Origin: Candidatus Altimarinota bacterium | GTDB lineage: Bacteria; Patescibacteriota; Gracilibacteria; UBA1369 | Direction: 5' to 3' | Assembly (NCBI GenBank): GCA_041659405.1 | Contig: JBAZYK010000001.1 | Coordinates: 90,001 to 122,000, forward strand | DNA length: 32,000 nucleotides | Part shown: positions 1 to 32,000 of the stretch, in pieces | How the letters are laid out: the number at the start of each line of letters is the position of its first letter | Position numbering within the stretch: position 1 is the stretch's first letter | The notes under the pieces: model-generated | What the model saw: the letters and a program-made list of their open reading frames with translations, nothing else | The model's database searches: none | Told to the model about the DNA's origin: nothing | Position numbers and translations under genes: made by a program

Positions 1-1
1 C

Positions 2-619
2 TTTGCAAATGGCTTGCGTACGGCTTTACGTCAGGATCCGAACATTATAATGGTGGGTGAAATTCGTGATCGTGAAACAATTGAAATTGCGATTGAAGCG
101 TCTTTAACAGGTCATTTGGTTTTATCAACAATTCATACAAACAGCGCGGTGGAAACTTTAACACGTATTGATAACATGGGAGTTCCGCCATTTTTGATGG
201 CTTCAACAATTGAACTTATTATTGCGCAGCGCTTGGTTAGAAAACTGTGCGATGCCTGCAAACAGCCCGATACTCCGAGTGCCGAGATGGTGGACAATGT
301 AAATCATGCATTAAAAAGCTTGCAGCCGACCGATGAAATCGAACCGGAAAAACTAAAAACCATGTCTTTCTTTAAGGCGGTTGGTTGTGATGTTTGTGAG
401 CATATCGGTTATAAAGGACGTCTTGGTTTATATGAAATTTTAAGAATGAATAATGAAATTCGCAAACTGGTTTTGGCCAGAGCGAGTTCTATAGATATAG
501 AAAAAGCGGCAATGAAAAATGGCATGGTTACTCTGGAACAAGCCGGAATTATTAAGGCTCTTAAAGGAGAAACTGCGCTGGACGAAATTTACCGCGTGGC
601 GAAGAGGATGGAGGAATAA
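2..619 (+). CDS. pilB: Type IV pilus / type II secretion ATPase (PilB/GspE family), C-terminal portion; 5' end lies outside the window
   Basis: The frame is open from nt 2; the listed start at 14 is only an in-frame TTG. It contains GEIRD, the His-box [12 protein letters not shown] and the tetracysteine cluster CDAC...CDVC typical of GspE/PilB hexameric ATPases. A PilC/GspF gene follows directly. Confidence 0.85.
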
Positions 620-677
620 CTCGGGATGTGGGACTTAGGTTCAATTATAAATTATAAAATTTCTTAATTAAAACGAC

Positions 678-1955
678 GTGCCGGAAAAACAATCGAAAGG
701 ATTTGGACAATCAGAAAACAAACAACTCTTTACTTTAAAAGCTGAAGAGTCAAAAGAGCCTATGCTGGATAAGCAAATTCAGCTTAATATTGCCGATGCC
801 CGCGTAGGCAAAATTCTCCTGCGTCAAAAGTTGGGTTACAATCACCTGACGGGGAATCCGATAATTGACTTTTATGGCCGTATAAATGGTTATTTTGTCG
901 ATCACACTAAAATCAAAATCAAAGATAAGGCAACCGTTTTTCGTTTGCTTGCGGTGATGATTAATGCCGGACTTTCGATTATTAAATCATTGAAAACTCT
1001 GGCTTCGCAGAATGAAAAAATCCCAAGACTCAGCAAAACTTTGCTGCAAATGGCGGACGCGATTGAAGGTGGAAAAAGTCTTTCCGGTGCCATGGAACAA
1101 TATCCCGAGATTTTCAGTGAAGCCGAAATTGGTATGGTACATGCCGGTGAGGCTTCGGGCCAACTTAATAAAACTTTGCGTGACCTGGCGGAAGATGTGG
1201 AAAAATCGGCCAGTTTAATGGGCAAAATCAAGGGCGCCCTGGTTTATCCAATTGCGATTATGGGGCTTGTAGTTGTGGTTGTTTTTGTGATGATGATTGT
1301 GGTTGTGCCGCAACTCAGTAAACTTTTTTCGCAAACCGGTCATGATTTGCCTTTGCCAACCCAGGTTCTGATGGGCATCAGTAATTTTTCAGTAAATTTT
1401 TGGCCACTGATTTTGTTGATAGCTTCGATAAGTTTTGTGGCGATTACCGCCTGGAAAAAAACTAAATCCGGAAAATATTTTTGGGATTTGATGCTGTTGA
1501 AATTGCCGATTTTTGGCAATGTGATCCAAAAAGGTACGTTGGCAAAATTCGCCCGTTCTTTTGGAAACCTGCTTGGTAGCGGCGTTCCGATTATTAAATC
1601 TTTGGAAATTGTGGGAAATGCAATTGGCAATGAAGTTTATAAAGAAAGACTTTTTTTAACCGCGGAAGATATGAAACGCGGTATTCCGATGGCCGAGAAT
1701 ATGGCTGAAAGCAAGCTTTTTCCGTCCATGCTTGTAAACATGATTGAAATCGGCGAACAAACCGCGCAGCTTGAAAACGTGACCAAAAAAGTTGCGGAAT
1801 TTTATGATGAAGAGGTTGATAACGTGGTTAACGCGCTGACTAAAGTGATGGAGCCGATGATTATGGTGATCGTTGGTGTGGTTGTTGGAGGAATCGTTGC
1901 GGCCATCATGCTGCCAATTATTCAACTTACAAATATCACTGGTGGATTTTCGTAA
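678..1955 (+). CDS. pilC: Type IV pilus platform protein (PilC/GspF family)
   Basis: 425 aa ORF with duplicated GspF-type helical regions (AGLSIIKSLKTL... and SGVPIIKSLEIV...). Three strongly hydrophobic segments: LVYPIAIMGLVVVVVFVMMIVVVP, FWPLILLIASISFVAITAW, MEPMIMVIVGVVVGGIVAAIMLPI. Sits next to pilB. The start is GTG at 678; an ATG at 762 is not excluded. Confidence 0.85.
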   Translation: MPEKQSKGFGQSENKQLFTLKAEESKEPMLDKQIQLNIADARVGKILLRQKLGYNHLTGNPIIDFYGRINGYFVDHTKIKIKDKATVFRLLAVMINAGLSIIKSLKTLASQNEKIPRLSKTLLQMADAIEGGKSLSGAMEQYPEIFSEAEIGMVHAGEASGQLNKTLRDLAEDVEKSASLMGKIKGALVYPIAIMGLVVVVVFVMMIVVVPQLSKLFSQTGHDLPLPTQVLMGISNFSVNFWPLILLIASISFVAITAWKKTKSGKYFWDLMLLKLPIFGNVIQKGTLAKFARSFGNLLGSGVPIIKSLEIVGNAIGNEVYKERLFLTAEDMKRGIPMAENMAESKLFPSMLVNMIEIGEQTAQLENVTKKVAEFYDEEVDNVVNALTKVMEPMIMVIVGVVVGGIVAAIMLPIIQLTNITGGFS

Positions 1956-1981
1956 AATTATAAAAATCTAAACTAACCAAT

Positions 1982-3625
1982 ATGAACATCAAAAAATACA
2001 TTAAAGATCATAAAACAATGACGATGACAGTTGTTGGAATTTTGGCTACTGTGGCCACTGTTTCGGCAGTGTATTTTTCCAATGGTGGATTGTTTTCGGG
2101 AAAATTGATTGGATTGATTAACCCGGTTTCTATACCAAAAATACTACCGCCCATTACCGACTTTGGCGTAACCAATACCTATTTATCCGCCACTACTCTG
2201 GATTTGGCAGCGGCAAATCATAGTATTACTTTCACTTATGGTTTCAAGGCTACTAAAGCTCCCGATCTTTTCATTTATGTTCTGCCGAATGGGAGTAACA
2301 ATGATGTCAGTAAAGCTTTAAAAAAATGGGACTGGGCGGCTCTCAATCCGGTTGACGGCTATAATTCTGTTTCCTGGGATGGAATCGATACAAATACAAA
2401 TAAACCTGCCGCGGTTGGAACTTATTATTTTTATACTTATTACCTTCCATTTATTTTTGATAAAAATCCAAATACGGCTCTAACGTTACAATCAACGCCT
2501 TTTCAGGTAATAAATACACCCAAACTTATAATTCCGCCGATTCCGGATGTTCCACCACAGCAACCTGTTAAAATTCCGTTTAACGATACAACCATAGCCA
2601 ATATCACATCCACACCGGCCCAAATCGTTTTGGGGAAGGATGCCTTACAAGTTACCGTGAATACATCATTTATGAATGCCAACTATGCTGTAAGGCTGCA
2701 ATTTGATGTTGATCCGAGTGGGTCTTCTATTCAAAATCCCAATCAAACTATTCAGTGGAATGGTACAAATACTTATGTTTTTAATTTTGATGCTAATGCC
2801 CTGTCCGCTATGAGTGCCGGTACCCATAATTATCAGGTAGATTTGTATGATAGTAACGTTGGGACAAATGATTGGCGGATGGGCACTTTTACAGCTGTTC
2901 TCCCACAGGTTCTGCAACCTGTGAAAATTCCGGTTCCGGTTGTTCCGGTTGTTCCGGTTGTTCCGGTTGTTCCGGTCGTTCCAGCGGTTCCGGTGGTTCC
3001 CGTCGTTCCCGTCGTTCCACCTGCTCCGGTGGTTCCTCCTGCGGCTCAAACCCCCGGTTGTGCCGGATACTATGACATTCTTTTGAATTCCACTACCTGC
3101 CAACAATATGGGCCAGCTTTGGAATATGCAAAGACAAAAAAAATTATGACCGGTAATCCGGATGGCACATTTGGGCCTTATGATTACCTGCAACGTGACC
3201 AGATTTTGAAAGTGCTTAAGCTGGGCGATGCAAACGTCCCTGCCAACTTATGCAATAATGTAACACCATTTCCGGATGTTCCAAGTGTGCTTTGGTCTTG
3301 TAATTTAATCGCTGAAGCAAAACAAAACTTGATTATAACCGGTTATTTGGCTACGGGACTTTATATGCCTTCTAATCCGGTTAATCGCGCAGAATTTGCA
3401 ACGATGATGACCAGAATGTTGAAATCTAAATTTAATATTTCTGTTCCTTTGGATTCAGCAAAAAATTATAAAGATGTTCCACCAACCGGTTGGTACACCA
3501 ATTACGCAGCTTTCTTTTTTATGAATGGTTTGTTTCCGGGTGACTACATGAATCCACCCAAGCCAATGACCAGAGTTGAAGTAGCTCAAATTGTTTATAT
3601 GCTGCACGTTCTTGGAAAATTTTAG
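1982..3625 (+). CDS. Surface protein paralog 1: N-terminal membrane anchor, FlgD-Ig-like WDG module, Pro-Val linker, C-terminal triple SLH-like module
   Basis: 547 aa ORF starting 26 nt after pilC. The N-terminus MNIKKYIKDHKTMTMTVVGILATVATVSAVYFSNGGLFSG is shared with the ORFs at 3718 and 8168. Other motifs: YNSVSWDGIDTNTNKPAAVGTYYFYTYY (FlgD-Ig-like signature) and a PVVPVVPVV linker. The C-terminal PGCAGYYD block carries SLH-type motifs (FPDVP...ITGY...P..PVNRAEFATMMTRML; YKDVP...PMTRVEVAQIVYML). Confidence 0.8.
   Translation: MNIKKYIKDHKTMTMTVVGILATVATVSAVYFSNGGLFSGKLIGLINPVSIPKILPPITDFGVTNTYLSATTLDLAAANHSITFTYGFKATKAPDLFIYVLPNGSNNDVSKALKKWDWAALNPVDGYNSVSWDGIDTNTNKPAAVGTYYFYTYYLPFIFDKNPNTALTLQSTPFQVINTPKLIIPPIPDVPPQQPVKIPFNDTTIANITSTPAQIVLGKDALQVTVNTSFMNANYAVRLQFDVDPSGSSIQNPNQTIQWNGTNTYVFNFDANALSAMSAGTHNYQVDLYDSNVGTNDWRMGTFTAVLPQVLQPVKIPVPVVPVVPVVPVVPVVPAVPVVPVVPVVPPAPVVPPAAQTPGCAGYYDILLNSTTCQQYGPALEYAKTKKIMTGNPDGTFGPYDYLQRDQILKVLKLGDANVPANLCNNVTPFPDVPSVLWSCNLIAEAKQNLIITGYLATGLYMPSNPVNRAEFATMMTRMLKSKFNISVPLDSAKNYKDVPPTGWYTNYAAFFFMNGLFPGDYMNPPKPMTRVEVAQIVYMLHVLGKF
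2929..3045 (+). repeat. 9-nt tandem repeat (GTTCCGGTT-type) encoding a (PVV)n linker inside paralog 1
   Basis: Direct reading: ccggttccggttgttccggttgttccggttgttccggttgttccggtcgttcc... It creates spurious ORFs on other frames and strands (2872..3075 +, 2666..3193 -). Confidence 0.9.
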
Positions 3626-3676
3626 TGGTGATTTTGGGAATTTTCAGAAGCTGAATTTGCGCAATGTCCATTTTTG

Positions 3677-3685
3677 TGTTATGAT
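3677..3685 (+). promoter_or_regulatory. Candidate extended -10 promoter element (TGtTATGAT) for paralog 2
   Basis: TGnTATGAT lies about 33 nt upstream of the ATG at 3718. The block gcaatg...TGnTATnAT..tatgaaaa...aaaacaaatATGGACATCAA recurs upstream of paralog 3 (8112-8170). No convincing -35. Confidence 0.35.
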
Positions 3686-3717
3686 ACTATGAAAATAAAA
3701 ATTTAATCAAAACAAAT

Positions 3718-6700
3718 ATGGACATCAAAAAATACATTCAGGCTCATAGAACAATGACGATGGTCGTCGGTGGCATTTTGGCTACCGTGGTTACCGCAAG
3801 TGCGGTTTATTTTTCCAGTGGTGGATTGTTCTCGGGAAATTTGAGCGGTCTTAATATTAATGCACGACCGCAAGTTAACTTTGCGCCTGGCGTAAGTGAG
3901 CCATCTCTATCTTCCCCTACTCTTGATTTGGAAAACCCAAAAATTACTTTTACTTATGGTTTTAAAAAGGATGTAACTCCTACTGTTGATATTAGTGTTA
4001 TAGATAAAAATAGTGGTGCTGTATTAATGACCTGGGGGCTGACTCCTCCAAATGATAATAGTTATAATTCAATCTCTTGGGATGGAAAAGTTGGAAAGGC
4101 TGCGATACCTGGAAATTCGTATTTTTTCAGAACTTCTTACTCACTGGCGGGCAAGATGCAAATTGTTGAATCAAACCCTTTTCAGGCCGTGGCCCCACTT
4201 AATGTTAAACCGGTTGTGCAAATACCTTTAAGCGCTACTTGTACACCTTCAGCTATAACTGGAGTTGTAGGAGATACAATCACCTACACGGCAACTATTA
4301 AAGGTGGAGTTCCTCCATATAAAACTCGATGGAGTGAAAGTAAAGCAGATTTTCTAAAAAACGGCAGTTTGGCAGACAATGCCGGTACAAATGCATATAA
4401 AATTACGTATTCAAACGTTGGAGAGAAAACAACAATGGTTACTCAAGTTATTGATAATGAGAACAACACAATTAACGATATCACTTGTACTCCCGCTGTA
4501 ACTATTAACCTGGCACCTGCTAATGCGCAAGCAGGGCAACCAAATGCTCAAAATGCAAATCTTGCACTTCAAAATAACCCTCTAGCTAACAACGCTCAAG
4601 CAGGACAACCTGATGCTGTTCCGCCAGTGCAACTTAAGGATGTATGTAGTGCCTCTCCTCTAAACGGAAATGTGGGAGATACAATTACCTATACTGCAAA
4701 TATTTCCGGTGGAACTCCTCCATACACGACGCAATGGAGTAATTCAGATACCCCTAAAGTTACTTTCTGGGGCAATACTTATAAAATTGAATATAAAATT
4801 GCGGGGCCTAAAACAGTAACTTTAACAATTACTGATAAGGCCGGAGCCACGCTATCTGATCCTAAATGTCCTGGTGTGACCATTAACGAAAATCAGGCGG
4901 TGAATCAAATTGCTCCTAGTCCTATACAAAAAATTGGAGTCCCAACCAAAATCGTAGTGCAATGTGCTGCGACACCAAGTCCGGCCAATGTGGGCGATAC
5001 CGTAACATGGAAAGTTACCGGTAATGTGCCTGCGGGATCCGGATATTTATGGGATGGCAATATTATGCCCCCAATAAATCAACCAACCGCTACGGCTGTT
5101 TATCAAAATACTTCACCTAAAAATGTTTCGGTTAAAATCACCGCTCCTAATAAAGGATATCAGGATTCGGATGTGACTAACTGCACAACATTGACTGTTA
5201 ATGATTCTGGAAAACCGGCGTTGAGTAATTTTACACTTTCCGCCAGTTCTTATACTCTTGGTGATCCGAACAAATATATTACATTTGGAGGAACTTTAAG
5301 CGGTGCTGGTGCTCCCAACGCTTCCAATACAAACCTGGTGTTTTCAATCCTGGATTCAAATAATATTAAAGTGCTGAATTGGACATCAATAAATCAGTCA
5401 AATGGCCCGGTAAATGGTTTATGGAATGGCTTACACCTGGATAATAGTCCCGTTACCCCGGGTCAATATTTCTTTACGGCCCAGGCTGTTAAAGGAATTC
5501 TTTCTTCACCAATTATAAAATCCGATCCGTTTATGGTTAATCCGGCTGCTCCAGCTGCTCAAAAAATTGATCTTGGTAAAGTAGGGCTTGTTCAAAATGG
5601 CCAACCAGCTGCTTCAAAAGATTTTCTTGTAAGCTGTTCTACCAATGCTTCGTCTTCAACAAAAGTTGGTGATTCAGTAACTTGGACAGTTAAACCTTCG
5701 TTCGGATTACTTCCATCCGGTATGACTTATAAATGGGGTGGAGGATATGGCAATGCAACTAGTGCATCGTTATCTCAGGGACCTTCACTTGTTACTTCAT
5801 ATTCAACCGCTGGAGCCGTTGCACCTGTTACTGTAGCTTTGACAGCTTCCGGTTATAATCCAAGAACTTTCACATGTACTCCGACAATTACTATTGCCGC
5901 CGCACAACCATCTGCACAAAAAGTTGTTGGACTGCCCGGTAAATTGGGTTCAGGTTCAGGCTCTGATTTGGGTTCTGGTTCAGGTTCAGGCTCTGATTTG
6001 GGCTCCGGCTCGGGTTCTGGCTCTGATTTGGGATCTGTTTCTGGGTCTGGTTCTGGCTGCGTAGGCACCACTTGCTCAACTACCGGTAACACAATTATTC
6101 CTAAAGAAGAACCGGTCGCTATCGTAGACCAACCGGTGGATAATTCAGATAATACTCCGGTCGAAGATAACACTCCTGCGTCTGATATTATTGAAACTCC
6201 CGTGGATAATACTCCTGCGTCTGATCTTCCTGAAAATCCCCCAATCGATAATCCACAACCACCGGCTCCAGCTTCAGCACAAATCCCCGGCTGTGCTGGT
6301 TATTATGATGATGAACTGACTTTGGGTTCTGCCCTATGCAAACTATATGATGCTGCTTTGGAATATGCAAAGACTTACAACTTTATGACCGGTAATGCAG
6401 ATGGCAACTTCGGGCCTCATGATAACTTACAACGTGATCAAATTGCGAAAATAGCGCTTGAGATTGGAAATAAATTCGTTGTTGGCACCGATTATTGTAA
6501 TGGCGTTCCTTCATTTCCGGATGTTCCACTTTCCGCCTGGTCATCACAATATCTCTGCTATGCAAAACAATTTGGCATTGTAACCGGTTATGGCGATGGG
6601 CTTTATAGGCCAAGTAATCCGGTTACCAACTCGGAATTTGTGGCCATAATGTCTCGAATGCTGAAGGTAAATTATGGGATACTCATCCCTTTGGATGCAT

Positions 6701-6870
6701 CAAAAAACTATCTGGATGTTTCAACGAGTGACTGGTACGCACGTTACTCAGCTTTCTTCTTTAAATGGGGTTTGATTGTAGGTGATTACCTGTATCCGGA
6801 AAAGCCAACAATAAGAATCGACGTCGTTCAAGTTATTTATATGATGCACATTCTTTTTGGAAAGTTTTAG
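3718..6870 (+). CDS. Surface protein paralog 2: N-terminal anchor, FlgD-Ig-like modules, four Cys-bounded PKD/Ig-like modules, GSGSGSGSDL and acidic linkers, C-terminal triple SLH-like module
   Basis: 1050 aa ORF. N-terminus MDIKKYIQAHRTMTMVVGGILATVVTASAVYFSSGGLFSG. WDG...G.YFF signatures: SISWDGKVGKAAIPGNSYFFRTSY and GLWNGLHLDNSPVTPGQYFFTAQAV. Repeated modules such as CTPSAITGVVGDTITYTATIKGGVPPYKTRWS and CSASPLNGNVGDTITYTANISGGTPPYTTQWS. C-terminal PGCAGYYD block with SLH motifs (FPDVPLSAWSSQYLCYAKQFGIVTGYGDGLYRPSNPVTNSEFVAIMSRML). Confidence 0.8.
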   Translation: MDIKKYIQAHRTMTMVVGGILATVVTASAVYFSSGGLFSGNLSGLNINARPQVNFAPGVSEPSLSSPTLDLENPKITFTYGFKKDVTPTVDISVIDKNSGAVLMTWGLTPPNDNSYNSISWDGKVGKAAIPGNSYFFRTSYSLAGKMQIVESNPFQAVAPLNVKPVVQIPLSATCTPSAITGVVGDTITYTATIKGGVPPYKTRWSESKADFLKNGSLADNAGTNAYKITYSNVGEKTTMVTQVIDNENNTINDITCTPAVTINLAPANAQAGQPNAQNANLALQNNPLANNAQAGQPDAVPPVQLKDVCSASPLNGNVGDTITYTANISGGTPPYTTQWSNSDTPKVTFWGNTYKIEYKIAGPKTVTLTITDKAGATLSDPKCPGVTINENQAVNQIAPSPIQKIGVPTKIVVQCAATPSPANVGDTVTWKVTGNVPAGSGYLWDGNIMPPINQPTATAVYQNTSPKNVSVKITAPNKGYQDSDVTNCTTLTVNDSGKPALSNFTLSASSYTLGDPNKYITFGGTLSGAGAPNASNTNLVFSILDSNNIKVLNWTSINQSNGPVNGLWNGLHLDNSPVTPGQYFFTAQAVKGILSSPIIKSDPFMVNPAAPAAQKIDLGKVGLVQNGQPAASKDFLVSCSTNASSSTKVGDSVTWTVKPSFGLLPSGMTYKWGGGYGNATSASLSQGPSLVTSYSTAGAVAPVTVALTASGYNPRTFTCTPTITIAAAQPSAQKVVGLPGKLGSGSGSDLGSGSGSGSDLGSGSGSGSDLGSVSGSGSGCVGTTCSTTGNTIIPKEEPVAIVDQPVDNSDNTPVEDNTPASDIIETPVDNTPASDLPENPPIDNPQPPAPASAQIPGCAGYYDDELTLGSALCKLYDAALEYAKTYNFMTGNADGNFGPHDNLQRDQIAKIALEIGNKFVVGTDYCNGVPSFPDVPLSAWSSQYLCYAKQFGIVTGYGDGLYRPSNPVTNSEFVAIMSRMLKVNYGILIPLDASKNYLDVSTSDWYARYSAFFFKWGLIVGDYLYPEKPTIRIDVVQVIYMMHILFGKF
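5945..6057 (+). repeat. 30-nt tandem repeat (~3.5 copies) encoding a GSGSGSGSDL linker inside paralog 2
   Basis: Direct reading: ggttctggttcaggttcaggctctgatttg repeated with minor changes. It explains the antisense ORFs 5853..6173 and 5891..6079. Confidence 0.9.
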
Positions 6871-6900
6871 GGATGAGTTTTAGGATAATGCGATGTTCAA

Positions 6901-6952
6901 TGTTGGCCGGCTGCTTGCGGTCAGGAAATCCGCACATCTTGTGACAGGTTTC
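6901..6952 (+). repeat. Direct repeat copy A flanking the AbrB/PIN pair
   Basis: tgttggccggctgcttgcggtcaggaaatccgcacatcttgtgacaggtttc versus 7931-7982 tgtcggccggttgcttgcggtccatgtattcgcacatctcgtgacaggtttc (9 mismatches in 52). Confidence 0.85.
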
Positions 6953-6980
6953 TATCAGCTAATGTTTAATCTGTTTCATG

Positions 6981-7005
6981 AAAAGTCCCCCGGGGGACTT
7001 TTTTT
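6981..7005 (+). terminator. Rho-independent terminator downstream of paralog 2
   Basis: aaaaGTCCCCCGGGGGACttttttt: a perfect 14-nt GC-rich palindrome (6985-6998) followed by a 7-T run, about 110 nt after the stop codon at 6870. Confidence 0.75.
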
Positions 7006-7119
7006 GAAATTGGCGATTCTTCTCTTCCTGAAGCCAGAATTTTCGGATTACCGGAATCTATTTGGGATTGTTTTTCCATCCTGGCAAGATTTTTTTGGTT
7101 TTCAGATTGTGAGCGGGCC
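6985..7119 (-). repeat. Inverted, diverged copy of cassette module Y
   Basis: The reverse complement of 6985-7119 aligns at roughly three quarters identity by eye with 13083-13241. Shared strings include ...gattccggtaatccgaaaattctggcttcaggaagagaagaatcgccaat..gtcccccgggggac. Confidence 0.75.
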
Positions 7120-7183
7120 TTGATTTTTCATTAGTAATTATTCATACTGAAAGTAGAAAAGTTGGAATTTTAAACTTTTGTTT

Positions 7184-7459
7184 ATGAAGAAAATTAGAAT
7201 CGTTCGCACTCAATCCAAAGGCATGGTAACTATTCCGGCGGAATTCCGCCAAAAATTGGGCATAAATGAAAACAGTCTACTGGAAGCGAAAATTGTAAAA
7301 AAAGGAATCTTGTTTTTAAAAATTAATTATAATTCATTGAAAATAGAAAAAAAACAGCCTGGCGAAATTTATTCAGAAAAACAGATTCAAGAGTGGCTTT
7401 TGCGTGACAAATTAGATGCTCGCACCCAAGCCAAAGTAAAAAAACTCTTAAATAAATAA
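7184..7459 (+). CDS. AbrB/SpoVT-type antitoxin (VapB-like)
   Basis: MVTIPAEFRQKLGINENSLLEAKIVKKGILFLK matches the SpoVT-AbrB swapped-hairpin motif. Small ORF ending 6 nt before a PIN gene. ATG at 7184 is preferred over the in-frame TTG at 7178. Confidence 0.7.
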   Translation: MKKIRIVRTQSKGMVTIPAEFRQKLGINENSLLEAKIVKKGILFLKINYNSLKIEKKQPGEIYSEKQIQEWLLRDKLDARTQAKVKKLLNK

Positions 7460-7465
7460 TCCGCC

Positions 7466-7900
7466 ATGATAAAGCTTTTCCTTGATGCAAATATTCTTTT
7501 TGCAGCCACTGCATCTATCAGTGGTGGTTCAAGAGCGCTTTTTGACTTAGCTCAAAAAAAATTGATATCCCTTGTTTCGAGTGAGTATGCTTTACATGAA
7601 GCAAAAATTAATATCGAAAAGAAGCTTGGGCACGAAAAACTCGTTGATTTCTATAAACTTGTGAGCTGGCTTACTGATGTTTATAAAAAGCCACTTACAA
7701 AAAGTGAACTGAGCGCTTTTCAAGAAATTATTGTTGCCAAAGATATTCCAATTTTAGCTGGAGCAAAAAAACTGGAGGTTGATTTCCTTATCACACTCGA
7801 TAAAAAAGACTTTCAAAATATGAAAATGAAAGCGACAAAATTTCCATTTCAAATTCTTTCTCCCGGCGATTTTTTGAGAGCATTTCCGTATAACACGTAG
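7466..7900 (+). CDS. PIN-domain toxin (VapC-like)
   Basis: 144 aa with N-terminal LFLDANILFAA (first PIN acidic residue) and the C-terminal ITLDKKDF motif. Tightly coupled to the upstream AbrB-type gene in the canonical antitoxin-first order. Confidence 0.7.
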   Translation: MIKLFLDANILFAATASISGGSRALFDLAQKKLISLVSSEYALHEAKINIEKKLGHEKLVDFYKLVSWLTDVYKKPLTKSELSAFQEIIVAKDIPILAGAKKLEVDFLITLDKKDFQNMKMKATKFPFQILSPGDFLRAFPYNT

Positions 7901-7930
7901 CGCCGGCTGATTATTCCGCCATTATGTCGA

Positions 7931-8006
7931 TGTCGGCCGGTTGCTTGCGGTCCATGTATTCGCACATCTCGTGACAGGTTTCGACCCTGGCAAGATTTTT
8001 TTTCGG
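7931..8006 (+). repeat. Direct repeat copy B: matches 6901-6952 and is then joined directly to sequence matching 7077-7103
   Basis: After gtgacaggtttc the copy continues gaccctggcaagattttttttcgg, which matches catcctggcaagatttttttggtttt at 7077-7103. Copy B therefore lacks the ~126 nt (6953-7078) that holds the terminator hairpin and most of the inverted Y module. Confidence 0.75.
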
Positions 8007-8111
8007 ATCATGCGCTTTTTTATTTTGGCTTACAGATGCGAACTTTCAACTATTTTCGCCGTCCCGGGACGGAATTTTCACAGAATGTTCTTTGCAATGA
8101 GTGATACTTTG

Positions 8112-8120
8112 TGGTATCAT
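8112..8120 (+). promoter_or_regulatory. Candidate extended -10 promoter element (TGgTATCAT) for paralog 3
   Basis: TGnTATCAT lies about 48 nt upstream of the ATG at 8168. The surrounding block is homologous to the region upstream of paralog 2. Confidence 0.35.
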
Positions 8121-8167
8121 AGTATGAAAAACAAAAATTTATTTAAAAATATTTAACCAAAACAAAT

Positions 8168-11038
8168 ATGGACATCAAGAAATTTATTTCAGAAAAGAAA
8201 GTAGCACTGCTTGTTACAGCAGGTGTTTTAGTTGCCGTAACCGCAGGTGCGTTTTACTTCTCCCAAGGTAGTTTGTTTAAGGGGGCTTTACCTGGACTTA
8301 GGCCAGTAGGCGTAAGTGGAGTTACTGTGACACCTACAACTTTTGATTCAACAAAAGATGGGCAGTCTGTAGATATTACTTTAGACTATTACTTTAACCA
8401 AAGTGATGGGTATAATAGTAAAGTAAATATTAAATTGTTCAAAAATGGAGACTCTTCTCCTGTAGTGGATGTGGATAAGGTTTCCACTGATGGAAAAATT
8501 AATTTTTTTGAATGGCATACTCCTTATTCCAAGGCGTTAGATGGTACTTATACTTTCAAACTTGATTATTTATATAAAGGGCCACTTGATGTTAATGGTG
8601 TTACAAAAACAGTTACTTCCCCACCTTTCACAATTCTGACGTCGGTACCTCCTGGTGGAATGCCCCCGGGTATTCCTGTTGCAGCTATTAATAAAGTTAC
8701 CGTGATACCTGCTAGTTACGAATATTCTGTTGGACAAAGCGCAAATATGAGCTTTACCCTGGATTACTTTTTCCAAAAAGATGATGGAGATAAAGACCCA
8801 AAAGTAACAATCACAGTAATGAAGTCCGGTGGTGGTCTGCTTAAAGATACTGTAGCCAATCCTGCTATGGCCTTATCAGGTAACCAACTTGTAACTAATG
8901 GTGGTGAAAATAAATTTTCCTGGGATAAATCATATGATCCAAATTTAGATGGTACATATTATTTTAAACTTGATTATTCATATCAAAATTCGGATCCGGT
9001 TCCGCAACTTGTAACTTTGTCAGTTAAATCACCAACTTTCACAATTAATCATGTTGCTGCTGTAAAACCAGATGCAAGCTGTAAACCATCTTTAAGCAGT
9101 GTCGTTTCAGGCTCATCAGTGAGTTGGACTGCAACGGTTACTCCTCAAGGCGCTTTGACACCTCTATATCATTGGAGTGGTGATGTAGCTGATGTTTCTC
9201 AGCTTGATATGAAATCACCTGAGTTAAGCTTTACTACTTCCTATAAAACTGTTGGCAAAAAAGCTGTTTATTTCAAGATTCCAGAAGGAATTAATAGTTA
9301 TAAATCTGTACTTTGTGATGGTTTGATGGTTAATGCGTCTGAACAAAAAGTTCCAACTTTAACCGGAACCGCTACCCCAATCAAATATACCTTGGGTCAA
9401 GGTGATATTAGTTTTGATGTAAAGGTTGCTAATGCAGCAGTTGGCAATCATGTAACATTTGCAGAAAAAGGATATCCAGATGCAATTTTGTTAGACAGGC
9501 CATTAATTAATGGCGCTACCGGTTATAAATTCAATCCAACAGATGTAAAATTGGCTGCCGGAAAATATGTAATGCTTGCGACATTATATGATGTAAGTGT
9601 TCAAAAACCTTACAGTGCCAAAAGTATTTCTCTTGATTCTGTGGAAATTCCATTTGAAGTTGTTTCAGCTGGTCAACCTCCTGCTGATAAAGATTTCCCA
9701 GCGGACCTGGCTTGTACTGTTAAACCACTGGTTTCAGCAAAAGTTGGTGATTCCGTTACTTGGTCTGTTAATAACATGATCTCAGGTACTACTTATAGTT
9801 GGAGTGTTTCTGGTTCTGGCGCTTATACAGGTACAAATAAGAATCTCTTGAAGCAGACTGCCCGTTCTTTTACGACTACTTACCCAGGTGCGGTAACGGC
9901 TAATATGACTGTGACTTTGGAACAAGCTGGCTATACTACAAAGAGTGTTGACTGTGGAGAACTTGAAATTGTAGCTGCTGCGGCTCCTGCTGATAAAGAT
10001 TTCCCAGCGAACTTGGCTTGTACTGTTCAACCACAAGGATCGGCAACGGTTGATAATAACGTAACTTGGACTGTTGCTAATGCCCCATCAGGTACAACTT
10101 ATAGTTGGAGTGTTTCTGGTTCTGGCGCTTATACAGGTACAAATAAGAATCTCTTGAAGCAGACTGCCCGTTCTTTTACGACTACTTACCCAGGTGCGGT
10201 AACGGCTAATATGACTGTGACTTTGGAACAAACTGGTTACAAGACAACAACTTTAGCCTGTGGAGAACTTGAAATTGTAGCTGTTTCTCCTCCAGGTCCA
10301 AACTGTGTCGGTTCAAGCTGTCCTCCTACTCCTACCGATTGTGTCGGTTCAAGCTGTCCTCCTGATCGTACTCCCGACTGCGTTGGTACCGCTTGTAATC
10401 CTGAACCTACTCCAACACCAACACCAACACCTACACCTACTCCAACTCCAACACCTACACCTGTTCCGGGATGTGCAGGTTACTATGACATTCCGTTGAA
10501 TTCTACTACATGCCAAAAATATTCTACTATTTTGCAGGATGTAAAAGATCGCGGCATTATGACAGGTACCGCAGATGGCAATTTTGATCCTTATGGTTAC
10601 TTACAACGTGATCAGATTTTGAAGGTGCTTAAGCTGGGTAGACTTGTAAACGAGAAATTATGTACTAATTTGTCACCATTCCCGGATGTTCCTCGTGGTC
10701 TTTGGTCTTGCAGCTTAATTGCTGAAGCACAACAGGCCGGCTGGATTACAGGTTATTTGGATACAGGACTTTACATGCCTTATAATCCGGTTAATCGTGC
10801 TGAATTCACAGCAATATTGTTCCGCATGTTAACTCGTACTTTTAACTTCCATGCTCCTTTGGATGCATCAATTAATTTTAGCGATGTTCCAACAGACGTT
10901 TGGTTCAGCCGTTTTGCGGCTGCCGCCTATAAGTTGGCCTGGTTTAGTGGAACGTTTATGTATCCTGATAAGCCAATGACCAGAATTGAAGTTGCCCAGA
11001 TCATTCATCAATTGTATGTAAATGGACAAATAAATTAA
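8168..11038 (+). CDS. Surface protein paralog 3: N-terminal anchor, duplicated beta-sandwich modules, Cys-bounded Ig-like modules (two in tandem), CVGxxC and PT linker, C-terminal triple SLH-like module
   Basis: 956 aa ORF. N-terminus MDIKKFISEKKVALLVTAGVLVAVTAGAFYFSQGSLFKG. Duplicated ...LDGTYTFKLDY / ...LDGTYYFKLDY modules. Modules CKPSLSS..., CTVKPLVSAKVGDSVTWSV..., CTVQPQGSATVDNNVTWTV.... Motif CVGSSCPP x2 plus CVGTAC, then (PT)n. C-terminal PGCAGYYD block with SLH motifs (FPDVPRGLWSCSLIAEAQQAGWITGY...PVNRAEFTAILFRML). Confidence 0.8.
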   Translation: MDIKKFISEKKVALLVTAGVLVAVTAGAFYFSQGSLFKGALPGLRPVGVSGVTVTPTTFDSTKDGQSVDITLDYYFNQSDGYNSKVNIKLFKNGDSSPVVDVDKVSTDGKINFFEWHTPYSKALDGTYTFKLDYLYKGPLDVNGVTKTVTSPPFTILTSVPPGGMPPGIPVAAINKVTVIPASYEYSVGQSANMSFTLDYFFQKDDGDKDPKVTITVMKSGGGLLKDTVANPAMALSGNQLVTNGGENKFSWDKSYDPNLDGTYYFKLDYSYQNSDPVPQLVTLSVKSPTFTINHVAAVKPDASCKPSLSSVVSGSSVSWTATVTPQGALTPLYHWSGDVADVSQLDMKSPELSFTTSYKTVGKKAVYFKIPEGINSYKSVLCDGLMVNASEQKVPTLTGTATPIKYTLGQGDISFDVKVANAAVGNHVTFAEKGYPDAILLDRPLINGATGYKFNPTDVKLAAGKYVMLATLYDVSVQKPYSAKSISLDSVEIPFEVVSAGQPPADKDFPADLACTVKPLVSAKVGDSVTWSVNNMISGTTYSWSVSGSGAYTGTNKNLLKQTARSFTTTYPGAVTANMTVTLEQAGYTTKSVDCGELEIVAAAAPADKDFPANLACTVQPQGSATVDNNVTWTVANAPSGTTYSWSVSGSGAYTGTNKNLLKQTARSFTTTYPGAVTANMTVTLEQTGYKTTTLACGELEIVAVSPPGPNCVGSSCPPTPTDCVGSSCPPDRTPDCVGTACNPEPTPTPTPTPTPTPTPTPTPVPGCAGYYDIPLNSTTCQKYSTILQDVKDRGIMTGTADGNFDPYGYLQRDQILKVLKLGRLVNEKLCTNLSPFPDVPRGLWSCSLIAEAQQAGWITGYLDTGLYMPYNPVNRAEFTAILFRMLTRTFNFHAPLDASINFSDVPTDVWFSRFAAAAYKLAWFSGTFMYPDKPMTRIEVAQIIHQLYVNGQIN
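9677..10288 (+). repeat. Tandem duplication, 2 x 306 bp (102 aa Ig-like module), inside paralog 3
   Basis: Both units start with cctgctgataaagatttcccagcg. 9791-9925 is identical base for base to 10097-10231 (135 nt), whereas the preceding ~70 nt (KPLVSAKVGDSVTWSVNNMIS vs QPQGSATVDNNVTWTVANAPS) and the following ~40 nt are diverged. Confidence 0.9.
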
Positions 11039-11112
11039 TCATGGAGAATGCAGGTGAATAAGCAGCTGACGCAAAAAAAACGCGCTCGCTCGAGGAAGGA
11101 AATCAAAAAAAA

Positions 11113-11141
11113 TTGCCTTTCTCACAAAAAAATTATATATT
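11113..11141 (+). promoter_or_regulatory. Candidate sigma70-type promoter of the pilin gene
   Basis: TTGCCT (11113-11118), a 17-nt spacer, then TATATT (11136-11141), 29 nt upstream of the ATG at 11170. Confidence 0.45.
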
Positions 11142-11169
11142 TATTAAGAATTTCTTTAACAAAATACAC

Positions 11170-11697
11170 ATGAAAACAAACTTAAAAAATTGGTCACAGG
11201 GTGCACTCAAGGGCTTCACGCTCATTGAATTACTCATCGTGATCACAATTATCGGTATCCTAGCAGTGGCTTTGTTGCCATCAGTACTAGGTGCTCCAGC
11301 CCGCGCAAGAGACGCGGCTAGAAAAGCGGATTTGAATAACATTGTTGCGGGATTGGAAACTTATAATAGTGATAATCAAAAGTATCCTGATACTGCTGGT
11401 AATTGTAGTGCTGTTGATGGTCTAACAAATTTCTCACAATATTTTCAGGGGGGCAAAATACCAAAAGATCCTCAGACAGGTTCATATCTATACTGTGGAG
11501 TTACAGGGAATGGGTCAGTGTCATATTACATCGTTTCCAAAGTTGAAATCGCAGGTGATGGAAATGCTTATTACGCTAGCGCTCCTTCAACTTCTATATT
11601 AGCTGATGTTTTTGGAGGTGCGACAATAATTGATCAATGTAAGCCAAAAAAATCAGCTGCAGCAAATGATTGTAATTACTATTTAATTGTAAAATAA
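11170..11697 (+). CDS. Type IV pilin / pseudopilin with class III (prepilin) signal
   Basis: MKTNLKNWSQGALKG|FTLIELLIVITIIGILAVALLPS is the canonical prepilin peptidase site G/FTLIEL with Glu at +5. C-terminal Cys pair (DQCKPKKSAAANDCNYY) as in pilin D-regions. The ORF-track start at 11113 (TTG) overlaps the putative promoter and adds 19 non-pilin residues, so ATG 11170 is preferred. Confidence 0.85.
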   Translation: MKTNLKNWSQGALKGFTLIELLIVITIIGILAVALLPSVLGAPARARDAARKADLNNIVAGLETYNSDNQKYPDTAGNCSAVDGLTNFSQYFQGGKIPKDPQTGSYLYCGVTGNGSVSYYIVSKVEIAGDGNAYYASAPSTSILADVFGGATIIDQCKPKKSAAANDCNYYLIVK

Positions 11698-11719
11698 TTT
11701 ATTAGATGGATTTTTAAAA

Positions 11720-11750
11720 AGCTCTCCCTTAAACCCGGAGGGCTTTTTTT
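11720..11750 (+). terminator. Rho-independent terminator after the pilin gene; founder copy of the cassette junction
   Basis: AGCTCTCC-cttaaaccc-GGAGGGCT forms an 8-bp stem with one G-T pair, followed by TTTTTTT. Degenerate copies of the same sequence plus the TTGTTGTYT junction occur at about 12905-12940 and 14040-14062. Confidence 0.65.
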
Positions 11751-11891
11751 GTTGTTTAAAGAATTGCGCTGCGTTTTTTGTACCAATGTGTTCGGATTGA
11801 GTGGGGCGCGCGGCGCCTGCACTGCTTGCGCACTTTCGCGCTGACCTTTGGATTGCACCACTTTAGGTGAGTCAAAAAACTCCGTAGCATT

Positions 11892-12025
11892 TTAAAACAA
11901 TTTTGCCATAATTCAAAAGTGGCGTGATTTGCGTTTTGGTATTCCGATTTTACGGCTTACATATGCCACATTCTCAATTCGCACCCTTCCTCCCCGGGGA
12001 GGGATTACCGGCCAAGGCGCACTTT
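11892..12025 (+). repeat. Non-coding module X, copy 1 (~135 nt)
   Basis: ttaaaacaattttgccataattcaaaagtggcgtgatttgcgttttggtattccgattttacggcttacatatgccacattctcaattcgcacccttCCTCCCCGGGGAGGgattaccggccaaggcgcacttt. Only 2-3 differences from copy 2. Contains the 14-nt palindrome 11989-12002. Confidence 0.9.
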
Positions 12026-12090
12026 CTTGTGTCGGCGGTTTTGGCTCGATGGGGTTGGAGTGTGCCCGGGGCTGACGAATTTTTTCAAAT

Positions 12091-12249
12091 AAAGAATTGG
12101 ACAAGAGGACGCAGCCGTTTGGTTCGCAAAGCCAAAAAACAAAGAATTTGCCAATATGGGAAAATAGTCCACAATCGACTCCGGTAATCCGTAAATTTTG
12201 GCTTCAGGAAAAGAATAATCGCCAATTTTAAAAAAGTCCCCCGGGGGAC
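12091..12249 (+). repeat. Non-coding module Y, copy 1 (~159 nt), ending in the palindrome GTCCCCCGGGGGAC
   Basis: aaagaattgg...ttcgcaaagccaaaaaacaaagaatttgccaatatgggaaaatagtccacaatcgactccggtaatccgtaaattttggcttcaggaaaagaataatcgccaattttaaaaaaGTCCCCCGGGGGAC. Palindrome at 12236-12249, preceded by A6 (12230-12235), which is a hairpin plus T6 on the minus strand. Confidence 0.9.
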
Positions 12250-12253
12250 ATCC

Positions 12254-12350
12254 GATGATTTTATGCCGATTTCATAATCAGTTTAATTTTTTTTAATGTT
12301 GGAAGATTAAACTGGACAGCGAATCTGGAATTTTTGCTAAACGGATTTTT
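12254..12350 (+). promoter_or_regulatory. Module Z, copy 1: conserved upstream region / 5' leader of PIN cassette gene 1
   Basis: gatgattttatgccgatttcataatcagttt...ttttaatgttggaagattaaactggacagcgaatctggaatttttgctaaacggattttt directly precedes the ATG. It differs from copy 3 (14278-14374) at about six positions by eye. Contains a CATAAT -10-like hexamer and the inverted motif TTATG-N7-CATAA. The function (promoter, operator or leader) is inferred. Confidence 0.5.
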
Positions 12351-12752
12351 ATGGAAACTATCATGTTGGACAGCTCGGTTTGGATATCGTTATTGGGACA
12401 GGATGTGAACACGGAAAATGCTGAAAAAATTCATGATCACATTAAATCACTAAAATGTGAGATAATATTACCCATAATTATTTATGTAGAAGTTACAAAT
12501 AATATTATTAAACTGGATAAAACCGGCTTGATTAGGGGGAATTTCGAGGAAATTATTAGATTAAATAAAATAAAAATCCTTTTTCCGTCAGAGAAATTTT
12601 GGTACAATGCGATTGTTAATTGTACAAAAGGAATAAGGCTTAAAACGCTCGATTTGCTGATTCTTAACAGTGTCCTTGAATATAAAGTCGGAGAATTCTT
12701 CACTTTTGATAAAAAACTTAAAGCAGCATATGATTTAATCAAAAAATTATGA
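12351..12752 (+). CDS. PIN-domain protein (VapC-like), cassette 1
   Basis: 133 aa. The four PIN acidic positions are readable: MLDSSVWI (D), IIYVEVTNN (E), LKTLDLLIL (D), FFTFDKKL (D). Paralogous to the ORFs at 13454 and 14375. Confidence 0.8.
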   Translation: METIMLDSSVWISLLGQDVNTENAEKIHDHIKSLKCEIILPIIIYVEVTNNIIKLDKTGLIRGNFEEIIRLNKIKILFPSEKFWYNAIVNCTKGIRLKTLDLLILNSVLEYKVGEFFTFDKKLKAAYDLIKKL

Positions 12753-12874
12753 AAAAATCTGTAAAAAGAAAATCAAAAAAACTGGAGGAGCAAAAACTGC
12801 TCATAAAAATCCGTTTGGCACGTGTAAAAATACCGGGCAATGATTCCGTAAAGTACATACAAAGCAACAGGTAA
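12749..12874 (+). CDS. Small basic ORF (41 aa) overlapping the PIN stop codon (ATGA); candidate cognate partner
   Basis: MKKSVKRKSKKLEEQKLLIKIRLARVKIPGNDSVKYIQSNR. Below the ORF-track length cut-off and found by hand. The C-terminus DSVKYIQSNR is conserved in the equivalent ORFs at 13857 and 14775. Confidence 0.55.
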   Translation: MKKSVKRKSKKLEEQKLLIKIRLARVKIPGNDSVKYIQSNR

Positions 12875-12939
12875 GCTTGAGGATACGAGAGCGTGAGGTC
12901 AAAAGCCCTCCCCTTAAATCCGGCGTTTTTTTGTTGTCT

Positions 12940-13074
12940 TTAAAACAATTTTGCCATAATTCAAAAGTGGCGTGGTTTGCGTTTTGGTATTCCGATTTTA
13001 CGGCTTACATATGCCACATTCTCAATTCACACCCTTCCTCCCCGGGGAGGGATTACCGGCCAAGGCGCACTTTT
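12940..13074 (+). repeat. Non-coding module X, copy 2
   Basis: Near-identical to 11892-12025. Palindrome CCTCCCCGGGGAGG at 13037-13050. Absent from cassette 3. Confidence 0.9.
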
Positions 13075-13082
13075 GTTCGTAT

Positions 13083-13241
13083 AAAGAATTGCGCAGGGTA
13101 ACGCAGAAGTTTGGCTCGCAAAGCCAAAAAACAAAGAATTTGCCAATATGGGAAAATGATTCGCAACAGACTCCGGTAATCCGTAAATTTTGGCTTCAGG
13201 AAGAGAAGAATCGCCAATTTTAAAAAAGTCCCCCGGGGGAC
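13083..13241 (+). repeat. Non-coding module Y, copy 2
   Basis: Aligns end to end with 12091-12249 and 14063-14221. Palindrome at 13228-13241, preceded by A6 (13222-13227). Confidence 0.9.
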
Positions 13242-13336
13242 AATTTATGAAGCAGGAACCCGGCGGAGTGCCATACGGTGGCTTGCCGCTGCGGAGGTGA
13301 AATTTGGGGCGGTAATTATGCGCACTTTTTCAGGCC

Positions 13337-13412
13337 AATGATTTTATGCCGATTTCATAATCCGTTTAAAAAATTTTAATGTCGAAAGATTAAACTGGAC
13401 AGCGAAATCTAG
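13337..13412 (+). promoter_or_regulatory. Module Z, copy 2 (partial; its 3' part is replaced by unrelated sequence)
   Basis: aatgattttatgccgatttcataatccgtttaaaaaattttaatgtcgaaagattaaactggacagcgaaatct matches copies 1 and 3. The similarity is lost about 40 nt before the start codon. Confidence 0.45.
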
Positions 13413-13453
13413 CCGGCGGTTAGGTTTTTCGGTTATCATTGATTATGTTACTT

Positions 13454-13876
13454 ATGAAAACGGCACTTTTGGACAGCTCGGTTTGGATATCGTCTTTTAT
13501 CAAAGATGTTCATGAACAAAAAGTGAAATCAATTTTTGATAAGTTAATGATGGAAAATGCAAAAATAATATTACCGAAAATTGTTTATGCTGAGATTATG
13601 AATAACCTCATTCGCGTTGATCACACTTGCAAACTTTCCCGCAAAGCAAAGGAAAATCTATTAAATAATGTAAAAATAAGTGTTATCGACTTTAAAGCGG
13701 AATTCTGGCATAAGAAAATCGAGTACTATGCAAAATCGGTCCGGCTCAAAACTATGGATCTTTTGATTCTTGCATCTGCATTTGAATTTAATGTAAATGA
13801 GTTTTATACTTTTGATGTGAAATTGATGAATGCTTTTAATATTTTAAAATCGCGCCATGATAAAAAAAACAATTAA
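13454..13876 (+). CDS. PIN-domain protein (VapC-like), cassette 2
   Basis: MKTALLDSSVWISSF... aligns with METIMLDSSVWIS of the paralogs. Acidic positions D (LLDSS), E (IVYAEIMNN), D (LKTMDLLIL), D (FYTFDVKL). ATG 13454 chosen by alignment; in-frame TTG 13439 and ATG 13445 are possible. Confidence 0.8.
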   Translation: MKTALLDSSVWISSFIKDVHEQKVKSIFDKLMMENAKIILPKIVYAEIMNNLIRVDHTCKLSRKAKENLLNNVKISVIDFKAEFWHKKIEYYAKSVRLKTMDLLILASAFEFNVNEFYTFDVKLMNAFNILKSRHDKKNN

Positions 13877-13991
13877 ACGAAAGAAACAGGAAAAACGGGA
13901 TTTAAAATTTCTTATCAAGGAGCTTGATAAGGTGCAGATTAGCGTTGGAAAGAAGTTTGATTCCGTAAAGTTCATACACAGTAATAGATAA
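13857..13991 (+). CDS. Small basic ORF (44 aa) overlapping the 3' end of PIN gene 2 by 20 nt
   Basis: MIKKTIKRKKQEKRDLKFLIKELDKVQISVGKKFDSVKFIHSNR. Conserved C-terminus DSVKFIHSNR. Confidence 0.55.
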   Translation: MIKKTIKRKKQEKRDLKFLIKELDKVQISVGKKFDSVKFIHSNR

Positions 13992-14062
13992 GCCTAAGGA
14001 TGCGAGAGTGAGGTCTATTCAAAGAGACTTATCTTTACCCCTGGAGGGCTTTTTTGTTGTCT

Positions 14063-14221
14063 AAAGGATTGCGCAAGGGAACGTAGCAGTTTGGCTCGCA
14101 AAGCCGAAAAACAAAGAATTTGCCAATATGGGAAAATAGTCCACAATCGACTCCGGTAATCCGTAAATTTTGGCTTCAGGAAGAGAAGAATCGCCAATTT
14201 TAAAAAAGTCCCCCGGGGGAC
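14063..14221 (+). repeat. Non-coding module Y, copy 3
   Basis: Aligns with 12091-12249 and 13083-13241. Palindrome at 14208-14221, preceded by A6 (14202-14207). Here Y directly follows the terminator-like junction because module X is missing. Confidence 0.9.
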
Positions 14222-14277
14222 AATTTATGAAGCAGGAACCCGGCGGAGTGCCATACGGGGGCTTGCTCCTGCGAGCC

Positions 14278-14374
14278 GATGATTTTATGTCGATTTCATA
14301 ATCAGTTTAAAAATTTTTAATGTCGGAAGATTAAACTGGACAGTGAATCTGGAATTTTTGCTAAACGGATTTTT
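14278..14374 (+). promoter_or_regulatory. Module Z, copy 3: conserved upstream region / 5' leader of PIN cassette gene 3
   Basis: Near-identical to 12254-12350. The identity continues through the first ~45 nt of the CDS (atggaaactatcatgttggacagctcggtttggatatcgtt). Confidence 0.5.
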
Positions 14375-14782
14375 ATGGAAACTATCATGTTGGACAGCTC
14401 GGTTTGGATATCGTTTTTTGCTGAAGATTGCCATACTCCTGAGGCTAAAAGGATATTATCTAGAATAGAATCCGGTGAAGACATAATATTAATTCCATCA
14501 ATTATTTATGCCGAAATTATTAATAATCTCACGAAATTAGACAAAACCCTTAAATCAGTAAGTGTGGCAGAAATAGCTTTTAAAAATATAAAAATAAAAT
14601 TTATGAATCCGGACAGGAAATTTTGGTTTAAAAAACTCAAGCACTATTCCCTTAAAGTACAATTAAAAACAATGGACCTCGCCATTCTTGCAATTGCATT
14701 TGAATATAAAGTAAATCAGTTATATAGTTTTGATATAAAGCTGCAGAAGGCCTACGAATATCTAAGAAATCATTATGAATAA
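14375..14782 (+). CDS. PIN-domain protein (VapC-like), cassette 3
   Basis: 135 aa: METIMLDSSVWISFF..., IIYAEIINN, LKTMDLAIL, LYSFDIKL. The same D-E-D-D pattern as the paralogs. Confidence 0.8.
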   Translation: METIMLDSSVWISFFAEDCHTPEAKRILSRIESGEDIILIPSIIYAEIINNLTKLDKTLKSVSVAEIAFKNIKIKFMNPDRKFWFKKLKHYSLKVQLKTMDLAILAIAFEYKVNQLYSFDIKLQKAYEYLRNHYE

Positions 14783-14921
14783 GAAAAGAATTAAAATTGT
14801 AACAAAAAAAATAGAAATATTGCCTACTGATGACTTCAGGACGATTATAAAAAAAATGGATAAAATCCGGATAAAAATTAAAGGATTTAACTCCGTGAAG
14901 TTCATACACAGTAATAGGTAA
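14775..14921 (+). CDS. Small basic ORF (48 aa) overlapping the PIN gene 3 stop (ATGAATAA)
   Basis: MNKKRIKIVTKKIEILPTDDFRTIIKKMDKIRIKIKGFNSVKFIHSNR. Conserved C-terminus NSVKFIHSNR. Confidence 0.55.
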   Translation: MNKKRIKIVTKKIEILPTDDFRTIIKKMDKIRIKIKGFNSVKFIHSNR

Positions 14922-14983
14922 GCCTAAAAAGGCGTGTTTTCCCGTAACTGCGCGCGACGATTGAAATTATTTCACGGCTGCGG

Positions 14984-15652
14984 CTATTTGGCGGAAGACT
15001 TTTCCAGTCTGATAACGCGCTTGTTGAGTTGTTTGATTTTTATGTTCATTGGGGCAATCGTTTTGTAGATTGCGTTAAATTTTTCGTCCTGCTGATCAAA
15101 TCTTTCATTGATTTCGGAGAATTTCTGATTCATGTAGTTTTCCATGCTAATATTTGAATCTTTTAAATCCTCAACGTCTTCACGAAGCATGGCAACTTCC
15201 ATCTTTAGTATGCCAATTTCTTCCCTCATTTGTAACATTTCCGCTATTACTTGCCCCAGCCCTAAAGATAAAGCGCCAATATCACGAAGCATGGGTTTGA
15301 AATATTTTTCCTCAAGTTTTGCTTCAAAGCTTTTTTCAAATTCGGCGAAACGTGTGTCAAACTTTTCATCCATCTTTGCGTCCATCCTCTTTTCGAACTC
15401 CGCAAACCGCAGATCAAACTTTTCATCCATCTTTGCATCCATCTTCTTTTCGAACTCCGCAAACCGCAGATCAAACTTTTCATCCATCTTTGCGTCCATC
15501 TTCTTTTCGAACTCCGCAAACCGCAGGTCGAACTTTTCGTCCATCTTTGCGTCCATCTTCTTTTCAAATTCGGCAAATCTAACCTTGAGCTGCGCGTCGA
15601 GGACCGTTTCGATTAAATCTGCCAGTTGTTTTAGGGTTGCTTGGTCAAACAT
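14984..15652 (-). CDS. Coiled-coil protein with tandem 19-aa repeats; function unknown
   Basis: 222 aa ORF. RFAEFEKKMDAKMDEKFDL occurs four times plus a degenerate fifth copy. Then a charged heptad-like C-terminal half (EEIGILKMEVAMLREDVEDLKD..., IKIKQLNKRVIRLEKS). No TM segment or signal peptide seen. Confidence 0.7.
   Translation of the reverse strand: MFDQATLKQLADLIETVLDAQLKVRFAEFEKKMDAKMDEKFDLRFAEFEKKMDAKMDEKFDLRFAEFEKKMDAKMDEKFDLRFAEFEKRMDAKMDEKFDTRFAEFEKSFEAKLEEKYFKPMLRDIGALSLGLGQVIAEMLQMREEIGILKMEVAMLREDVEDLKDSNISMENYMNQKFSEINERFDQQDEKFNAIYKTIAPMNIKIKQLNKRVIRLEKSSAK
15353..15580 (-). repeat. 4 x 57-bp tandem repeat inside the coiled-coil gene
   Basis: Plus-strand unit aaacttttcatccatctttgcgtccatcttcttttcgaactccgcaaaccgcagatc. 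The first three units differ by 1-3 nt, the fourth is more diverged, and a degenerate fifth extends to about 15305. Confidence 0.9.
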
Positions 15653-15866
15653 AGTGGGGGTTTTAGATTATTAAATTAGTTCATGCCCGTTTAAAGGACA
15701 AGTGCATTTTAAAGAATCGACATGAAGAAAAACTAAAATGTTTCTTAAATTATGTTTAAATCCTGAAGGCAAACAACATCCGCATTTTCAGTCAATCTAA
15801 AATTACGAAATTTGGCCCTTTTAAGGCTTTTATGACCGATTTTTGATACTTAATTTGGCCGGATTT

Positions 15867-15875
15867 TGGTAAAAT
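15867..15875 (+). promoter_or_regulatory. Candidate extended -10 element (TGgTAAAAT) upstream of the giant ORF
   Basis: TGnTAAAAT lies 134 nt upstream of ATG 16009, in the 356-nt divergent intergenic region. Same style as the elements upstream of paralogs 2 and 3. No good -35. Confidence 0.3.
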
Positions 15876-16008
15876 ATAGAGAAGTAAAAAATGCCTGCGG
15901 AAAGTGCCGTCACAAAGCCATCAATGTTGTCAGGCTCCGGCGCCAAATCAAAAAAACGCGCCCGGCGGTGCTGATCAACAAAAACGTCTCTAACAAAAAG
16001 AAAAATCG

Positions 16009-19000
16009 ATGTCTGAATACAAAAACATACAACGAGTTATTGCCGGCCTGATCCTCTTCTTTTTGAACGTCCAAATTTTGGAAGTTCCGCTTAGTAAAGC
16101 GGCTCAGGACTGGGCAGCGCAGGGGCAAGCAAACGCCGCATCCGCCCAAGGCGCTTTATCCACCATTCCATCCGCAAAAGCCGTTGATCCAAATCAAAAT
16201 CCGGCAACTTTGCCTCATTTGGGAATCATCGCCATTTTGGTTGATGACGATTTGATGAACAATAAACAAAATTATGCCGGGCTAACGGCTCAATATGCAA
16301 AAGACCTGAATACTCAATTGCTTTCCGACCGTGTTCATCGTTATGCGATTGACGCGCAGAGCTCGCAGCCGAATACAAAATCGCTAATAATTAAAACTTC
16401 CCCAACCTCAAAGGTTGAAGATATTGCAAATAGCTTAGAAAAGTTGTACCTGGAAGGTGATGGCAGCAAGGGCAAAATCACCAACCTGGTTGGAGTTGTC
16501 ACAATTGGTGATGTGCCTTTGCCGGTTGTGAATAAAAATGGTTATCGTTTTGTAAGCATGATGCCTTATACCGATTTTGAGGATAAGGTTTATATTTTTG
16601 ACGCGGCCAGTAGCGACTATCTGCCAAATCCAAATTTAAAATTTGCCAAAGAAGAAGTCTGGCAGGGCGTGATCAAACCTCCACTAAAAGGCGAAGAAGG
16701 CAATAATCTTTTGGCTTCTTATTTCGACAAAAATCATCTGTATCACGCCGGAAATGCTGATTATTCCGTTTTTGATAAAAAGCTTTTATTTGCGGATCTG
16801 TACAACGAATTCAAATCCATGAATAAATTGCAGTTTAATAGTTATTTGCGCTACTTGGCGCACTGGGCCGATTTTGCTTATCTGCGTTTTAATAAACATT
16901 TAGCTGATCAGTTTTTGCAGGAAGTTACGGGCAAACTTAAGGAGCAGGGCGTACCAACAAGTACCAAGGATGCACAGGCGACAGCGGCAAAACAGCAGGC
17001 TGAATTAAATCAGGCCGGAATCCCAAGTGATGGGTTGTTAACTCCCCCATGTGATAAAGATTGCGAGGATGCCAAGAGTAAAAATCCAAAACTTCCCAAG
17101 GGCGACAATAATGTGCAAGCCGCGCCCTCTTCAACCAATAGCATGCCGGATATTCAAACCCGCACGCTCATTTTGAATTTTGTAAGTAAGTACGTTCAGC
17201 TTTTTGATAAATTTTTATCAACAATTAATGATTGGGCCAATTATACCGGCCGCTATAAGGCTGCTTATGAGGATGGCAATGGCAACACTTTAAGCGACAT
17301 TCACAGTATTCCGGCGCTTATAAGTATCAAGGATCAAAATACCAGTGAATATTTTAAACAGGTAAATGACAGCATTGAAAGTGCGATAGACCAACGTGCC
17401 CAGGAACTGCAAAACAGCATGTTAATGATCCAAAATGTTCACTTGAGTGGACAGGTTTTGCTTAGTGGACAACCAAAACCACAAGACCTTTTACCATGGG
17501 ATTTTGTGAATTTTTCGGAACATACTTTTGGCAATTTTAAGACTTTATCCGTAAATGGCGTTCCGGCTTTTGCAATGCAAAGCACGGCTGATTGCAGTAT
17601 TTATCGTGGATCAAACAACAATGGCACAAATTCGGTGATGACAAAATCAATCAAGATTTACAATCCAAAATCGGCAAGTCAAAGTGAAAATTTTGCCGAT
17701 GACATTGTTAATTTTGGTGGATGTTTGGGCAATAATTATAGCCACCCTGAACGCTGTTTCCCGGAAGCTGCGATTGTTCCGGTTTTTGACCTTGTGGGGT
17801 CCAAAGAAGTTGATCCTGCAACCGTTCCGGAAAGTGCCACAAATTACCGCGCCTGCTATGATTTTAAAGAGAAAAATAACTTTGCAAAATACATTGATCA
17901 GGTTGGAACATACCTGAAATTATTTAAATTATTGAAAGATGATCCGACCGCACAAGACTCGCTCGATCCAATATTAAAAACGTTTGGGTCTTCACATCTT
18001 CCCACGTCACAAATATTTATTTTTATATCGCCAAATGTGTTTATCACCCTGGCTGATGTTTTAAAGAAATTAAATATTCCCGCTGACGACTGGGGGCAGA
18101 TTGGTGAAGGCTTTTTGGCTAATCTAAAACAAAATCAGTATGTGCTAAATAACCCTTTTCCCGGTGTTGATTCTTTGACTATCAATTTAACCGCCGAGGC
18201 GGCTGTGGATAATTTGAAAAATGCTCCGATAATTTTGCCAACAATTTCTTATCATAAAGAGCCGACTGCGGATGTTCATAATAAGCCTTATACAAGTATT
18301 AATGAACAATTGCAGGCCGGTGGATTTACCGAAAGTTTACCAAGTGATAATCCCCGTTATGTGGCTTTCCAAGACAAACAAGGGTACTTTCAGAAAATTT
18401 ATTATCCGGATGCTTTTTCGGCAAAAAGTTATAACGATTATTTAAAATCATTACAGGACACCGAAAATAAAATTCTTGATCTGTATGGAAAATTTGACGT
18501 TAATCTGGCTCAAAAAAATGAACACTTCTTAACGAAATTACTTGGGGAACAGGATCAACAAAACGCTAAGGACAAGAGCATTTTTGACATTATTGGTGCC
18601 GCAAAATTGACGGATGCTTTTTCCTGGAAAGATTTGAATATCGATCAAAAGCATAATTATGTATTTACCGAATATTTGGGCGCAAAGGCCGATCCATATG
18701 TGGAAAAAATGAAGAGTGGTTATGAAGCCATGTATTTTGTGAGCCGTGGAAGTACGGATACTTTCCAAACGCAATTTAATGGCGATTATCCGGAAGATGA
18801 CAAGGATTTAAGTTTGGATAGTGCTTTGCATCCGGCCAATACTCCGGAAACTTCACCAAGTGATGCCGGTTATGCTAAAGCCAAAGAAGAAGGTGAAGGC
18901 ATCTTTATTTTTGAATGGTTTAAAGAAATTGTTAAGTGGGTCAAAGAAACCACCAATAAATTAAGCGCGACTATCCAACTTGAGCCGGTTTGCGGCGTGA

Positions 19001-22000
19001 ATGATGGAAAAGATCCTGAAACCGGTGGGGCCGGTGTTGGCCAAGGGCCTGTGAGTCAAACGGCAAATACAAGCAGGTTGATGATTTCCGCCAATAAAAA
19101 TGTTTTAAAAACAGGCTCCGGTGATACTTTGACTTTGACGGTTGTAGGCGTGGATAACAAAAATATTATCCAGGCTGCAGATAGTCAAACCATGGTTGAT
19201 TTGACCATTTCCAAAAGCAATGGACAGGATGTGGTGACAATCGCAAGTACTCATCCAATGCAATTAAGCGGCGGGCGCACGACTTTTATGCTTCAGGCTA
19301 CGGATGTTATTGGCAATGTAACGGTTAATGCGTTTGTTCAGGGCAAAAAAATCACTTCCAATACTGTGCCTATCAGTTCGACCAAAGGCAGCATTCGACT
19401 ACTTTCTTATGTGCGTACTACAGGTGTTGTTTACGCGGAAAAAGTTGCTTCCGGATTTATAATTAAAGATGCAAATGGAAATGTGATTGCAGAAGTGGAT
19501 GGCAAAACCGGCATGGTGACAATTAAAGATGATCGTTATCAGCTTTTGGCACAACCTTCGGAAGGGGCTAAACCGGTGCGTCTTTCGGTTCAACAAAAAA
19601 CCGGAGATCTAATTGTGGCGAGTGTCTTTTTTGCGGTTGATGGAAAACAGCCGATTTTAATTGATGGCCCGGATGTTGATTATCTGAAATCTTTTGCCGA
19701 TCTTGCTGGCGTGCATCTAAAAGATCTTTCCAATAAAGATGATTATTCCGCGCAAAAATCGAGTAATTCGTTTAACAAAAATGGAATTTATTTATACGAA
19801 AAAAATGGAAATAATCAAAATAAATTTGGCATTATAGATACTTTGGGGAATGTTTACCTTGCGGCCGGTTTTGGCTTTCAGATGAAGTCCCCTGCGCAAG
19901 GAGCTGATCCGGTTATTTTCCAGATTTTGGGCAAAGACAATAAAGCTTTATTTGAAATTTATTTGGGTATTCAGAATCCAACGGTGCAGATTCTGAAGCC
20001 CGAAGGTGATTATGCCGCTTACAATACTTTGAATAAGTCCCAGTCTGATTTTAATGAAATTCTACTTCAGGGCGCGTTTAAATTGCCGACAGGTAGCGAA
20101 AGTCAGAATTCGGACCTTTGGAATAAAGGCGCTACTGCAGGCGTTATTCCGGACAGTGATAACGATGGCTTAAACGATCTGCAGGAACTTTTAATCGGCA
20201 CTAATCCAAAGAATGCGGACACCAACGGTGATTTGATTAAAGATGGCGACGAAATCAATAAAAATCTTAGTCCGTTCATTAAAGATACGGCTCTGTTTAA
20301 AGATTTAACGCCGGCGCACGAAGCCTTTAACGATATTTTAAAACTTTATAAACGTGGAATTATTTCCGGTTATGCCGATGGAACCTTTAAGCCTGAAAGA
20401 TTATTAAGCCGTGAAGAATTTGTAAAATTGGATTTGGGAGCCATTTGTATTTATTGCACAAAACTAAGCGAAACTGTGAAGAAATCAATTGACGCGGTTT
20501 ATAATCAAAGTCCTTTCCCGGATAAAAACTTTACGCCAAACCTCTTATATTGTGTTAAAGAGGCCAAAAATCGTTCGATCGTTTCCGGATATAAAGGCGG
20601 GAATCAAGCCGGATATTATTTGCCGACCAATTCAATCAGCCGCGCGGAAGCGAGCAAAATTATTTTGGAAACCGCACGTCAGCAGGGAAACAGTAAAATC
20701 GCCGTTGATCCTTCAATTCCGGATGGCAAACCATGGTATTACAATTACGTTTTAACCACTCAAAAAGAACATTTCTATCCCAACGGTCGCTTTAAAGAGC
20801 TTGATACACTTGCTCCCGCTGAGTTTAAAACCTGGTTTGATGCTCAGTTACAACAGGCTGCAAGCGGACAAAGTAATGCCTTTGTGACTTGGATTTCCGG
20901 TGGAATTACGCGCGCGGAATTTTCGATTATGGTTTCCCGTTTGATCAATAAAACCGATTGTTTCGCGGACGACCAGGACCACGAGGGCTTATCCGATAAT
21001 CTGGAAAAATATGTGTATGGAAGTTCTCCAACCAATCCGGACACGGATAATGGCGGCGTTGATGATTTTACGGAAGTCGTAAATCAGATGAATCCGCTTG
21101 ATAAAAAAGATGATAATGATTCCGATGGCGATGGCATGCCAAACAGTTTTGAGGTTAAATATGGCTTGAATCCGTTTGATCCTACCGATACAAATAAGGA
21201 TAAAGACTTTGATGGTCTAACCAATTTGGAAGAATATCAATATGGAACCGATCCGTCCAATCCTGACACGGATGGTGGTGGCGTTAACGATGGCGATGAA
21301 GTTTTGCAGAAAATAAATCCGCTTGATGCCAAAGACGATTTTAAAAATGCCGGTGCCAAAAACGGTTCATACATCGTTGGCGACAATATTTTTGATAACT
21401 ATGTTTTTGACCAGCAAACACCTCCGGCCAATACTTCAAGTATAAATTTTGAAGATCAGGTGCCGGCAGATGGCAAGAGCAAGCTGTTTTTACGCGCAGA
21501 AGTTTTAAATGACAATGGCGACATAGATACCGCCCAAAATGGAACGGTTAAAATTTATCGCAAAACGGATTCCGGGAATTTTGCCAAGATTTCTCCCGAT
21601 CAGGTTAAATTGCAAAAGGGCGTTGCCGAAAGTGAAATTACCGCTTCTACCCACGCCGGTGAATATGTGGTTAACGCAGAATTGAATGGCAAGAAACTTC
21701 CGGTGGATGATAAATCAATTTTTGTTACACCGCTTGATCCGGCCAAAATCGAAATAAAAGTTGAATCTGCGTCTATTAAAAGTGGTGGGTTATCCAACAC
21801 AATTGCTTATGTTTATCTTGAGGATGTAAACGGCAATATTGTAAATAATGGCACTAATCAATTAACTTTTACTGTTGATGGACCCGGCCTGATTACTACC
21901 GGGGATGAAGATCCACAGCAAGATGGCATACAACTTTCAAGCGTCAGTGGTGAATTTGAGGTCATGATCGCTTCACAAAAAGACCCCGGACAAATTACAT

Positions 22001-25000
22001 TAAAGGCAACCTATCAGGCGCCGATTGATGAATTGGTAAGCCCTGAATTGGCCGCGGGTACCCAGGCGGTTACTCATATTTACTCGCGTGATGATTTGCA
22101 TTTGACGCTTATTCCGGCAAATGGAAGTATCCCATCCGATTACAGCACCGTTACAAGTTTGCAAGCTTCCGTGCTGGATAAAAATAATCAGGTTGTAAAA
22201 AACTTTAATGGAGTGGCACAGTTTGCTCTGCTTGACCCGCAACTTGGGAAACTGGTTTCAGGCTCTTCACAAGCGGTAAAAAACGGTCAGGCGCAAAATG
22301 CTTTTCAGGCAAGTAACAAAGCCGGTGATGCTAACATTTCTGTGACAATAAATGGATTTGATCCTGCAAACGCGATTGTAAAAACTGCTCCAAAAGAGGC
22401 CAAGAAAATTGTTTTAGAGGCGGCAAGCGATACAATCGAAAGCAATCCTTCATCAATAATGGAGGTTATTGGCAAACTTTATGACACCGACAATAATTTG
22501 GTGACTAATAACTCGACTACCCAGGTGACTATTCGCCTTACGGACGCAACCAAGCCTTATGGATTATTCGACAACCAGGCTGTACAAGCCAAAAACGGTA
22601 TCGTGAAATTCGCTCTTCGCGGGACGGGGAAAACCGGCCCAATTAACATTATTGCTTCCGCGAAAGGACTTTTAGATGGTGGTTTGCAACTTCAGAGCGT
22701 AAATAATTTCAAGGCGGATGATTTAAAAAATATTAATCCACAGGTTTTATTTGCCGCGGTTTTGGGTTCGGCTTTTGGTGATACATTTAAGGATAACTAT
22801 CTTGGTGGATGGTTCCTGTTTTCGGGAAAAACCCAAAGTGTACTTTCGTTGATGAGTGATCCAAAACCACATTTGGGACTTGTTCAAGTGGATTATAGCG
22901 GACGAATTAAAGCTTTGAGCAGTGATAGGCTTGAGTCTAAAATCATTCCCGGGAATGCGGTTAATCAGCCTACCCGTGTTATTTACACAGACACATTGAC
23001 CAGCCAAAACATCGCGGAAGTTTTTGCGATTGCCAAACCACAAACTGCGGCAAAGGTTTTGGCTGCGCAAGCGCCCGTTGCAAATCTGGCTGAAGGTATT
23101 TATCTGCAGAATCTTTCAGATACTCAGGATTATAGTGTTGCTCAGGCCGGTGACAGCGTAAGCCTGGTTAATAAAGGTAATGAAGCTGTGAAGATTTTCA
23201 ACAATGGCGCGGTGAAAATTTTTGATAACAACTTTGCCCTTAAATATGACCCTGCGGCCAATGATGCCTATTTTATTTTACAAATTTATGATGGTGGCGT
23301 CGCGGCGGCCCAAATTATTTATGCCTATGGCTTTAGCGGCGATGTTCAAAAATTACCGTTTGAATTTGCGTATTCCAATCAAGCAAATTATCAACCGGGT
23401 GTTTATGTACACATGCTGGATTCCGGTAAACAGTTTGAATTACTTCCATCTTTTTCTGGTAACTCAACCGCTTTGCCACAGGGCGCGCTAATCACGGATA
23501 CAAGCGAAGAAATGGCTAACACTCAGGCTCCCGGACTAAGTTATTCTTCAATTGAAACGGCAGCGGATAATCCCGGTGTTGGCTTTCAGGGCGATAATAA
23601 ATTTATGCTGCTTTTCTCCGCTGGTAATTCCGTGGGCGAAGCAAACGTGCCATACGCTTCAGAAATTGGCGTGGTGCTTGGTGATCCTACAGTCCGCCTA
23701 AATAATAAAATCAATGTTTCCAAAACCGGATTCACTCAAGATATTGGTCAGGAAATTTATTTTGGGAATGCCGTAATTCAGGAAATGCAGCCAATAGATT
23801 ATAACTCCGATGGCAATAAAGATTTGGTTGTGGCTTATCAGGATGGAAAAATGCGCTTGCTGCAAAATACCAATTCTTATCCGCGCTTTACGGATAAAGG
23901 CGTGCTGCTAAATTTCCCAAATGGAATAATCAGTTTTACGGTTGGAGATTTTAATAAAGATAATCAACCGGACATTGTGGTTGCTTCACAAGATAGCTGT
24001 AGAAAGGGCGAAATCTGCATTGATGAATATGTGAATAATAATGGTAATTTTGTTCGCAACCATTTAAAGTTGCAGGGTTTCACCGATAAAAATCGCATTA
24101 ACATGATTCGCTCCGGCGACATGAATAGTGATGGTTATGCAGACCTGGTTACCTCCGATGATGCAGGGGTAATCCGCGTTTTCTATAATCGTGGTGGCAG
24201 TTTTGACAAAGGCCAATTCATTGGATCACTGGGCGTTCATATCGCTCAAAACGATAATTTAAAAACCGAAGTTTTGGTTGCTTACGACGGCATGCCGAAA
24301 GTTGATCCTAAAGATTCAAACAGTGAACTTAATTTCAGAGAATTGCCGGTGCAATTGCCTAGGAGTGGCTTAAGCGCTGCAGATCAGCAGGCTTATGATG
24401 AAGCTCTTAATTCCGGATCGGATGCTGCAACTATCACAAGTTCTCCGTTAACGGATCAAACTCAGACTCAATTTCTTTTTGCCGATGTTGATCCGGCACT
24501 TTTTGCGTCCGAAAAACGTGCCAAGGATTTAACGCCTCCACTTGATACTTTGGCTCGTGGCGATGAAGTGGCTTACACAATAACTCTAAAAAATAGCGGT
24601 AATAATGATTTGCAAAATGTAATGGTGAGTGACGTTGTGCCAACAAGCATGGAAATTGAAAAAGATACAATTACCTGTAACGACTGCGGGAAAGAAACCA
24701 TGCGAATTGGTGAAACCGGAGAAAGTTTACGTCCGTATATTTTCAGCGGATTCAGTATTCCTAAAAAAGGAGAGCGCACTATTACCTATAAATCCAAAGT
24801 TAAAACTACGCCAAGAGTAAAAATTTATCTTGGTCAGAATTTGGATGCTGCCTATCCACAGGATAATTTTATGGATATTGGCGCCGCTCCGGATGGAAAT
24901 AACACCGGAAGAATGACTTATTTCTATTCGATTTCACAAAATCAGGTTAGTCAAGAAATGAATTATGGAACTTATGTTTCTCCTCCGCCGGATCCAAAAC

Positions 25001-28000
25001 TGGACGCACCTCCTCCTCCGGCAGATCCTTTAGGCATTGGGTCGCCTACTCCAAGCATGTTTGAGCTAAAAGATGATGACGGTATTCCGATTGTTTTAAA
25101 GGATTATCAGGACAAGCAAAATGGCGCGCCAAATGTAGATCAGACAATTTCCGATGAAGATTCGGACGGTTTGTCCAACTCCTGGGATGATTTTAATCAG
25201 GGGCTAAATGATCTTGATGCGGGCATTAGCAATGCCGCAGATGGCATTCAGGGCGCGATTGCCATGTTTACCTGTGGTGGTGGTTGTATTCCAATGCCTG
25301 TGAATTTTGCTTTTTTGGCTACCGGAAGTATTAACGTAATGGGTCTTCCGCTTGGCTTTGATCCCGGCTTGCCGGTTTTTGGCTGGGGCGCCCCATACCC
25401 GCCATTTCTTTGGCCGGGTAGCCCTTATCAGACAACACTTGGTGGAAGAATTTATCTTTCCCCAACTGCAACAATGAGCCTTGGAGTCGGTGTTTGTATT
25501 GGGCCATATCCGGTGGGCCTGTGTTGGGCCATTTCAGTCCCTCCGGTACTTTTGGGAATGGCAGGAATGTGTGAAGCGATTTCCGGCGGAATTGGAAAAG
25601 CTTTTGCCGGGGTCAATAACGCAATCCAATCGGTGAATAATTTGACCATAAGTTCAGATGGCACGCCACCGGACGCGGATAGCTCCGGCAGGTCCGAAAC
25701 AGGCGGGGTTAAGGGCAGCGCGACTTTGGGGAATTATCAATACAAAGCCAGTGTTGGAACCAATTTCCGTATACCCGGATTCCCTGCATTTATTACCAAA
25801 TGGATCAGCGATCAAACTTCTGAAATCATTAATAAATTGACCGATTTACCGGACTTTTATTTCTTATATCCGGACCCAACTTCCATCATTGGAATGGTTG
25901 TTCCAACCGATGAAGGTCAACAAAGTGGCAATTCCAAACGCACAAAATCTTTTACTTTCCCATCTTTCTCGGCTGATCCGTTTAAAGATAAAAGCGGTTT
26001 GGTGAAAGTGGCAAACACTTTTAATCCAAATAAAATTCTGGCTTTCATGAACAGTTTGCCGCTGATTCAGATTGAAGCTAAAGAAGTTACAATTAAGATT
26101 CCGGCCCTTTCAGATAAGGAAATCGAGAAATTCAAAGCTGACGCGCAACAATGGGTTGAAGATGAACGCAATGAAGTTAACAGAGTTTTAGCCTTGTGGG
26201 GATGCGGTAAAAAGCACCTTGATGCAAGCTGGAATCTGGTTACCGAAGACGGTGATTATGTGTCACCTTACCAAACCATGTGTGACAAATTGCTCTTAAA
26301 TATGACAGATTTGAAGGGAGCAATCGAAAAAAATATTGCCGTAATTGAGGCATATAAGGAATTGCCACGTCAAATTTTGGCCTGGAGAAATATTTACAAG
26401 AAATACCTTACTCAAATTATTTGTTATATTGACGCGATAATTCAATTCACCGGCGGTTATATTAAAAAACAACAGAGTCGCATAATGCTCTGGATTAAAA
26501 TGATCAAGGAAGTTAAAGAGCTGATTGAAACATGGAAAGCCATTCTTGATTTAATTATTAATTATCAGGCTACGTGTGACCGCTGCAGTAACGCGCGCTT
26601 TACGCTGGTGGAACTTATTTTGCGTCTGTTTGCCATAATTCCGGCGCCACCCGTGATCCCTTTTCCAAAGTGGCCGGATATTTATCTGGATTTGTCGCAG
26701 GTTAAAACCGGCTTAAAGATTTTATGGCCCGATGTGAAATTTATTCCCGAACGGTTGATCCTGCCAAAAATTCCTAGGTTAATTTTGCCGGATTTACCGA
26801 CATTGACGCTTAATTTGCCGGAGATTCCGGTTATCCCGGGTCCACCAAAAATCAATCTTGATTTGCCGGATTTACCACCGTTGCCACTTCCTTCTTTGCC
26901 GGATATTCCACCTCCACCAAAGGTGCCCGGTATACCGGCACAGGTTAAAATCGTGATCAATATCATTAAAACCATTCTTAGGATATGGTGCATGATTAAA
27001 AAAGGACTCCTGCCGGTACCTGAATTGATGCTTAAGGGGCATATCGAACAAATGACAGAGCGTTCGCTTTCTCCGCTGCTGCCAATTGATTTGGGAATCA
27101 AACTGCAGTTCCCGCCAATTAAATACGAATCACTGGATCGTATTGAAATTATTGGTAAAACAAATTTCCAACTTGAGTTTGGATTCATTTATGACTTTGT
27201 GAATAACCTTGCCGAAAAATGGAATTCGCTTGCGACCGACCTGGTTAATCTGCTTAATAAAAAAGTCCAGGATGCCGCCAAGGCTGCCCAATCCGCCGCT
27301 GATGCCGCCAACAAAGCTGCTAAAGAAGCCGTGCCGGGTGGAAATATTGATGTAGGCCCGGGTGGCGTAAACAAGAGCAGCAGCTTGATGCAGTTAATCG
27401 GTTCCATAGAACATAATTATGTCGCGGATAGCGGCACAATGAGTGATATTGCCGAAATTAAGGCGATGGCGCAGGAGCTTGGCGATACAGGCACTTCTGC
27501 CGATGTTAATGCCCTTTCTGTTCCGGTTGAAAATATGACAAATGCAGATTTGGATAGCATTTTGAAACAGCTTGAGCAAAATGATCCATATCTTGGATCG
27601 GCGCTTAAAGAATTAAAGATCGCCTCAAAAGATTTGGAAAAAACCGCTAAAGATGCCGCTGAAAATAATAAGGAAATCGAAAAAGATATTCATCTAACAG
27701 CAACCGAAACTTATTTGTCTAAAGATGATCCGCTTTTAAACCGCTCACTTTCCGACGTGAAATCGGGTATTGCGCTACAAGATCTGCCAACTCTTGATGT
27801 CCAAAATAAAATGGTGGCAATGCGTGATGCATTTATTAGTTATTCCGATGATCAAACATCTGCCAACGATCAAATTAACCAAATGCAGGATCTGGAAAGC
27901 ATTGGCCGATTCTTGGCTCAAGCTAAGCCACTTCAAGACTACCTCAAACAGGATGTAAATGGTGAAAACCGCGGGGTGGCTGCAATTGGCAGTGACAGCG

Positions 28001-31000
28001 CGACTTCATCCTTTACCACAAGTTTAAATCCAAGTTCCAATTCGTCAAAAGGATTCAATGCAATCAATGACCAGCTTTCAATGGCCGAGTCTTTCGGTTC
28101 ATTTGCCGAAGATGCCCGCAAAAAATTCACGGAAGGCACTCGTTATTTGGCTGCTGTAAGCGGCCCACCGGATACTGCCGGCAATTTTACTCCGCAGGTT
28201 ATTCCTAAAGGACTTTATATTTATAATCCGGTTGATCAGATCAACGAGCGTTTAATTAAATATACCGCTGAAGTTGATCAACCGGCGCAAATGGCTTTTA
28301 TTGATGCGAATGCCGACTCCGATGAAGACTTCTTTTACGCTTATGGCAGCAATATTTACATGAAAGAAAATTATAAGATTCCGGATGTTCCAACATTTTA
28401 TGCCGGGGATCCAAAAGAATATCAGTTGAGCGATATATTGCCGGCTGCTCCGGAAGTTAATAATTTTGAAACGGTTTTAAATAATAATAAAAATATTGAA
28501 CTTACGTGGAATATGGCAACCTATAGCGATGTTTCCGGATACGAAATTGCTTACGGCTTAACACCGGATACTTTTGCGGGGGCTGCAGATGAACCTTCAA
28601 ATCTGCCGGTTCATAAAATTGGTGCGCTGATTGATTCTGCAATTTTGCCTAACAATGAAGATCAGGTTATTAAGGCAATAATCAAGAAAGGAACTTATCA
28701 AATAAATGGGGTGCCACCTGCCGCAGACGGCCTTGTTACCGCTGATCAGCCACTGCAAACCGATGACGGCAGTGAGGTTGAATTGAATTACAGCGCCAGC
28801 GCAAAAGTTACGGTGCCGGGTAATGTTATGTTTAGGCCGCCAACAATTTCAGGTCCGCAAATGGTCGCGGCCAACGTGCAGGGTGATGTGTTTTTCAGCG
28901 GACCGCAGCGCACTATTTTACTTTCCGGTTCCAATAAATTCCAGATTCCCGCTAATGCTTCCATCCACGCAATGACGGCAACAGCTTTGAATTTTTATGT
29001 TAAAGATCAGCTAACTGCGACTATGCTATTGCCGCTAAACGCCGTGTTCCAAGTTTCAAAAAATTATACGGATCCAATTTCCATTCAGGTTCAAAATGGT
29101 GGAATAGAAGTTGTTAATCCGGATAAAATCGTTCCTCATCAACGAATAATTAACGGTTTGATAATGGATTACGATCTGCCAATTACGTCCGAGAATGGCG
29201 GCACGGCCAATGTTCTGTTTGCGAATGGTTCTTATATGCGGGTTGATGTTAATGAAGATCTAACTTTTAAAAAACTAAATGCCACCGATACGCCGGACCT
29301 TAAACTCGAGCTGCCAAATGGCTTCTATTACGCACGTATTCGTTCTTTTGATCACCTGGGTTCACTTGGCACAGTTTCCAGTTTGAATCTTTTGGCTCCG
29401 ACAATTTGTGCCGATAAATCAGATCCATTCCCAAATGGTGGTGAAAGTGAGCGAACAGTTTCAATCTTTAAGACTTTAAAAATTGACTCTTCCAAGTCTT
29501 TTGCGCCGGACGGGAAAATTATTTTGTATTATCTTGATACCGATTTAACCAAAGACAGTGACAACAACGGTGACCTTACAGATGATAAAAATATGGGTCA
29601 CGACTTGGATACCCATGCCGATTCCGATGGCGATGGCATAACCAATAATGACCTTGATGCCGCGGTTTTTGAACTTGGACCATATACCGATCTTAAAGAC
29701 CGTGAAGTGATGTTGAATGTTGTGGATGAAGGCTTAAATCGCGCTCAGCAAAAAATCACTATTCATGTGGTTGTGCCGAATATCAAACTTGACCCGGAAA
29801 CCGCTACACAGGGCAAGATCCAGGGAAGTATCAACATGCCGGAAAACAATATTCCAATTGCCTTTGTGCGTGATCGTGGCGGTGTTTTGACGCCAATTCA
29901 AACTAAATCAGCCAATAGTAATGGAAAATATTTCACAGATGATAATGGAAAATTTGTGGTGAATGATTTGAATTTGAAAGACACGATTGTAATTAAGAAC
30001 AGTCAGGGACAAATTATTGGCGAAGTTGATCCAAATACCGGAAAAGTTATTTTGAAGGATAACCGCTATCATTTGGAAGTTTTGCCTGCAGAAAGGCCTC
30101 TTTTGCCAACTCGTATTGTTACCAAAGAAACAGCCACCGGCCTAATTATCAATACGATGCTGCTGATTCCGGATGCGAATACAGATACCACAATCGATAA
30201 ACCGGATCTGGTTTATAACTCCACCGGTGTTGGCATATTCAATGGTGTTCATGCCAAAGATGGAAATACTTTTGATGAGTTTGAATATAATAAAATTCCT
30301 TCCGATGATGCCAATTATCCGGGTGGAATTGAAATCACAGAAACAACAACCAAAAAACGGGCCGCGATTTTGGATACCGGTGGAAATTTCTATGTGCTGG
30401 ATAGCCGCTTAAGCCTGCGCTTAAAAGACACTACTTCTTTGGAAGATCCGCTGGTGATTGAAATTGTTTTGAATAAAGATTCCGCAAGTACGGTTATCGG
30501 CGAGTTCTATGTTGCCGTACACAGCACTAAGGGTTTGCAAATGCTGCCAAAGGCCAAGTTCCAATCTTATGTGGACCAGGCCAATAGCCGTGGACCTTTG
30601 TATGACAGCGACAATGACGGCATGCCGGATCAATGGGAACTTATTTATGGCTTAAGTCCAAAAGATCCTACCGATGCCGGCAAAGATAACGACAACGATG
30701 GTCTGACCAATCTGGAAGAATATCGCGCAAGCACTTCTCCACTTAATCCGGATACAAACGGTGATGGCATTTCTGATGGTGATGAATTGAAATATGGCCG
30801 TGCTCCTGGCAAAAAACTGGTTCTGCCTTACAGCGATATTGCGCAAAATCATCCTTACTATGAAAGTATTTTCAAGTTGTGGATTCGTCGCATTTTTGAA
30901 GGAATTCCGGGCTGGGGAAAGCAGTTGTTTGAACCTGATTCTTATCTTACACGTGCCGAATATGCGGACTTAATGTTGAAGATTTTCTGTATTATTCCGC

Positions 31001-31959
31001 GTAAGGAAGCCTATGACGGCCCTTCACCTTTTAATGATGTACCGTATGTAAAAGGCCAATTGCCATGGTATTACGCCATTATCAAAGAAGCTTTTTTCCA
31101 GGGTTTTGTTACAGGTTATCTTAAAGATGCTAAACAAATTCCTTACAAACCAAATGGCACTATTTCACGCGCGGAAGCGGTTAAAGTGATTTTGGAAGCT
31201 CTACAAAAACAGGGAGTGATTGAGATGGGCCAGATTCCGGCATTACCCGCTGGAACGCCTTATTATGCGCCTTACATGCAAATTGCCCAGGATTTGACGC
31301 CTTATTTAAAGAAGGCCGGATCTGTTAAAAAGCCATTTATTGTTACTGCGGATGAAGCAGCGCGGCCGGAAGATCCATTAACAAGAGCCGGATTTTTGGC
31401 TATGGCTGACCGCGTTTTGACAACTTCGGATTGTTCGGTACTTGATGATGATCACGATGGCATGCCAAGTCACTGGGAACTATTAAATGGCTTGAACCCA
31501 CACAATGCCAGCGATGCGGCAAAAGATCCGGACCGTGATAACCTAACCAATTTGGAAGAATATAAACACGGAACCGACCCGCATAATCCGGATACGGATG
31601 CTGGTGGCGTTAATGATGGCGATGAGGTCAAGAAAAATGGCACATTCCCGCTTGATCCGGCTGATGATCATTCGCAGCCACTGATTTCCGCGCCTGCCAA
31701 TTTGCCTGATCCACGCAGTGATTTGACCGAAGGGGTCTACATTATTCAGGATCCATGCGCAACTTGTCCTTGTCCTTCGGCAATCGACCACACCGCCGAT
31801 CTGATTGTTGGTGATAAAGTTTTTGGTTTGATTTCCAATAATGACAAACTCAAGCCAATAATTTACAGCAAGAGCAACGAAGTTGAAATTACCGAAATCC
31901 CGCAGCCGGATGCCGCGGCAACGTCACATGTGATTATTGAAAAAGTCGTTCAACAATAA
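16009..31959 (+). CDS. Giant multidomain surface protein (5316 aa): signal peptide, Ig-like, TSP3-like Ca-binding, SLH, FG-GAP/VCBS, DUF11-like and FN3-like parts, plus a hydrophobic Gly/Pro/Cys-rich core
   Basis: A 15,951-nt frame with no stop in AT-rich DNA; every ORF on the other five frames is at most 168 aa. N-terminal signal-like segment IAGLILFFLNVQILEVPLSKA. TSP3-type repeats (DSDNDGLNDLQE, DTDNGGVDD, DSDGDGMPNSFE..., DTDGGGVNDGDE). SLH motifs (FKDLTPAHEAFNDILKLYKRGIISGYADGTFKPERLLSREEFVKL; FNDVPYVKGQLPWYYAIIKEAFFQGFVTGY...ISRAEAVKVILEAL). FG-GAP motifs (DYNSDGNKDLVVAYQDGKMRLLQN, GDFNKDNQPDIVVA, GDMNSDGYADLVTSDDAGVIRVFYNRGG). DUF11-like LARGDEVAYTITLKNSGNNDLQNVMVSDVVP. Confidence 0.85.
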   Translation: MSEYKNIQRVIAGLILFFLNVQILEVPLSKAAQDWAAQGQANAASAQGALSTIPSAKAVDPNQNPATLPHLGIIAILVDDDLMNNKQNYAGLTAQYAKDLNTQLLSDRVHRYAIDAQSSQPNTKSLIIKTSPTSKVEDIANSLEKLYLEGDGSKGKITNLVGVVTIGDVPLPVVNKNGYRFVSMMPYTDFEDKVYIFDAASSDYLPNPNLKFAKEEVWQGVIKPPLKGEEGNNLLASYFDKNHLYHAGNADYSVFDKKLLFADLYNEFKSMNKLQFNSYLRYLAHWADFAYLRFNKHLADQFLQEVTGKLKEQGVPTSTKDAQATAAKQQAELNQAGIPSDGLLTPPCDKDCEDAKSKNPKLPKGDNNVQAAPSSTNSMPDIQTRTLILNFVSKYVQLFDKFLSTINDWANYTGRYKAAYEDGNGNTLSDIHSIPALISIKDQNTSEYFKQVNDSIESAIDQRAQELQNSMLMIQNVHLSGQVLLSGQPKPQDLLPWDFVNFSEHTFGNFKTLSVNGVPAFAMQSTADCSIYRGSNNNGTNSVMTKSIKIYNPKSASQSENFADDIVNFGGCLGNNYSHPERCFPEAAIVPVFDLVGSKEVDPATVPESATNYRACYDFKEKNNFAKYIDQVGTYLKLFKLLKDDPTAQDSLDPILKTFGSSHLPTSQIFIFISPNVFITLADVLKKLNIPADDWGQIGEGFLANLKQNQYVLNNPFPGVDSLTINLTAEAAVDNLKNAPIILPTISYHKEPTADVHNKPYTSINEQLQAGGFTESLPSDNPRYVAFQDKQGYFQKIYYPDAFSAKSYNDYLKSLQDTENKILDLYGKFDVNLAQKNEHFLTKLLGEQDQQNAKDKSIFDIIGAAKLTDAFSWKDLNIDQKHNYVFTEYLGAKADPYVEKMKSGYEAMYFVSRGSTDTFQTQFNGDYPEDDKDLSLDSALHPANTPETSPSDAGYAKAKEEGEGIFIFEWFKEIVKWVKETTNKLSATIQLEPVCGVNDGKDPETGGAGVGQGPVSQTANTSRLMISANKNVLKTGSGDTLTLTVVGVDNKNIIQAADSQTMVDLTISKSNGQDVVTIASTHPMQLSGGRTTFMLQATDVIGNVTVNAFVQGKKITSNTVPISSTKGSIRLLSYVRTTGVVYAEKVASGFIIKDANGNVIAEVDGKTGMVTIKDDRYQLLAQPSEGAKPVRLSVQQKTGDLIVASVFFAVDGKQPILIDGPDVDYLKSFADLAGVHLKDLSNKDDYSAQKSSNSFNKNGIYLYEKNGNNQNKFGIIDTLGNVYLAAGFGFQMKSPAQGADPVIFQILGKDNKALFEIYLGIQNPTVQILKPEGDYAAYNTLNKSQSDFNEILLQGAFKLPTGSESQNSDLWNKGATAGVIPDSDNDGLNDLQELLIGTNPKNADTNGDLIKDGDEINKNLSPFIKDTALFKDLTPAHEAFNDILKLYKRGIISGYADGTFKPERLLSREEFVKLDLGAICIYCTKLSETVKKSIDAVYNQSPFPDKNFTPNLLYCVKEAKNRSIVSGYKGGNQAGYYLPTNSISRAEASKIILETARQQGNSKIAVDPSIPDGKPWYYNYVLTTQKEHFYPNGRFKELDTLAPAEFKTWFDAQLQQAASGQSNAFVTWISGGITRAEFSIMVSRLINKTDCFADDQDHEGLSDNLEKYVYGSSPTNPDTDNGGVDDFTEVVNQMNPLDKKDDNDSDGDGMPNSFEVKYGLNPFDPTDTNKDKDFDGLTNLEEYQYGTDPSNPDTDGGGVNDGDEVLQKINPLDAKDDFKNAGAKNGSYIVGDNIFDNYVFDQQTPPANTSSINFEDQVPADGKSKLFLRAEVLNDNGDIDTAQNGTVKIYRKTDSGNFAKISPDQVKLQKGVAESEITASTHAGEYVVNAELNGKKLPVDDKSIFVTPLDPAKIEIKVESASIKSGGLSNTIAYVYLEDVNGNIVNNGTNQLTFTVDGPGLITTGDEDPQQDGIQLSSVSGEFEVMIASQKDPGQITLKATYQAPIDELVSPELAAGTQAVTHIYSRDDLHLTLIPANGSIPSDYSTVTSLQASVLDKNNQVVKNFNGVAQFALLDPQLGKLVSGSSQAVKNGQAQNAFQASNKAGDANISVTINGFDPANAIVKTAPKEAKKIVLEAASDTIESNPSSIMEVIGKLYDTDNNLVTNNSTTQVTIRLTDATKPYGLFDNQAVQAKNGIVKFALRGTGKTGPINIIASAKGLLDGGLQLQSVNNFKADDLKNINPQVLFAAVLGSAFGDTFKDNYLGGWFLFSGKTQSVLSLMSDPKPHLGLVQVDYSGRIKALSSDRLESKIIPGNAVNQPTRVIYTDTLTSQNIAEVFAIAKPQTAAKVLAAQAPVANLAEGIYLQNLSDTQDYSVAQAGDSVSLVNKGNEAVKIFNNGAVKIFDNNFALKYDPAANDAYFILQIYDGGVAAAQIIYAYGFSGDVQKLPFEFAYSNQANYQPGVYVHMLDSGKQFELLPSFSGNSTALPQGALITDTSEEMANTQAPGLSYSSIETAADNPGVGFQGDNKFMLLFSAGNSVGEANVPYASEIGVVLGDPTVRLNNKINVSKTGFTQDIGQEIYFGNAVIQEMQPIDYNSDGNKDLVVAYQDGKMRLLQNTNSYPRFTDKGVLLNFPNGIISFTVGDFNKDNQPDIVVASQDSCRKGEICIDEYVNNNGNFVRNHLKLQGFTDKNRINMIRSGDMNSDGYADLVTSDDAGVIRVFYNRGGSFDKGQFIGSLGVHIAQNDNLKTEVLVAYDGMPKVDPKDSNSELNFRELPVQLPRSGLSAADQQAYDEALNSGSDAATITSSPLTDQTQTQFLFADVDPALFASEKRAKDLTPPLDTLARGDEVAYTITLKNSGNNDLQNVMVSDVVPTSMEIEKDTITCNDCGKETMRIGETGESLRPYIFSGFSIPKKGERTITYKSKVKTTPRVKIYLGQNLDAAYPQDNFMDIGAAPDGNNTGRMTYFYSISQNQVSQEMNYGTYVSPPPDPKLDAPPPPADPLGIGSPTPSMFELKDDDGIPIVLKDYQDKQNGAPNVDQTISDEDSDGLSNSWDDFNQGLNDLDAGISNAADGIQGAIAMFTCGGGCIPMPVNFAFLATGSINVMGLPLGFDPGLPVFGWGAPYPPFLWPGSPYQTTLGGRIYLSPTATMSLGVGVCIGPYPVGLCWAISVPPVLLGMAGMCEAISGGIGKAFAGVNNAIQSVNNLTISSDGTPPDADSSGRSETGGVKGSATLGNYQYKASVGTNFRIPGFPAFITKWISDQTSEIINKLTDLPDFYFLYPDPTSIIGMVVPTDEGQQSGNSKRTKSFTFPSFSADPFKDKSGLVKVANTFNPNKILAFMNSLPLIQIEAKEVTIKIPALSDKEIEKFKADAQQWVEDERNEVNRVLALWGCGKKHLDASWNLVTEDGDYVSPYQTMCDKLLLNMTDLKGAIEKNIAVIEAYKELPRQILAWRNIYKKYLTQIICYIDAIIQFTGGYIKKQQSRIMLWIKMIKEVKELIETWKAILDLIINYQATCDRCSNARFTLVELILRLFAIIPAPPVIPFPKWPDIYLDLSQVKTGLKILWPDVKFIPERLILPKIPRLILPDLPTLTLNLPEIPVIPGPPKINLDLPDLPPLPLPSLPDIPPPPKVPGIPAQVKIVINIIKTILRIWCMIKKGLLPVPELMLKGHIEQMTERSLSPLLPIDLGIKLQFPPIKYESLDRIEIIGKTNFQLEFGFIYDFVNNLAEKWNSLATDLVNLLNKKVQDAAKAAQSAADAANKAAKEAVPGGNIDVGPGGVNKSSSLMQLIGSIEHNYVADSGTMSDIAEIKAMAQELGDTGTSADVNALSVPVENMTNADLDSILKQLEQNDPYLGSALKELKIASKDLEKTAKDAAENNKEIEKDIHLTATETYLSKDDPLLNRSLSDVKSGIALQDLPTLDVQNKMVAMRDAFISYSDDQTSANDQINQMQDLESIGRFLAQAKPLQDYLKQDVNGENRGVAAIGSDSATSSFTTSLNPSSNSSKGFNAINDQLSMAESFGSFAEDARKKFTEGTRYLAAVSGPPDTAGNFTPQVIPKGLYIYNPVDQINERLIKYTAEVDQPAQMAFIDANADSDEDFFYAYGSNIYMKENYKIPDVPTFYAGDPKEYQLSDILPAAPEVNNFETVLNNNKNIELTWNMATYSDVSGYEIAYGLTPDTFAGAADEPSNLPVHKIGALIDSAILPNNEDQVIKAIIKKGTYQINGVPPAADGLVTADQPLQTDDGSEVELNYSASAKVTVPGNVMFRPPTISGPQMVAANVQGDVFFSGPQRTILLSGSNKFQIPANASIHAMTATALNFYVKDQLTATMLLPLNAVFQVSKNYTDPISIQVQNGGIEVVNPDKIVPHQRIINGLIMDYDLPITSENGGTANVLFANGSYMRVDVNEDLTFKKLNATDTPDLKLELPNGFYYARIRSFDHLGSLGTVSSLNLLAPTICADKSDPFPNGGESERTVSIFKTLKIDSSKSFAPDGKIILYYLDTDLTKDSDNNGDLTDDKNMGHDLDTHADSDGDGITNNDLDAAVFELGPYTDLKDREVMLNVVDEGLNRAQQKITIHVVVPNIKLDPETATQGKIQGSINMPENNIPIAFVRDRGGVLTPIQTKSANSNGKYFTDDNGKFVVNDLNLKDTIVIKNSQGQIIGEVDPNTGKVILKDNRYHLEVLPAERPLLPTRIVTKETATGLIINTMLLIPDANTDTTIDKPDLVYNSTGVGIFNGVHAKDGNTFDEFEYNKIPSDDANYPGGIEITETTTKKRAAILDTGGNFYVLDSRLSLRLKDTTSLEDPLVIEIVLNKDSASTVIGEFYVAVHSTKGLQMLPKAKFQSYVDQANSRGPLYDSDNDGMPDQWELIYGLSPKDPTDAGKDNDNDGLTNLEEYRASTSPLNPDTNGDGISDGDELKYGRAPGKKLVLPYSDIAQNHPYYESIFKLWIRRIFEGIPGWGKQLFEPDSYLTRAEYADLMLKIFCIIPRKEAYDGPSPFNDVPYVKGQLPWYYAIIKEAFFQGFVTGYLKDAKQIPYKPNGTISRAEAVKVILEALQKQGVIEMGQIPALPAGTPYYAPYMQIAQDLTPYLKKAGSVKKPFIVTADEAARPEDPLTRAGFLAMADRVLTTSDCSVLDDDHDGMPSHWELLNGLNPHNASDAAKDPDRDNLTNLEEYKHGTDPHNPDTDAGGVNDGDEVKKNGTFPLDPADDHSQPLISAPANLPDPRSDLTEGVYIIQDPCATCPCPSAIDHTADLIVGDKVFGLISNNDKLKPIIYSKSNEVEITEIPQPDAAATSHVIIEKVVQQ

Positions 31960-32000
31960 CTATTTATGTCAACGTGGTGTTGTCCTCTGTATGCCCTTTT

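Follow-up and report, generated by a model that had tools for sequence, protein, structure and literature searches.

We propose that three paralogous genes in the window, that is, the whole 32,000-nt stretch of DNA analysed here, probably (at roughly 70%) encode Sec-exported, SLH-anchored and rapidly diversifying adhesin-like or S-layer-associated proteins that display Ig-like domains outward. Because sister loci lack these genes and distant relatives in the family are found far from pil genes, we read the trio as an insertion between pilC and the pilin gene that is specific to one lineage, and not as a component of the pilus machine.

Gene arrangement and relation to the pilus genes

The trio and its neighbours are arranged as follows:

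14-619, plus strand: 3' part of pilB, type IV pilus assembly ATPase (Pfam T2SSE, E 1e-57)
678-1955, plus strand: pilC, platform protein and left border of the insertion (Pfam T2SSF, E 3.5e-55)
1982-3625, plus strand: paralog 1, 547 aa, with N-module, two beta-rich domains, Pro/Val linker and SLH triplet
3718-6870, plus strand: paralog 2, 1050 aa
7178-7459 and 7466-7900, plus strand: MazE-type antitoxin and PIN toxin (Pfam), between paralogs 2 and 3
8168-11038, plus strand: paralog 3, 956 aa
11113-11697 (start also given as 11170), plus strand: type IV pilin and right border of the insertion (Pfam N_methyl and T2SSG)
1961-2002, 3697-3738 and 8147-8188, plus strand: conserved leader and start region of the three paralogs (76-88% identical)

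The first-pass annotation had described three paralogous surface proteins with conserved ends, located between pilB-pilC and the pilin gene. Indeed, Pfam matches identify pilus genes on both flanks, and the three proteins share an N-terminal module of ~45 residues (M[DN]IKK[YF]I, a hydrophobic stretch, then YFSxG[GS]LF[SK]G) and a C-terminal module of 190-194 residues that starts from PGCAGYYD at aa 358, 857 and 767 (nt 3053, 6286 and 10466) in paralogs 1, 2 and 3, respectively. BLASTP between the paralogs gave E values of 1e-65 to 1e-70 for the C-terminal parts, whose modules are 56-60% identical, and of 1e-11 to 1e-28 for the N-terminal parts; judged from these alignments, the similarity of the ends is far above chance level. 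The N-modules of paralogs 1 and 2 share 81% DNA identity across 134 nt. Since the leader and start region are conserved in all three genes, the duplications took in ~20 nt 5' of the ATG. An identical copy of the paralog 2 protein is encoded on ENA contig k141_184062 (167 kb). Scans of the window for tRNA genes and Rfam families returned no matches.

A functional link to the pilus had been suggested from this gene order. Our synteny survey speaks against it, showing the paralogs to be unlinked to pilus genes in relatives. Copies adjacent to pil genes were found in one lineage only (window/L002, L001 and L020), which makes a pilus role unlikely. Within this lineage, the PilB part in the window shares 85.5% identity with the complete PilB proteins of L001 and L020, and pilC of these two loci is 79% identical to that of the window; the pilin shares just 44% identity with that of L020. 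In five of the eight related loci (L014, L016, L017, L018 and L019; pilC 62-72% identical), the pilin gene directly follows pilC with no SLH gene. As for the remaining three, L015 carries unrelated cargo between pilC and pilin, L013 lacks a nearby pilin gene and L012 stops at pilC. Moreover, six independent distant loci encoding both the N-module and the SLH anchor (L004-L007, L008, L021, L022, L023) have no pil gene within 8-10 kb.

The proteins could be pilus-accessory envelope components that line the passage of the pilus through the wall or S-layer, or that couple the pilus to the envelope. Consistent with this, the genes lie between pilC and pilin in three contigs, the gap from pilC to paralog 1 is 26 nt as annotated, and terminator-like sites were found neither between pilC and paralog 1 nor between paralog 3 and the pilin gene. 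However, the three contigs represent a single lineage, in which L001 and L020 are 99.5% identical, the copy number of the SLH genes varies (two versus three) and one copy is entirely without an anchor. Together with the five sister loci that go straight from pilC to pilin and the six distant loci that encode this N-module and anchor away from pil genes, these data make such an accessory role very improbable. Paralog 1 may be co-transcribed with pilC, so that its co-regulation with the pilus is conceivable within this lineage. The junction also houses the MazE/PIN pair here and unrelated ORFs in L015, which likewise argues against a dedicated pilus function, and it therefore behaves as an insertion site. 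The toxin-antitoxin pair, which was absent from the earlier account of the locus, is flanked by 56-nt direct repeats (6897-6952 and 7927-7982). We found no evidence of kinship to the Pam donor-strand pili of CPR bacteria, whose proteins carry ordinary signal peptides and lack SLH repeats (bioRxiv 10.64898/2026.03.03.709456).

The C-terminal SLH anchor

The C-terminal modules were located as follows, each above the Pfam SLH cut-off of 20.8 bits:

3053-3622, plus strand: SLH triplet of paralog 1 (49.8 bits)
6286-6867, plus strand: SLH triplet of paralog 2 (53.5 bits)
10466-11035, plus strand: SLH triplet of paralog 3 (31.2 bits)

The SLH homology, previously proposed from repeat patterns, is borne out by three lines of evidence that agree with each other: the gathering score was exceeded in all three proteins, a profile of the module matched the SLH domain of Sap in the PDB (3PYW, 6BT4; E 1e-16) as well as SbsB and SpaA, and the predicted fold is that of an SLH domain. 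The AF2 model of the paralog 1 module (pLDDT 88, pTM 0.85) has six helices, and Foldseek aligned it with 3PYW (TM 0.71/0.76) and with entries whose codes begin with 6CW and 7SV, at probability 1.0 and TM 0.64-0.76 overall, so that it matches the SLH trimers of Sap and SpaA. By these three lines, the C-terminal module is a genuine triple SLH cell-wall anchor, predicted to fold as a pseudo-threefold spindle.

In SpaA, pyruvylated ManNAc is contacted by Trp13, Gly29 and Arg43 (PMC6081394). The Gly29 equivalent is kept in all nine repeats of the three paralogs. The Arg43 motifs of repeats 1, 2 and 3 are QRDQ, NRAE and TR[VI]E in paralogs 1 and 3; in repeat 2 of paralog 2, TNSE replaces TRAE, and thus the Arg43 equivalent is lost there. 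The Trp13 equivalent is present in repeats 2 and 3 (FPDVxxxxW and Y/FxDVxxxxW). Repeat 1 has no Trp and instead carries a Cys pair. By comparison with SpaA, two of the three binding grooves would be canonical. No PS_pyruv_trans gene was found within ~10 kb on either side of the chosen genes, and a literature search returned no paper linking CsaB to CPR bacteria.

An exhaustive family search yielded 1254 proteins at E<1e-30. The Cys-pair SLH triplet lies at the extreme C-terminus in 92 of the top 150, following bodies of 210-1081 aa; about three quarters of the SLH subfamily have ordinary cleavable signal peptides, and about a quarter carry the N-module. Two other searches were less productive: a word-indexed search of 5.8 billion proteins with full paralog 1 gave six matches, probably because it was swamped by the Pro/Val repeat, and a locus search with a three-sequence alignment of the C-module gave one genome locus. 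The window itself encodes a further SLH protein of 5316 aa, which shows that the SLH anchor is in general use in this organism.

We also considered whether the paralogs are alternative subunits of an S-layer lattice, interchangeable and self-assembling like Sap/EA1 of Bacillus anthracis or the sap family of Campylobacter fetus. The SLH anchor, the size of 60-110 kDa and the presence of several paralogs with conserved ends would suit such subunits, as would the promoter-like sequence of its own 5' of paralog 3 (TTGCAA-17-TATCAT with TG). In addition, Peribacteria are reported to encode S-layer proteins; type IV pili and large extracellular proteins that vary between strains are reported for them too (PMC4736985). 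However, there is no sign of a crystallisation domain, the bodies consist of small Ig-like modules in variable number, and the size range and many architectures of the family resemble those of S-layer-associated proteins; the 5316-aa protein also points to an anchor used generally in the organism. Lattice subunits are therefore an improbable reading, and we favour proteins that are adhesin-like or associated with an S-layer.

Middle domains and strain comparison

The features between the conserved ends are listed below:

2912-3052, plus strand: Pro/Val-rich (PVV)n linker of paralog 1, before the anchor
4165-4887, plus strand: two tandem Cys-containing Ig/PKD-like modules of paralog 2 (aa 150-264 and 284-390; 45-49% mutual identity)
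5281-5493, plus strand: FlgD_ig domain of paralog 2 (aa 522-592; PF13860, 32 bits versus a cut-off of 27, E 1.3e-7)
5935-6285, plus strand: low-complexity linker of paralog 2 before the anchor, GSGSGSDL repeats and then acidic/Pro-rich (49-nt repeat family)
8288-9067, plus strand: two tandem copies of the first ectodomain of paralog 3 (aa 41-160 and 172-300; 33-47% identical)
9667-10293, plus strand: recent tandem duplication of an Ig/PKD-like module in paralog 3 (protein ~80% identical)
10301-10465, plus strand: Cys/Pro-rich linker of paralog 3 before the anchor, CVGSSCPP three times and then (PT)n

As first described, the middles differ in length and module content, yet some modules are common to paralogs 2 and 3 (aa 610-732 versus aa 483-710; 35-43% identity). 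The domain labels given to them stand in part. One FlgD_ig domain, that of paralog 2, is above its Pfam cut-off and is the only middle domain to be so, whereas the PKD label falls below, the tandem modules of paralog 2 scoring 16-18 bits against PKD_4 with a cut-off of 27. Most of the middle segments match no profile, and a Pfam scan of ten of them gave sub-threshold matches only. The duplication in paralog 3 is visible in the DNA as two pairs of blocks 306 nt apart (9667-9774/9973-10080, 79%; 9782-9987/10088-10293, 92%). The first-ectodomain type of paralog 3 recurs in a 634-aa protein of L001 (aa 46-170). The (PVV)n linker varies in length, so that paralog 1 has 547 aa here versus 544 aa in the near-identical contig L002. 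A full-length AlphaFold model of paralog 1, built on a three-sequence alignment, had a pLDDT of 36.7 and was unusable.

A comparison of L001 with L020 caught a domain exchange between near-identical strains. From pilB through pilC and a gene for a 277-aa protein up to codon 41 of the SLH gene, the two loci are 99.5% identical in DNA. After codon 41, 452 nt in L001 face 331 nt in L020 with undetectable similarity, and the sequences are then 99.2% identical again. The first ectodomain has thus been cleanly replaced directly after the N-module, which argues for an exposed, distal position of this domain. The partner 277-aa protein of both loci matches FlgD models (E 1e-9). With regard to the host lineage, L001 is assigned to an uncultured Candidatus Peribacteria bacterium, and one weak match bears a Peregrinibacteria name (P0006).

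The N-terminal module, export and comparison with known systems

The N-terminal modules and their candidate signal peptidase I (SPase I) sites, at which a slash marks the cut, are as follows:

1982-2116, plus strand: N-module of paralog 1 (aa 1-45, from alignment and column counts of 24 homologous N-termini), with a K-rich start, 23 uncharged residues, candidate site VSA(29)/VYF and then FSNGGLFSGKL
3718-3852, plus strand: N-module of paralog 2, candidate site ASA(29)/VYF
8168-8299, plus strand: N-module of paralog 3, candidate site AGA(28)/FYF and then SQGSLFKGALP

Columns were numbered relative to the invariant Gly and counted over 24 N-termini of this kind, termed type B. Their parts are M-x-[IF]-K-x-[FY]-[IL], a Lys pair (at -26 and -25), 22-23 uncharged residues before the invariant Gly, Ala at -6 (22/24) and G-x-L-F-[KQS]-G-x-L-P; at -8, each of the 24 has G, V, A, T or S. 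The span between the last Lys and Ala(-6) measures 18-19 residues, compared with 17-21 in the plain signal peptides of the SLH family. The GxLFxG motif, earlier singled out as invariant, is truly conserved, at fixed spacing in ~20 family members that are <50% identical overall. In these column counts the type-B N-termini show the features of a Sec (type I) signal, namely a positive n-region, a hydrophobic core and small residues at -3 and -1 of the candidate cut. The N-module thus fits a Sec signal peptide that would be cut after the near-invariant Ala to leave a conserved mature N-terminus. The conserved start (M-x-I/F-K-x-F/Y-I/L) and the conserved motif after the putative cleavage site are unusual for a disposable signal peptide.

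Other types of signal were examined and rejected. As had been stated, the N-terminus shows no prepilin signal and no lipobox: the class III motif G/F[TS]L[IL]E is missing from all three paralogs and present in the neighbouring pilin (KG/FTLIE; MKTNLKNWSQGALKG/FTLIELL...), and aa 1-45 contain no Cys. The Tat motif is missing. No sortase motif (LPXTG with a hydrophobic tail) was found, and the C-termini (...HVLGKF, ...ILFGKF and ...VNGQIN) fall within the final helix of the SLH triplet. We also discarded an N-glycosylation sequon as the meaning of the N-module motif, since N-G-S/T occurs in some members only. Pfam and NCBIfam, searched with whole proteins and isolated N-termini, hold no model for the N-module and gave no signal-type model. 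In the word-indexed search of 5.8 billion proteins, a 21-sequence N-module profile returned nothing at E<=1, and a profile of the N-module plus the first domain had the L001 277-aa protein as its sole match.

Alternatively, as in the earlier idea of a protein tethered at both ends, the N-terminal helix might stay in the membrane as a signal anchor (N-in, C-out) and the SLH triplet attach to the wall. Each protein would then be a membrane-wall bridge that acts as spacer or strut of a periplasm-like space. The uncharged span before the invariant Gly is fixed at the length of a membrane helix, Y/F at -4 and -3 and Lys at +4 lie where an interface would be, and the start motif and small helix residues (G/A at -19 and -17) are conserved among proteins <50% identical, which is more typical of a retained than of a discarded segment. 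However, Ala(-6) and the small residue at -8 fit the (-3,-1) rule in 24/24 sequences, with Ala itself in 22. Moreover, ordinary cleavable signal peptides are found in most members of this SLH subfamily, so that a free N-terminus is compatible with the working of the mature protein. The domain adjacent to the helix is the one that is swapped, as expected of an exposed tip and not of a buried, membrane-proximal domain, and linkers of the wall-spanning type adjoin the SLH end rather than the helix. The sequence pattern thus suits an SPase I site at least as well as a retained anchor; we consider double attachment the less likely reading and prefer an exported protein anchored at its C-terminus.

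A separate suggestion, which we make tentatively and ourselves hold doubtful, is that the type-B N-module is a dedicated signal, so far undescribed, by which surface proteins of Peregrinibacteria are sorted or processed, with a mature N-terminal peptide that has a function of its own. If so, the module would send some of the SLH and FlgD_ig proteins to one particular export route or site, and the conserved peptide might dock to a partner or a neighbouring subunit. The coding sequence of the module may also act as the upstream homology arm for swaps of tip domains between strains.

In the mechanism that we propose for the preferred reading, the K-rich N-terminus and the 18-19-residue hydrophobic core would target the proteins to Sec, and signal peptidase I would most likely cut after the near-invariant Ala (A29 in paralogs 1 and 2, A28 in paralog 3). 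The SLH triplet would form a three-pronged spindle that binds a peptidoglycan-linked, probably pyruvylated, secondary cell-wall polymer, holding the protein non-covalently on the wall of a monoderm Peribacteria cell. The Pro-, Gly/Ser- or Cys-rich linker would span the wall, with the Ig-like modules directed outward and the N-terminal domain at the tip. The family would diversify by tandem duplication and by whole-domain replacement between the conserved ends. The likely role is adhesion, which the architecture alone suggests, or surface variation in association with an S-layer, in a cell living attached to others.

For Peribacteria and other members of the candidate phyla radiation, a life in attachment to other cells is presumed, and to our knowledge their envelope proteins are almost uncharacterised. 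Our results suggest that classical Gram-positive SLH anchoring is at work in Peribacteria, in a distinct Cys-pair subfamily of at least ~90 clusters (50% identity). They also provide a concrete case of tip-domain replacement between near-identical strains, the pattern expected of host-recognition or phage-exposed surface molecules, and a small candidate for a lineage-specific export signal in the conserved N-module. In addition, the tempting membership of these proteins in the pilus apparatus is removed as unsupported.

The closest comparison is with the SLH proteins of monoderms (PF00395/PS51272), such as Sap/EA1 and BSL of Bacillus anthracis, SpaA/SlhA of Paenibacillus alvei and SdbA/OlpB of Clostridium thermocellum. 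As in these, there are three tandem repeats, a predicted three-pronged spindle, conserved equivalents of Gly29 and Arg43, and one anchor combined with many different passenger domains; the C-terminal position of the triplet corresponds to that in SdbA/OlpB. In contrast, repeat 1 has the Cys pair (CxG[FY]xD-x6-8-C) instead of the Trp region, approximately a quarter of the members carry a conserved N-module of a kind absent from the classical families, and the host belongs to the Peribacteria/CPR. The Ig-like modules resemble the FlgD_ig (PF13860)/PKD-like modules of bacterial surface proteins, with one above-cut-off FlgD_ig in paralog 2 and an SWDG/TWDG signature, although most are below profile cut-offs and have nothing to do with the assembly of flagellar hooks. 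The YSIRK-G/S signal of Gram-positive cocci and the SipW-cognate signal (TasA/CalY, TIGR04088) are alike in concept only: there too the sequence of an export signal, and not just its hydrophobicity, is conserved across unrelated passengers, and signals of the SipW class have a conserved motif next to the cleavage site, but the N-module has no sequence match to either and its motif lies after the hydrophobic core. Exchangeable bodies between conserved terminal export and anchor regions are also found in the sapA homologues of Campylobacter fetus; unlike in that system, there is no evidence of programmed switching by promoter inversion or silent cassettes, and all copies look expressible. At strain level, the whole-domain difference between L001 and L020 is akin to what is seen in Candidatus Peribacter, whose large extracellular proteins vary between strains (PMC4736985).

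Three paralogous genes at the pilus locus

The window derives from a Peribacteria-type CPR bacterium, and the same locus is present on a near-identical 167-kb ENA contig (L002). Its genes, including those of the SLH paralogs p1, p2 and p3, are as follows.

14-619, 3' part of PilB, T2SSE ATPase match
678-1955, PilC platform protein, T2SSF match
1982-3625, plus strand, p1, ORF of 547 aa
3718-6870, plus strand, p2, ORF of 1050 aa
7178-7900, MazE/PIN toxin-antitoxin pair, separating p2 from p3
8168-11038, plus strand, p3, ORF of 956 aa
11113-11697, pilin, N_methyl and T2SSG matches, KG↓FTLIE site
12351-12752, 13439-13876 and 14375-14782, PIN-domain genes, one in each of three tandem ~1 kb units (11890-14940)
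14984-15652, minus strand, coiled-coil-like ORF of 222 aa
16009-31959, ORF of 5316 aa

The first-pass annotation had described three ORFs with common N- and C-terminal regions, flanked by pilB, pilC and pilin genes. The flanking genes were confirmed by the T2SSE, T2SSF and N_methyl/T2SSG matches, and the common regions by alignment and BLASTP. The N-terminal region common to p1-p3 comprises ~45 residues, in which M[DN]IKK[YF]I is followed by a hydrophobic segment and YFSxG[GS]LF[SK]G (the type-B N-terminus). The common C-terminal region of 190-194 residues starts with PGCAGYYD at aa 358, 857 and 767, respectively, and is 56-60% identical between paralogs. In BLASTP, the C-terminal parts match at E values between 1e-65 and 1e-70 and the N-terminal parts at values between 1e-11 and 1e-28. 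DNA repeat comparison revealed that ~20 nt 5' of the ATG are also conserved among the three genes, indicating that the leader was carried along in the duplications. These A-rich leaders (…AAAACAAAT directly before ATG; 1961-2002, 3697-3738 and 8147-8188) lack a purine run of Shine-Dalgarno type ahead of the start codons. The MazE/PIN pair, which was absent from the first-pass annotation of this region, is flanked by 56-nt direct repeats (6897-6952 and 7927-7982, 82% identical), suggesting either that the cassette was inserted or that the spacer between the paralogs was duplicated.

Each tandem PIN unit contains a conserved non-coding part of 223 nt (12079-12301, 13071-13293 and 14051-14273; 73-91% identical), across which the spurious ORFs 11924-12187 and 12972-13223 run, and, on the minus strand, a hairpin, GTCCCCCGGGGGAC, with a T-run behind it. 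An Rfam scan of this array gave no match, and the array is absent from the related loci L001, L020 and L017. The 222-aa ORF carries four tandem repeats of 57 nt (19 aa, RFAEFEKKMDAKMDEKFDL), and its homologues adjoin the pilin gene in L001 and L017.

The C-terminal anchor and the type-B N-terminus

The SLH homology earlier proposed for the C-terminal module was borne out, as Pfam SLH scores of 49.8 (p1), 53.5 (p2) and 31.2 bits (p3) all exceed the cut-off of 20.8. An AlphaFold model of the p1 module (pLDDT 88, pTM 0.85) has six helices, two per repeat, and its significant structural matches in the PDB were confined to the SLH trimers of Sap and SpaA (probability 1.0, TM 0.64-0.76), including the complexes with pyruvylated ManNAc. 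Profile matches and model alike point to a real SLH triplet in p1-p3. SpaA binds its ligand through the TRAE Arg of one repeat, the GIIxG Gly of the next and a conserved Trp of the third (PMC6081394). The Gly is present in all nine SLH repeats of p1-p3, and the Arg in every repeat of p1 and p3 (as QRDQ, NRAE or TR[VI]E) and in two of the three p2 repeats, repeat 2 reading TNSE. Trp occurs in repeats 2 and 3; repeat 1 lacks it and has a Cys pair (C-x-G-Y-Y-D ... C), conserved without exception in the wider family. By analogy, two of the three predicted ligand grooves would be canonical.

HMMER, run exhaustively against 1.84 billion cluster representatives, yielded 1254 proteins at E<1e-30. Among the best 150 of these matches, 92 end in the Cys-pair SLH triplet, behind bodies of 210-1081 aa. 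Most Cys-pair SLH proteins have ordinary signal peptides (e.g. MKKLLLSMIFTLTFAPFAFA↓ANP), and ~20 family members have the type-B N-terminus. In an alignment of 24 type-B N-termini, counted from the invariant Gly, the start resembles M-x-[IF]-K-x-[FY]-[IL], with Lys at -26 and -25 followed by 22-23 uncharged residues, Ala at -6 (22/24), G, V, A, T or S at -8 (24/24) and [FL] at -3. Beyond the Gly follow Leu at +2 (19/24), Phe at +3 (18/24), K/Q/S at +4, Gly at +5 (23/24), Leu at +7 (17/24) and Pro at +8 (10/24).

This N-terminus is more likely cleaved than retained. The fixed uncharged span is as long as a membrane helix, and conservation of both the start motif and the motif past the site would be unusual in a throw-away peptide, as expected if the segment were kept as a membrane anchor. 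However, Ala(-6) and the small residue at -8 obey the signal peptidase I (-3,-1) rule, with predicted cleavage at VSA↓VYF (p1), ASA↓VYF (p2) and AGA↓FYF (p3). Cleavage is further favoured because the distance from the last Lys to Ala(-6), 18-19 residues, equals that of the plain signal peptides of the family (17-21, read by eye), because most family members clearly function with a free N-terminus, because the domain adjacent to the module is replaced between strains, as expected of an exposed tip, and because linkers of wall-spanning type, namely (PVV)n, GSGSGSDL/acidic and CVGSSCPP/(PT)n, adjoin the SLH end. The p1 (PVV)n linker (2912-3052) differs by one 9-nt unit from that of the otherwise 99.5% identical contig L002 (547 aa vs 544 aa; L002 8274-9908), which is a repeat-length polymorphism.

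The type-B module matched no Pfam or NCBIfam model. An HMM built from the module, run over ~300 kb of retrieved loci, matched only these SLH proteins and one other, which has 277 aa and a FlgD_ig domain but no SLH anchor (L001 4666-5499), indicating that the module is specific and separable from the anchor. It is followed by a FlgD_ig-like domain in the window and by a Cys-containing Ig-like domain in the protein P0002, indicating that it is not simply the first strand of a domain. It could conceivably be a dedicated sorting or processing signal.

Replacement of the first ectodomain

The middle-domain labels of the first-pass annotation stood for one FlgD_ig domain (p2 aa 522-592), the only one above the Pfam cut-off; PKD matches were sub-threshold and most middle segments matched nothing in Pfam. 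The first ectodomain is common to p1 and p2 (42% identity over aa 1-190). In p3 this domain is of a different type, present in tandem copies (aa 41-160 and 172-300) and found also in the L001 protein (47% identity); p3 further contains a recent tandem duplication (92% identical DNA). Ig/PKD-like modules are common to p2 and p3 (35-43% identity).

The related locus L001 and the Logan contig L020 are 99.5% identical in DNA from pilB to codon 41 of the SLH gene. Past this codon, directly after the GGLYKG motif, 452 nt in L001 and 331 nt in L020 have no detectable similarity, and identity then returns to 99.2% until the end of the compared stretch. These breakpoints and flanks indicate that strains otherwise identical to each other exchange their first domains as a whole, in agreement with an earlier paper that names large extracellular proteins, differing among strains, as a major contributor to the genotypic variety of Peribacteria (PMC4736985).

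Linkage to pilus genes

The first-pass annotation had also suggested a functional link to the pilus. p1 indeed starts 26 nt past pilC with no terminator-like site in the gap, so that co-transcription with pilC is possible in this lineage, amounting to co-regulation at most. In L001 and L020, likewise, pilB and pilC are followed by the gene of a 277-aa type-B protein lacking SLH, then by that of a 634- or 593-aa type-B SLH protein and then by the pilin gene, and PilC of the window shares 79% identity with theirs; given the 99.5% identity of L001 and L020 to each other, they represent one lineage and not independent evidence. However, a metagenome search from the pilC side, with junctions read from ORFs, retrieved eight loci (PilC 62-72% identical), none of which carries an SLH gene of the type-B or Cys-pair kind at the pilC junction. 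A GFTLIE pilin directly follows pilC in five of them (L014, L016, L017, L018 and L019); L013 lacks a pilin in the vicinity, L012 breaks off at pilC, and the L015 junction (4664-11892) holds unrelated ORFs of 568 aa, 1100 aa and others without SLH paralogs, indicating that the pilC-pilin junction is a recurrent insertion site. Moreover, within 8-10 kb of six independent distant type-B SLH genes no pil genes were found. Their neighbours are as follows.

L004-L007: Band_7, Acyl_transf_3, class A PBP
L008: Mur ligase, Wzy
L021: glycosyltransferase, FlgD_ig protein
L022: no pil gene within 8-10 kb
L023: beta-helix protein, small SLH protein, Acyl_transf_3

A role of p1-p3 as pilus accessories is therefore not supported. 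In three independent lineages, a type-B SLH gene has an Acyl_transf_3 membrane acyltransferase gene immediately downstream or nearby (L004 11249-12361, L007 12577-13710 and L023 8845-9945); two of these lineages also have a Band_7 gene upstream and a class A PBP gene downstream. These surroundings may be a wall-modification neighbourhood conserved for the type-B SLH family.

Orthologues of the 5316-aa ORF, 33-59% identical, lie right after the pilin gene in L001 (8333-12868), L016 (6334-8478), L018 (2089-6792) and L019 (12464-21259). By gene order, the surface gene conserved beside the pilus operon is that of this giant protein, not p1-p3. The giant protein itself bears an SLH triplet close to its C-terminus, with FG-GAP, TSP3 and other repeats. 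The ancestral order is pilB-pilC-pilin-giant surface protein, and p1-p3, the MazE/PIN pair and the three tandem PIN cassettes are lineage-specific accretions. The pilin (11170-11697 vs L020 11892-12446) is 44% identical, compared with 79% for PilC and 85% for PilB; its globular part evolves at about the rate of the SLH proteins.

Taken together, p1-p3 are best read as surface proteins with Ig domains, exported by Sec and anchored by SLH repeats; this tandem family, whose members are most likely adhesin-like or associated with an S-layer, occupies a variable insertion site in a Peribacteria pilus locus. The SLH anchoring principle and the paralog-family logic are already known from Firmicutes and are the same here; new are a variant SLH triplet with a Cys pair, the type-B module conserved at the N-terminus and the documented tip-domain swap between L001 and L020.

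What the first reader, a model, noticed from the sequence alone, without database searches (positions are those of the whole stretch)
11720..14925. Tandem array of three ~1 kb PIN cassettes with near-identical non-coding flanks and strongly diverged coding cores
Three consecutive units have PIN starts at 12351, 13454 and 14375. They share four elements. First, a terminator-like junction (GGAGGGCTTTTTTGTTGT) whose first copy is the functional-looking pilin terminator at 11720-11750. Second, module Y (12091-12249, 13083-13241, 14063-14221). Third, module Z plus the first ~45 nt of the CDS; 12254-12395 and 14278-14419 differ at only about six positions by eye. Fourth, a conserved 3' boundary (TCCGTRAAGTWCATACAMAGYAAYAGRTAAGCYT). 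Between these boundaries the PIN proteins are only about 40-45% identical by eye. Flanks far better conserved than cargo point to cassette exchange, gene conversion or recombination at defined boundaries, not to an old duplication that aged uniformly. No integrase, transposase or recombinase is visible in the window, so the mechanism is unexplained.
Basis: partly seen in the sequence, partly recalled or inferred. Interest (0 to 1): 0.8.

Follow-up and report, generated by a model that had tools for sequence, protein, structure and literature searches.

The report
Three PIN toxin genes, homogenised flanks
Three old, tandemly repeated toxin-antitoxin-like gene pairs (a PIN RNase plus a tiny partner protein) sit next to a pilin gene, and ordinary recombination between the copies keeps their non-coding flanks almost identical; this is a neat example of a known process, not a new kind of mobile cassette system.

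Summary
Three head-to-tail units each carry a VapC-like PIN gene and a 41-48 aa ORF that overlaps its stop. The flanks are 85-100% identical, against 40-60% nt and 42-45% aa identity in the cores. An independent assembly has the identical array.

The 5' one is the conserved N-terminal catalytic motif (METxxLDSSVWIS). The 3' one is the conserved C-terminus (SVK[FY]I[HQ]SNR*) of the small partner, found after the PIN gene, or its decayed remnant, in every relative read downstream.

The cores are ancient paralogs: dS is 1.2-2.2, and PIN3 groups with PINs of other organisms. The flanks are not strongly constrained. Between two strains they diverge at about the synonymous rate (10-15%, dS 0.17). 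Flank similarity within one genome therefore reflects concerted evolution by short gene-conversion tracts. The evidence is mosaic site patterns, zero synonymous differences in the first 14 codons of PIN1 versus PIN3, and exact runs of 18 nt or more found only in the flanks.

No integrase, attC site, terminal inverted repeats or known RNA family is involved. Module Y also occurs once, inverted, beside a second unrelated PIN toxin-antitoxin pair. Its function is unknown.

Verdict: a new variant of a known kind, of moderate interest.

The parts
11726..11750 (+). Intrinsic terminator of the pilin gene (11170-11697). It is the intact founder copy of the 'junction' motif.
   Evidence: Terminator scan. 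Sequence.
11751..11890 (.). GC-rich spacer found only in unit 1. It starts with a 24-nt partial copy of the 5' end of Y (11746-11769).
   Evidence: blastn of modules. Fold z-score -0.5 and 0.1.
11891..12025 (+). Module X, copy 1. It contains the hairpin CCTCCCCGGGGAGG.
   Evidence: Repeat family D6, 99% identical to copy 2. Fold z-score -2.4 on the plus strand.
12079..12249 (+). Module Y, copy 1. It ends in the palindrome 12236-12249.
   Evidence: Scores as a minus-strand terminator.
12252..12350 (+). Module Z, copy 1: the AT-rich region upstream of PIN1, presumed to hold the promoter and 5' UTR.
12351..12752 (+). PIN1, a VapC-like PIN-domain protein of 133 aa.
   Evidence: PF01850 E=1.9e-10. 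Catalytic D7/E47/D101/D120 conserved.
12749..12874 (+). Small partner ORF 1 (41 aa, ends ...SVKYIQSNR). It overlaps the PIN1 stop (ATGA). Putative antitoxin.
12898..12937 (+). Degenerate copy of the pilin terminator (3' arm deleted). Junction between units 1 and 2.
   Evidence: Repeat family D9. Not detected by the terminator scan.
12939..13073 (+). Module X, copy 2.
13071..13241 (+). Module Y, copy 2. Palindrome at 13228-13241.
13242..13333 (+). Spacer between Y and Z. Shared in part with unit 3 and absent from unit 1.
13334..13453 (+). Module Z, copy 2. The conserved block is 13334-13406; the 5' UTR is diverged.
13454..13876 (+). PIN2, a VapC-like protein of 140 aa. NCBI names it a VapC family toxin.
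13857..13991 (+). Small partner ORF 2 (44 aa, ends ...SVKFIHSNR).
14018..14060 (+). Degenerate terminator copy (only the 3' arm and T-run remain). Junction between units 2 and 3.
14051..14221 (+). Module Y, copy 3. Palindrome at 14208-14221.
14222..14274 (+). Spacer between Y and Z in unit 3.
   Evidence: 92.5% identical to unit 2 but only 84.6% identical to the ortholog in strain L001.
14275..14374 (+). Module Z, copy 3, with the 5' UTR.
14375..14782 (+). PIN3, a VapC-like protein of 135 aa.
   Evidence: PF01850. AlphaFold pLDDT 95; best PDB match M. tuberculosis VapC20, TM 0.73-0.76. Ortholog dN/dS 0.03/0.17.
14775..14921 (+). Small partner ORF 3 (48 aa, ends ...SVKFIHSNR).
   Evidence: Against the L001 ortholog: an in-frame indel, 5 synonymous and 3 non-synonymous changes.
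6971..7103 (-). Fourth, inverted copy of module Y (about 84% identical). Here its hairpin plus T7, read on the plus strand, forms the terminator after the 1050-aa gene.
7178..7900 (+). A second, unrelated TA pair (MazE/AbrB-type antitoxin plus PIN). It is bracketed by the direct repeats W (6897-6952 and 7927-7982).

Best explanation
The region is a tandem triplication of a two-gene, toxin-antitoxin-like operon. Each unit encodes a VapC-like PIN RNase followed by a translationally coupled, lysine-rich mini-protein of 41-48 aa that ends in SVK[FY]I[HQ]SNR. I take the mini-protein to be the antitoxin, in reversed gene order. Each unit also carries the intergenic DNA that lay upstream of the founder copy, next to the pilin terminator.

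The three coding cores are old paralogs that have diverged to saturation. This plausibly keeps each toxin paired with its own partner.

The non-coding flanks (modules X, Y, Z and the 5' UTR) and the first ~40 nt of the CDS are repeatedly homogenised by short gene-conversion tracts of about 70-140 nt, made by the cell's general homologous recombination. Conversion tracts stop where sequence identity stops. On the 5' side this is just after the codons for the conserved catalytic N-terminus. On the 3' side it is near the codons for the conserved C-terminus of the small protein. This gives sharp 'cassette-like' boundaries without any site-specific recombinase.

Shown here:
- the anatomy of the array;
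- the PIN fold and conserved catalytic residues;
- the conserved small partner;
- ancient cores next to young flanks;
- mosaic site patterns in the flanks.

Inferred:
- the antitoxin role of the small ORF;
- a promoter in Z;
- the recombination pathway;
- selection for insulation between the three pairs.
For: Anatomy and identity profile.

PIN identity:
- Pfam PF01850 above cut-off.
- D7/E47/D101/D120 invariant in 23 homologs.
- Model pLDDT 95, with VapC toxins as the top PDB matches.

Small partner:
- It is present right after the PIN gene or its remnant in all 10 related units that could be read downstream, always with the same C-terminal motif.
- The ortholog comparison shows an in-frame indel and mostly synonymous change.
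- Two decayed loci keep the small ORF although the PIN is truncated or fragmented (L002, second unit; L016).

Ancient cores:
- dS 1.2-2.2 and dN about 0.5 between paralogs.
- PIN3 clusters with P0004 and P0005 from other organisms, not with PIN1 or PIN2.

Young, weakly constrained flanks:
- Ortholog comparison, unit 3 versus strain L001: Z 90.4% and the Y-Z spacer 84.6% identical, against CDS 94.9% and dS 0.17.
- Paralogous flanks within one genome are 88-100% identical.
- 4 of the 7 Z sites that differ between the orthologs carry the unit-1 base in L001.
- The first 14 codons of PIN1 versus PIN3 have pS = 0. The same codons of PIN3 versus L002 have pS = 0.65.
- Site patterns are clustered along the flank (26 switches against 33.0 +/- 3.2 expected, P = 0.02).
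- Exact runs of 18 nt or more (up to 110 nt) lie only in the flanks, plus one 20-nt run in the small-ORF tail.

Other support:
- An independent assembly is identical.
- RecJ is encoded about 7-9 kb left of the window.
- Tandem duplication of PIN-antitoxin pairs is reported for A. fulgidus (PMC2701414).
Against: - The antitoxin role is untested. The small protein matches no Pfam, NCBIfam or PADLOC family. It has no recognisable DNA-binding fold. It lies downstream, unlike canonical VapB.
- The PINs score far below the NCBIfam VapC equivalog cut-off (19-26 bits against 80).
- The ortholog calibration rests on a single 1.25-kb contig of one other strain (L001). That contig covers only unit 3 and 24 nt of Y.
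- The clustering test is only modestly significant (P = 0.02).
- Some sub-blocks may be under real constraint. The Y core 12177-12208 is invariant in the three array copies and differs at 3 of 32 positions in the fourth. In L002 and L003, non-coding blocks downstream of the pair are 89-95% identical while the coding sequence is about 72% identical, and an upstream ~48-nt block is near-identical by eye.
- The inverted Y copy beside another TA pair is not explained by intra-array conversion.
Confidence: 0.7

Rival explanations
1. The flanks are conserved by purifying selection. They would encode functional non-coding elements (promoter or operator, a small RNA, a terminator or insulator) shared by all three operons. 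The coding cores simply evolved faster.
For: - The Y core is invariant in the three array copies and 29 of 32 identical in the fourth, dispersed copy.
- The palindrome scores as a canonical intrinsic terminator on the minus strand in all copies. At the fourth copy it serves as the plus-strand terminator of the 1050-aa gene.
- In L002 and L003 the non-coding blocks around the pair are better conserved than the coding sequence: downstream blocks are 89% and 95% identical against about 72% for the coding sequence, and the block upstream of the PIN start is near-identical over ~48 nt by eye.
- The non-coding flanks have 40-46% GC, against 27-37% in other intergenic DNA of the window.
Against: - Between strains, Z and the Y-Z spacer diverge 10-15%. 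This is about the synonymous rate (dS 0.17) and more than the adjacent CDS.
- The 5' UTR of unit 2 is only 52% identical to those of units 1 and 3.
- X is dispensable in unit 3, and the spacer is dispensable in unit 1.
- No Rfam family matches. Fold z-scores are unremarkable for Y, Z and the whole 11751-12090 stretch.
- Synonymous sites of the first 14 codons are also identical between PIN1 and PIN3.
Confidence: 0.15
2. The array is a mobile cassette array, integron-like or otherwise. PIN cargo genes would be exchanged at defined sites by a dedicated recombinase encoded elsewhere in the genome.
For: - The units are co-oriented and have conserved junctions and variable cargo.
- PIN3 is closer to PINs of other organisms than to its neighbours.
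- TA genes are common integron cargo (my own knowledge).
Against: - No integrase, transposase or recombinase is found in the 32-kb window or in 9.3 kb further left.
- There are no attC-like imperfect palindromes or terminal inverted repeats at the junctions. The only inverted repeats found are the short hairpins.
- Both 'boundaries' lie inside conserved coding motifs.
- The modules were not found with other cargo in genome, metagenome, viral, plasmid or phage collections.
- GC3 of the PIN genes equals that of host genes, and the low GC of the PIN genes is a family trait seen in every host.
Confidence: 0.05
3. X and Y are small non-autonomous mobile or dispersed repeat elements (MITE- or REP-like). 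They would have inserted independently upstream of each PIN gene and would also mediate rearrangements.
For: - A fourth Y copy lies in the opposite orientation, 5 kb away, beside another TA pair.
- X is present in only two units, 134 of 135 identical, with similar short sequences (TTTTGTTGTCT and TTTTGTTCGTAT) on its two sides in unit 2.
- The second TA pair is bracketed by the W direct repeats.
Against: - There are no terminal inverted repeats and no clean target-site duplications.
- No further copy occurs in 41 kb of this genome.
- No match was found in any collection searched.
- Homogeneity extends through Z into the CDS, which insertion upstream of a gene cannot explain.
Confidence: 0.08
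4. The array is an assembly artefact: a collapsed or chimeric repeat.
For: The source is a short-read metagenome assembly. Repeats of up to 110 nt of exact identity are present.
Against: - A second assembly (ENA k141_184062, 167 kb) is identical through the whole array, yet differs by one 57-nt unit in the neighbouring coiled-coil gene. It is therefore not a copy of the same record.
- The units are distinct enough (cores about 50% identical) to be placed uniquely.
- The contig of the related strain L001 shows the same unit 3 and downstream gene.
Confidence: 0.02

Closest known systems
VapBC-type (PIN-domain) type II toxin-antitoxin systems, including the tandemly duplicated DUF104-PIN pairs of Archaeoglobus fulgidus (Makarova et al. 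2009, PMC2701414)
   Same: - A small PIN protein with the four acidic catalytic residues and a VapC-like fold.
- A tightly coupled small partner gene.
- Paralogous pairs arranged in tandem.
- The partner is retained when the toxin decays.
   Different: - The partner is downstream of the toxin, not upstream.
- The partner is only 41-58 aa, very basic, and without a recognisable AbrB, RHH, PHD or HTH DNA-binding domain. It matches no Pfam, NCBIfam or PADLOC family.
- The family is rare: 25 PIN clusters and 12 partner clusters among 5.8 billion proteins.
- The PINs score below the NCBIfam VapC cut-off.
Partial concerted evolution of paralogous gene families by segmental gene conversion. Examples from my own knowledge, not tested here: Helicobacter pylori babA/babB with conserved 5' and 3' ends and a divergent middle; Neisseria pilE/pilS; Mycoplasma surface-lipoprotein families with a shared 5' UTR and signal peptide.
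   Same: - Conserved 5' UTR plus N-terminal codons and a conserved 3' end surround a diverged middle.
- Similarity is mosaic, and paralogs within a genome are as alike as or more alike than orthologs.
- General homologous recombination suffices.
   Different: - The genes are cytoplasmic TA-like nucleases, not surface antigens.
- No evidence was seen that whole cores are swapped or that expression switches.
- Here the homogenised part is mostly non-coding.
Chromosomal integron cassette arrays, for example the Vibrio superintegron with its near-identical VCR attC sites and many TA cassettes (my own knowledge)
   Same: Co-oriented units with highly similar inter-unit repeats, variable cargo and TA content.
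   Different: - No IntI and no attC structure.
- The repeats are 300-600 nt long and include the promoter region and the coding ends.
- The cargo is always the same gene family.

Membership tests
PIN-domain / VapC toxin | Sequence match to the PIN domain model above its curated threshold | tested here: met
   PF01850 scores 41.8, 48.5 and 47.1 bits against a cut-off of 23.6.
PIN-domain / VapC toxin | Four conserved acidic active-site residues | tested here: met
   D7, E47, D101 and D120 are invariant in the three paralogs and in 23 homologs.
PIN-domain / VapC toxin | PIN (Rossmann-like alpha/beta/alpha) fold resembling solved VapC toxins | tested here: met
   Model pLDDT 95. Best PDB matches are Mtb VapC20, VapC from VapBC complexes and PAE0151, with TM 0.64-0.76. 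No match was found by sequence alone.
PIN-domain / VapC toxin | NCBIfam VapC equivalog score at or above its cut-off | tested here: not met
   NF047959 scores 19-26 bits against a cut-off of 80.
PIN-domain / VapC toxin | Ribonuclease activity and toxicity | not testable with these tools
   Needs expression and cleavage assays.
Type II toxin-antitoxin system (VapBC-like) | Two small, co-oriented, tightly linked genes conserved as a pair | tested here: met
   A 4-20 nt overlap in all three units. The small ORF follows the PIN gene or its remnant in all 10 related units that could be read downstream.
Type II toxin-antitoxin system (VapBC-like) | Antitoxin upstream of the toxin, with an N-terminal DNA-binding domain (canonical VapB) | tested here: not met
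   No conserved ORF lies upstream. Substitutions in the Y ORFs are non-synonymous or break the frame. The partner is downstream and matches no antitoxin family.
Type II toxin-antitoxin system (VapBC-like) | The partner neutralises the toxin by direct binding | not testable with these tools
The only indirect support is that the partner is retained at two loci with a decayed PIN.
Concerted evolution by gene conversion | Paralogous segments within a genome are as similar as, or more similar than, expected from the ortholog or neutral divergence | tested here: met
   Y-Z spacer: paralogs 92.5% against ortholog 84.6%. 5' UTR: paralogs 100% against ortholog 96%. Cores: paralogs 52-57% against ortholog 95%. 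Paralog dS 1.2-2.2 against ortholog 0.17.
Concerted evolution by gene conversion | Mosaic, spatially clustered phylogenetic signal | tested here: met
   Blocks in which units 1 and 3, 2 and 3, or 1 and 2 agree. Permutation test P = 0.02.
Integron gene-cassette array | An IntI tyrosine recombinase next to the array | tested here: not met
   None among the ORFs of the window or the 9.3 kb to its left. The rest of the genome could not be read.
Integron gene-cassette array | attC sites (imperfect 55-140 nt palindromes with R''/R' cores) after each cassette | tested here: not met
   The inverted-repeat search finds only the 14-nt hairpin and two weak pairs. No GTTRRRY core lies at the junctions (read).
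MITE / dispersed repeat element | Terminal inverted repeats and target-site duplications | tested here: not met
   None found for X or Y.
MITE / dispersed repeat element | Many dispersed copies in the genome | tested here: inconclusive
   Four Y copies in 41 kb, one of them outside the array. No hits in the collections.
Structured non-coding RNA | Match to a known family, or unusual folding stability or covariation | tested here: not met
   No Rfam match. Fold z-scores range from -0.8 to +1.3 for Y and Z, and reach -2.4 for X on the plus strand only. There are too few diverged copies to test covariation.

The most novel reading that the evidence does not exclude
The homogenised flanks might not be a passive by-product. 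They could be maintained recombination anchors that let whole PIN-partner cores be swapped, deleted or amplified, in a pilE/pilS-like variation system for a defence or toxin module. Alternatively or additionally, module Y, which is found beside two unrelated PIN TA pairs in opposite orientations, could be a new PIN-associated small RNA or insulator element specific to this CPR (Candidate Phyla Radiation) lineage.
Probability: 0.08. Interest if true: 0.75.

Novelty: new variant of a known kind. Interest (0 to 1): 0.35.

Why it matters
This is a clean, quantifiable case of partial concerted evolution in a bacterial toxin-antitoxin array. Three ancient paralogs keep diverged toxin and partner cores while sharing freshly homogenised regulatory DNA. 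It bears on how paralogous TA pairs stay insulated from one another yet are regulated alike.

It also shows how cassette-like sharp boundaries can arise from ordinary homologous recombination, limited by sequence identity. This is a caution against reading such patterns as evidence of a dedicated cassette machinery.

In addition, it points to a rare, unannotated mini-protein partner of VapC-like PINs, encoded downstream of the toxin. The family was seen on only a few contigs; the only taxonomy label available is 'Candidatus Gracilibacteria' for the source MAG (metagenome-assembled genome). If confirmed as an antitoxin, it would add a new antitoxin type to the VapBC repertoire.

Tried and rejected
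- **Known RNA families.** Rfam found nothing for the window at gathering thresholds, for the array at E<=10, or for L001-L003. Only noise hits appeared, such as CcsR1 at 14.5 bits.
- **Folding stability.** X, Y, Z and 11751-12090 were folded on both strands. Only X on the plus strand was mildly low (z = -2.4).
- **Coding potential of X and Y.** ORFs exist in two frames. The plus-frame ORF carries stop codons in the array copies where the fourth copy is open. In the minus frame, all three differences in the core are non-synonymous. The 83-aa X-Y ORF has no homolog outside its own contig.
- **Y core in public collections.** There were no hits in genome contigs, metagenome contigs or viral contigs. 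blastn of the flanks against plasmids and phages found nothing.
- **PIN-profile scans.** The genome collection gave 0 loci, the metagenome collection gave 1 short locus, and the viral collection gave 0.
- **Apparent homology of X/Y to non-coding blocks in L002 and L003.** By eye there is a match of 26 of 31 positions around CCCCGGGG...ACCNGCCAANGCG. blastn at E<=0.01 and MAFFT did not support it, so I do not rely on it.
- **Z-like block upstream of PIN in L002 and L003.** The alignment to the window's Z is ambiguous in AT-rich sequence.
- **Alternative genetic code.** NCBI used table 25. This was rejected as relevant: about 13,000 codons contain no in-frame TGA.
- **Foreign origin of the cores by composition.** Rejected. 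GC3 equals that of host genes, and low GC is a family trait.
- **PADLOC.** Only weak hits (PDC-M07B at E about 1e-3 for PIN1; PDC-M02B at E=2.3e-5 over 80 residues for PIN2) and nothing for PIN3.

Full report

Yes. The window holds three head-to-tail units downstream of a type IV pilin gene (11170-11697; N_methyl and T2SSG domains).
- The PIN ORFs start at 12351, 13454 and 14375. All three match Pfam PF01850 well above its threshold.
- The repeat finder recovers:
  - module Y as a three-copy family (12079, 13071, 14051);
  - module Z plus the start of the CDS (12252-12394 versus 14276-14418, 95%);
  - module X (11891-12025 versus 12939-13073, 99%);
  - the junction motif and the 3' motif.
- A three-way alignment with a 40-column sliding window gives 85-100% identity across X, Y, Z and the first ~40 nt of the CDS. 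Identity then drops abruptly to 40-60% in the cores.
- The PIN proteins are 42.1, 45.5 and 44.4% identical.
- The array is not an assembly artefact. An independent ENA assembly (167-kb contig, L012) is identical from window 3454 to 15469, yet differs by one 57-nt repeat unit in the adjacent coiled-coil gene. A 1.25-kb contig from a related strain (L001, PIN 95% identical) shows the same unit 3 and downstream gene. It breaks inside Y and inside the coiled-coil repeats, as short-read assemblies do at repeats.

**2. Corrections to the description**

(a) Only the pilin terminator (11726-11742 plus a T-run) passes a terminator scan. The other two junction copies have lost part of the stem.

(b) The '3' boundary' is coding.
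- Each PIN stop is overlapped by a small ORF (12749-12874, 13857-13991, 14775-14921; 41, 44 and 48 aa).
- Its last residues are SVK[YF]I[QH]SNR, followed by the stop.
- The same mini-ORF follows the PIN gene, or its decayed remnant, in all 10 related units that could be read downstream (on L001, L002 twice, L003, L008, L011, L013-L016). PIN identity there goes down to about 36-40%.
- The motif is [DN][SAV][VL]K[FYW][IVL]x[SKA][NH]R*.
- Against the L001 ortholog it shows an in-frame 3-nt indel, five synonymous changes and three non-synonymous changes. It therefore behaves as a real gene.

(c) The conserved 'first 45 nt of the CDS' encode the family's most conserved motif, ME-T-x-x-L-D-S-S-V-W-I-S. 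This motif contains the first catalytic Asp.

(d) Y ends in the perfect palindrome GTCCCCCGGGGGAC, preceded by A6. This scores as an intrinsic terminator on the minus strand in all three units.

(e) A fourth Y copy (about 84% identical over 133 nt) lies inverted at 6971-7103. There its hairpin plus T7 acts as the plus-strand terminator of the 1050-aa surface-protein gene. It sits just upstream of a second, unrelated TA pair (MazE/AbrB 7178-7459 and PIN 7466-7900), which is itself bracketed by the direct repeats 'W'.

**3. What the genes are**
- The three PINs keep all four acidic active-site residues: D7, E47, D101 and D120.
- The PIN3 model is confident (pLDDT 95, pTM 0.86). Its best PDB matches are VapC toxins: M. 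tuberculosis VapC20, several VapBC complexes, and the R. felis and Shigella VapC proteins, with TM about 0.7.
- A sequence-only search of the PDB finds nothing. The NCBIfam VapC equivalog cut-off is not reached. This is therefore a distant VapC-like subfamily.
- PIN3 versus its L001 ortholog gives dN 0.03 and dS 0.17, which indicates purifying selection on a functional gene.
- The small partner matches no Pfam, NCBIfam or PADLOC family. The family is rare: 25 PIN clusters and 12 partner clusters in 5.8 billion proteins, and 6 hits in an exhaustive HMMER scan.
- I infer that the partner is the antitoxin, for three reasons:
  1. It is strictly conserved and translationally coupled to the PIN gene.
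  2. Its terminal Arg is invariant. C-terminal arginines of VapB antitoxins reach into the VapC acidic pocket in solved complexes; this is my recollection, not tested here.
  3. At the two decayed loci seen, the PIN is truncated or fragmented while the small ORF stays intact (L002 second unit, L016). This is the asymmetry expected of a toxin and its antitoxin.
- The inference is unproven. The gene order (toxin first) and the absence of a DNA-binding domain differ from canonical VapBC.

**4. Why flanks and cores differ**

The cores are ancient.
- Paralog dS is 1.2-2.2 (saturated) and dN is about 0.5.
- In a neighbour-joining tree, PIN3 groups with PINs of other organisms (P0004 at 70% and P0005 at 57% identity). 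PIN1 and PIN2 are separate deep branches.

The flanks are not strongly constrained.
- Between the window and strain L001, orthologous Z is 90.4% identical and the Y-Z spacer 84.6%.
- This is as divergent as synonymous sites (pS 0.149) and more divergent than the CDS (94.9%).

Yet within one genome the paralogous flanks are 88-100% identical.
- Spacer, units 2 and 3: 92.5%.
- 5' UTR, units 1 and 3: 27 of 27.
- X, units 1 and 2: 134 of 135.

Further observations point the same way.
- Four of the seven Z sites that differ between the orthologs carry the unit-1 base in L001.
- The first 14 codons of PIN1 and PIN3 have no synonymous difference. The same codons differ at pS 0.65 between PIN3 and its closer relative in L002. 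Protein constraint therefore cannot explain the identity.
- Which two units agree changes in blocks along the flank (1=3, then 2=3, then 1=3). There are fewer switches than in permutations (26 against 33.0 +/- 3.2, P = 0.02).
- Indels are also mosaic. X occurs in units 1 and 2, the spacer in units 2 and 3, and the 5' UTR type in units 1 and 3.

Together these are the signatures of repeated short gene-conversion tracts, that is, concerted evolution confined to the flanks.

**5. Why the boundaries are sharp without a recombinase**
- Exact identity runs of 18 nt or more between units (up to 110 nt) occur only in X, Y, Z and the first ~40 nt of the CDS. The one exception is a 20-nt run in the small-ORF tail. 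None occurs in the cores.
- Homologous recombination needs a minimal stretch of near-perfect identity. In E. coli this is roughly 20-30 nt (established knowledge, recalled).
- Conversion can therefore start and resolve only in the flanks. It stops where identity collapses, which is directly after the codons of the conserved N-terminal motif. The process reinforces itself.
- No integrase or transposase occurs in the window or in the 9.3 kb to its left. That stretch does encode RecJ.
- No attC-like palindromes or terminal inverted repeats occur at the junctions.
- The neighbouring tandem SLH surface-protein paralogs show the same pattern of conserved 5' UTR, N-terminus and C-terminus around a diverged middle. 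This suggests that the whole region is shaped by the same general process.

**6. What the non-coding modules do**

This remains open.
- Z occupies the promoter and 5' UTR position.
- No Rfam family matches. Folding stability is unremarkable. No coding signal is present. No copy was found in any searchable collection.
- The one feature with a plausible role is the Y palindrome as a bidirectional or minus-strand terminator. In unit 3 it would stop antisense read-through from the convergent coiled-coil gene (14984-15652, minus strand). This is an inference.
- Some sub-blocks may be constrained: the Y core is invariant in the array, and non-coding blocks around the pair are conserved in L002 and L003. 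Purifying selection probably adds to conversion locally.
- The inverted Y beside a second PIN TA pair is the one observation that my main explanation does not cover. It could reflect an older duplication, a dispersed repeat, or a functional link.

**7. Comparison with what is known**
- Functionally, each unit works like a VapBC-type type II TA module. It is not a canonical member, because of the downstream mini-partner without a DNA-binding domain and the score below the equivalog cut-off.
- Tandem duplication of PIN-antitoxin pairs has been described for A. fulgidus (PMC2701414).
- Segmental gene conversion that keeps the ends of paralogs alike while the middles diverge is well known in surface-antigen families (recalled, not tested here).
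- It is not an integron: IntI and attC were tested and not found. It is not a MITE by the usual criteria.

**8. Verdict**

The reading as cassettes that need an unexplained mechanism is not supported.

The finding is a new variant of a known kind: a rare VapC-like module with a downstream mini-partner, in a tandem array that shows partial concerted evolution. Interest is moderate (0.35).

The most novel reading not excluded is programmed core shuffling through the flanks, or Y as a new PIN-associated RNA element. I put it at about 8%.

Noticed in passing
window 6885-8003: A second, unrelated TA pair (MazE/AbrB-type antitoxin 7178-7459 plus PIN 7466-7900) is bracketed by direct repeats: W (6897-6952 and 7927-7982, 82% identical) plus CCTGGCAAGATTTTTTT (7089-7105 and 7985-8001). 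The left copy also contains an inverted copy of module Y (6971-7103).
   Followed up: partly
window 14984-15652 (-), repeats 15306-15590: A coiled-coil protein gene contains 57-nt (19-aa) tandem repeats. The independent ENA assembly has one unit fewer (203 versus 222 aa), so copy number varies within the population.
   Followed up: partly
window 1960-2108, 3695-3844, 8147-8183; 3031-3639, 6264-6885, 10466-11001: Three tandem SLH-domain surface-protein paralogs (547, 1050 and 956 aa) share a conserved 5' UTR plus N-terminus (80-92% nt) and a conserved C-terminal SLH part (69-71%), with diverged middles. This is the same 'conserved ends' pattern as in the PIN array.
   Followed up: no
window 12750-12764 (PIN1 stop); NCBI protein MFA5828961.1: NCBI translates PIN1 as 137 aa (...KKLGKNL), i.e. 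with genetic code 25 (TGA = Gly), for this 'Candidatus Gracilibacteria' MAG. However, about 13,000 codons in the window and its left extension contain no in-frame TGA, and TGA ends 2 of 25 genes. The standard code fits better.
   Followed up: partly
L016 1440-1725; L002 1138-1577: Two decayed loci in other organisms. One has a PIN fragment without its N-terminus, the other a 95-aa 5'-truncated PIN. Each is still followed by an intact small partner ORF.
   Followed up: partly
window 9654-10283: The 956-aa surface-protein gene contains an internal ~310-nt tandem duplication (86-88% identical).
   Followed up: no
L002 1634-1860 and L003 1665-1821: Non-coding blocks lie downstream of the PIN pair and upstream of the next gene (a glycosyltransferase in L003). 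They are 89-95% identical between two organisms whose PIN genes are only 72% identical at nt level. No Rfam match was found. They may be an uncharacterised leader or small RNA.
   Followed up: partly
window 16009-31959: A single 5316-aa ORF (SLH, FG-GAP, TSP3-like and invasin-like hits) lies immediately downstream of the array. It is a giant surface protein, of a kind I recall as common in CPR bacteria.
   Followed up: no

Follow-up and report, generated by a model that had tools for sequence, protein, structure and literature searches.

PIN/VapC toxins form the largest toxin family in prokaryotes. In a VapBC system the antitoxin is encoded by the upstream gene and carries an N-terminal DNA-binding domain of the AbrB, RHH, Phd/YefM or HTH type, and searches for the antitoxin of a PIN/VapC protein normally look upstream for a DNA-binding protein. 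In solved complexes, C-terminal arginine residues of VapB insert into the active sites of VapC (PMC5389673). Toxin-first order with a PIN toxin has precedents: this gene order is on record for the PIN/PIN3-HicB pairs of Synechocystis (PMC4963859), and experiments in Klebsiella have confirmed antitoxins encoded behind their toxins (PMC7192599). Some antitoxins, PaaA2 and epsilon among them, lack a DNA-binding domain (PMC5086665).

How do the three PIN cassettes considered here compare with these systems? They lie in a stretch of 32,000 nucleotides from a Candidatus Altimarinota bacterium, referred to below as the window. As in VapBC, the operon consists of two overlapping genes, the toxin is a PIN protein of about 135 aa with a modelled VapC fold and four conserved acidic residues, and the modules are multi-copy and patchy in distribution. 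The second product, which we call the partner, has a conserved C-terminal arginine, the residue with which VapB plugs the VapC active site (PMC5389673). Unlike a VapB, the partner usually follows the toxin (14 of 15 pairs), is only 41–63 aa long and strongly basic, has no recognizable AbrB, RHH, Phd or HTH DNA-binding domain, and matches no VapB or other family. The usual VapBC layout is present in the same genome: an AbrB-PIN pair named in a preliminary description of the window is indeed an AbrB(MazE)-PIN pair, at 7178–7900.

With the toxin-first type II systems HigBA, HicAB and MqsRA, and with the Synechocystis PIN/PIN3-HicB pairs, the cassettes share a toxin gene in first and a putative antitoxin gene in second position. 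HigA, HicB and MqsA, however, exceed the partner in size and have DNA-binding domains of the HTH or RHH type, whereas the partner appears to lack such a domain and is unrelated in sequence. PaaA2 (from paaR2-paaA2-parE2) and epsilon (from omega-epsilon-zeta) are small antitoxins that neutralise without binding DNA (PMC5086665), a role that the partner would share if it acts as we propose below. Those systems differ in encoding a separate repressor (PaaR2, omega), whereas no third conserved gene accompanies the PIN/partner pair in the loci examined; their toxin families also differ from the one found here.

Three PIN genes and their small second genes

The cassettes comprise the following features.

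12251–12323, + strand: promoter-like AT-rich block 5' of PIN1 (ATTTTA..ATTTCATAAT..GTTTAA..TTTTAATG), repeat family D5
12351–12752, + strand: PIN (VapC-like) gene of cassette 1; 133 aa, TGA stop, PF01850 E 1.9e-10
12749–12874, + strand: partner gene 1, small and basic; 41 aa, pI 10.9, net charge +10.5
13334–13406, + strand: promoter-like AT-rich block 5' of PIN2, repeat family D5
13454–13876, + strand: PIN gene of cassette 2; 140 aa from ATG 13454, PF01850 E 1.7e-12
13857–13991, + strand: partner gene 2, small and basic; 44 aa, pI 10.5
14275–14347, + strand: promoter-like AT-rich block 5' of PIN3, repeat family D5
14375–14782, + strand: PIN gene of cassette 3; 135 aa, PF01850 E 4.6e-12
14775–14921, + strand: partner gene 3, small and basic; 48 aa, pI 10.9

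The PIN identity that had been claimed for the three first genes is borne out by Pfam (PF01850, E 2e-10 to 2e-12). The cassette 3 protein is named VapC family toxin by NCBI; against the NCBIfam VapC equivalog the PINs score 19–26 bits, under the cut-off of 80. For the PIN of cassette 2 the ORF tool reports a TTG at 13439 as the first start, and the alignment of homologues favours the MKTALLDSS start. An alignment of eight PIN sequences shows no variation at the acidic residues D7, E47, D101 and D120. An AlphaFold2 (AF2) model of the cassette 3 PIN (pLDDT 91) has its best PDB fold matches, by Foldseek, in VapC20, VapC26, VapC11, VapC30 and VapC2 (TM 0.65–0.75). As modelled, the PIN has a VapC fold with its catalytic residues intact.

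The small second frames have the coordinates and products given in the preliminary description, namely MKKSVKRKSKKLEEQKLLIKIRLARVKIPGNDSVKYIQSNR (partner 1), MIKKTIKRKKQEKRDLKFLIKELDKVQISVGKKFDSVKFIHSNR (partner 2) and MNKKRIKIVTKKIEILPTDDFRTIIKKMDKIRIKIKGFNSVKFIHSNR (partner 3). Its account of the junctions is likewise accurate. In cassette 1 the genes overlap by 4 nt in an ATGA (partner ATG at 12749, PIN stop at 12750–12752), in cassette 2 by 20 nt (13857–13876), and in cassette 3 by 8 nt, ATGAATAA (14775–14782). All three products end in the proposed common C-terminus (D/N)SVK(F/Y)I(H/Q)SNR, and a codon comparison returns the same count of five synonymous among eight variable tail sites. 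The frames had been described as falling below the cut-off of the ORF track; they are real, but the JGI/ENA calls of the source MAG already contain all three as 'hypothetical protein'. Partner 1, a hypothetical protein in NCBI (MFA5828962.1), matches the HMM of the small family with E 3e-16.

Coding status and linkage to the PIN gene

Are these short frames genes? At local base composition, the chance of the frame staying open is 0.045, 0.0125 and 0.0076 for the three window ORFs, and the same frame is open in 19 of 19 homologous copies in other contigs, with ATG and stop conserved; the open small frames therefore exceed chance expectation. Synonymous sites of the partner are saturated (pS 0.55–0.90, against pN 0.16–0.48). 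In the closest pair, partner 3 and its orthologue in locus L003, dN/dS is 0.12 for the partner and 0.16 for the PIN, and the two partner genes differ by one in-frame 3-nt indel. All partner indels are in frame, and the tail codons vary synonymously (GTA/GTG/GTT, AAG/AAA, TTC/TTT, ATA/ATC/ATT, AGG/AGA/CGG). The small ORF is a genuine gene, and purifying selection acts on it. The outside homologues thus agree with the protein-level selection proposed earlier; instead of relatives with a broken frame and a preserved nucleotide motif, we found the frame kept and the synonymous sites drifting.

Could the sense frame nevertheless be a by-product of something else? One alternative places the real gene on the opposite strand, where it would encode a hydrophobic, type I toxin-like peptide about 45 residues long (MNFTESLPGIF..., rich in Phe, Leu and Ile), the Lys-rich sense frame being its mirror artefact. 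Each cassette does contain a − strand ORF of similar extent (12739–12867, 13844–13975, 14762–14905), such ORFs are listed in several other loci too, and no stop interrupts the antisense frame in 11 of 19 copies. The wobble positions of both frames coincide, so dN/dS alone cannot separate sense from antisense. One or two internal stops, however, interrupt the antisense frame in the other 8 of 19 copies (L001, L004, L005, L006, L012, L013, L014d and others), its Met start is absent in L004, L009, L016 and L018, and every copy has its sense start tied to the PIN stop. Residue identity is 46% in the antisense and 61% in the sense frame, and antisense replacements are radical (mean BLOSUM62 −1.27, against +0.05 for sense). 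We regard an antisense gene as very improbable, and have rejected a type I hydrophobic peptide on the interruptions and the lower conservation. It is harder still to credit that the tail owes its conservation to a role as DNA or RNA element (an attC-like recombination site, a terminator or an sRNA target) in which the open frames are incidental. Cassettes 1 and 2 conserve about 20 nt past the stop codon (family D9), and highly conserved non-coding repeats surround the cassettes; yet similarity in the loci outside the window ends exactly at the stop codon, and neither the free synonymous variation of the tail nor the uniformly in-frame indels suit such an element. Rfam has no match to the cassettes (none at gathering scores, and in E-value mode one unrelated weak match outside them), and the cassettes contain no inverted repeat save arms that include the CCCCCGGGGG spacer hairpin. 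The window ORFs scanned include no integrase, and the cassettes have pilus and SLH surface-protein genes for neighbours (T2SSE, T2SSF, SLH, pilin). Integron gene cassettes were rejected on the missing integrase among these ORFs, the lack of an attC-like inverted repeat at the cassette ends and the coding nature of the conserved tail.

Outside the window we found 12 further PIN/small-ORF pairs, 15 in all, on Patescibacteria/Gracilibacteria-type contigs and in one Chitinophagales-labelled MAG. The small gene is adjacent and co-oriented in 15/15 pairs, and each time its start codon overlaps the PIN stop or lies close beside it, as claimed for the window (overlap of 4–29 nt in 12 pairs, gap of 5–12 nt in 3). 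Every subfamily PIN with readable flanks has a partner beside it, 14 downstream and 1 upstream, and no intact PIN without one was found among them. In the flipped locus, L012, a 4-nt overlap is retained. The neighbourhoods of the pairs differ (TsaD/HisRS, DnaJ, a glycosyltransferase and others), and the distances among PINs and among partners co-vary (Mantel r = 0.83, p <= 1e-4). Linkage between the partner and this PIN subfamily is strict, and the two diverge together.

Locus L014 has three additional tandem partner copies. The partner is also intact beside a PIN remnant in L005 and beside a hybrid PIN with a replaced N-terminus in L002. Decay of the PIN with retention of the partner was seen in these two cases only, and such an asymmetry is expected anyway because of target size (about 400 nt for the PIN, about 140 nt for the partner).

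No upstream ORF is common to the cassettes and the other loci; the absence of an upstream antitoxin, claimed for the cassettes, extends to the outside loci. With no conserved upstream ORF and no Rfam match, these loci offered no other antitoxin candidate. Protein searches, together with an HMM search of 1.84-billion representatives, widened the family to just 13 clusters of 41–72 aa, none with a known domain. IMG/VR yielded no relative, and a viral origin was rejected.

The partner protein and its probable role

The partner has a pI of 10.2–11.9 and a net charge of +7.5 to +12.5, with 13–19 Lys and Arg in its 41–63 residues (41–48 in the window); most PINs are basic as well. Residues 1–20 are predicted to lack secondary structure and helices are predicted at 21–34 and 40–47; the Lys/Arg-rich N-terminal half is predicted to be disordered, and the AF2 model is of low confidence (pLDDT 63). 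The best-conserved region is not the basic tract but a short C-terminal segment, (K)IRvKI-G-x-D-S-V-K-F-I-x-x-N-R, with a near-invariant final Arg. Classical type II antitoxins tend to be acidic. The extreme basicity of the partner speaks against an antitoxin and would equally suit a nucleic-acid binder.

The suggestion that this is an undescribed PIN partner has held up, with no match in Pfam, NCBIfam, PHROGs, PADLOC or the PDB; as far as sequence comparison reaches, the partner is outside every described family. Pfam and NCBIfam gave no match to a DNA-binding-domain family, no similarity to a solved VapB or other antitoxin was detected, and Foldseek with the partner model returned 0 matches. 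A sequence and profile search of the PDB yielded only weak ribosomal matches (mL54, E 0.0095; L31, E 0.28), a kinship that we judged to be chance for a Lys-rich query.

What might such a protein do? We favour, with a probability of about 0.6, a toxin-first, translationally coupled two-gene type II module in which the partner is an antitoxin without a DNA-binding domain that would bind and neutralise the PIN. The gene for the VapC-type PIN ribonuclease would be driven by a lineage-typical promoter. The partner is probably translated by ribosomes fresh from finishing the PIN, because its start overlaps or abuts the PIN stop; as these ribosomes would pass from PIN to partner, the partner would therefore be made whenever the PIN is made. 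Its C-terminal segment may dock on the PIN domain, with the terminal Arg filling the acidic catalytic pocket formed by D7, E47, D101 and D120. Assuming, as we infer, that the PIN is toxic and that the small, unstructured partner is labile, the nuclease would stay silent until the partner is lost.

The same protein could instead be a nucleic-acid-binding accessory of the PIN and not its inhibitor. It might, for instance, be an adaptor to RNA or the ribosome that leads the PIN to its substrate, or it might regulate the operon by binding DNA or RNA non-specifically. Its positive charge and disordered Lys-rich N-terminus point in this direction, its weak profile matches are to ribosomal proteins only (mL54, L31), and strict co-occurrence and co-divergence fit any obligate partner. 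Most PINs are basic too, and simple charge complementarity is therefore no argument for inhibition. We nevertheless consider an accessory unlikely, if a serious contender: the ribosomal matches have no Pfam backing, the highest conservation lies in the C-terminal segment and not in the basic tract, and an antidote accounts better for the additional partner copies that have no PIN of their own (L014) and for the partners that outlasted theirs (L005, L002b). It would also leave a VapC-fold nuclease with intact catalytic residues and no inhibitor in sight, in a module whose multiple copies and patchy distribution are the hallmark of toxin-antitoxin pairs. A new kind of PIN regulator that works on nucleic acid, either coating or shielding the RNA target of the PIN, an antidote action without toxin binding as known from type IV systems, or tethering the PIN to ribosome or RNA as a specificity subunit, with the C-terminal (D/N)SVK(F/Y)I..NR as its PIN handle, seems to us decidedly doubtful.

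In ultra-small (CPR/Patescibacteria-type) bacteria, an entire VapC subfamily is thus paired with a small, domain-less, very basic protein whose gene usually lies downstream and is easily overlooked or left 'hypothetical', and 'orphan' PIN genes in metagenome-assembled genomes may have partners after all. If the partner is an antitoxin, it would represent a new minimal antitoxin family. In a two-gene VapC system, neutralisation and operon autoregulation would then be fully separable, and a peptide of roughly 20–30 residues may inhibit a PIN nuclease.

Promoter-like block and further observations

The core of the AT-rich block is kept 5' of the PINs in L001, L002, L003, L009, L013 and L017. In L009 it also precedes an AbiE pair, and for this reason the block is probably a promoter typical of the lineage rather than a specific operator. 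Around the PIN/partner loci we found no module-specific operator, palindrome or autoregulation site.

An RHH fold (CopG/Arc-type) was rejected for the partner: compared by hhalign with an RHH mini-alignment it reached E 0.32, the value that the reversed-sequence control also gave, and Pfam contained no PF01402-type match at E <= 1–5. Some likeness was noticed in the beta-strand-like K-x-I-K-I N-terminus and in an 'LP...KKM' stretch resembling the RHH antitoxin of locus L006; the predicted coil-helix-helix topology is compatible with RHH and not diagnostic. The partner tail also resembles the C-terminus of that antitoxin (...GESVVEWLRKDR). An origin as a 'headless VapB' was kept as a lead only, since hhalign aligned the two weakly (E 0.026, Prob 1.9%); against the AbrB antitoxin of the window it gave nothing.

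A PIN-partner fusion by programmed frameshifting was rejected, as the frame offset differs by cassette (+1 in two, −1 in one) and the two genes do not overlap in three loci, where 5–12 nt separate them. Genetic code 25 (UGA = Gly), a question raised by the 'Gracilibacteria' label, was rejected, since 9705 codons, 5316 of them in one ORF, contain no TGA in frame. It would add just 3 codons to PIN1.

A mosaic array of PIN units

Three tandem units, ~1 kb apiece, occupy 11.7-15.0 kb of the window. The contig is 235 kb long, and its MAG carries the label Candidatus Gracilibacteria. In every unit a long non-coding spacer is followed by a PIN gene and then by a small ORF that starts inside or at the PIN stop codon.

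Features of the array and its surroundings
6971-7103 (+), inverted copy of the spacer repeat
12090-12250, spacer repeat of unit 1 (repeat length ~130-170 nt)
12351-12752, PIN gene of unit 1 (PIN1), PF01850
12749-12874, small ORF of unit 1, by translation
13071-13255, spacer repeat of unit 2
13454-13876, PIN gene of unit 2, PF01850
13857-13991, small ORF of unit 2, by translation
14051-14235, spacer repeat of unit 3
14375-14782, PIN gene of unit 3, PF01850
14775-14921, small ORF of unit 3 (w3), by translation
14984-15652 (-), coiled-coil-like protein of 222 residues, directly after the array
16009-31959 (+), single 5316-residue ORF filling the window's second half

All three PIN products match PF01850 (Pfam, E 2e-10 to 2e-12). 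The small ORFs had been translated by hand in the preliminary description; those translations are exact, with PIN overlaps of 4, 20 and 8 nt, and codon comparison of the window copies reproduces its count of five synonymous sites among the eight variable ones in the conserved tail. Public gene calls list all three as hypothetical proteins, one of them in NCBI (MFA5828962.1).

The standard genetic code is in use, as no in-frame TGA occurs in 9705 codons. TGA serves as a stop in one of 16 ORFs, PIN1 alone. The 5316-codon ORF, which is part of this count, itself lacks an in-frame TGA and so speaks against the use of code 25 in a MAG that bears the label 'Gracilibacteria'. Its product is probably a giant surface protein, and the array sits between it and type IV pilus/surface-protein genes (upstream are a T2SSE ATPase, T2SSF, three SLH proteins and a pilin). 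The coiled-coil-like protein has no significant Pfam match; it carries four 57-nt (19-residue) tandem repeats, MDAKMDEKFDLRFAEFEKK, and its orthologue in L003, a homologous locus on another contig, has fewer.

The array is a mosaic. The spacers in 11700-14420 (12079-12350, 13071-13406, 14051-14374) are 88-100% identical between units, whereas in the coding parts (12395-12874, 13500-13991, 14420-14921) identity is no more than 40-60% and synonymous sites are saturated; between units 1 and 3, the 100% identity runs on through roughly the first 44 nt of the PIN ORF. This pattern points to gene conversion acting on the spacers, to a spacer element that spread recently, or to exchange of cassettes via conserved flanks. 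The spacer repeat terminates in a hairpin, GTCCCCCGGGGGAC, and a T-run; on the cassettes' minus strand the two together read as a terminator. RNA folding of the repeat was not significant (z 0.1 to 1.0), Rfam gave no match to it, and its inverted copy (83% identity) lies directly 5' of the canonical AbrB-PIN pair (7178-7900).

Another element, of 135 nt and including CCTCCCCGGGGAGG, is shared at 99% identity by the spacers of units 1 and 2 (11891-12025, 12939-13073) and absent from unit 3. Its plus strand folds more stably than shuffled sequence (MFE -39.8 kcal/mol, z -2.7), and a small RNA and a miniature mobile element are both possible identities for it. Two outside loci, L001 (~1665-1700) and L002 (~1622-1660), have a related motif, CCCCGGGG.AG.GA.TACC.GCCAA.GCG.AC, downstream of their modules. 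The canonical pair (AbrB/MazE 7178-7459, PIN 7466-7900) is flanked by 56-nt direct repeats of 82% identity (6897-6952, 7927-7982), each then followed by the same short motif, CCTGGCAAGATTTTTTT (7080-7096, 7984-8000), an arrangement that would fit insertion or duplication of the whole pair in one piece.

The small frame encodes a protein

Does the small ORF specify a protein? The window copies are insufficient to decide this alone, because all of them lie in one recently homogenised array. We therefore sought relatives outside the window with protein searches, with an HMM run against 1.84 billion representatives, and by scanning GTDB genomes and JGI metagenomes. These yielded 12 further PIN/small-ORF pairs in unrelated neighbourhoods (TsaD/HisRS, DnaJ, glycosyltransferases, an AbiE pair), together with one orphan copy and extra tandem copies.

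The small ORF is a coding gene. Its frame is open in 19/19 copies, begins with ATG in all, and in each ends directly after the conserved ...(D/N)(S/V/A)VK(F/Y/W)(I/V/L)xxNR motif; for the window frames, the chance of being open from base composition alone is 0.045, 0.0125 and 0.0076. In the non-window loci similarity ends at the small-ORF stop codon, and third positions of the tail codons vary freely between copies. Like the adjoining PIN gene, the small ORF has a pS of 0.55-0.90 against a pN of 0.16-0.48 (Nei-Gojobori). The closest pair, w3 and its L003 counterpart, shows a dN/dS of 0.12 (PIN, 0.16), and the two are separated by an in-frame 3-nt deletion.

The antisense frame that has its third codon positions in common with the sense frame is often open too, and would specify a hydrophobic peptide (MNFTESLPGIF...). 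We rejected it as a real gene, because it contains internal stops in 8 of the 19 copies, lacks a conserved start, is less conserved (46% identity vs 61% in the sense frame) and accumulates radical replacements (mean BLOSUM62 -1.27 vs +0.05).

Linkage and co-divergence of a VapC-type PIN and its partner

The PIN product is a VapC-type toxin. Its structure model is confident (pLDDT 91), the closest PDB folds are VapC toxins with TM 0.65-0.75 (M. tuberculosis VapC20, VapC26, VapC11 and VapC30; R. felis VapC2), and four acidic residues are invariant in the subfamily alignment. Profile search against PDB detected no sequence.

One HMM was built for the PIN subfamily (hallmark LDSSVWIS...IIYAEIxNN...KTMDLxIL...FD) and a second for the small protein, and both were run across all fetched loci. 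The partner adjoins every subfamily PIN with readable flanks, downstream in 14 cases and upstream in one, a Chitinophagales-labelled MAG (L012), where it overlaps the PIN by GTGA. Junctions overlap by 4-29 nt in 12 pairs and leave a gap of 5-12 nt in three. PIN and partner also co-diverge, as their distance matrices are correlated (Mantel r 0.83, p <= 1e-4).

Although gene order is shared between L001 and L002, the former has one unit and the latter two, so that unit copy number is dynamic. In the second unit of L002 (897-1425) the partner is intact, while the PIN is a hybrid in which foreign sequence has taken the place of the N-terminal ~40 residues, the first catalytic Asp among them; in L005, an intact partner stands behind a PIN remnant of 48 residues. 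The L002 region looks like a recombination scar. A foreign 75-residue ORF (897-1124) lies directly upstream of the hybrid PIN and overlaps it, and a hairpin, GTACGAAAAAATCGTAC, occurs on both sides of the region (896-915, 1604-1625). Another arrangement is found in L014, where three tandem partners are extra copies placed between two PINs; every partner at this locus, the fourth included, has a doubled C-terminal motif (DPNxDLLKWMRxN ... GKKVDVLKxLKKxRG).

Genes following the first PIN gene of L014 (Patescibacteria MAG, 1728-3109)
1728-1943, tandem partner paralogue
1944-2138, tandem partner paralogue
2139-2360, tandem partner paralogue
2495-2905, second PIN gene
2918-3109, fourth partner

The partner is strongly basic (pI 10.2-11.9, net charge +7.5 to +12.5) and has no match in Pfam, NCBIfam, PHROGs, PADLOC or PDB. 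A low-confidence AF2 model leaves residues 1-20 without secondary structure and places helices at 21-34 and 40-47. Two attractive identities, a minimal ribbon-helix-helix fold and a 'headless' VapB matching the C-terminal toxin-binding tail of canonical antitoxins, stayed below significance in the homology comparisons and are not claimed. Current databases contain few members of the family (13 clusters among 5.8 billion), mostly in Patescibacteria-type genomes.

A candidate toxin-first module

What could such a partner do? With a probability of about 0.6, we favour a toxin-first, translationally coupled type II module in which a toxin-binding peptide, devoid of any DNA-binding domain, is all that remains of the antitoxin; the coupling, toxin binding, neutralisation and partner lability are what we infer. 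The module would probably work the same way as VapBC, although the partner falls outside the usual definition of a VapBC antitoxin (upstream gene, DNA-binding domain). A near-invariant Arg at or adjacent to the partner C-terminus (NR*, ERA*, GRG*, IRG*) would be a natural choice of residue for insertion into the acidic pocket of the PIN, as VapB arginines insert into VapC in complexes from C. crescentus, R. felis and S. flexneri (PMC5389673). Some known antitoxins lack a DNA-binding domain (PaaA2, epsilon; PMC5086665), PIN toxins with T-AT gene order are on record (PMC4963859), and experiments have confirmed antitoxins encoded downstream (PMC7192599). Toxin-first order by itself is thus nothing new. 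What is new is the partner family, which is conserved, unclassified, domain-less and strongly basic and is tied to a single VapC subfamily.

The main rival, in which the peptide is a nucleic-acid-binding accessory or regulator, is suggested by its extreme positive charge and by the basic character of most of the PINs, but we regard it as unlikely. Two PINs have been lost with the partner kept and the reverse case was found 0 times, an asymmetry that points towards an antidote, weakly so because the PIN is the larger mutational target.

An AT-rich block of ~45 nt (ATTTTA..ATTTCATAAT..GTTTAgAAAAtTTTAATG) is conserved upstream of PINs in distant loci. In L009 its copies (1657-1699, 3512-3556; 84% identical to window 14279-14323) precede both a PIN/small-ORF pair and the neighbouring operon with an AbiEii gene. 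Since it also stands before this AbiE operon, we read the block as a promoter typical of the lineage rather than as an operator for the small protein; it may be characteristic of defence or toxin-antitoxin operons.

What the first reader, a model, noticed from the sequence alone, without database searches (positions are those of the whole stretch)
16009..31959. Single 15.95 kb ORF encoding a 5316-aa multidomain envelope protein
One uninterrupted frame fills half the window. The domain order, read from motifs, is as follows. Signal-like N-terminus (16009-16110). About 1000 aa without recognisable motifs. An Ig-like (Big-type) domain (about 19080-19380). Super-module A (19400-21340). Four Big-like Ig domains (about 21400-22700). 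A beta-rich region. FG-GAP/VCBS repeats (23790-24210). A DUF11-like domain (24541-24815). A hydrophobic Gly/Pro/Cys core (25250-25640). A helical Cys-containing region. A Pro-rich LP.IP repeat (26755-26940). An Ala/Lys-rich and acidic low-complexity region (27190-28100). An FN3-like domain (about 28441-28720). Super-module B (29850-31670). A Cys-rich tail (CATCPCPS). Proteins of this size, combining wall-anchoring SLH modules with integrin-like and Ca-binding repeats, are candidates for cell-cell attachment in episymbiotic or predatory lifestyles. More than a third of the protein has no motif I can place.
Basis: partly seen in the sequence, partly recalled or inferred. Interest (0 to 1): 0.75.

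Follow-up and report, generated by a model that had tools for sequence, protein, structure and literature searches.

The report
Giant wall-anchored protein in pilus operon
The 15.95-kb reading frame is a real, strongly conserved gene of Peregrinibacteria (tiny, probably host-dependent bacteria); it encodes a 580-kDa secreted protein with two cell-wall-binding modules, and it always sits between type IV pilus genes and four unknown secreted partner genes, so it is probably part of the cell-contact apparatus.

Summary
**Observation.** Confirmed. Window 16009-31959 (+) is one 5316-codon frame with 0 stops, against 258 and 533 in the other two frames. The identical DNA or protein is held in three separately deposited assembly records.

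**Family.**
- More than 200 relatives of 3900-6100 aa keep the same colinear architecture down to about 26% identity.
- They occur in 206 species-level Peregrinibacteria/Peribacteria genomes, including closed 1.3-1.5 Mb chromosomes.
- pN/pS against the closest ortholog is 0.15-0.40 in every 300-aa window.

**Domain calls.**
- The FN3 call is unsupported.
- The "hydrophobic core" is not transmembrane-like.

**New findings.**
- A 670-aa family-specific core has no Pfam, PDB-sequence or fold match and occurs only inside these giants.
- An N-terminal domain has a gingipain/caspase-like fold but lacks the catalytic Cys.
- The gene lies in a conserved block: PilN/O-like, PilB, PilC, pilin, GIANT, then four orphan secreted Cys-tailed proteins (D1-D4).

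**Best reading.** It is a doubly wall-anchored surface complex coupled to the pilus for contact with other cells. The function is inferred and untested.

**Verdict.** New variant of a known kind; interest 0.6.

The parts
16009..31959 (+). Giant gene, 5316 aa, about 580 kDa
   Evidence: 0 stops in frame. The identical protein is P0001 = MFA5828967.1. pN/pS is 0.15-0.40 along the whole length against the L004 ortholog.
16009..16104 (+). Sec-type signal peptide (aa 1-32; putative cleavage after SKAA)
   Evidence: The basic n-region, hydrophobic h-region and A-A site are conserved in the relatives. There is no prepilin G/FxxxE motif, no lipobox Cys and no LPXTG. No SignalP run was possible.
16219..16761 (+). 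N-terminal alpha/beta domain (aa ~71-251), the most conserved part of the protein; gingipain/caspase-like fold, probably non-catalytic
   Evidence: Conservation peak of 45-62% identity across 91 relatives. AF2 pLDDT 80-90. Best PDB match is gingipain K 4rbm, prob 0.98 but E 0.15. No invariant Cys in the domain; the near-invariant His is Gln here.
16762..19050 (+). Helical/mixed region with four invariant Cys (aa 252-1014); no known family
   Evidence: No Pfam or NCBIfam hit. Invariant Cys at aa 529, 572, 583, 616. Low-confidence model.
19051..19413 (+). Ig-like domain (aa 1015-1135), weak
   Evidence: BatD, GH2_C5 and Invasin_D3 hits at E 0.013-0.13, all below cut-off.
19459..21339 (+). Super-module A (aa 1151-1777): beta domain, TSP3 repeat, SLH triplet (TRAE-type motifs at aa 1467, 1544, 1634), TSP3 repeats
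   Evidence: Self-BLAST to module B. Pfam SLH 58.9 bits and TSP3_bac 55.9 bits. Motif positions.
21424..22638 (+). About four Ig-like domains (aa ~1806-2210)
   Evidence: Invasin_D3 66 bits (3 stretches), Glyco_hydro2_C5 64 bits (2 stretches), Big_1. Internal repeat 1806-1953 against 2036-2174.
22696..24288 (+). Beta-rich region ending in FG-GAP repeats (Pfam hits at aa 2597-2662); probable integrin-like beta-propeller
   Evidence: FG-GAP_3 51.6 bits and FG-GAP 41.4 bits, both above cut-off. Strongly conserved at aa 2500-2750. The number of blades was not established.
24547..24801 (+). DUF11 / TIGR01451 repeat domain (aa 2847-2931)
   Evidence: Pfam DUF11 33.2 bits. TIGR01451 33.6 bits against a cut-off of 24.
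25231..27243 (+). Family-specific core (aa 3075-3745): Cys/Gly/Pro-rich beta part, long helical hairpins with CxxC, Pro-rich LPxIP segment (26755-26940), amphipathic helix
   Evidence: 57 invariant columns, including 9 Cys. No Pfam, PDB-sequence, PDB-fold or viral-fold match. 558 hits among 1.84 billion representatives; nearly all of the 150 listed lie deep inside proteins of 2000-6100 aa, and the few shorter ones start or end inside the core. Lowest pN/pS, 0.15. Not transmembrane-like. AF2 model weak, pLDDT 57.
27244..28143 (+). Ala/Lys-rich and acidic low-complexity region (aa 3746-4045), poorly conserved
   Evidence: Occupancy 0.25-0.9 and identity 0.04-0.30. No family hit.
28144..29988 (+). 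Beta-rich region of unknown family (aa 4046-4660); the FN3 call is not supported
   Evidence: Only sub-threshold hits: Ybfg_C, FecR, PD40.
29989..31671 (+). Super-module B (aa 4661-5221): paralogue of A, with SLH triplet (motifs at aa 4981, 5053, 5125) and TSP3 repeats
31726..31956 (+). Conserved C-terminal tail with CxxCxC (CATCPCPS)
   Evidence: 48% mean identity across the family at aa 5251-5300. Sequence.
14..1955 (+). Pilus assembly ATPase (PilB/GspE-like, 3' part) and platform protein (PilC/GspF-like)
   Evidence: Pfam T2SSE 196 bits and T2SSF 186 bits. NCBIfam PilB 507 bits and GspF 302 bits. PilN-like (477 aa) and PilO-like (218 aa) genes lie just upstream of the window.
11170..11697 (+). 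Type IV pilin (175 aa from the first ATG) with the prepilin motif KG/FTLIELLIV
   Evidence: Pfam N_methyl and T2SSG. TIGR02532 31 bits against a cut-off of 16.3. Sequence.

Best explanation
The gene encodes a Sec-exported, roughly 580-kDa surface protein of a Peregrinibacteria-type CPR bacterium.

**Proposed arrangement (inferred).**
- After export, two paralogous modules pin the protein non-covalently to the cell wall. Each module holds a classical triplet of SLH domains flanked by Ca-binding TSP3 repeats.
- The N-terminal ~1000-aa head, which carries a non-catalytic gingipain/caspase-like domain, projects from the first anchor.
- The ~2900 aa between the two anchors would form a two-legged arch. 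It holds an Ig stalk, an FG-GAP propeller, DUF11, the orphan Cys-rich core, a Pro-rich segment, a low-complexity region and beta domains.
- The very conserved core would then sit at or near the apex of the arch.

**Proposed complex and role (inferred).**
- Together with four co-conserved secreted, helical, Cys-tailed proteins (D1-D4), probably linked by disulfides, the giant forms an envelope complex.
- The complex is made alongside a type IV pilus-like filament and works with it. The pilus reaches and pulls; the wall-anchored complex provides the stable contact with another cell or surface.

**Shown here:** the gene is real, it is conserved, it has export and wall-anchor features, and it has this operon context.

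**Inferred:** the arch topology, the complex with D1-D4, the disulfide links, and the adhesion or host-contact role.
For: **The gene is real and constrained.**

**Export and extracellular features.**
- Conserved signal peptide.
- Two SLH triplets with TRAE-type motifs.
- TSP3, Ig-like, FG-GAP and DUF11 hits above the Pfam cut-offs.
- Invariant cysteines in the core and the tail.

**Operon context.**
- In the same organism the giant is followed by D1-D4. The overlap with the window is exact, and the four genes are separated by 4-106 nt.
- D1-D2-D3-D4 follow the giant in that order in 57 of 70 loci with detectable D genes.
- Pilin genes lie directly upstream in about 20 loci that have enough upstream sequence. 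PilC, and in two of them PilB, lie before the pilin in nine of these.
- A 34%-identical relative has the compact form PilB-PilC-pilin-giant-D1-D4, with overlapping stop and start codons.
- The pilin carries the G/FTLIE prepilin motif.
- D1-D4 have Sec-type N-termini and conserved Cys; D1, D2 and D4 carry a Cys in the last 8 residues in 89-99% of members, D3 in 58%.

**Lineage.** All named relatives are Peregrinibacteria, Peribacteria or 'Gracilibacteria' MAGs with genomes of 1.3-1.5 Mb. Papers describe giant surface proteins and pili in related CPR as candidate host-attachment factors (PMC8080830), and large exported Cys-rich and FG-GAP proteins in Peribacteria (PMC4736985).
Against: - There is no experimental or expression evidence of any kind.
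- No host is known for this organism.
- The core, which is the most constrained part, has no recognisable fold. Strong conservation fits an internal partner better than a variable host receptor.
- In this window the giant is separated from the pilin gene by about 4.3 kb. That gap holds three PIN toxin genes and a possible opposite-strand ORF, so co-transcription with the pilus genes is not assured here.
- Three relatives (L056, L057, L070) show no pilin within 0.9-1.6 kb upstream.
- Gene neighbourhood alone cannot separate 'adhesion partner of the pilus' from 'structural portal for the pilus'.
- SLH binding needs a pyruvylated wall polymer. I could not check for that.
Confidence: 0.5

Rival explanations
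1. Housekeeping envelope scaffold or pilus portal. The giant and D1-D4 build a fixed structure in the wall and S-layer, such as a collar through which the pilus leaves a cell that has no outer-membrane secretin, or a general envelope-organising scaffold. Under this reading the complex has no direct role in binding other cells.
For: - Constant position between the pilin gene and D1-D4.
- Two wall anchors.
- The core is extremely conserved, with the lowest pN/pS, as expected for a structural interface and not for a host-facing surface.
- Near-universal presence in the lineage, in 206 species genomes.
Against: - No ring-forming or secretin-like domain was detected.
- Ig stalks, an FG-GAP propeller and DUF11 are typical of adhesins, not of portals.
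- From my own knowledge, type IV pili of other monoderm bacteria need no such component.
- A 580-kDa multidomain protein is an expensive collar.
Confidence: 0.25
2. Host-membrane-engaging device. The conserved core is displayed at the tip of the arch and inserts into or perturbs the membrane of a host or prey cell, as a feeding or fusion-like contact. The features that suggest this are its hydrophobic Gly/Pro/Cys segment, long helical hairpins and amphipathic helices. D1-D4 would act as accessory subunits.
For: - Conserved hydrophobic, Gly/Pro-rich stretch and amphipathic helices.
- A predicted helix of about 73 residues and helical hairpins.
- The core lies roughly midway between the two wall anchors.
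- A predatory, cytoplasm-consuming lifestyle is documented in related CPR (PMC8080830).
Against: - No window reaches transmembrane-helix hydrophobicity consistently. Median KD19 is 1.45-1.64, and the best windows hold 2-3 Pro or charged residues.
- There is no structural similarity to pore-forming or fusion proteins in the PDB or in viral models, although the model is weak (pLDDT 57).
- The idea is entirely speculative.
Confidence: 0.1
3. Pilus-tip adhesin. The giant is the analogue of PilY1/PilC and is carried on the pilus tip, with D1-D4 acting as unconventional minor pilins.
For: - Its position next to the pilin gene, followed by four small genes, recalls the fimU-pilVWXY1E arrangement (my own knowledge; see also PMC5979040).
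- It contains a beta-propeller-type region.
Against: - Neither the giant nor D1-D4 has a prepilin G/FxxxE motif. All have Sec-type signal peptides.
- No match to the PilY1 propeller family was reported in the Pfam scans.
- Two SLH triplets would tie the protein to the wall, which is incompatible with riding an extending and retracting filament.
Confidence: 0.05
4. Artefact. The frame is a fusion of several genes through mis-assembly, or it is a decaying pseudogene.
For: One relative (L005) shows many frame changes, and two others (L023, L027) show one or two.
Against: - The identical ORF, or the part of it that could be compared, is held in three assembly records.
- Orthologs are single frames in 42 of 44 complete loci, and intact orthologs lie on closed chromosomes.
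- Purifying selection acts in every 300-aa window.
- The architecture is colinear in 91 relatives.
Confidence: 0.01

Closest known systems
SLH-anchored surface proteins of monoderm bacteria (S-layer-associated proteins; anchoring scaffoldins of Clostridium thermocellum; Bacillus anthracis BSL proteins). This comparison rests on my own knowledge.
   Same: Sec signal peptide, a triplet of SLH domains with TRAE-type motifs for non-covalent wall binding, and a modular extracellular part.
   Different: - Two SLH triplets, about 3300 aa apart, belonging to duplicated ~600-aa super-modules.
- Size of 5316 aa.
- An orphan 670-aa core.
- Fixed linkage to pilus genes and to four orphan partners.
Giant Ig-repeat, Ca-dependent adhesins (LapA, SiiE, MpIBP, Bap-type). 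This comparison rests on my own knowledge.
   Same: Very large size, Ig-like extender domains, Ca-binding repeats, and a presumed role in holding a cell to a surface.
   Different: - Those adhesins are exported by type I secretion, with a C-terminal RTX signal, and are highly repetitive.
- This protein has an N-terminal Sec signal and no RTX hit.
- It has little internal repetition, and nearly every segment is a distinct conserved domain.
PilY1/PilC plus minor-pilin tip complex of type IVa pili (PMC5979040)
   Same: A large non-pilin protein with a propeller-type region, encoded among pilus genes next to a set of four small proteins.
   Different: No PilY1-family match, no prepilin motifs in the small proteins, and wall anchors present. 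It works, at most, alongside the pilus and not on it.
Giant membrane/surface proteins of Vampirococcus lugosii and other Absconditabacteria (PMC8080830); 'huge proteins' of Peregrinibacteria (PMC11573180)
   Same: The same broad lineage (CPR), the same domain vocabulary (DUF11, integrin/FG-GAP) and the same proposed role in host recognition and attachment.
   Different: Those reports list sizes and domains only. The family, its core, its dual SLH anchors and its operon are not described there. Homology to the Vampirococcus proteins was not tested.
Giant genes of Omnitrophota (10.1101/2023.11.21.568195; PMC10066038)
   Same: Very long single ORFs in uncultivated, probably host-dependent or predatory ultra-small bacteria.
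   Different: A different phylum, and much longer, differently composed proteins. The preprint does not mention Peregrinibacteria, SLH or type IV pili.

Membership tests
SLH-domain wall-anchored proteins (PF00395) | SLH domains detected by profile, above the curated cut-off | tested here: met
   58.9 bits in module A and 27.2 bits in module B, against a cut-off of 20.8.
SLH-domain wall-anchored proteins (PF00395) | Three tandem SLH units with a TRAE-type motif in each | tested here: met
   Motifs at aa 1467/1544/1634 and 4981/5053/5125, spaced 72-90 aa apart.
SLH-domain wall-anchored proteins (PF00395) | Pyruvylated secondary cell-wall polymer (CsaB) in the same organism, and actual binding to it | not testable with these tools
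Type IV pilins / modular pilins | N-terminal class III signal with G/FxxxE | tested here: not met
   The giant starts MSEYKNIQRVIAGLILFFLNVQILEVPLSKAA, with no Glu at +5 after any Gly. The neighbouring 175-aa pilin does have the motif.
PilY1/PilC pilus-associated adhesins (C-terminal PilY1-type propeller; from my own knowledge) | Profile match to the PilY1-type propeller domain | tested here: not met
   No such family appears in the Pfam scans at E <= 0.01 for the whole protein, or at E <= 1 for the unannotated segments.
PilY1/PilC pilus-associated adhesins (C-terminal PilY1-type propeller; from my own knowledge) | Encoded within a pilin / minor-pilin gene cluster | tested here: inconclusive
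   The gene is next to the pilin and pilus assembly genes. The four adjacent small proteins are not pilins.
Integrin-alpha-like FG-GAP beta-propellers | FG-GAP repeats above cut-off | tested here: met
   FG-GAP_3 at 51.6 bits (cut-off 26.9) with 2 stretches; FG-GAP at 41.4 bits (cut-off 22.1).
Integrin-alpha-like FG-GAP beta-propellers | A complete seven-bladed propeller | not tested
Peptidase C25 (gingipain) / caspase-fold proteases | Fold similarity of the alpha/beta domain | tested here: inconclusive
   Best PDB match is 4rbm: prob 0.98, 182 aligned columns, rmsd 4.5, but E 0.15. There is no Pfam C25 hit.
Peptidase C25 (gingipain) / caspase-fold proteases | Catalytic His-Cys dyad | tested here: not met
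   No invariant or near-invariant Cys in aa 62-330 of the family. The near-invariant His is Gln in this protein.
RTX / type I-secreted giant adhesins | C-terminal RTX nonapeptide repeats and a T1SS signal | tested here: not met
   No RTX/HemolysinCabind hit. The protein has an N-terminal Sec signal instead.
Amuc_1099 family pilus-like system protein (NF042425) | Match along the 321-position model | tested here: not met
   60.4 bits exceeds the cut-off of 50. However, the best stretch covers only model positions 106-151 and the match falls in two short stretches on the TSP3-repeat region, so it is a shared repeat and not family membership.
DUF11 / TIGR01451 repeat proteins | Repeat detected above cut-off | tested here: met
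   DUF11 at 33.2 bits (cut-off 24.6); TIGR01451 at 33.6 bits (cut-off 24). One copy only.

The most novel reading that the evidence does not exclude
The giant protein, its orphan 670-aa core and the four orphan secreted proteins D1-D4 form a previously undescribed, lineage-defining envelope machine of Peregrinibacteria. The machine is mechanically coupled to a type IV pilus, and the conserved core at the apex of a doubly wall-anchored arch directly engages, and possibly breaches, the envelope of a host cell.
Probability: 0.3. Interest if true: 0.85.

Novelty: new variant of a known kind. Interest (0 to 1): 0.6.

Why it matters
- Peregrinibacteria are widespread and uncultivated, and no host is known for them.
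- They are the bacterial phylum most enriched in proteins over 5000 aa, and none of those proteins has been characterised (PMC11573180).
- These genomes are only 1.3-1.5 Mb, yet about 1% of the genome goes to this single gene. The gene is kept under purifying selection along its whole length, at a fixed place in the pilus operon.
- That makes the giant, D1-D4 and the pilus genes the most obvious candidate for how these cells touch other cells.
- It gives a defined, testable target set for cryo-ET, metaproteomics and heterologous expression.
- The 670-aa core and D1-D4 are also new sequence families with no structural precedent.

Tried and rejected
**Searches on the core and the N-terminal domain**
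I used aa 1-4660 instead.
- Core profile against PDB sequences: best E 0.26.
- Core members against Pfam: nothing consistent.
- Core model against PDB folds: best E 0.95.
- Core model against viral folds: best E 0.013 at prob 0.28.
- All of these are negative, and the core model itself is weak (pLDDT 57).
- N-terminal domain against the 5.8-billion-protein set: only short N-terminal fragments of the same family.
- N-terminal profile against PDB sequences: nothing.

**Searches on D1-D4**
- Pfam, NCBIfam and PDB: nothing.
- The polyubiquitin 'hit' of D1 (E 3e-12) comes from summing one weak 24-residue match over tandem ubiquitin copies. No single stretch passes on its own, so I rejected it.
- Profile-profile comparison of D1-D4 against every 400-aa slice of the giant: probability below 3%.
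- D1-D4 against each other: 43-59% at best, inconclusive.

**Hypotheses rejected**
- Transmembrane anchoring by the core: rejected on family-wide hydropathy.
- Alternative genetic code 25, which the NCBI label 'Gracilibacteria' suggested: rejected. A neighbouring gene uses TGA as its stop, the giant has no in-frame TGA, and all ORFs are intact under table 11.

**Other checks that led nowhere**
- Promoter and terminator scan upstream of the giant: not above chance.
- Rfam scan of the window: no match.

**Recovering the downstream DNA**
- An exact-match scan and a protein-guided scan of the metagenome collection did not find the same contig.
- The look-up of P0260 failed.
- The NCBI variant P0340 succeeded.

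Full report
**1. The observation**

The window contains a single open reading frame at 16009..31959 on the + strand. It starts with ATG, ends with TAA and encodes 5316 aa, about 580 kDa. The frame has no stop in 5316 codons, whereas the two other frames of the same stretch contain 258 and 533 stops. This is far beyond chance.

A neighbouring gene uses TGA as its stop, and the giant has no in-frame TGA. The standard bacterial code therefore applies, despite the NCBI label 'Gracilibacteria'.

**2. Not an assembly artefact**

- The window lies on a 167-kb ENA contig, ERZ27249449 k141_184062.
- The identical protein is deposited as MFA5828967.1 and MFA6343961.1, named 'S-layer homology domain-containing protein [Candidatus Gracilibacteria bacterium]', and is on record on a 235-kb contig.
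- A 67-kb contig of NCBI MAG GCA_041664325.1 matches the last 8549 nt of the window with 0 mismatches.
- A search with aa 1-4660 found 212 proteins at E <= 1e-10. Among the 120 listed, 91 are at least 4900 aa long, with identity from 47% down to 26%.
- In 81 related loci, the ortholog is a single frame of 3857-5597 aa in 42 of the 44 cases where both ends are visible. In the others it stays open up to the contig end.
- Orthologs lie on closed 1.3-1.5 Mb chromosomes.
- One relative (L005) has many frame changes and two have one or two. These are the exceptions.
- Against the closest ortholog (L004, 67% amino-acid identity), pN/pS is 0.15-0.40 in every 300-aa window. Whole-gene dN/dS is about 0.09, with saturated dS.

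**3. Architecture**

An alignment of 91 relatives is colinear over the whole length. The parts are, in order:

1. **Signal peptide, aa 1-32.** A conserved Sec-type signal peptide.
2. **N-terminal alpha/beta domain, aa ~71-251.**
   - It is the most conserved part of the protein, at 45-62% identity, with motifs such as GDVPLPVVNKxGxRF and PYTDFED.
   - The AlphaFold2 model is confident here, with pLDDT 80-90.
   - Its best PDB match is the catalytic domain of gingipain K (prob 0.98, but E 0.15), and a caspase appears lower in the list.
   - The family has no conserved Cys in this domain, and the near-invariant His is Gln in this protein.
   - I therefore read it as a non-catalytic C25/caspase-like module.
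3. **Unknown region, aa 252-1014.** It has four invariant Cys and no known family.
4. **Ig-like domain.** Only weakly supported.
5. **Super-module A, aa 1151-1777.**
6. **About four Ig domains**.
7. **Beta-rich region ending in FG-GAP repeats**.
8. **One DUF11/TIGR01451 domain**.
9. **The core, aa 3075-3745.**
10. **Poorly conserved Ala/Lys/acidic region**.
11. **About 600 aa of beta-rich sequence with no family.** The FN3 call is not supported.
12. **Super-module B, aa 4661-5221.**
13. **Conserved CxxCxC tail**.

Modules A and B are paralogues at 28-36% identity. Each contains exactly three SLH units with TRAE-type motifs, flanked by TSP3 Ca-binding repeats. By my estimate from the spans of the hits, only about a quarter of the protein has a significant Pfam match.

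**4. The core**

- An alignment of 23 diverse cores has 57 invariant columns, nine of them Cys. Characteristic motifs are tCxgGCipxP, aFLapG, RxYLSPTLT, PGFP, DLPDiyfiYPd, iiCYxDai, sCDxCxxxR, PKlPDi, and a Pro-rich LPxLP/PPPP stretch.
- It matches nothing in Pfam, in PDB sequences, in PDB folds or in viral fold models.
- The model is weak (pLDDT 57). It suggests a Cys-rich beta part, long helical hairpins including one helix of about 73 residues, and a Pro-rich linker.
- An exhaustive profile search of 1.84 billion representative proteins found 558 hits, 343 of them at E <= 1e-30. Nearly all of the 150 listed place the core deep inside proteins of 2000-6100 aa. The few shorter hits start or end inside the core, so they look like fragments.
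Median best-window hydropathy is 1.45-1.64, and the best windows hold 2-3 prolines or charged residues.
- The core has the lowest pN/pS of the gene, 0.15.

**5. Who has it**

The core pattern was found in 206 species-level genomes. The 80 best are essentially all Peregrinibacteria, Peribacteria or 'Gracilibacteria'/Patescibacteria MAGs. One is labelled Nitrospirota and one protein is labelled Pseudomonadota. These are probably binning or labelling errors.

**6. Context: the main new clue**

- *Upstream in this organism.* The order is L10, L7/L12, a 477-aa bitopic protein with a weak PilN-like end, a 218-aa PilO-like protein, PilB/GspE-like ATPase, PilC/GspF-like platform protein, three paralogous SLH proteins, a MazE/PIN pair, a pilin with KG/FTLIELLIV, and three more PIN toxins. 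Then comes the giant.
- *Downstream in this organism.* Recovered through the NCBI copy, the order is D1 (217 aa), D2 (234 aa), D3 (~590 aa) and D4 (371 aa), separated by 4-106 nt. HTH_17 and UvrA follow on the other strand.
- *In a 34%-identical relative.* The same block is compact: two orthologous unknowns, PilB, PilC, pilin, giant, D1-D4 with overlapping stop and start codons, then HTH_17 and UvrA.
- *Across the fetched loci.*
  - D1-D2-D3-D4 follow the giant in that order in 57 of 70 loci. The rest show partial runs in the same order. Some are cut by contig ends, and in others D1 falls below threshold.
  - Pilin genes lie directly upstream in about 20 loci with enough sequence. PilC lies before the pilin in nine of these, and PilB before PilC in two.
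  - Three relatives lack a pilin within 0.9-1.6 kb. The same three also lack super-module A.
- *The D proteins.*
  - They have Sec-type N-termini, helical bodies and conserved Cys.
  - Their C-terminal Cys motifs are LPCYxKxxCxKG, TTTxCT, ACxxLKNKKxCE and QCTKxxxxKxC.
  - They match no Pfam, NCBIfam or PDB entry.
  - They are not pilins, and they are unrelated to any part of the giant.

**7. How it most likely works**

*Shown:*
- export signal;
- two wall-binding triplets;
- extracellular-type domains;
- conserved cysteines;
- fixed linkage to pilus genes and to D1-D4.

*Inferred:*
- After Sec export, the protein is held on the wall by both SLH triplets.
- The ~2900 aa between them form a two-legged arch, with the core near its apex. 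The space between membrane and wall seems too small to hold about 2900 residues of folded domains, so I expect the arch to point outward.
- The N-terminal head projects from the first anchor.
- D1-D4 bind to the giant, possibly through disulfides.
- The assembly works with the pilus in contacting other cells.

I give this reading 0.5. The main rival, at 0.25, is a structural portal or scaffold for the pilus. The extreme conservation of the core fits that rival well. A host-membrane-engaging role of the core is possible but speculative (0.1). A pilus-tip adhesin is disfavoured (0.05). An artefact is excluded for practical purposes (0.01).

**8. Comparison with what is known**

The protein works like an SLH-anchored surface protein and like giant Ig/Ca adhesins. 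It differs in five ways:
- the duplicated anchor modules;
- Sec export in place of type I export;
- the low internal repetition;
- the orphan core;
- the operon.

It resembles the PilY1/minor-pilin arrangement only in gene order. The literature I could search holds general statements only:
- Peregrinibacteria are enriched in uncharacterised proteins over 5000 aa (PMC11573180).
- Peribacteria encode large exported Cys-rich and FG-GAP proteins, S-layer genes and type IV pili (PMC4736985).
- Vampirococcus has giant surface proteins with DUF11 and integrin domains, thought to mediate attachment (PMC8080830).
- The giant-gene survey centred on Omnitrophota does not mention this lineage.

I found no description of this family, its core or its operon. 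The searchable library is limited, however.

**9. Verdict**

The sequence itself is already deposited under a generic name. The family-level picture appears to be undescribed: dual anchors, an orphan core, D1-D4 and pilus linkage. I classify it as a new variant of a known kind, with interest 0.6.

Noticed in passing
window 7178-7900, 12351-12752, 13439-13876, 14375-14782: Four PIN-domain toxin genes lie within 8 kb, inserted into the pilus/giant gene block. The first follows a MazE-type antitoxin; small ORFs precede the others. The compact form of the block in relative L084 has none of them.
   Followed up: partly
window 1982-3625, 3718-6870, 8168-11038: Three paralogous SLH proteins (547, 1050 and 956 aa) lie between PilC and the pilin. 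They share an N-terminal anchor region and a C-terminal SLH triplet at 54-60% identity, and one has a FlgD_ig domain. They share only the SLH domains with the giant. They may be S-layer or surface proteins of this lineage.
   Followed up: partly
window 14984-15652 (-) and 15144-15674 (+): Two overlapping ORFs on opposite strands (222 and 176 aa) lie just upstream of the giant. Neither has a family match. If the minus-strand ORF is real, it interrupts co-transcription of the pilin and the giant.
   Followed up: partly
L133 8605-13016 (directly downstream of the window): D1-D4 are four orphan secreted helical proteins. Each has conserved Cys and a Cys motif at the extreme C-terminus, and D3 also has an invariant CxxC (nCIxCH). 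There is weak profile similarity among their C-terminal ~80-100 aa (43-59% probability).
   Followed up: partly
L056, L057, L070: These relatives lack super-module A altogether; the alignment jumps from about aa 990 to about aa 1820 of our protein. They also have no pilin gene within 0.9-1.6 kb upstream. This may be a sub-family with one wall anchor and a different context.
   Followed up: no
alignment A2; insertion between aa ~300 and ~380 of the giant: Many relatives carry an insertion of 150-400 aa at this point. It is rich in DxDxDG-type (TSP3/calcium-binding-like) repeats and Cys. This protein lacks it.
   Followed up: no
L005 (JAXLZP010000001.1): The ortholog in this MAG is broken into about nine frame segments. 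This is either indel errors of the assembly or a decaying copy.
   Followed up: no
L046 (JAUVQE010000014.1, 'Nitrospirota'); P0025 and P0313 ('Pseudomonadota'): Family members are deposited under unrelated phylum names. This is most likely mis-binned contigs in those MAGs.
   Followed up: no
window 30409-31956 (aa 4801-5316): NCBIfam 'Amuc_1099 family pilus-like system protein' scores 60.4 bits, above its cut-off of 50, through two short stretches on the TSP3-repeat region; the best covers 46 of 321 model positions. An automatic annotator could mis-name the protein from this hit.
   Followed up: yes
L001 and L084, flanks of the block: Synteny extends beyond the pilus block and is the same in relatives that share only 34% identity in the giant. 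RecJ, IPPT, L10 and L7/L12 lie upstream; HTH_17 and UvrA lie downstream.
   Followed up: partly

What the first reader, a model, noticed from the sequence alone, without database searches (positions are those of the whole stretch)
25250..26940. Hydrophobic Gly/Pro/Cys-rich core and LP.IP proline ladder in the middle of the giant protein
The segment at 25250-25640 encodes AIAMFTCGGGCIPMPVNFAFLATGSINVMGLPLGFDPGLPVFGWGAPYPPFLWPGSPYQTTLGGRIYLSPTATMSLGVGVCIGPYPVGLCWAISVPPVLLGMAGMCEAISGGIGKAFAG. It is unusually hydrophobic and aromatic and rich in G, P and C, unlike canonical TM helices and unlike the surrounding soluble domains. Downstream lie a helical region with paired cysteines (…LALWGCGKKH…QTMCDKL…QIICYID…QATCDRCSNARF…), hydrophobic stretches (LVELILRLFAIIPAPPVIPFPKWP, VKIVINIIKTILRIWCMIKKGLL) and a ladder of LILPKIPRLILPDLPTLTLNLPEIPVIPGPPKINLDLPDLPPLPLPSLPDIPPPPKVPGIP. 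SLH anchors, which are extracytoplasmic, occur on both sides. The core is therefore either a re-entrant or even-pass membrane insertion or a membrane-active or host-inserting element. I cannot match it to a named family.
Basis: partly seen in the sequence, partly recalled or inferred. Interest (0 to 1): 0.6.

Follow-up and report, generated by a model that had tools for sequence, protein, structure and literature searches.

The report
Uncharged folded core of giant surface protein
The greasy, glycine/proline/cysteine-rich middle of this 5316-residue cell-surface protein is a real, strongly conserved and undescribed folded module of ultra-small (CPR) bacteria. It is probably an uncharged contact head held on helices, not a membrane-spanning segment, and its function is still unproven.

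Summary
The hydrophobic core is aa 3083-3201 of one 5316-aa ORF (window 25255-25611). It is the most charge-poor stretch of the protein (4 charged of 119, P=2e-8).

It belongs to a ~740-aa two-part module (aa 3044-3300 and 3340-3780) that defines a family of giant proteins. That family has 640 representatives at 50% identity. Module A is in 285 of 401 genomes of the class (Peregrinibacteria plus TGA-recoded Gracilibacteria, including an oral taxon).

Pfam, NCBIfam, PDB sequences and Foldseek (PDB, BFVD) gave no match.

AlphaFold2 folds the core as a compact six-stranded beta unit (pLDDT 82-94) between two long helices. No run free of proline and charge exceeds 16 residues. Only 25% of relatives reach transmembrane-level hydrophobicity. 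Cysteines are gained and lost in pairs, and the genome encodes DsbB. An own-membrane span is therefore unlikely. What is conserved is near-absence of charge (4.8% over 230 sequences), even in a variable aromatic loop.

In four relatives the gene follows pilus genes. In all five relatives checked, and in this genome, it precedes three or four homologous exported proteins.

Best reading (0.4): an apolar contact head of an attachment complex.

This scan met the same module before on other DNA (e1-4390141).

The parts
16009..31959 (+). Giant ORF, 5316 aa (P0001)
   Evidence: single copy in the genome
16036..16092 (+). N-terminal hydrophobic signal or anchor, aa 10-28. It is the only helix-grade hydrophobic segment in the protein
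   Evidence: Kyte-Doolittle 19-residue mean 2.11
20296..20988 (+). SLH triplet A (aa ~1430-1660), inside duplicated anchor super-module A (aa 1150-1703)
   Evidence: Pfam SLH E 6.7e-15; motifs at aa 1467, 1544, 1634 and the duplication
25138..25908 (+). Module A (aa 3044-3300): helix 3058-3087, uncharged beta head, helix 3185-3209, disordered loop, helix 3260-3278, conserved PGFP / LPD..YPD motifs
   Evidence: conservation; AlphaFold2
25255..25611 (+). The charge-poor beta head proper is aa 3089-3188 (25273-25572), with strands 3106-10, 3113-18, 3124-26, 3146-52, 3158-64 and 3171-77
25909..26025 (+). Variable linker between modules A and B (aa 3301-3339)
   Evidence: low column occupancy and a split of HMM hits here
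26026..27348 (+). Module B (aa 3340-3780): long helices 3369-3396, 3422-3449 and 3452-3522, a beta hairpin around the PKWPD motif, the ladder, an amphipathic helix, and closing helix 3725-3774
26203..26283 (+). Loop bounded by C3399 and C3425, a probable disulfide
   Evidence: both present in 142, both absent in 53, discordant in 19 of 214 sequences, phi 0.79
26575..26586 (+). Near-invariant CxxC (C3523, C3526)
   Evidence: Cys in 97% of 74 and 100% of 214 sequences
26731..26937 (+). Leu/Ile-Pro ladder (aa 3575-3643): hydrophobic-Pro dipeptides spaced mostly 3 apart, with many Pro columns at or above 90%
   Evidence: modelled without helix or strand, pLDDT ~75-83
26938..27000 (+). Lys-rich amphipathic helix (aa 3644-3664) carrying near-invariant C3661
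30856..31428 (+). SLH triplet B (aa ~4950-5140), inside duplicated anchor super-module B (aa 4660-5221)
2..1955 (+). PilB (T2SSE, C-terminal part) and PilC (T2SSF) genes of the linked type IV pilus cluster
   Evidence: Pfam E 1.4e-59 and 3.5e-55; same order in relatives
11113..11697 (+). Pilin or pseudopilin gene (N_methyl, T2SSG)

Best explanation
The region is the folded, extracytoplasmic, disulfide-stapled core module (aa ~3044-3780) of a giant wall-anchored surface protein. It is not a span of the cell's own membrane.

Module A holds a compact, almost charge-free beta head (aa ~3089-3188), rich in Gly, Pro and aromatic residues, between two long amphipathic helices. Module B is a long helical bundle with a disulfide-closed loop, a CxxC, a conserved amphipathic polyproline-type ladder and a Lys-rich amphipathic helix.

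I read the head as an intermolecular apolar contact surface. It would be the working end of an attachment complex that comprises the giant protein, four co-encoded exported proteins and, in most lineages, the adjacent type IV pilus. It would be held away from the wall by the Ig-like, propeller and TSP3 arms and pressed against the envelope or membrane of another cell.

Shown here: conservation, composition, predicted fold, absence of helix-grade hydrophobic runs, paired cysteine gain and loss, gene neighbourhood, and taxonomic spread.

Inferred: that the cysteines form disulfides, that the head is exposed, and above all that its partner is a foreign membrane or envelope rather than a protein.
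For: Fold and exposure:
- The head folds confidently on its own (pLDDT 82-94). Adding module B does not raise confidence (76-89, pTM 0.46). AlphaFold2 therefore gave no confident A-B arrangement, so nothing suggests that the apolar surface is covered within the chain.

Charge:
- Charge is excluded family-wide: 4.8% charged over 230 sequences, against 19-27% in the flanking helices and module B.
- The sequence-variable loop 3119-3146 stays at 2.3% charged, 15.8% aromatic and 31% G+P.
- A loop that varies yet remains apolar suggests an apolar environment rather than one fixed protein interface.

Not a transmembrane span:
-, and the beta prediction.

Extracytoplasmic and oxidised:
- SLH domains flank the module on both sides.
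- Two cysteine pairs co-vary (3399/3425 and 3135/3140).
- C3163 and C3172 face each other across the predicted hairpin.
- DsbB and a CsaB-type pyruvyl transferase are present in the genome.

Conservation:
- The module is among the best-conserved blocks of the protein.
- It is a single-copy gene, and module A is found in 285 of 401 genomes of the class. It behaves as conserved machinery, not as a variable recognition domain.

Neighbourhood:
- In four relatives the operon order is PilMN-like, x, PilB, PilC, one to three pilins, the giant, then four exported proteins.
- A fifth relative (L104) lacks the pilus genes but keeps the downstream genes.
- This genome also carries the four downstream genes.

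Position and lifestyle:
- In this protein the module sits midway between two wall-anchor super-modules.
- In the 73 relatives with both anchors, the arm lengths are held at about 1390 and 1060 aa.
- Published genomes of this group lack fatty-acid synthesis and are inferred symbionts with large exported proteins (PMC4736985).
Against: - There is no direct evidence of lipid or host binding.
- Absolute hydrophobicity varies widely (mean Kyte-Doolittle 0.04-1.07). In TGA-recoded Gracilibacteria the core carries more polar residues and more cysteines.
- The two-anchor 'apex' geometry holds in only 73 of 193 full-length relatives; 111 have SLH on the C-terminal side only.
- Foldseek found no similarity to fusion proteins or pore formers. 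The best viral hits had E above 0.2 and envelope proteins had probability 0.01.
- I could not read model coordinates, so neither surface exposure of the head nor Cys-Cys distances were measured.
- The constant four-gene partner cassette fits a protein partner equally well.
Confidence: 0.4

Rival explanations
1. Assembly hub. The uncharged head and the helices are buried in a protein-protein interface. That interface could be a homo-oligomer of the giant protein, or a complex with the four exported, helical, cysteine-bearing proteins encoded right behind it. The module would then be the structural core of a surface complex and never touch lipid.
For: - Homologues of cassette proteins 1-3 accompany the giant in every locus examined, including L104, which has no pilus genes upstream. 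The fourth gave no BLAST match in L104 or L106.
- Gene ends overlap, as in stoichiometric complexes.
- The module and an N-terminal block are the family-specific conserved parts.
- The head has a confident defined fold.
- Module A does not exist as a stand-alone protein.
Against: - The loop 3119-3146 varies in sequence and length and gains an extra Cys pair in subsets, yet stays uncharged. A fixed protein interface would be expected to conserve sequence.
- The eight invariant cysteines are an even number, and C3472 is lost alone in about 40 sequences. No intermolecular disulfide is required.
- No multimer prediction could be run.
Confidence: 0.3
2. Ordinary domain core. The strands are hydrophobic only because both faces of the sheet are covered by the two flanking helices and by module B. 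The module would be a rigid structural joint or spacer of the stalk with no special contact role. The ladder would pair with a helix as in the antigen I/II stalk.
For: - The order helix, sheet, helix.
- The ladder has the 3-residue periodicity of an amphipathic polyproline helix and is modelled with moderate confidence next to long helices.
Against: - Two helices cannot cover a six-stranded unit together with its 28-residue aromatic loop.
- Charge is excluded from loops as well as strands in 230 sequences.
- Such strong conservation and near-universal single-copy presence is more than a spacer needs.
- Foldseek returned no antigen I/II entry among the hits listed.
Confidence: 0.13
3. Own-membrane insertion. 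The core and the two downstream hydrophobic stretches dip into or cross the cytoplasmic membrane an even number of times.
For: - In this protein the core reaches a 19-residue Kyte-Doolittle mean of 1.70, and aa 3532-3550 reaches 1.82.
- Both flanks must be outside the cell.
- The arms are long enough to reach back to the membrane.
Against: - Predicted beta structure at high confidence.
- Proline every few residues, with the longest run free of proline and charge only 16 aa.
- 75% of relatives fall below 1.6.
- Invariant and pairwise co-varying cysteines.
- The second and third stretches contain E/R and K residues and are short or amphipathic.
Confidence: 0.07

Closest known systems
Giant cell-surface proteins of CPR and other epibiotic bacteria (e.g. 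the 1392-4163-aa membrane-proteome giants of Vampirococcus lugosii, PMC8080830; large exported Cys-rich proteins of Ca. Peribacter, PMC4736985)
   Same: Very large, exported, built from DUF11, integrin-like FG-GAP and Ig-like domains. They occur beside rich type IV pilus repertoires and are presumed to mediate host attachment. [quoted passage not shown]
   Different: None of the four papers read describes this central module, and Peregrinibacteria giants were assigned no COG (PMC11573180). Three families of the same class lacked the module in the genomes searched (0/64, 0/12, 0/8).
SLH-anchored S-layer and wall proteins
   Same: SLH triplets, with a CsaB-type pyruvyl transferase in the genome.
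   Different: SLH accounts only for the anchors. There are two triplets about 3000 aa apart, and the module between them has no counterpart in described S-layer proteins.
CdiA of contact-dependent inhibition (from my own knowledge, not tested)
   Same: A giant surface filament whose functional centre lies mid-sequence at the distal tip, followed by a Tyr/Pro-rich returning segment. It shows that an element in the middle of the chain can be the working end.
   Different: CdiA is a two-partner-secretion protein of diderm bacteria built of FHA repeats. There is no sequence or fold similarity. This is an analogy of logic only.
ClyA-family pore formers (hydrophobic beta tongue on a helical bundle), viral fusion loops or peptides, and the hydrophobic translocation regions inside large soluble toxins (named from my own knowledge)
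   Same: An apolar, Gly-rich element displayed on long helices inside an otherwise soluble protein.
   Different: Foldseek against PDB and BFVD gave no hit with E below 0.2. The head is a larger, compact, Cys-stapled six-strand unit. No trigger or oligomer is known.
Antigen I/II (SpaP/SspB) stalk, and amphipathic polyproline repeats such as gamma-zein (VHLPPP)n
   Same: The ladder is made of hydrophobic-Pro dipeptides with 3-residue spacing and a charged third position. It lies next to long amphipathic helices.
   Different: There is one ladder of about 65 residues with near-invariant positions, not tandem A and P repeats. No antigen I/II entry appeared among the Foldseek hits listed.
Type IV pilus tip or accessory adhesins (PilY1/PilC class)
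   Same: Encoded directly after pilin genes in a pilus operon and contains propeller-type repeats.
   Different: Ten times larger and wall-anchored by SLH, with no PilY1 or PilC family hit. L104 keeps the giant and its downstream genes without the pilus genes.

Membership tests
Helical transmembrane segment (re-entrant or even-pass) | About 19 or more consecutive apolar residues able to form a helix, conserved as such in relatives | tested here: not met
   The longest run free of proline and charge is 16 aa. The region is predicted as beta. The family median of the 19-residue Kyte-Doolittle maximum is 1.42, and only 25% reach 1.6. No dedicated topology predictor was available.
Any curated protein family (Pfam-A, NCBIfam) | Profile match above the curated cut-off within aa 3044-3780 | tested here: not met
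   No hit in the region for this protein. Pfam scans of 82 module-A and 74 module-B sequences gave only scattered hits below cut-off.
Any solved or viral predicted fold | Foldseek E <= 0.001, or a PDB profile hit | tested here: not met
   Best Foldseek E was 0.82 and 0.69 (PDB) and 0.21 (BFVD). The best PDB hmmsearch E was 0.073. The AlphaFold database of cellular proteins was not available.
SLH-anchored wall protein (whole protein) | SLH domains above the Pfam cut-off | tested here: met
   SLH scored 55.2 bits (cut-off 20.8) at aa 1430-1471 and 22.5 bits at aa ~4966-4986. The genome has a PS_pyruv_trans gene.
Disulfide-stabilised extracytoplasmic domain | Cysteines conserved or gained and lost in pairs, with an oxidising system present | tested here: met
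   Pairs 3399/3425 (phi 0.79) and 3135/3140 (phi 0.92), with eight invariant Cys. DsbB scored 49 bits. The bonds themselves have not been observed.
Class I/II viral fusion proteins and ClyA-type pore formers | Shared fold of helical bundle plus fusion element | tested here: not met
   No significant Foldseek match. Envelope and F proteins appeared only at E 3-7 with probability 0.01.
Antigen I/II-type alpha/polyproline stalk | Polyproline helix wound against an alpha helix | tested here: inconclusive
   The periodicity fits and the ladder is modelled as non-helical with pLDDT ~75-83. Coordinates could not be inspected, and no antigen I/II entry was among the Foldseek hits listed.
Type IV pilus-associated protein | Conserved operon linkage with PilB, PilC and pilins | tested here: met
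   Four relatives at 29-35% identity and this window show the linkage. One locus lacks it. No physical association has been tested.

The most novel reading that the evidence does not exclude
The module is the business end of a previously unrecognised cell-to-cell contact device of Peregrinibacteria and Gracilibacteria. A wall-anchored giant protein, deployed together with a type IV pilus and four dedicated exported partners, would push a Cys-stapled, charge-free beta head into the membrane of a host bacterium to dock, extract lipids or open a conduit. That would be a new class of bacterial membrane-insertion element with a new fold.
Probability: 0.18. Interest if true: 0.85.

Novelty: new variant of a known kind. 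Interest (0 to 1): 0.55.

Why it matters
Peregrinibacteria and Gracilibacteria are uncultured, inferred symbionts that cannot make their own lipids. How they hold on to and feed from other cells is unknown.

This module is the conserved, family-defining core of a single-copy giant surface protein. Module A was found in about 70% of the class's genomes searched, including TGA-recoded lineages and a human oral taxon. The gene is tied to pilus genes and to a fixed set of partner genes.

The module has no recognisable relatives, so it marks a concrete, expressible target of about 250-740 aa for asking what the host-contact apparatus of these bacteria is. If the uncharged head proves membrane-active, it would be a new kind of insertion element. 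If it is an assembly hub, it defines the architecture of a new surface complex.

Tried and rejected
- **Family and structure searches.** Pfam and NCBIfam on the whole protein in three pieces, and Pfam on all members of the module A and B alignments, gave no family in the region. PDB profile searches and three Foldseek runs gave nothing significant.
- **Intermolecular disulfides.** I considered that an odd number of cysteines forces an intermolecular disulfide with the cassette proteins. I dropped the idea: C3472 is lost on its own in about 40 sequences, so it is probably a free buried thiol. The remaining invariant cysteines number eight.
- **Apex geometry.** 'Midpoint between two wall anchors' is not a family rule. 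Only 73 of 193 full-length relatives have SLH on both sides.
- **Stand-alone versions.** A search for module A in short proteins found only three fragments on contigs of 1-2.6 kb.
- **Other processing signals.** By eye I looked for a lipobox, a sortase signal, a thioester motif, a GPS or SEA-type autoproteolysis motif and a hydrophobin Cys pattern. I saw none, and none was formally tested.
- **Literature.** Three searches and four papers read gave no description of the module.
Full report
**1. What is there**

The window's right half is one ORF, 16009-31959 (+), encoding 5316 aa. The hydrophobic core is aa 3083-3201 (window 25255-25611).

The core has 18.5% Gly, 12.6% Pro and 4.2% Cys. It has only 4 charged residues in 119, against a protein-wide 21.4% (P=1.8e-8). 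It is the unique charge minimum of the protein, with 2 charged per 100 residues against 8 at the next-lowest place.

The Cys-bearing helices, the two short hydrophobic stretches and the Leu/Ile-Pro ladder follow as described. The ladder (aa 3575-3643) ends at 26937, which matches the end of the finding.

The only helix-grade hydrophobic segment in the whole protein is the N-terminal signal or anchor, aa 10-28.

SLH triplets lie on both sides. Each is embedded in one copy of an internal duplication, aa 1150-1703 vs 4660-5221 (E 3e-60).

**2. It is a conserved module, not a local oddity**

A search with aa 3060-3720 found 129 giant proteins of 2900-6200 aa at 26-61% identity and nearly full coverage. 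Where named, they come from Peregrinibacteria, Gracilibacteria or Patescibacteria.

Alignments delimit two conserved blocks joined by a variable linker:
- module A, aa ~3044-3300
- module B, aa ~3340-3780

A profile search of 1.84 billion representatives gave 640 hits, 358 of them below 1e-30. Nearly all of the best 150 carry the module as one stretch. In the full-length proteins it lies mid-chain. The rest are partial sequences or split matches.

Module A does not occur as a short stand-alone protein. Only three fragments were found.

Across genomes:
- Module A is in 285 of 401 genomes of the class (242 of 342 high-quality ones).
- It is in 12 of 12 genomes of the window's own family.
- It was not found in three families (0/64, 0/12, 0/8).
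- Outside the class, none of the phylum's genomes sampled had it.
- Many hits contain in-frame TGA. Read with code 25, these Gracilibacteria, including oral taxon HOT-871, keep the same C-G-x-G-G-x-C ... P-L-N-x-A-P-L-A-P-G and P-T-L-T-G-G motifs, with additional cysteines.

Along the giant protein, the module is among the best-conserved blocks, together with aa 101-300 and the FG-GAP block. There is a caveat: the relatives were selected through this region.

**3. No known relative**

- Pfam and NCBIfam find Invasin/Big, SLH, TSP3, FG-GAP and DUF11 in the arms, but nothing between aa ~3000 and 4800.
- Scanning every member of the module A and B alignments gave only scattered sub-threshold hits.
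- PDB profile searches gave nothing.
- Foldseek of both models against PDB and of the full model against BFVD gave nothing better than E 0.2.
- The AlphaFold database of cellular proteins was not available.
- The papers found speak only of large exported proteins in these phyla (PMC4736985, PMC8080830, PMC6851277). They also note that Peregrinibacteria are among the bacterial phyla most enriched in proteins over 5000 aa, with no COG assigned to them (PMC11573180).

**4. Predicted structure**

With 74 sequences, aa 3040-3790 gave mean pLDDT 72 and pTM 0.46. Module A alone, with 82 sequences including code-25 ones, gave pLDDT 82-94 over aa ~3096-3180.

The order of elements in module A is:
- helix 3058-3087
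- six strands: 3106-10, 3113-18, 3124-26, 3146-52, 3158-64, 3171-77
- helix 3185-3209
- a disordered loop
- helix 3260-3278

Module B has helices 3369-3396, 3422-3449 and a 70-residue helix 3452-3522. A hairpin around PKWPD follows, then the ladder without regular structure (pLDDT ~75-83). After it come the Lys-rich helix 3644-3664 and a closing helix 3725-3774.

The head is therefore predicted as a compact beta unit held between helices.

**5. Against a membrane span**

- Proline interrupts the core every few residues. The longest run free of proline and charge is 16 residues.
- Over 232 relatives, the 19-residue Kyte-Doolittle maximum of the core has a median of 1.42 and reaches 1.6 in only 25%. 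This protein (1.70, mean 0.83) is near the hydrophobic extreme.
- Cysteines 3089, 3093, 3163, 3172, 3188, 3523, 3526 and 3661 are invariant or nearly so.
- C3399 and C3425 are present together in 142 sequences, absent together in 53, and discordant in 19.
- An extra pair at 3135/3140 appears together in 27 sequences and singly in 4.
- C3163 and C3172 are cross-strand neighbours in the predicted hairpin. This is my inference.
- The genome encodes DsbB, and a CsaB-type pyruvyl transferase that fits working SLH anchors.

All of this fits a folded, oxidised, extracytoplasmic domain.

**6. What is really unusual**

The conserved property is not transmembrane-level hydrophobicity but exclusion of charge. 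Over 230 sequences, aa 3089-3188 is 4.8% charged, and much of that is the conserved D3118 and R3147. The flanking helices are 19-21% charged and module B is 27%.

Even the loop 3119-3146 stays at 2.3% charged, 15.8% aromatic and 31% Gly+Pro. This loop varies in sequence and length and gains a Cys pair in some lineages.

Adding module B to the prediction does not raise the head's confidence. AlphaFold2 therefore gave no confident A-B arrangement, so nothing suggests that the apolar surface is covered within the chain. It must meet something else: copies of itself, partner proteins or lipid.

**7. Context**

In four relatives at 29-35% identity, the gene order is as follows:
- a ~440-aa protein with a weak PilN hit
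- a ~200-aa protein
- PilB
- PilC
- one to three pilins
- the giant
- four exported proteins without Pfam hits, often with overlapping gene ends

The window shows the same order, interrupted by SLH-protein genes and PIN cassettes. The four downstream genes (217, 234, 588 and 371 aa) lie just past its end and are homologous to those of the relatives.

One relative (L104) lacks pilus genes upstream. It keeps four downstream genes, three of which match the cassette.

In this protein the module lies midway between the two wall anchors. Among 193 full-length relatives, 73 have both anchors, with arm lengths held at about 1390 and 1060 aa. Another 111 have only the C-terminal anchor.

**8. Reading**

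Most likely (0.4): an apolar contact head on a helical stalk. It would be the working end of an attachment complex that is linked to a type IV pilus in most lineages, and it would meet another cell's envelope.

Nearly as likely (0.3): the head is buried in a homo- or hetero-oligomeric hub with the cassette proteins.

An ordinary buried domain core or spacer (0.13) and own-membrane insertion (0.07) are less likely.

The cysteine-parity argument for intermolecular disulfides failed.

The ladder has the 3-residue periodicity of an amphipathic polyproline helix. It may pack on a helix as in antigen I/II, but that could not be checked.

**9. Novelty**

The module is a new domain pair inside a known kind of protein, the giant wall-anchored surface proteins of CPR bacteria.

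The same module was met earlier in this scan on other DNA (e1-4390141), with a concordant verdict. I reached mine independently.

This report adds several results:
- the charge-exclusion statistics
- the hydrophobicity spread across the family
- the cysteine covariation
- the presence in code-25 lineages
- the class-wide distribution
- the anchor-architecture census

Noticed in passing
window 14984-15652 (-), repeat at 15357-15577: A minus-strand gene for a 222-aa, probably coiled-coil protein lies just upstream of the giant gene. It contains a 57-nt tandem repeat of 3.9 copies at 94% identity, which encodes a 19-aa unit (RFAEFEKKMDAKMDEKFDL). The 176-aa ORF on the + strand is its antisense shadow. 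No Pfam family was found.
   Followed up: partly
window 1982-15000: Compared with relatives, where pilins directly precede the giant gene, the pilus-to-giant operon here is interrupted by three SLH-protein genes (547, 1050 and 956 aa), a MazE-like antitoxin plus PIN pair (7178-7900) and three further PIN genes.
   Followed up: partly
L092-L094, L097-L099, L102, L103 (e.g. L103 = CP017714.1, Gracilibacteria HOT-871): TGA-recoded Gracilibacteria, including a human oral taxon, carry the same module. Their core is longer, more polar and has 7-8 cysteines instead of 5, including CC and CG..C motifs in the variable loop.
   Followed up: partly
class-wide search: Module A is near-universal in most families of the class but was not found in three families (0/64, 0/12, 0/8 genomes, mostly over 95% complete). 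This points to lineage-specific loss or replacement of the whole apparatus.
   Followed up: no
window 19456-21117 and 29986-31671 (aa 1150-1703 and 4660-5221): An internal duplication of a ~560-aa wall-anchor super-module (unknown domain, TSP3 repeats, SLH triplet, TSP3 repeats) at 29% identity, E 3e-60. Most relatives have only the C-terminal copy.
   Followed up: yes
window 31756-31773 (aa 5250-5255): A CxxCxC cluster lies about 60 residues before the C-terminus of the giant protein. Conservation was not examined.
   Followed up: no
L046 (JAUVQE010000014.1): A contig carrying a typical family member is deposited in a MAG labelled Nitrospirota. It is probably a mis-binned Peregrinibacteria contig.
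   Followed up: no
G000:C1:122056-126467 (L108 157-4568), just past the window end: Four genes for exported proteins (217, 234, 588 and 371 aa; 5, 3, 10 and 6 Cys) follow the giant gene and are homologous to the cassettes behind distant relatives. Homologues of the first three persist even where the pilus genes are not adjacent.
   Followed up: partly
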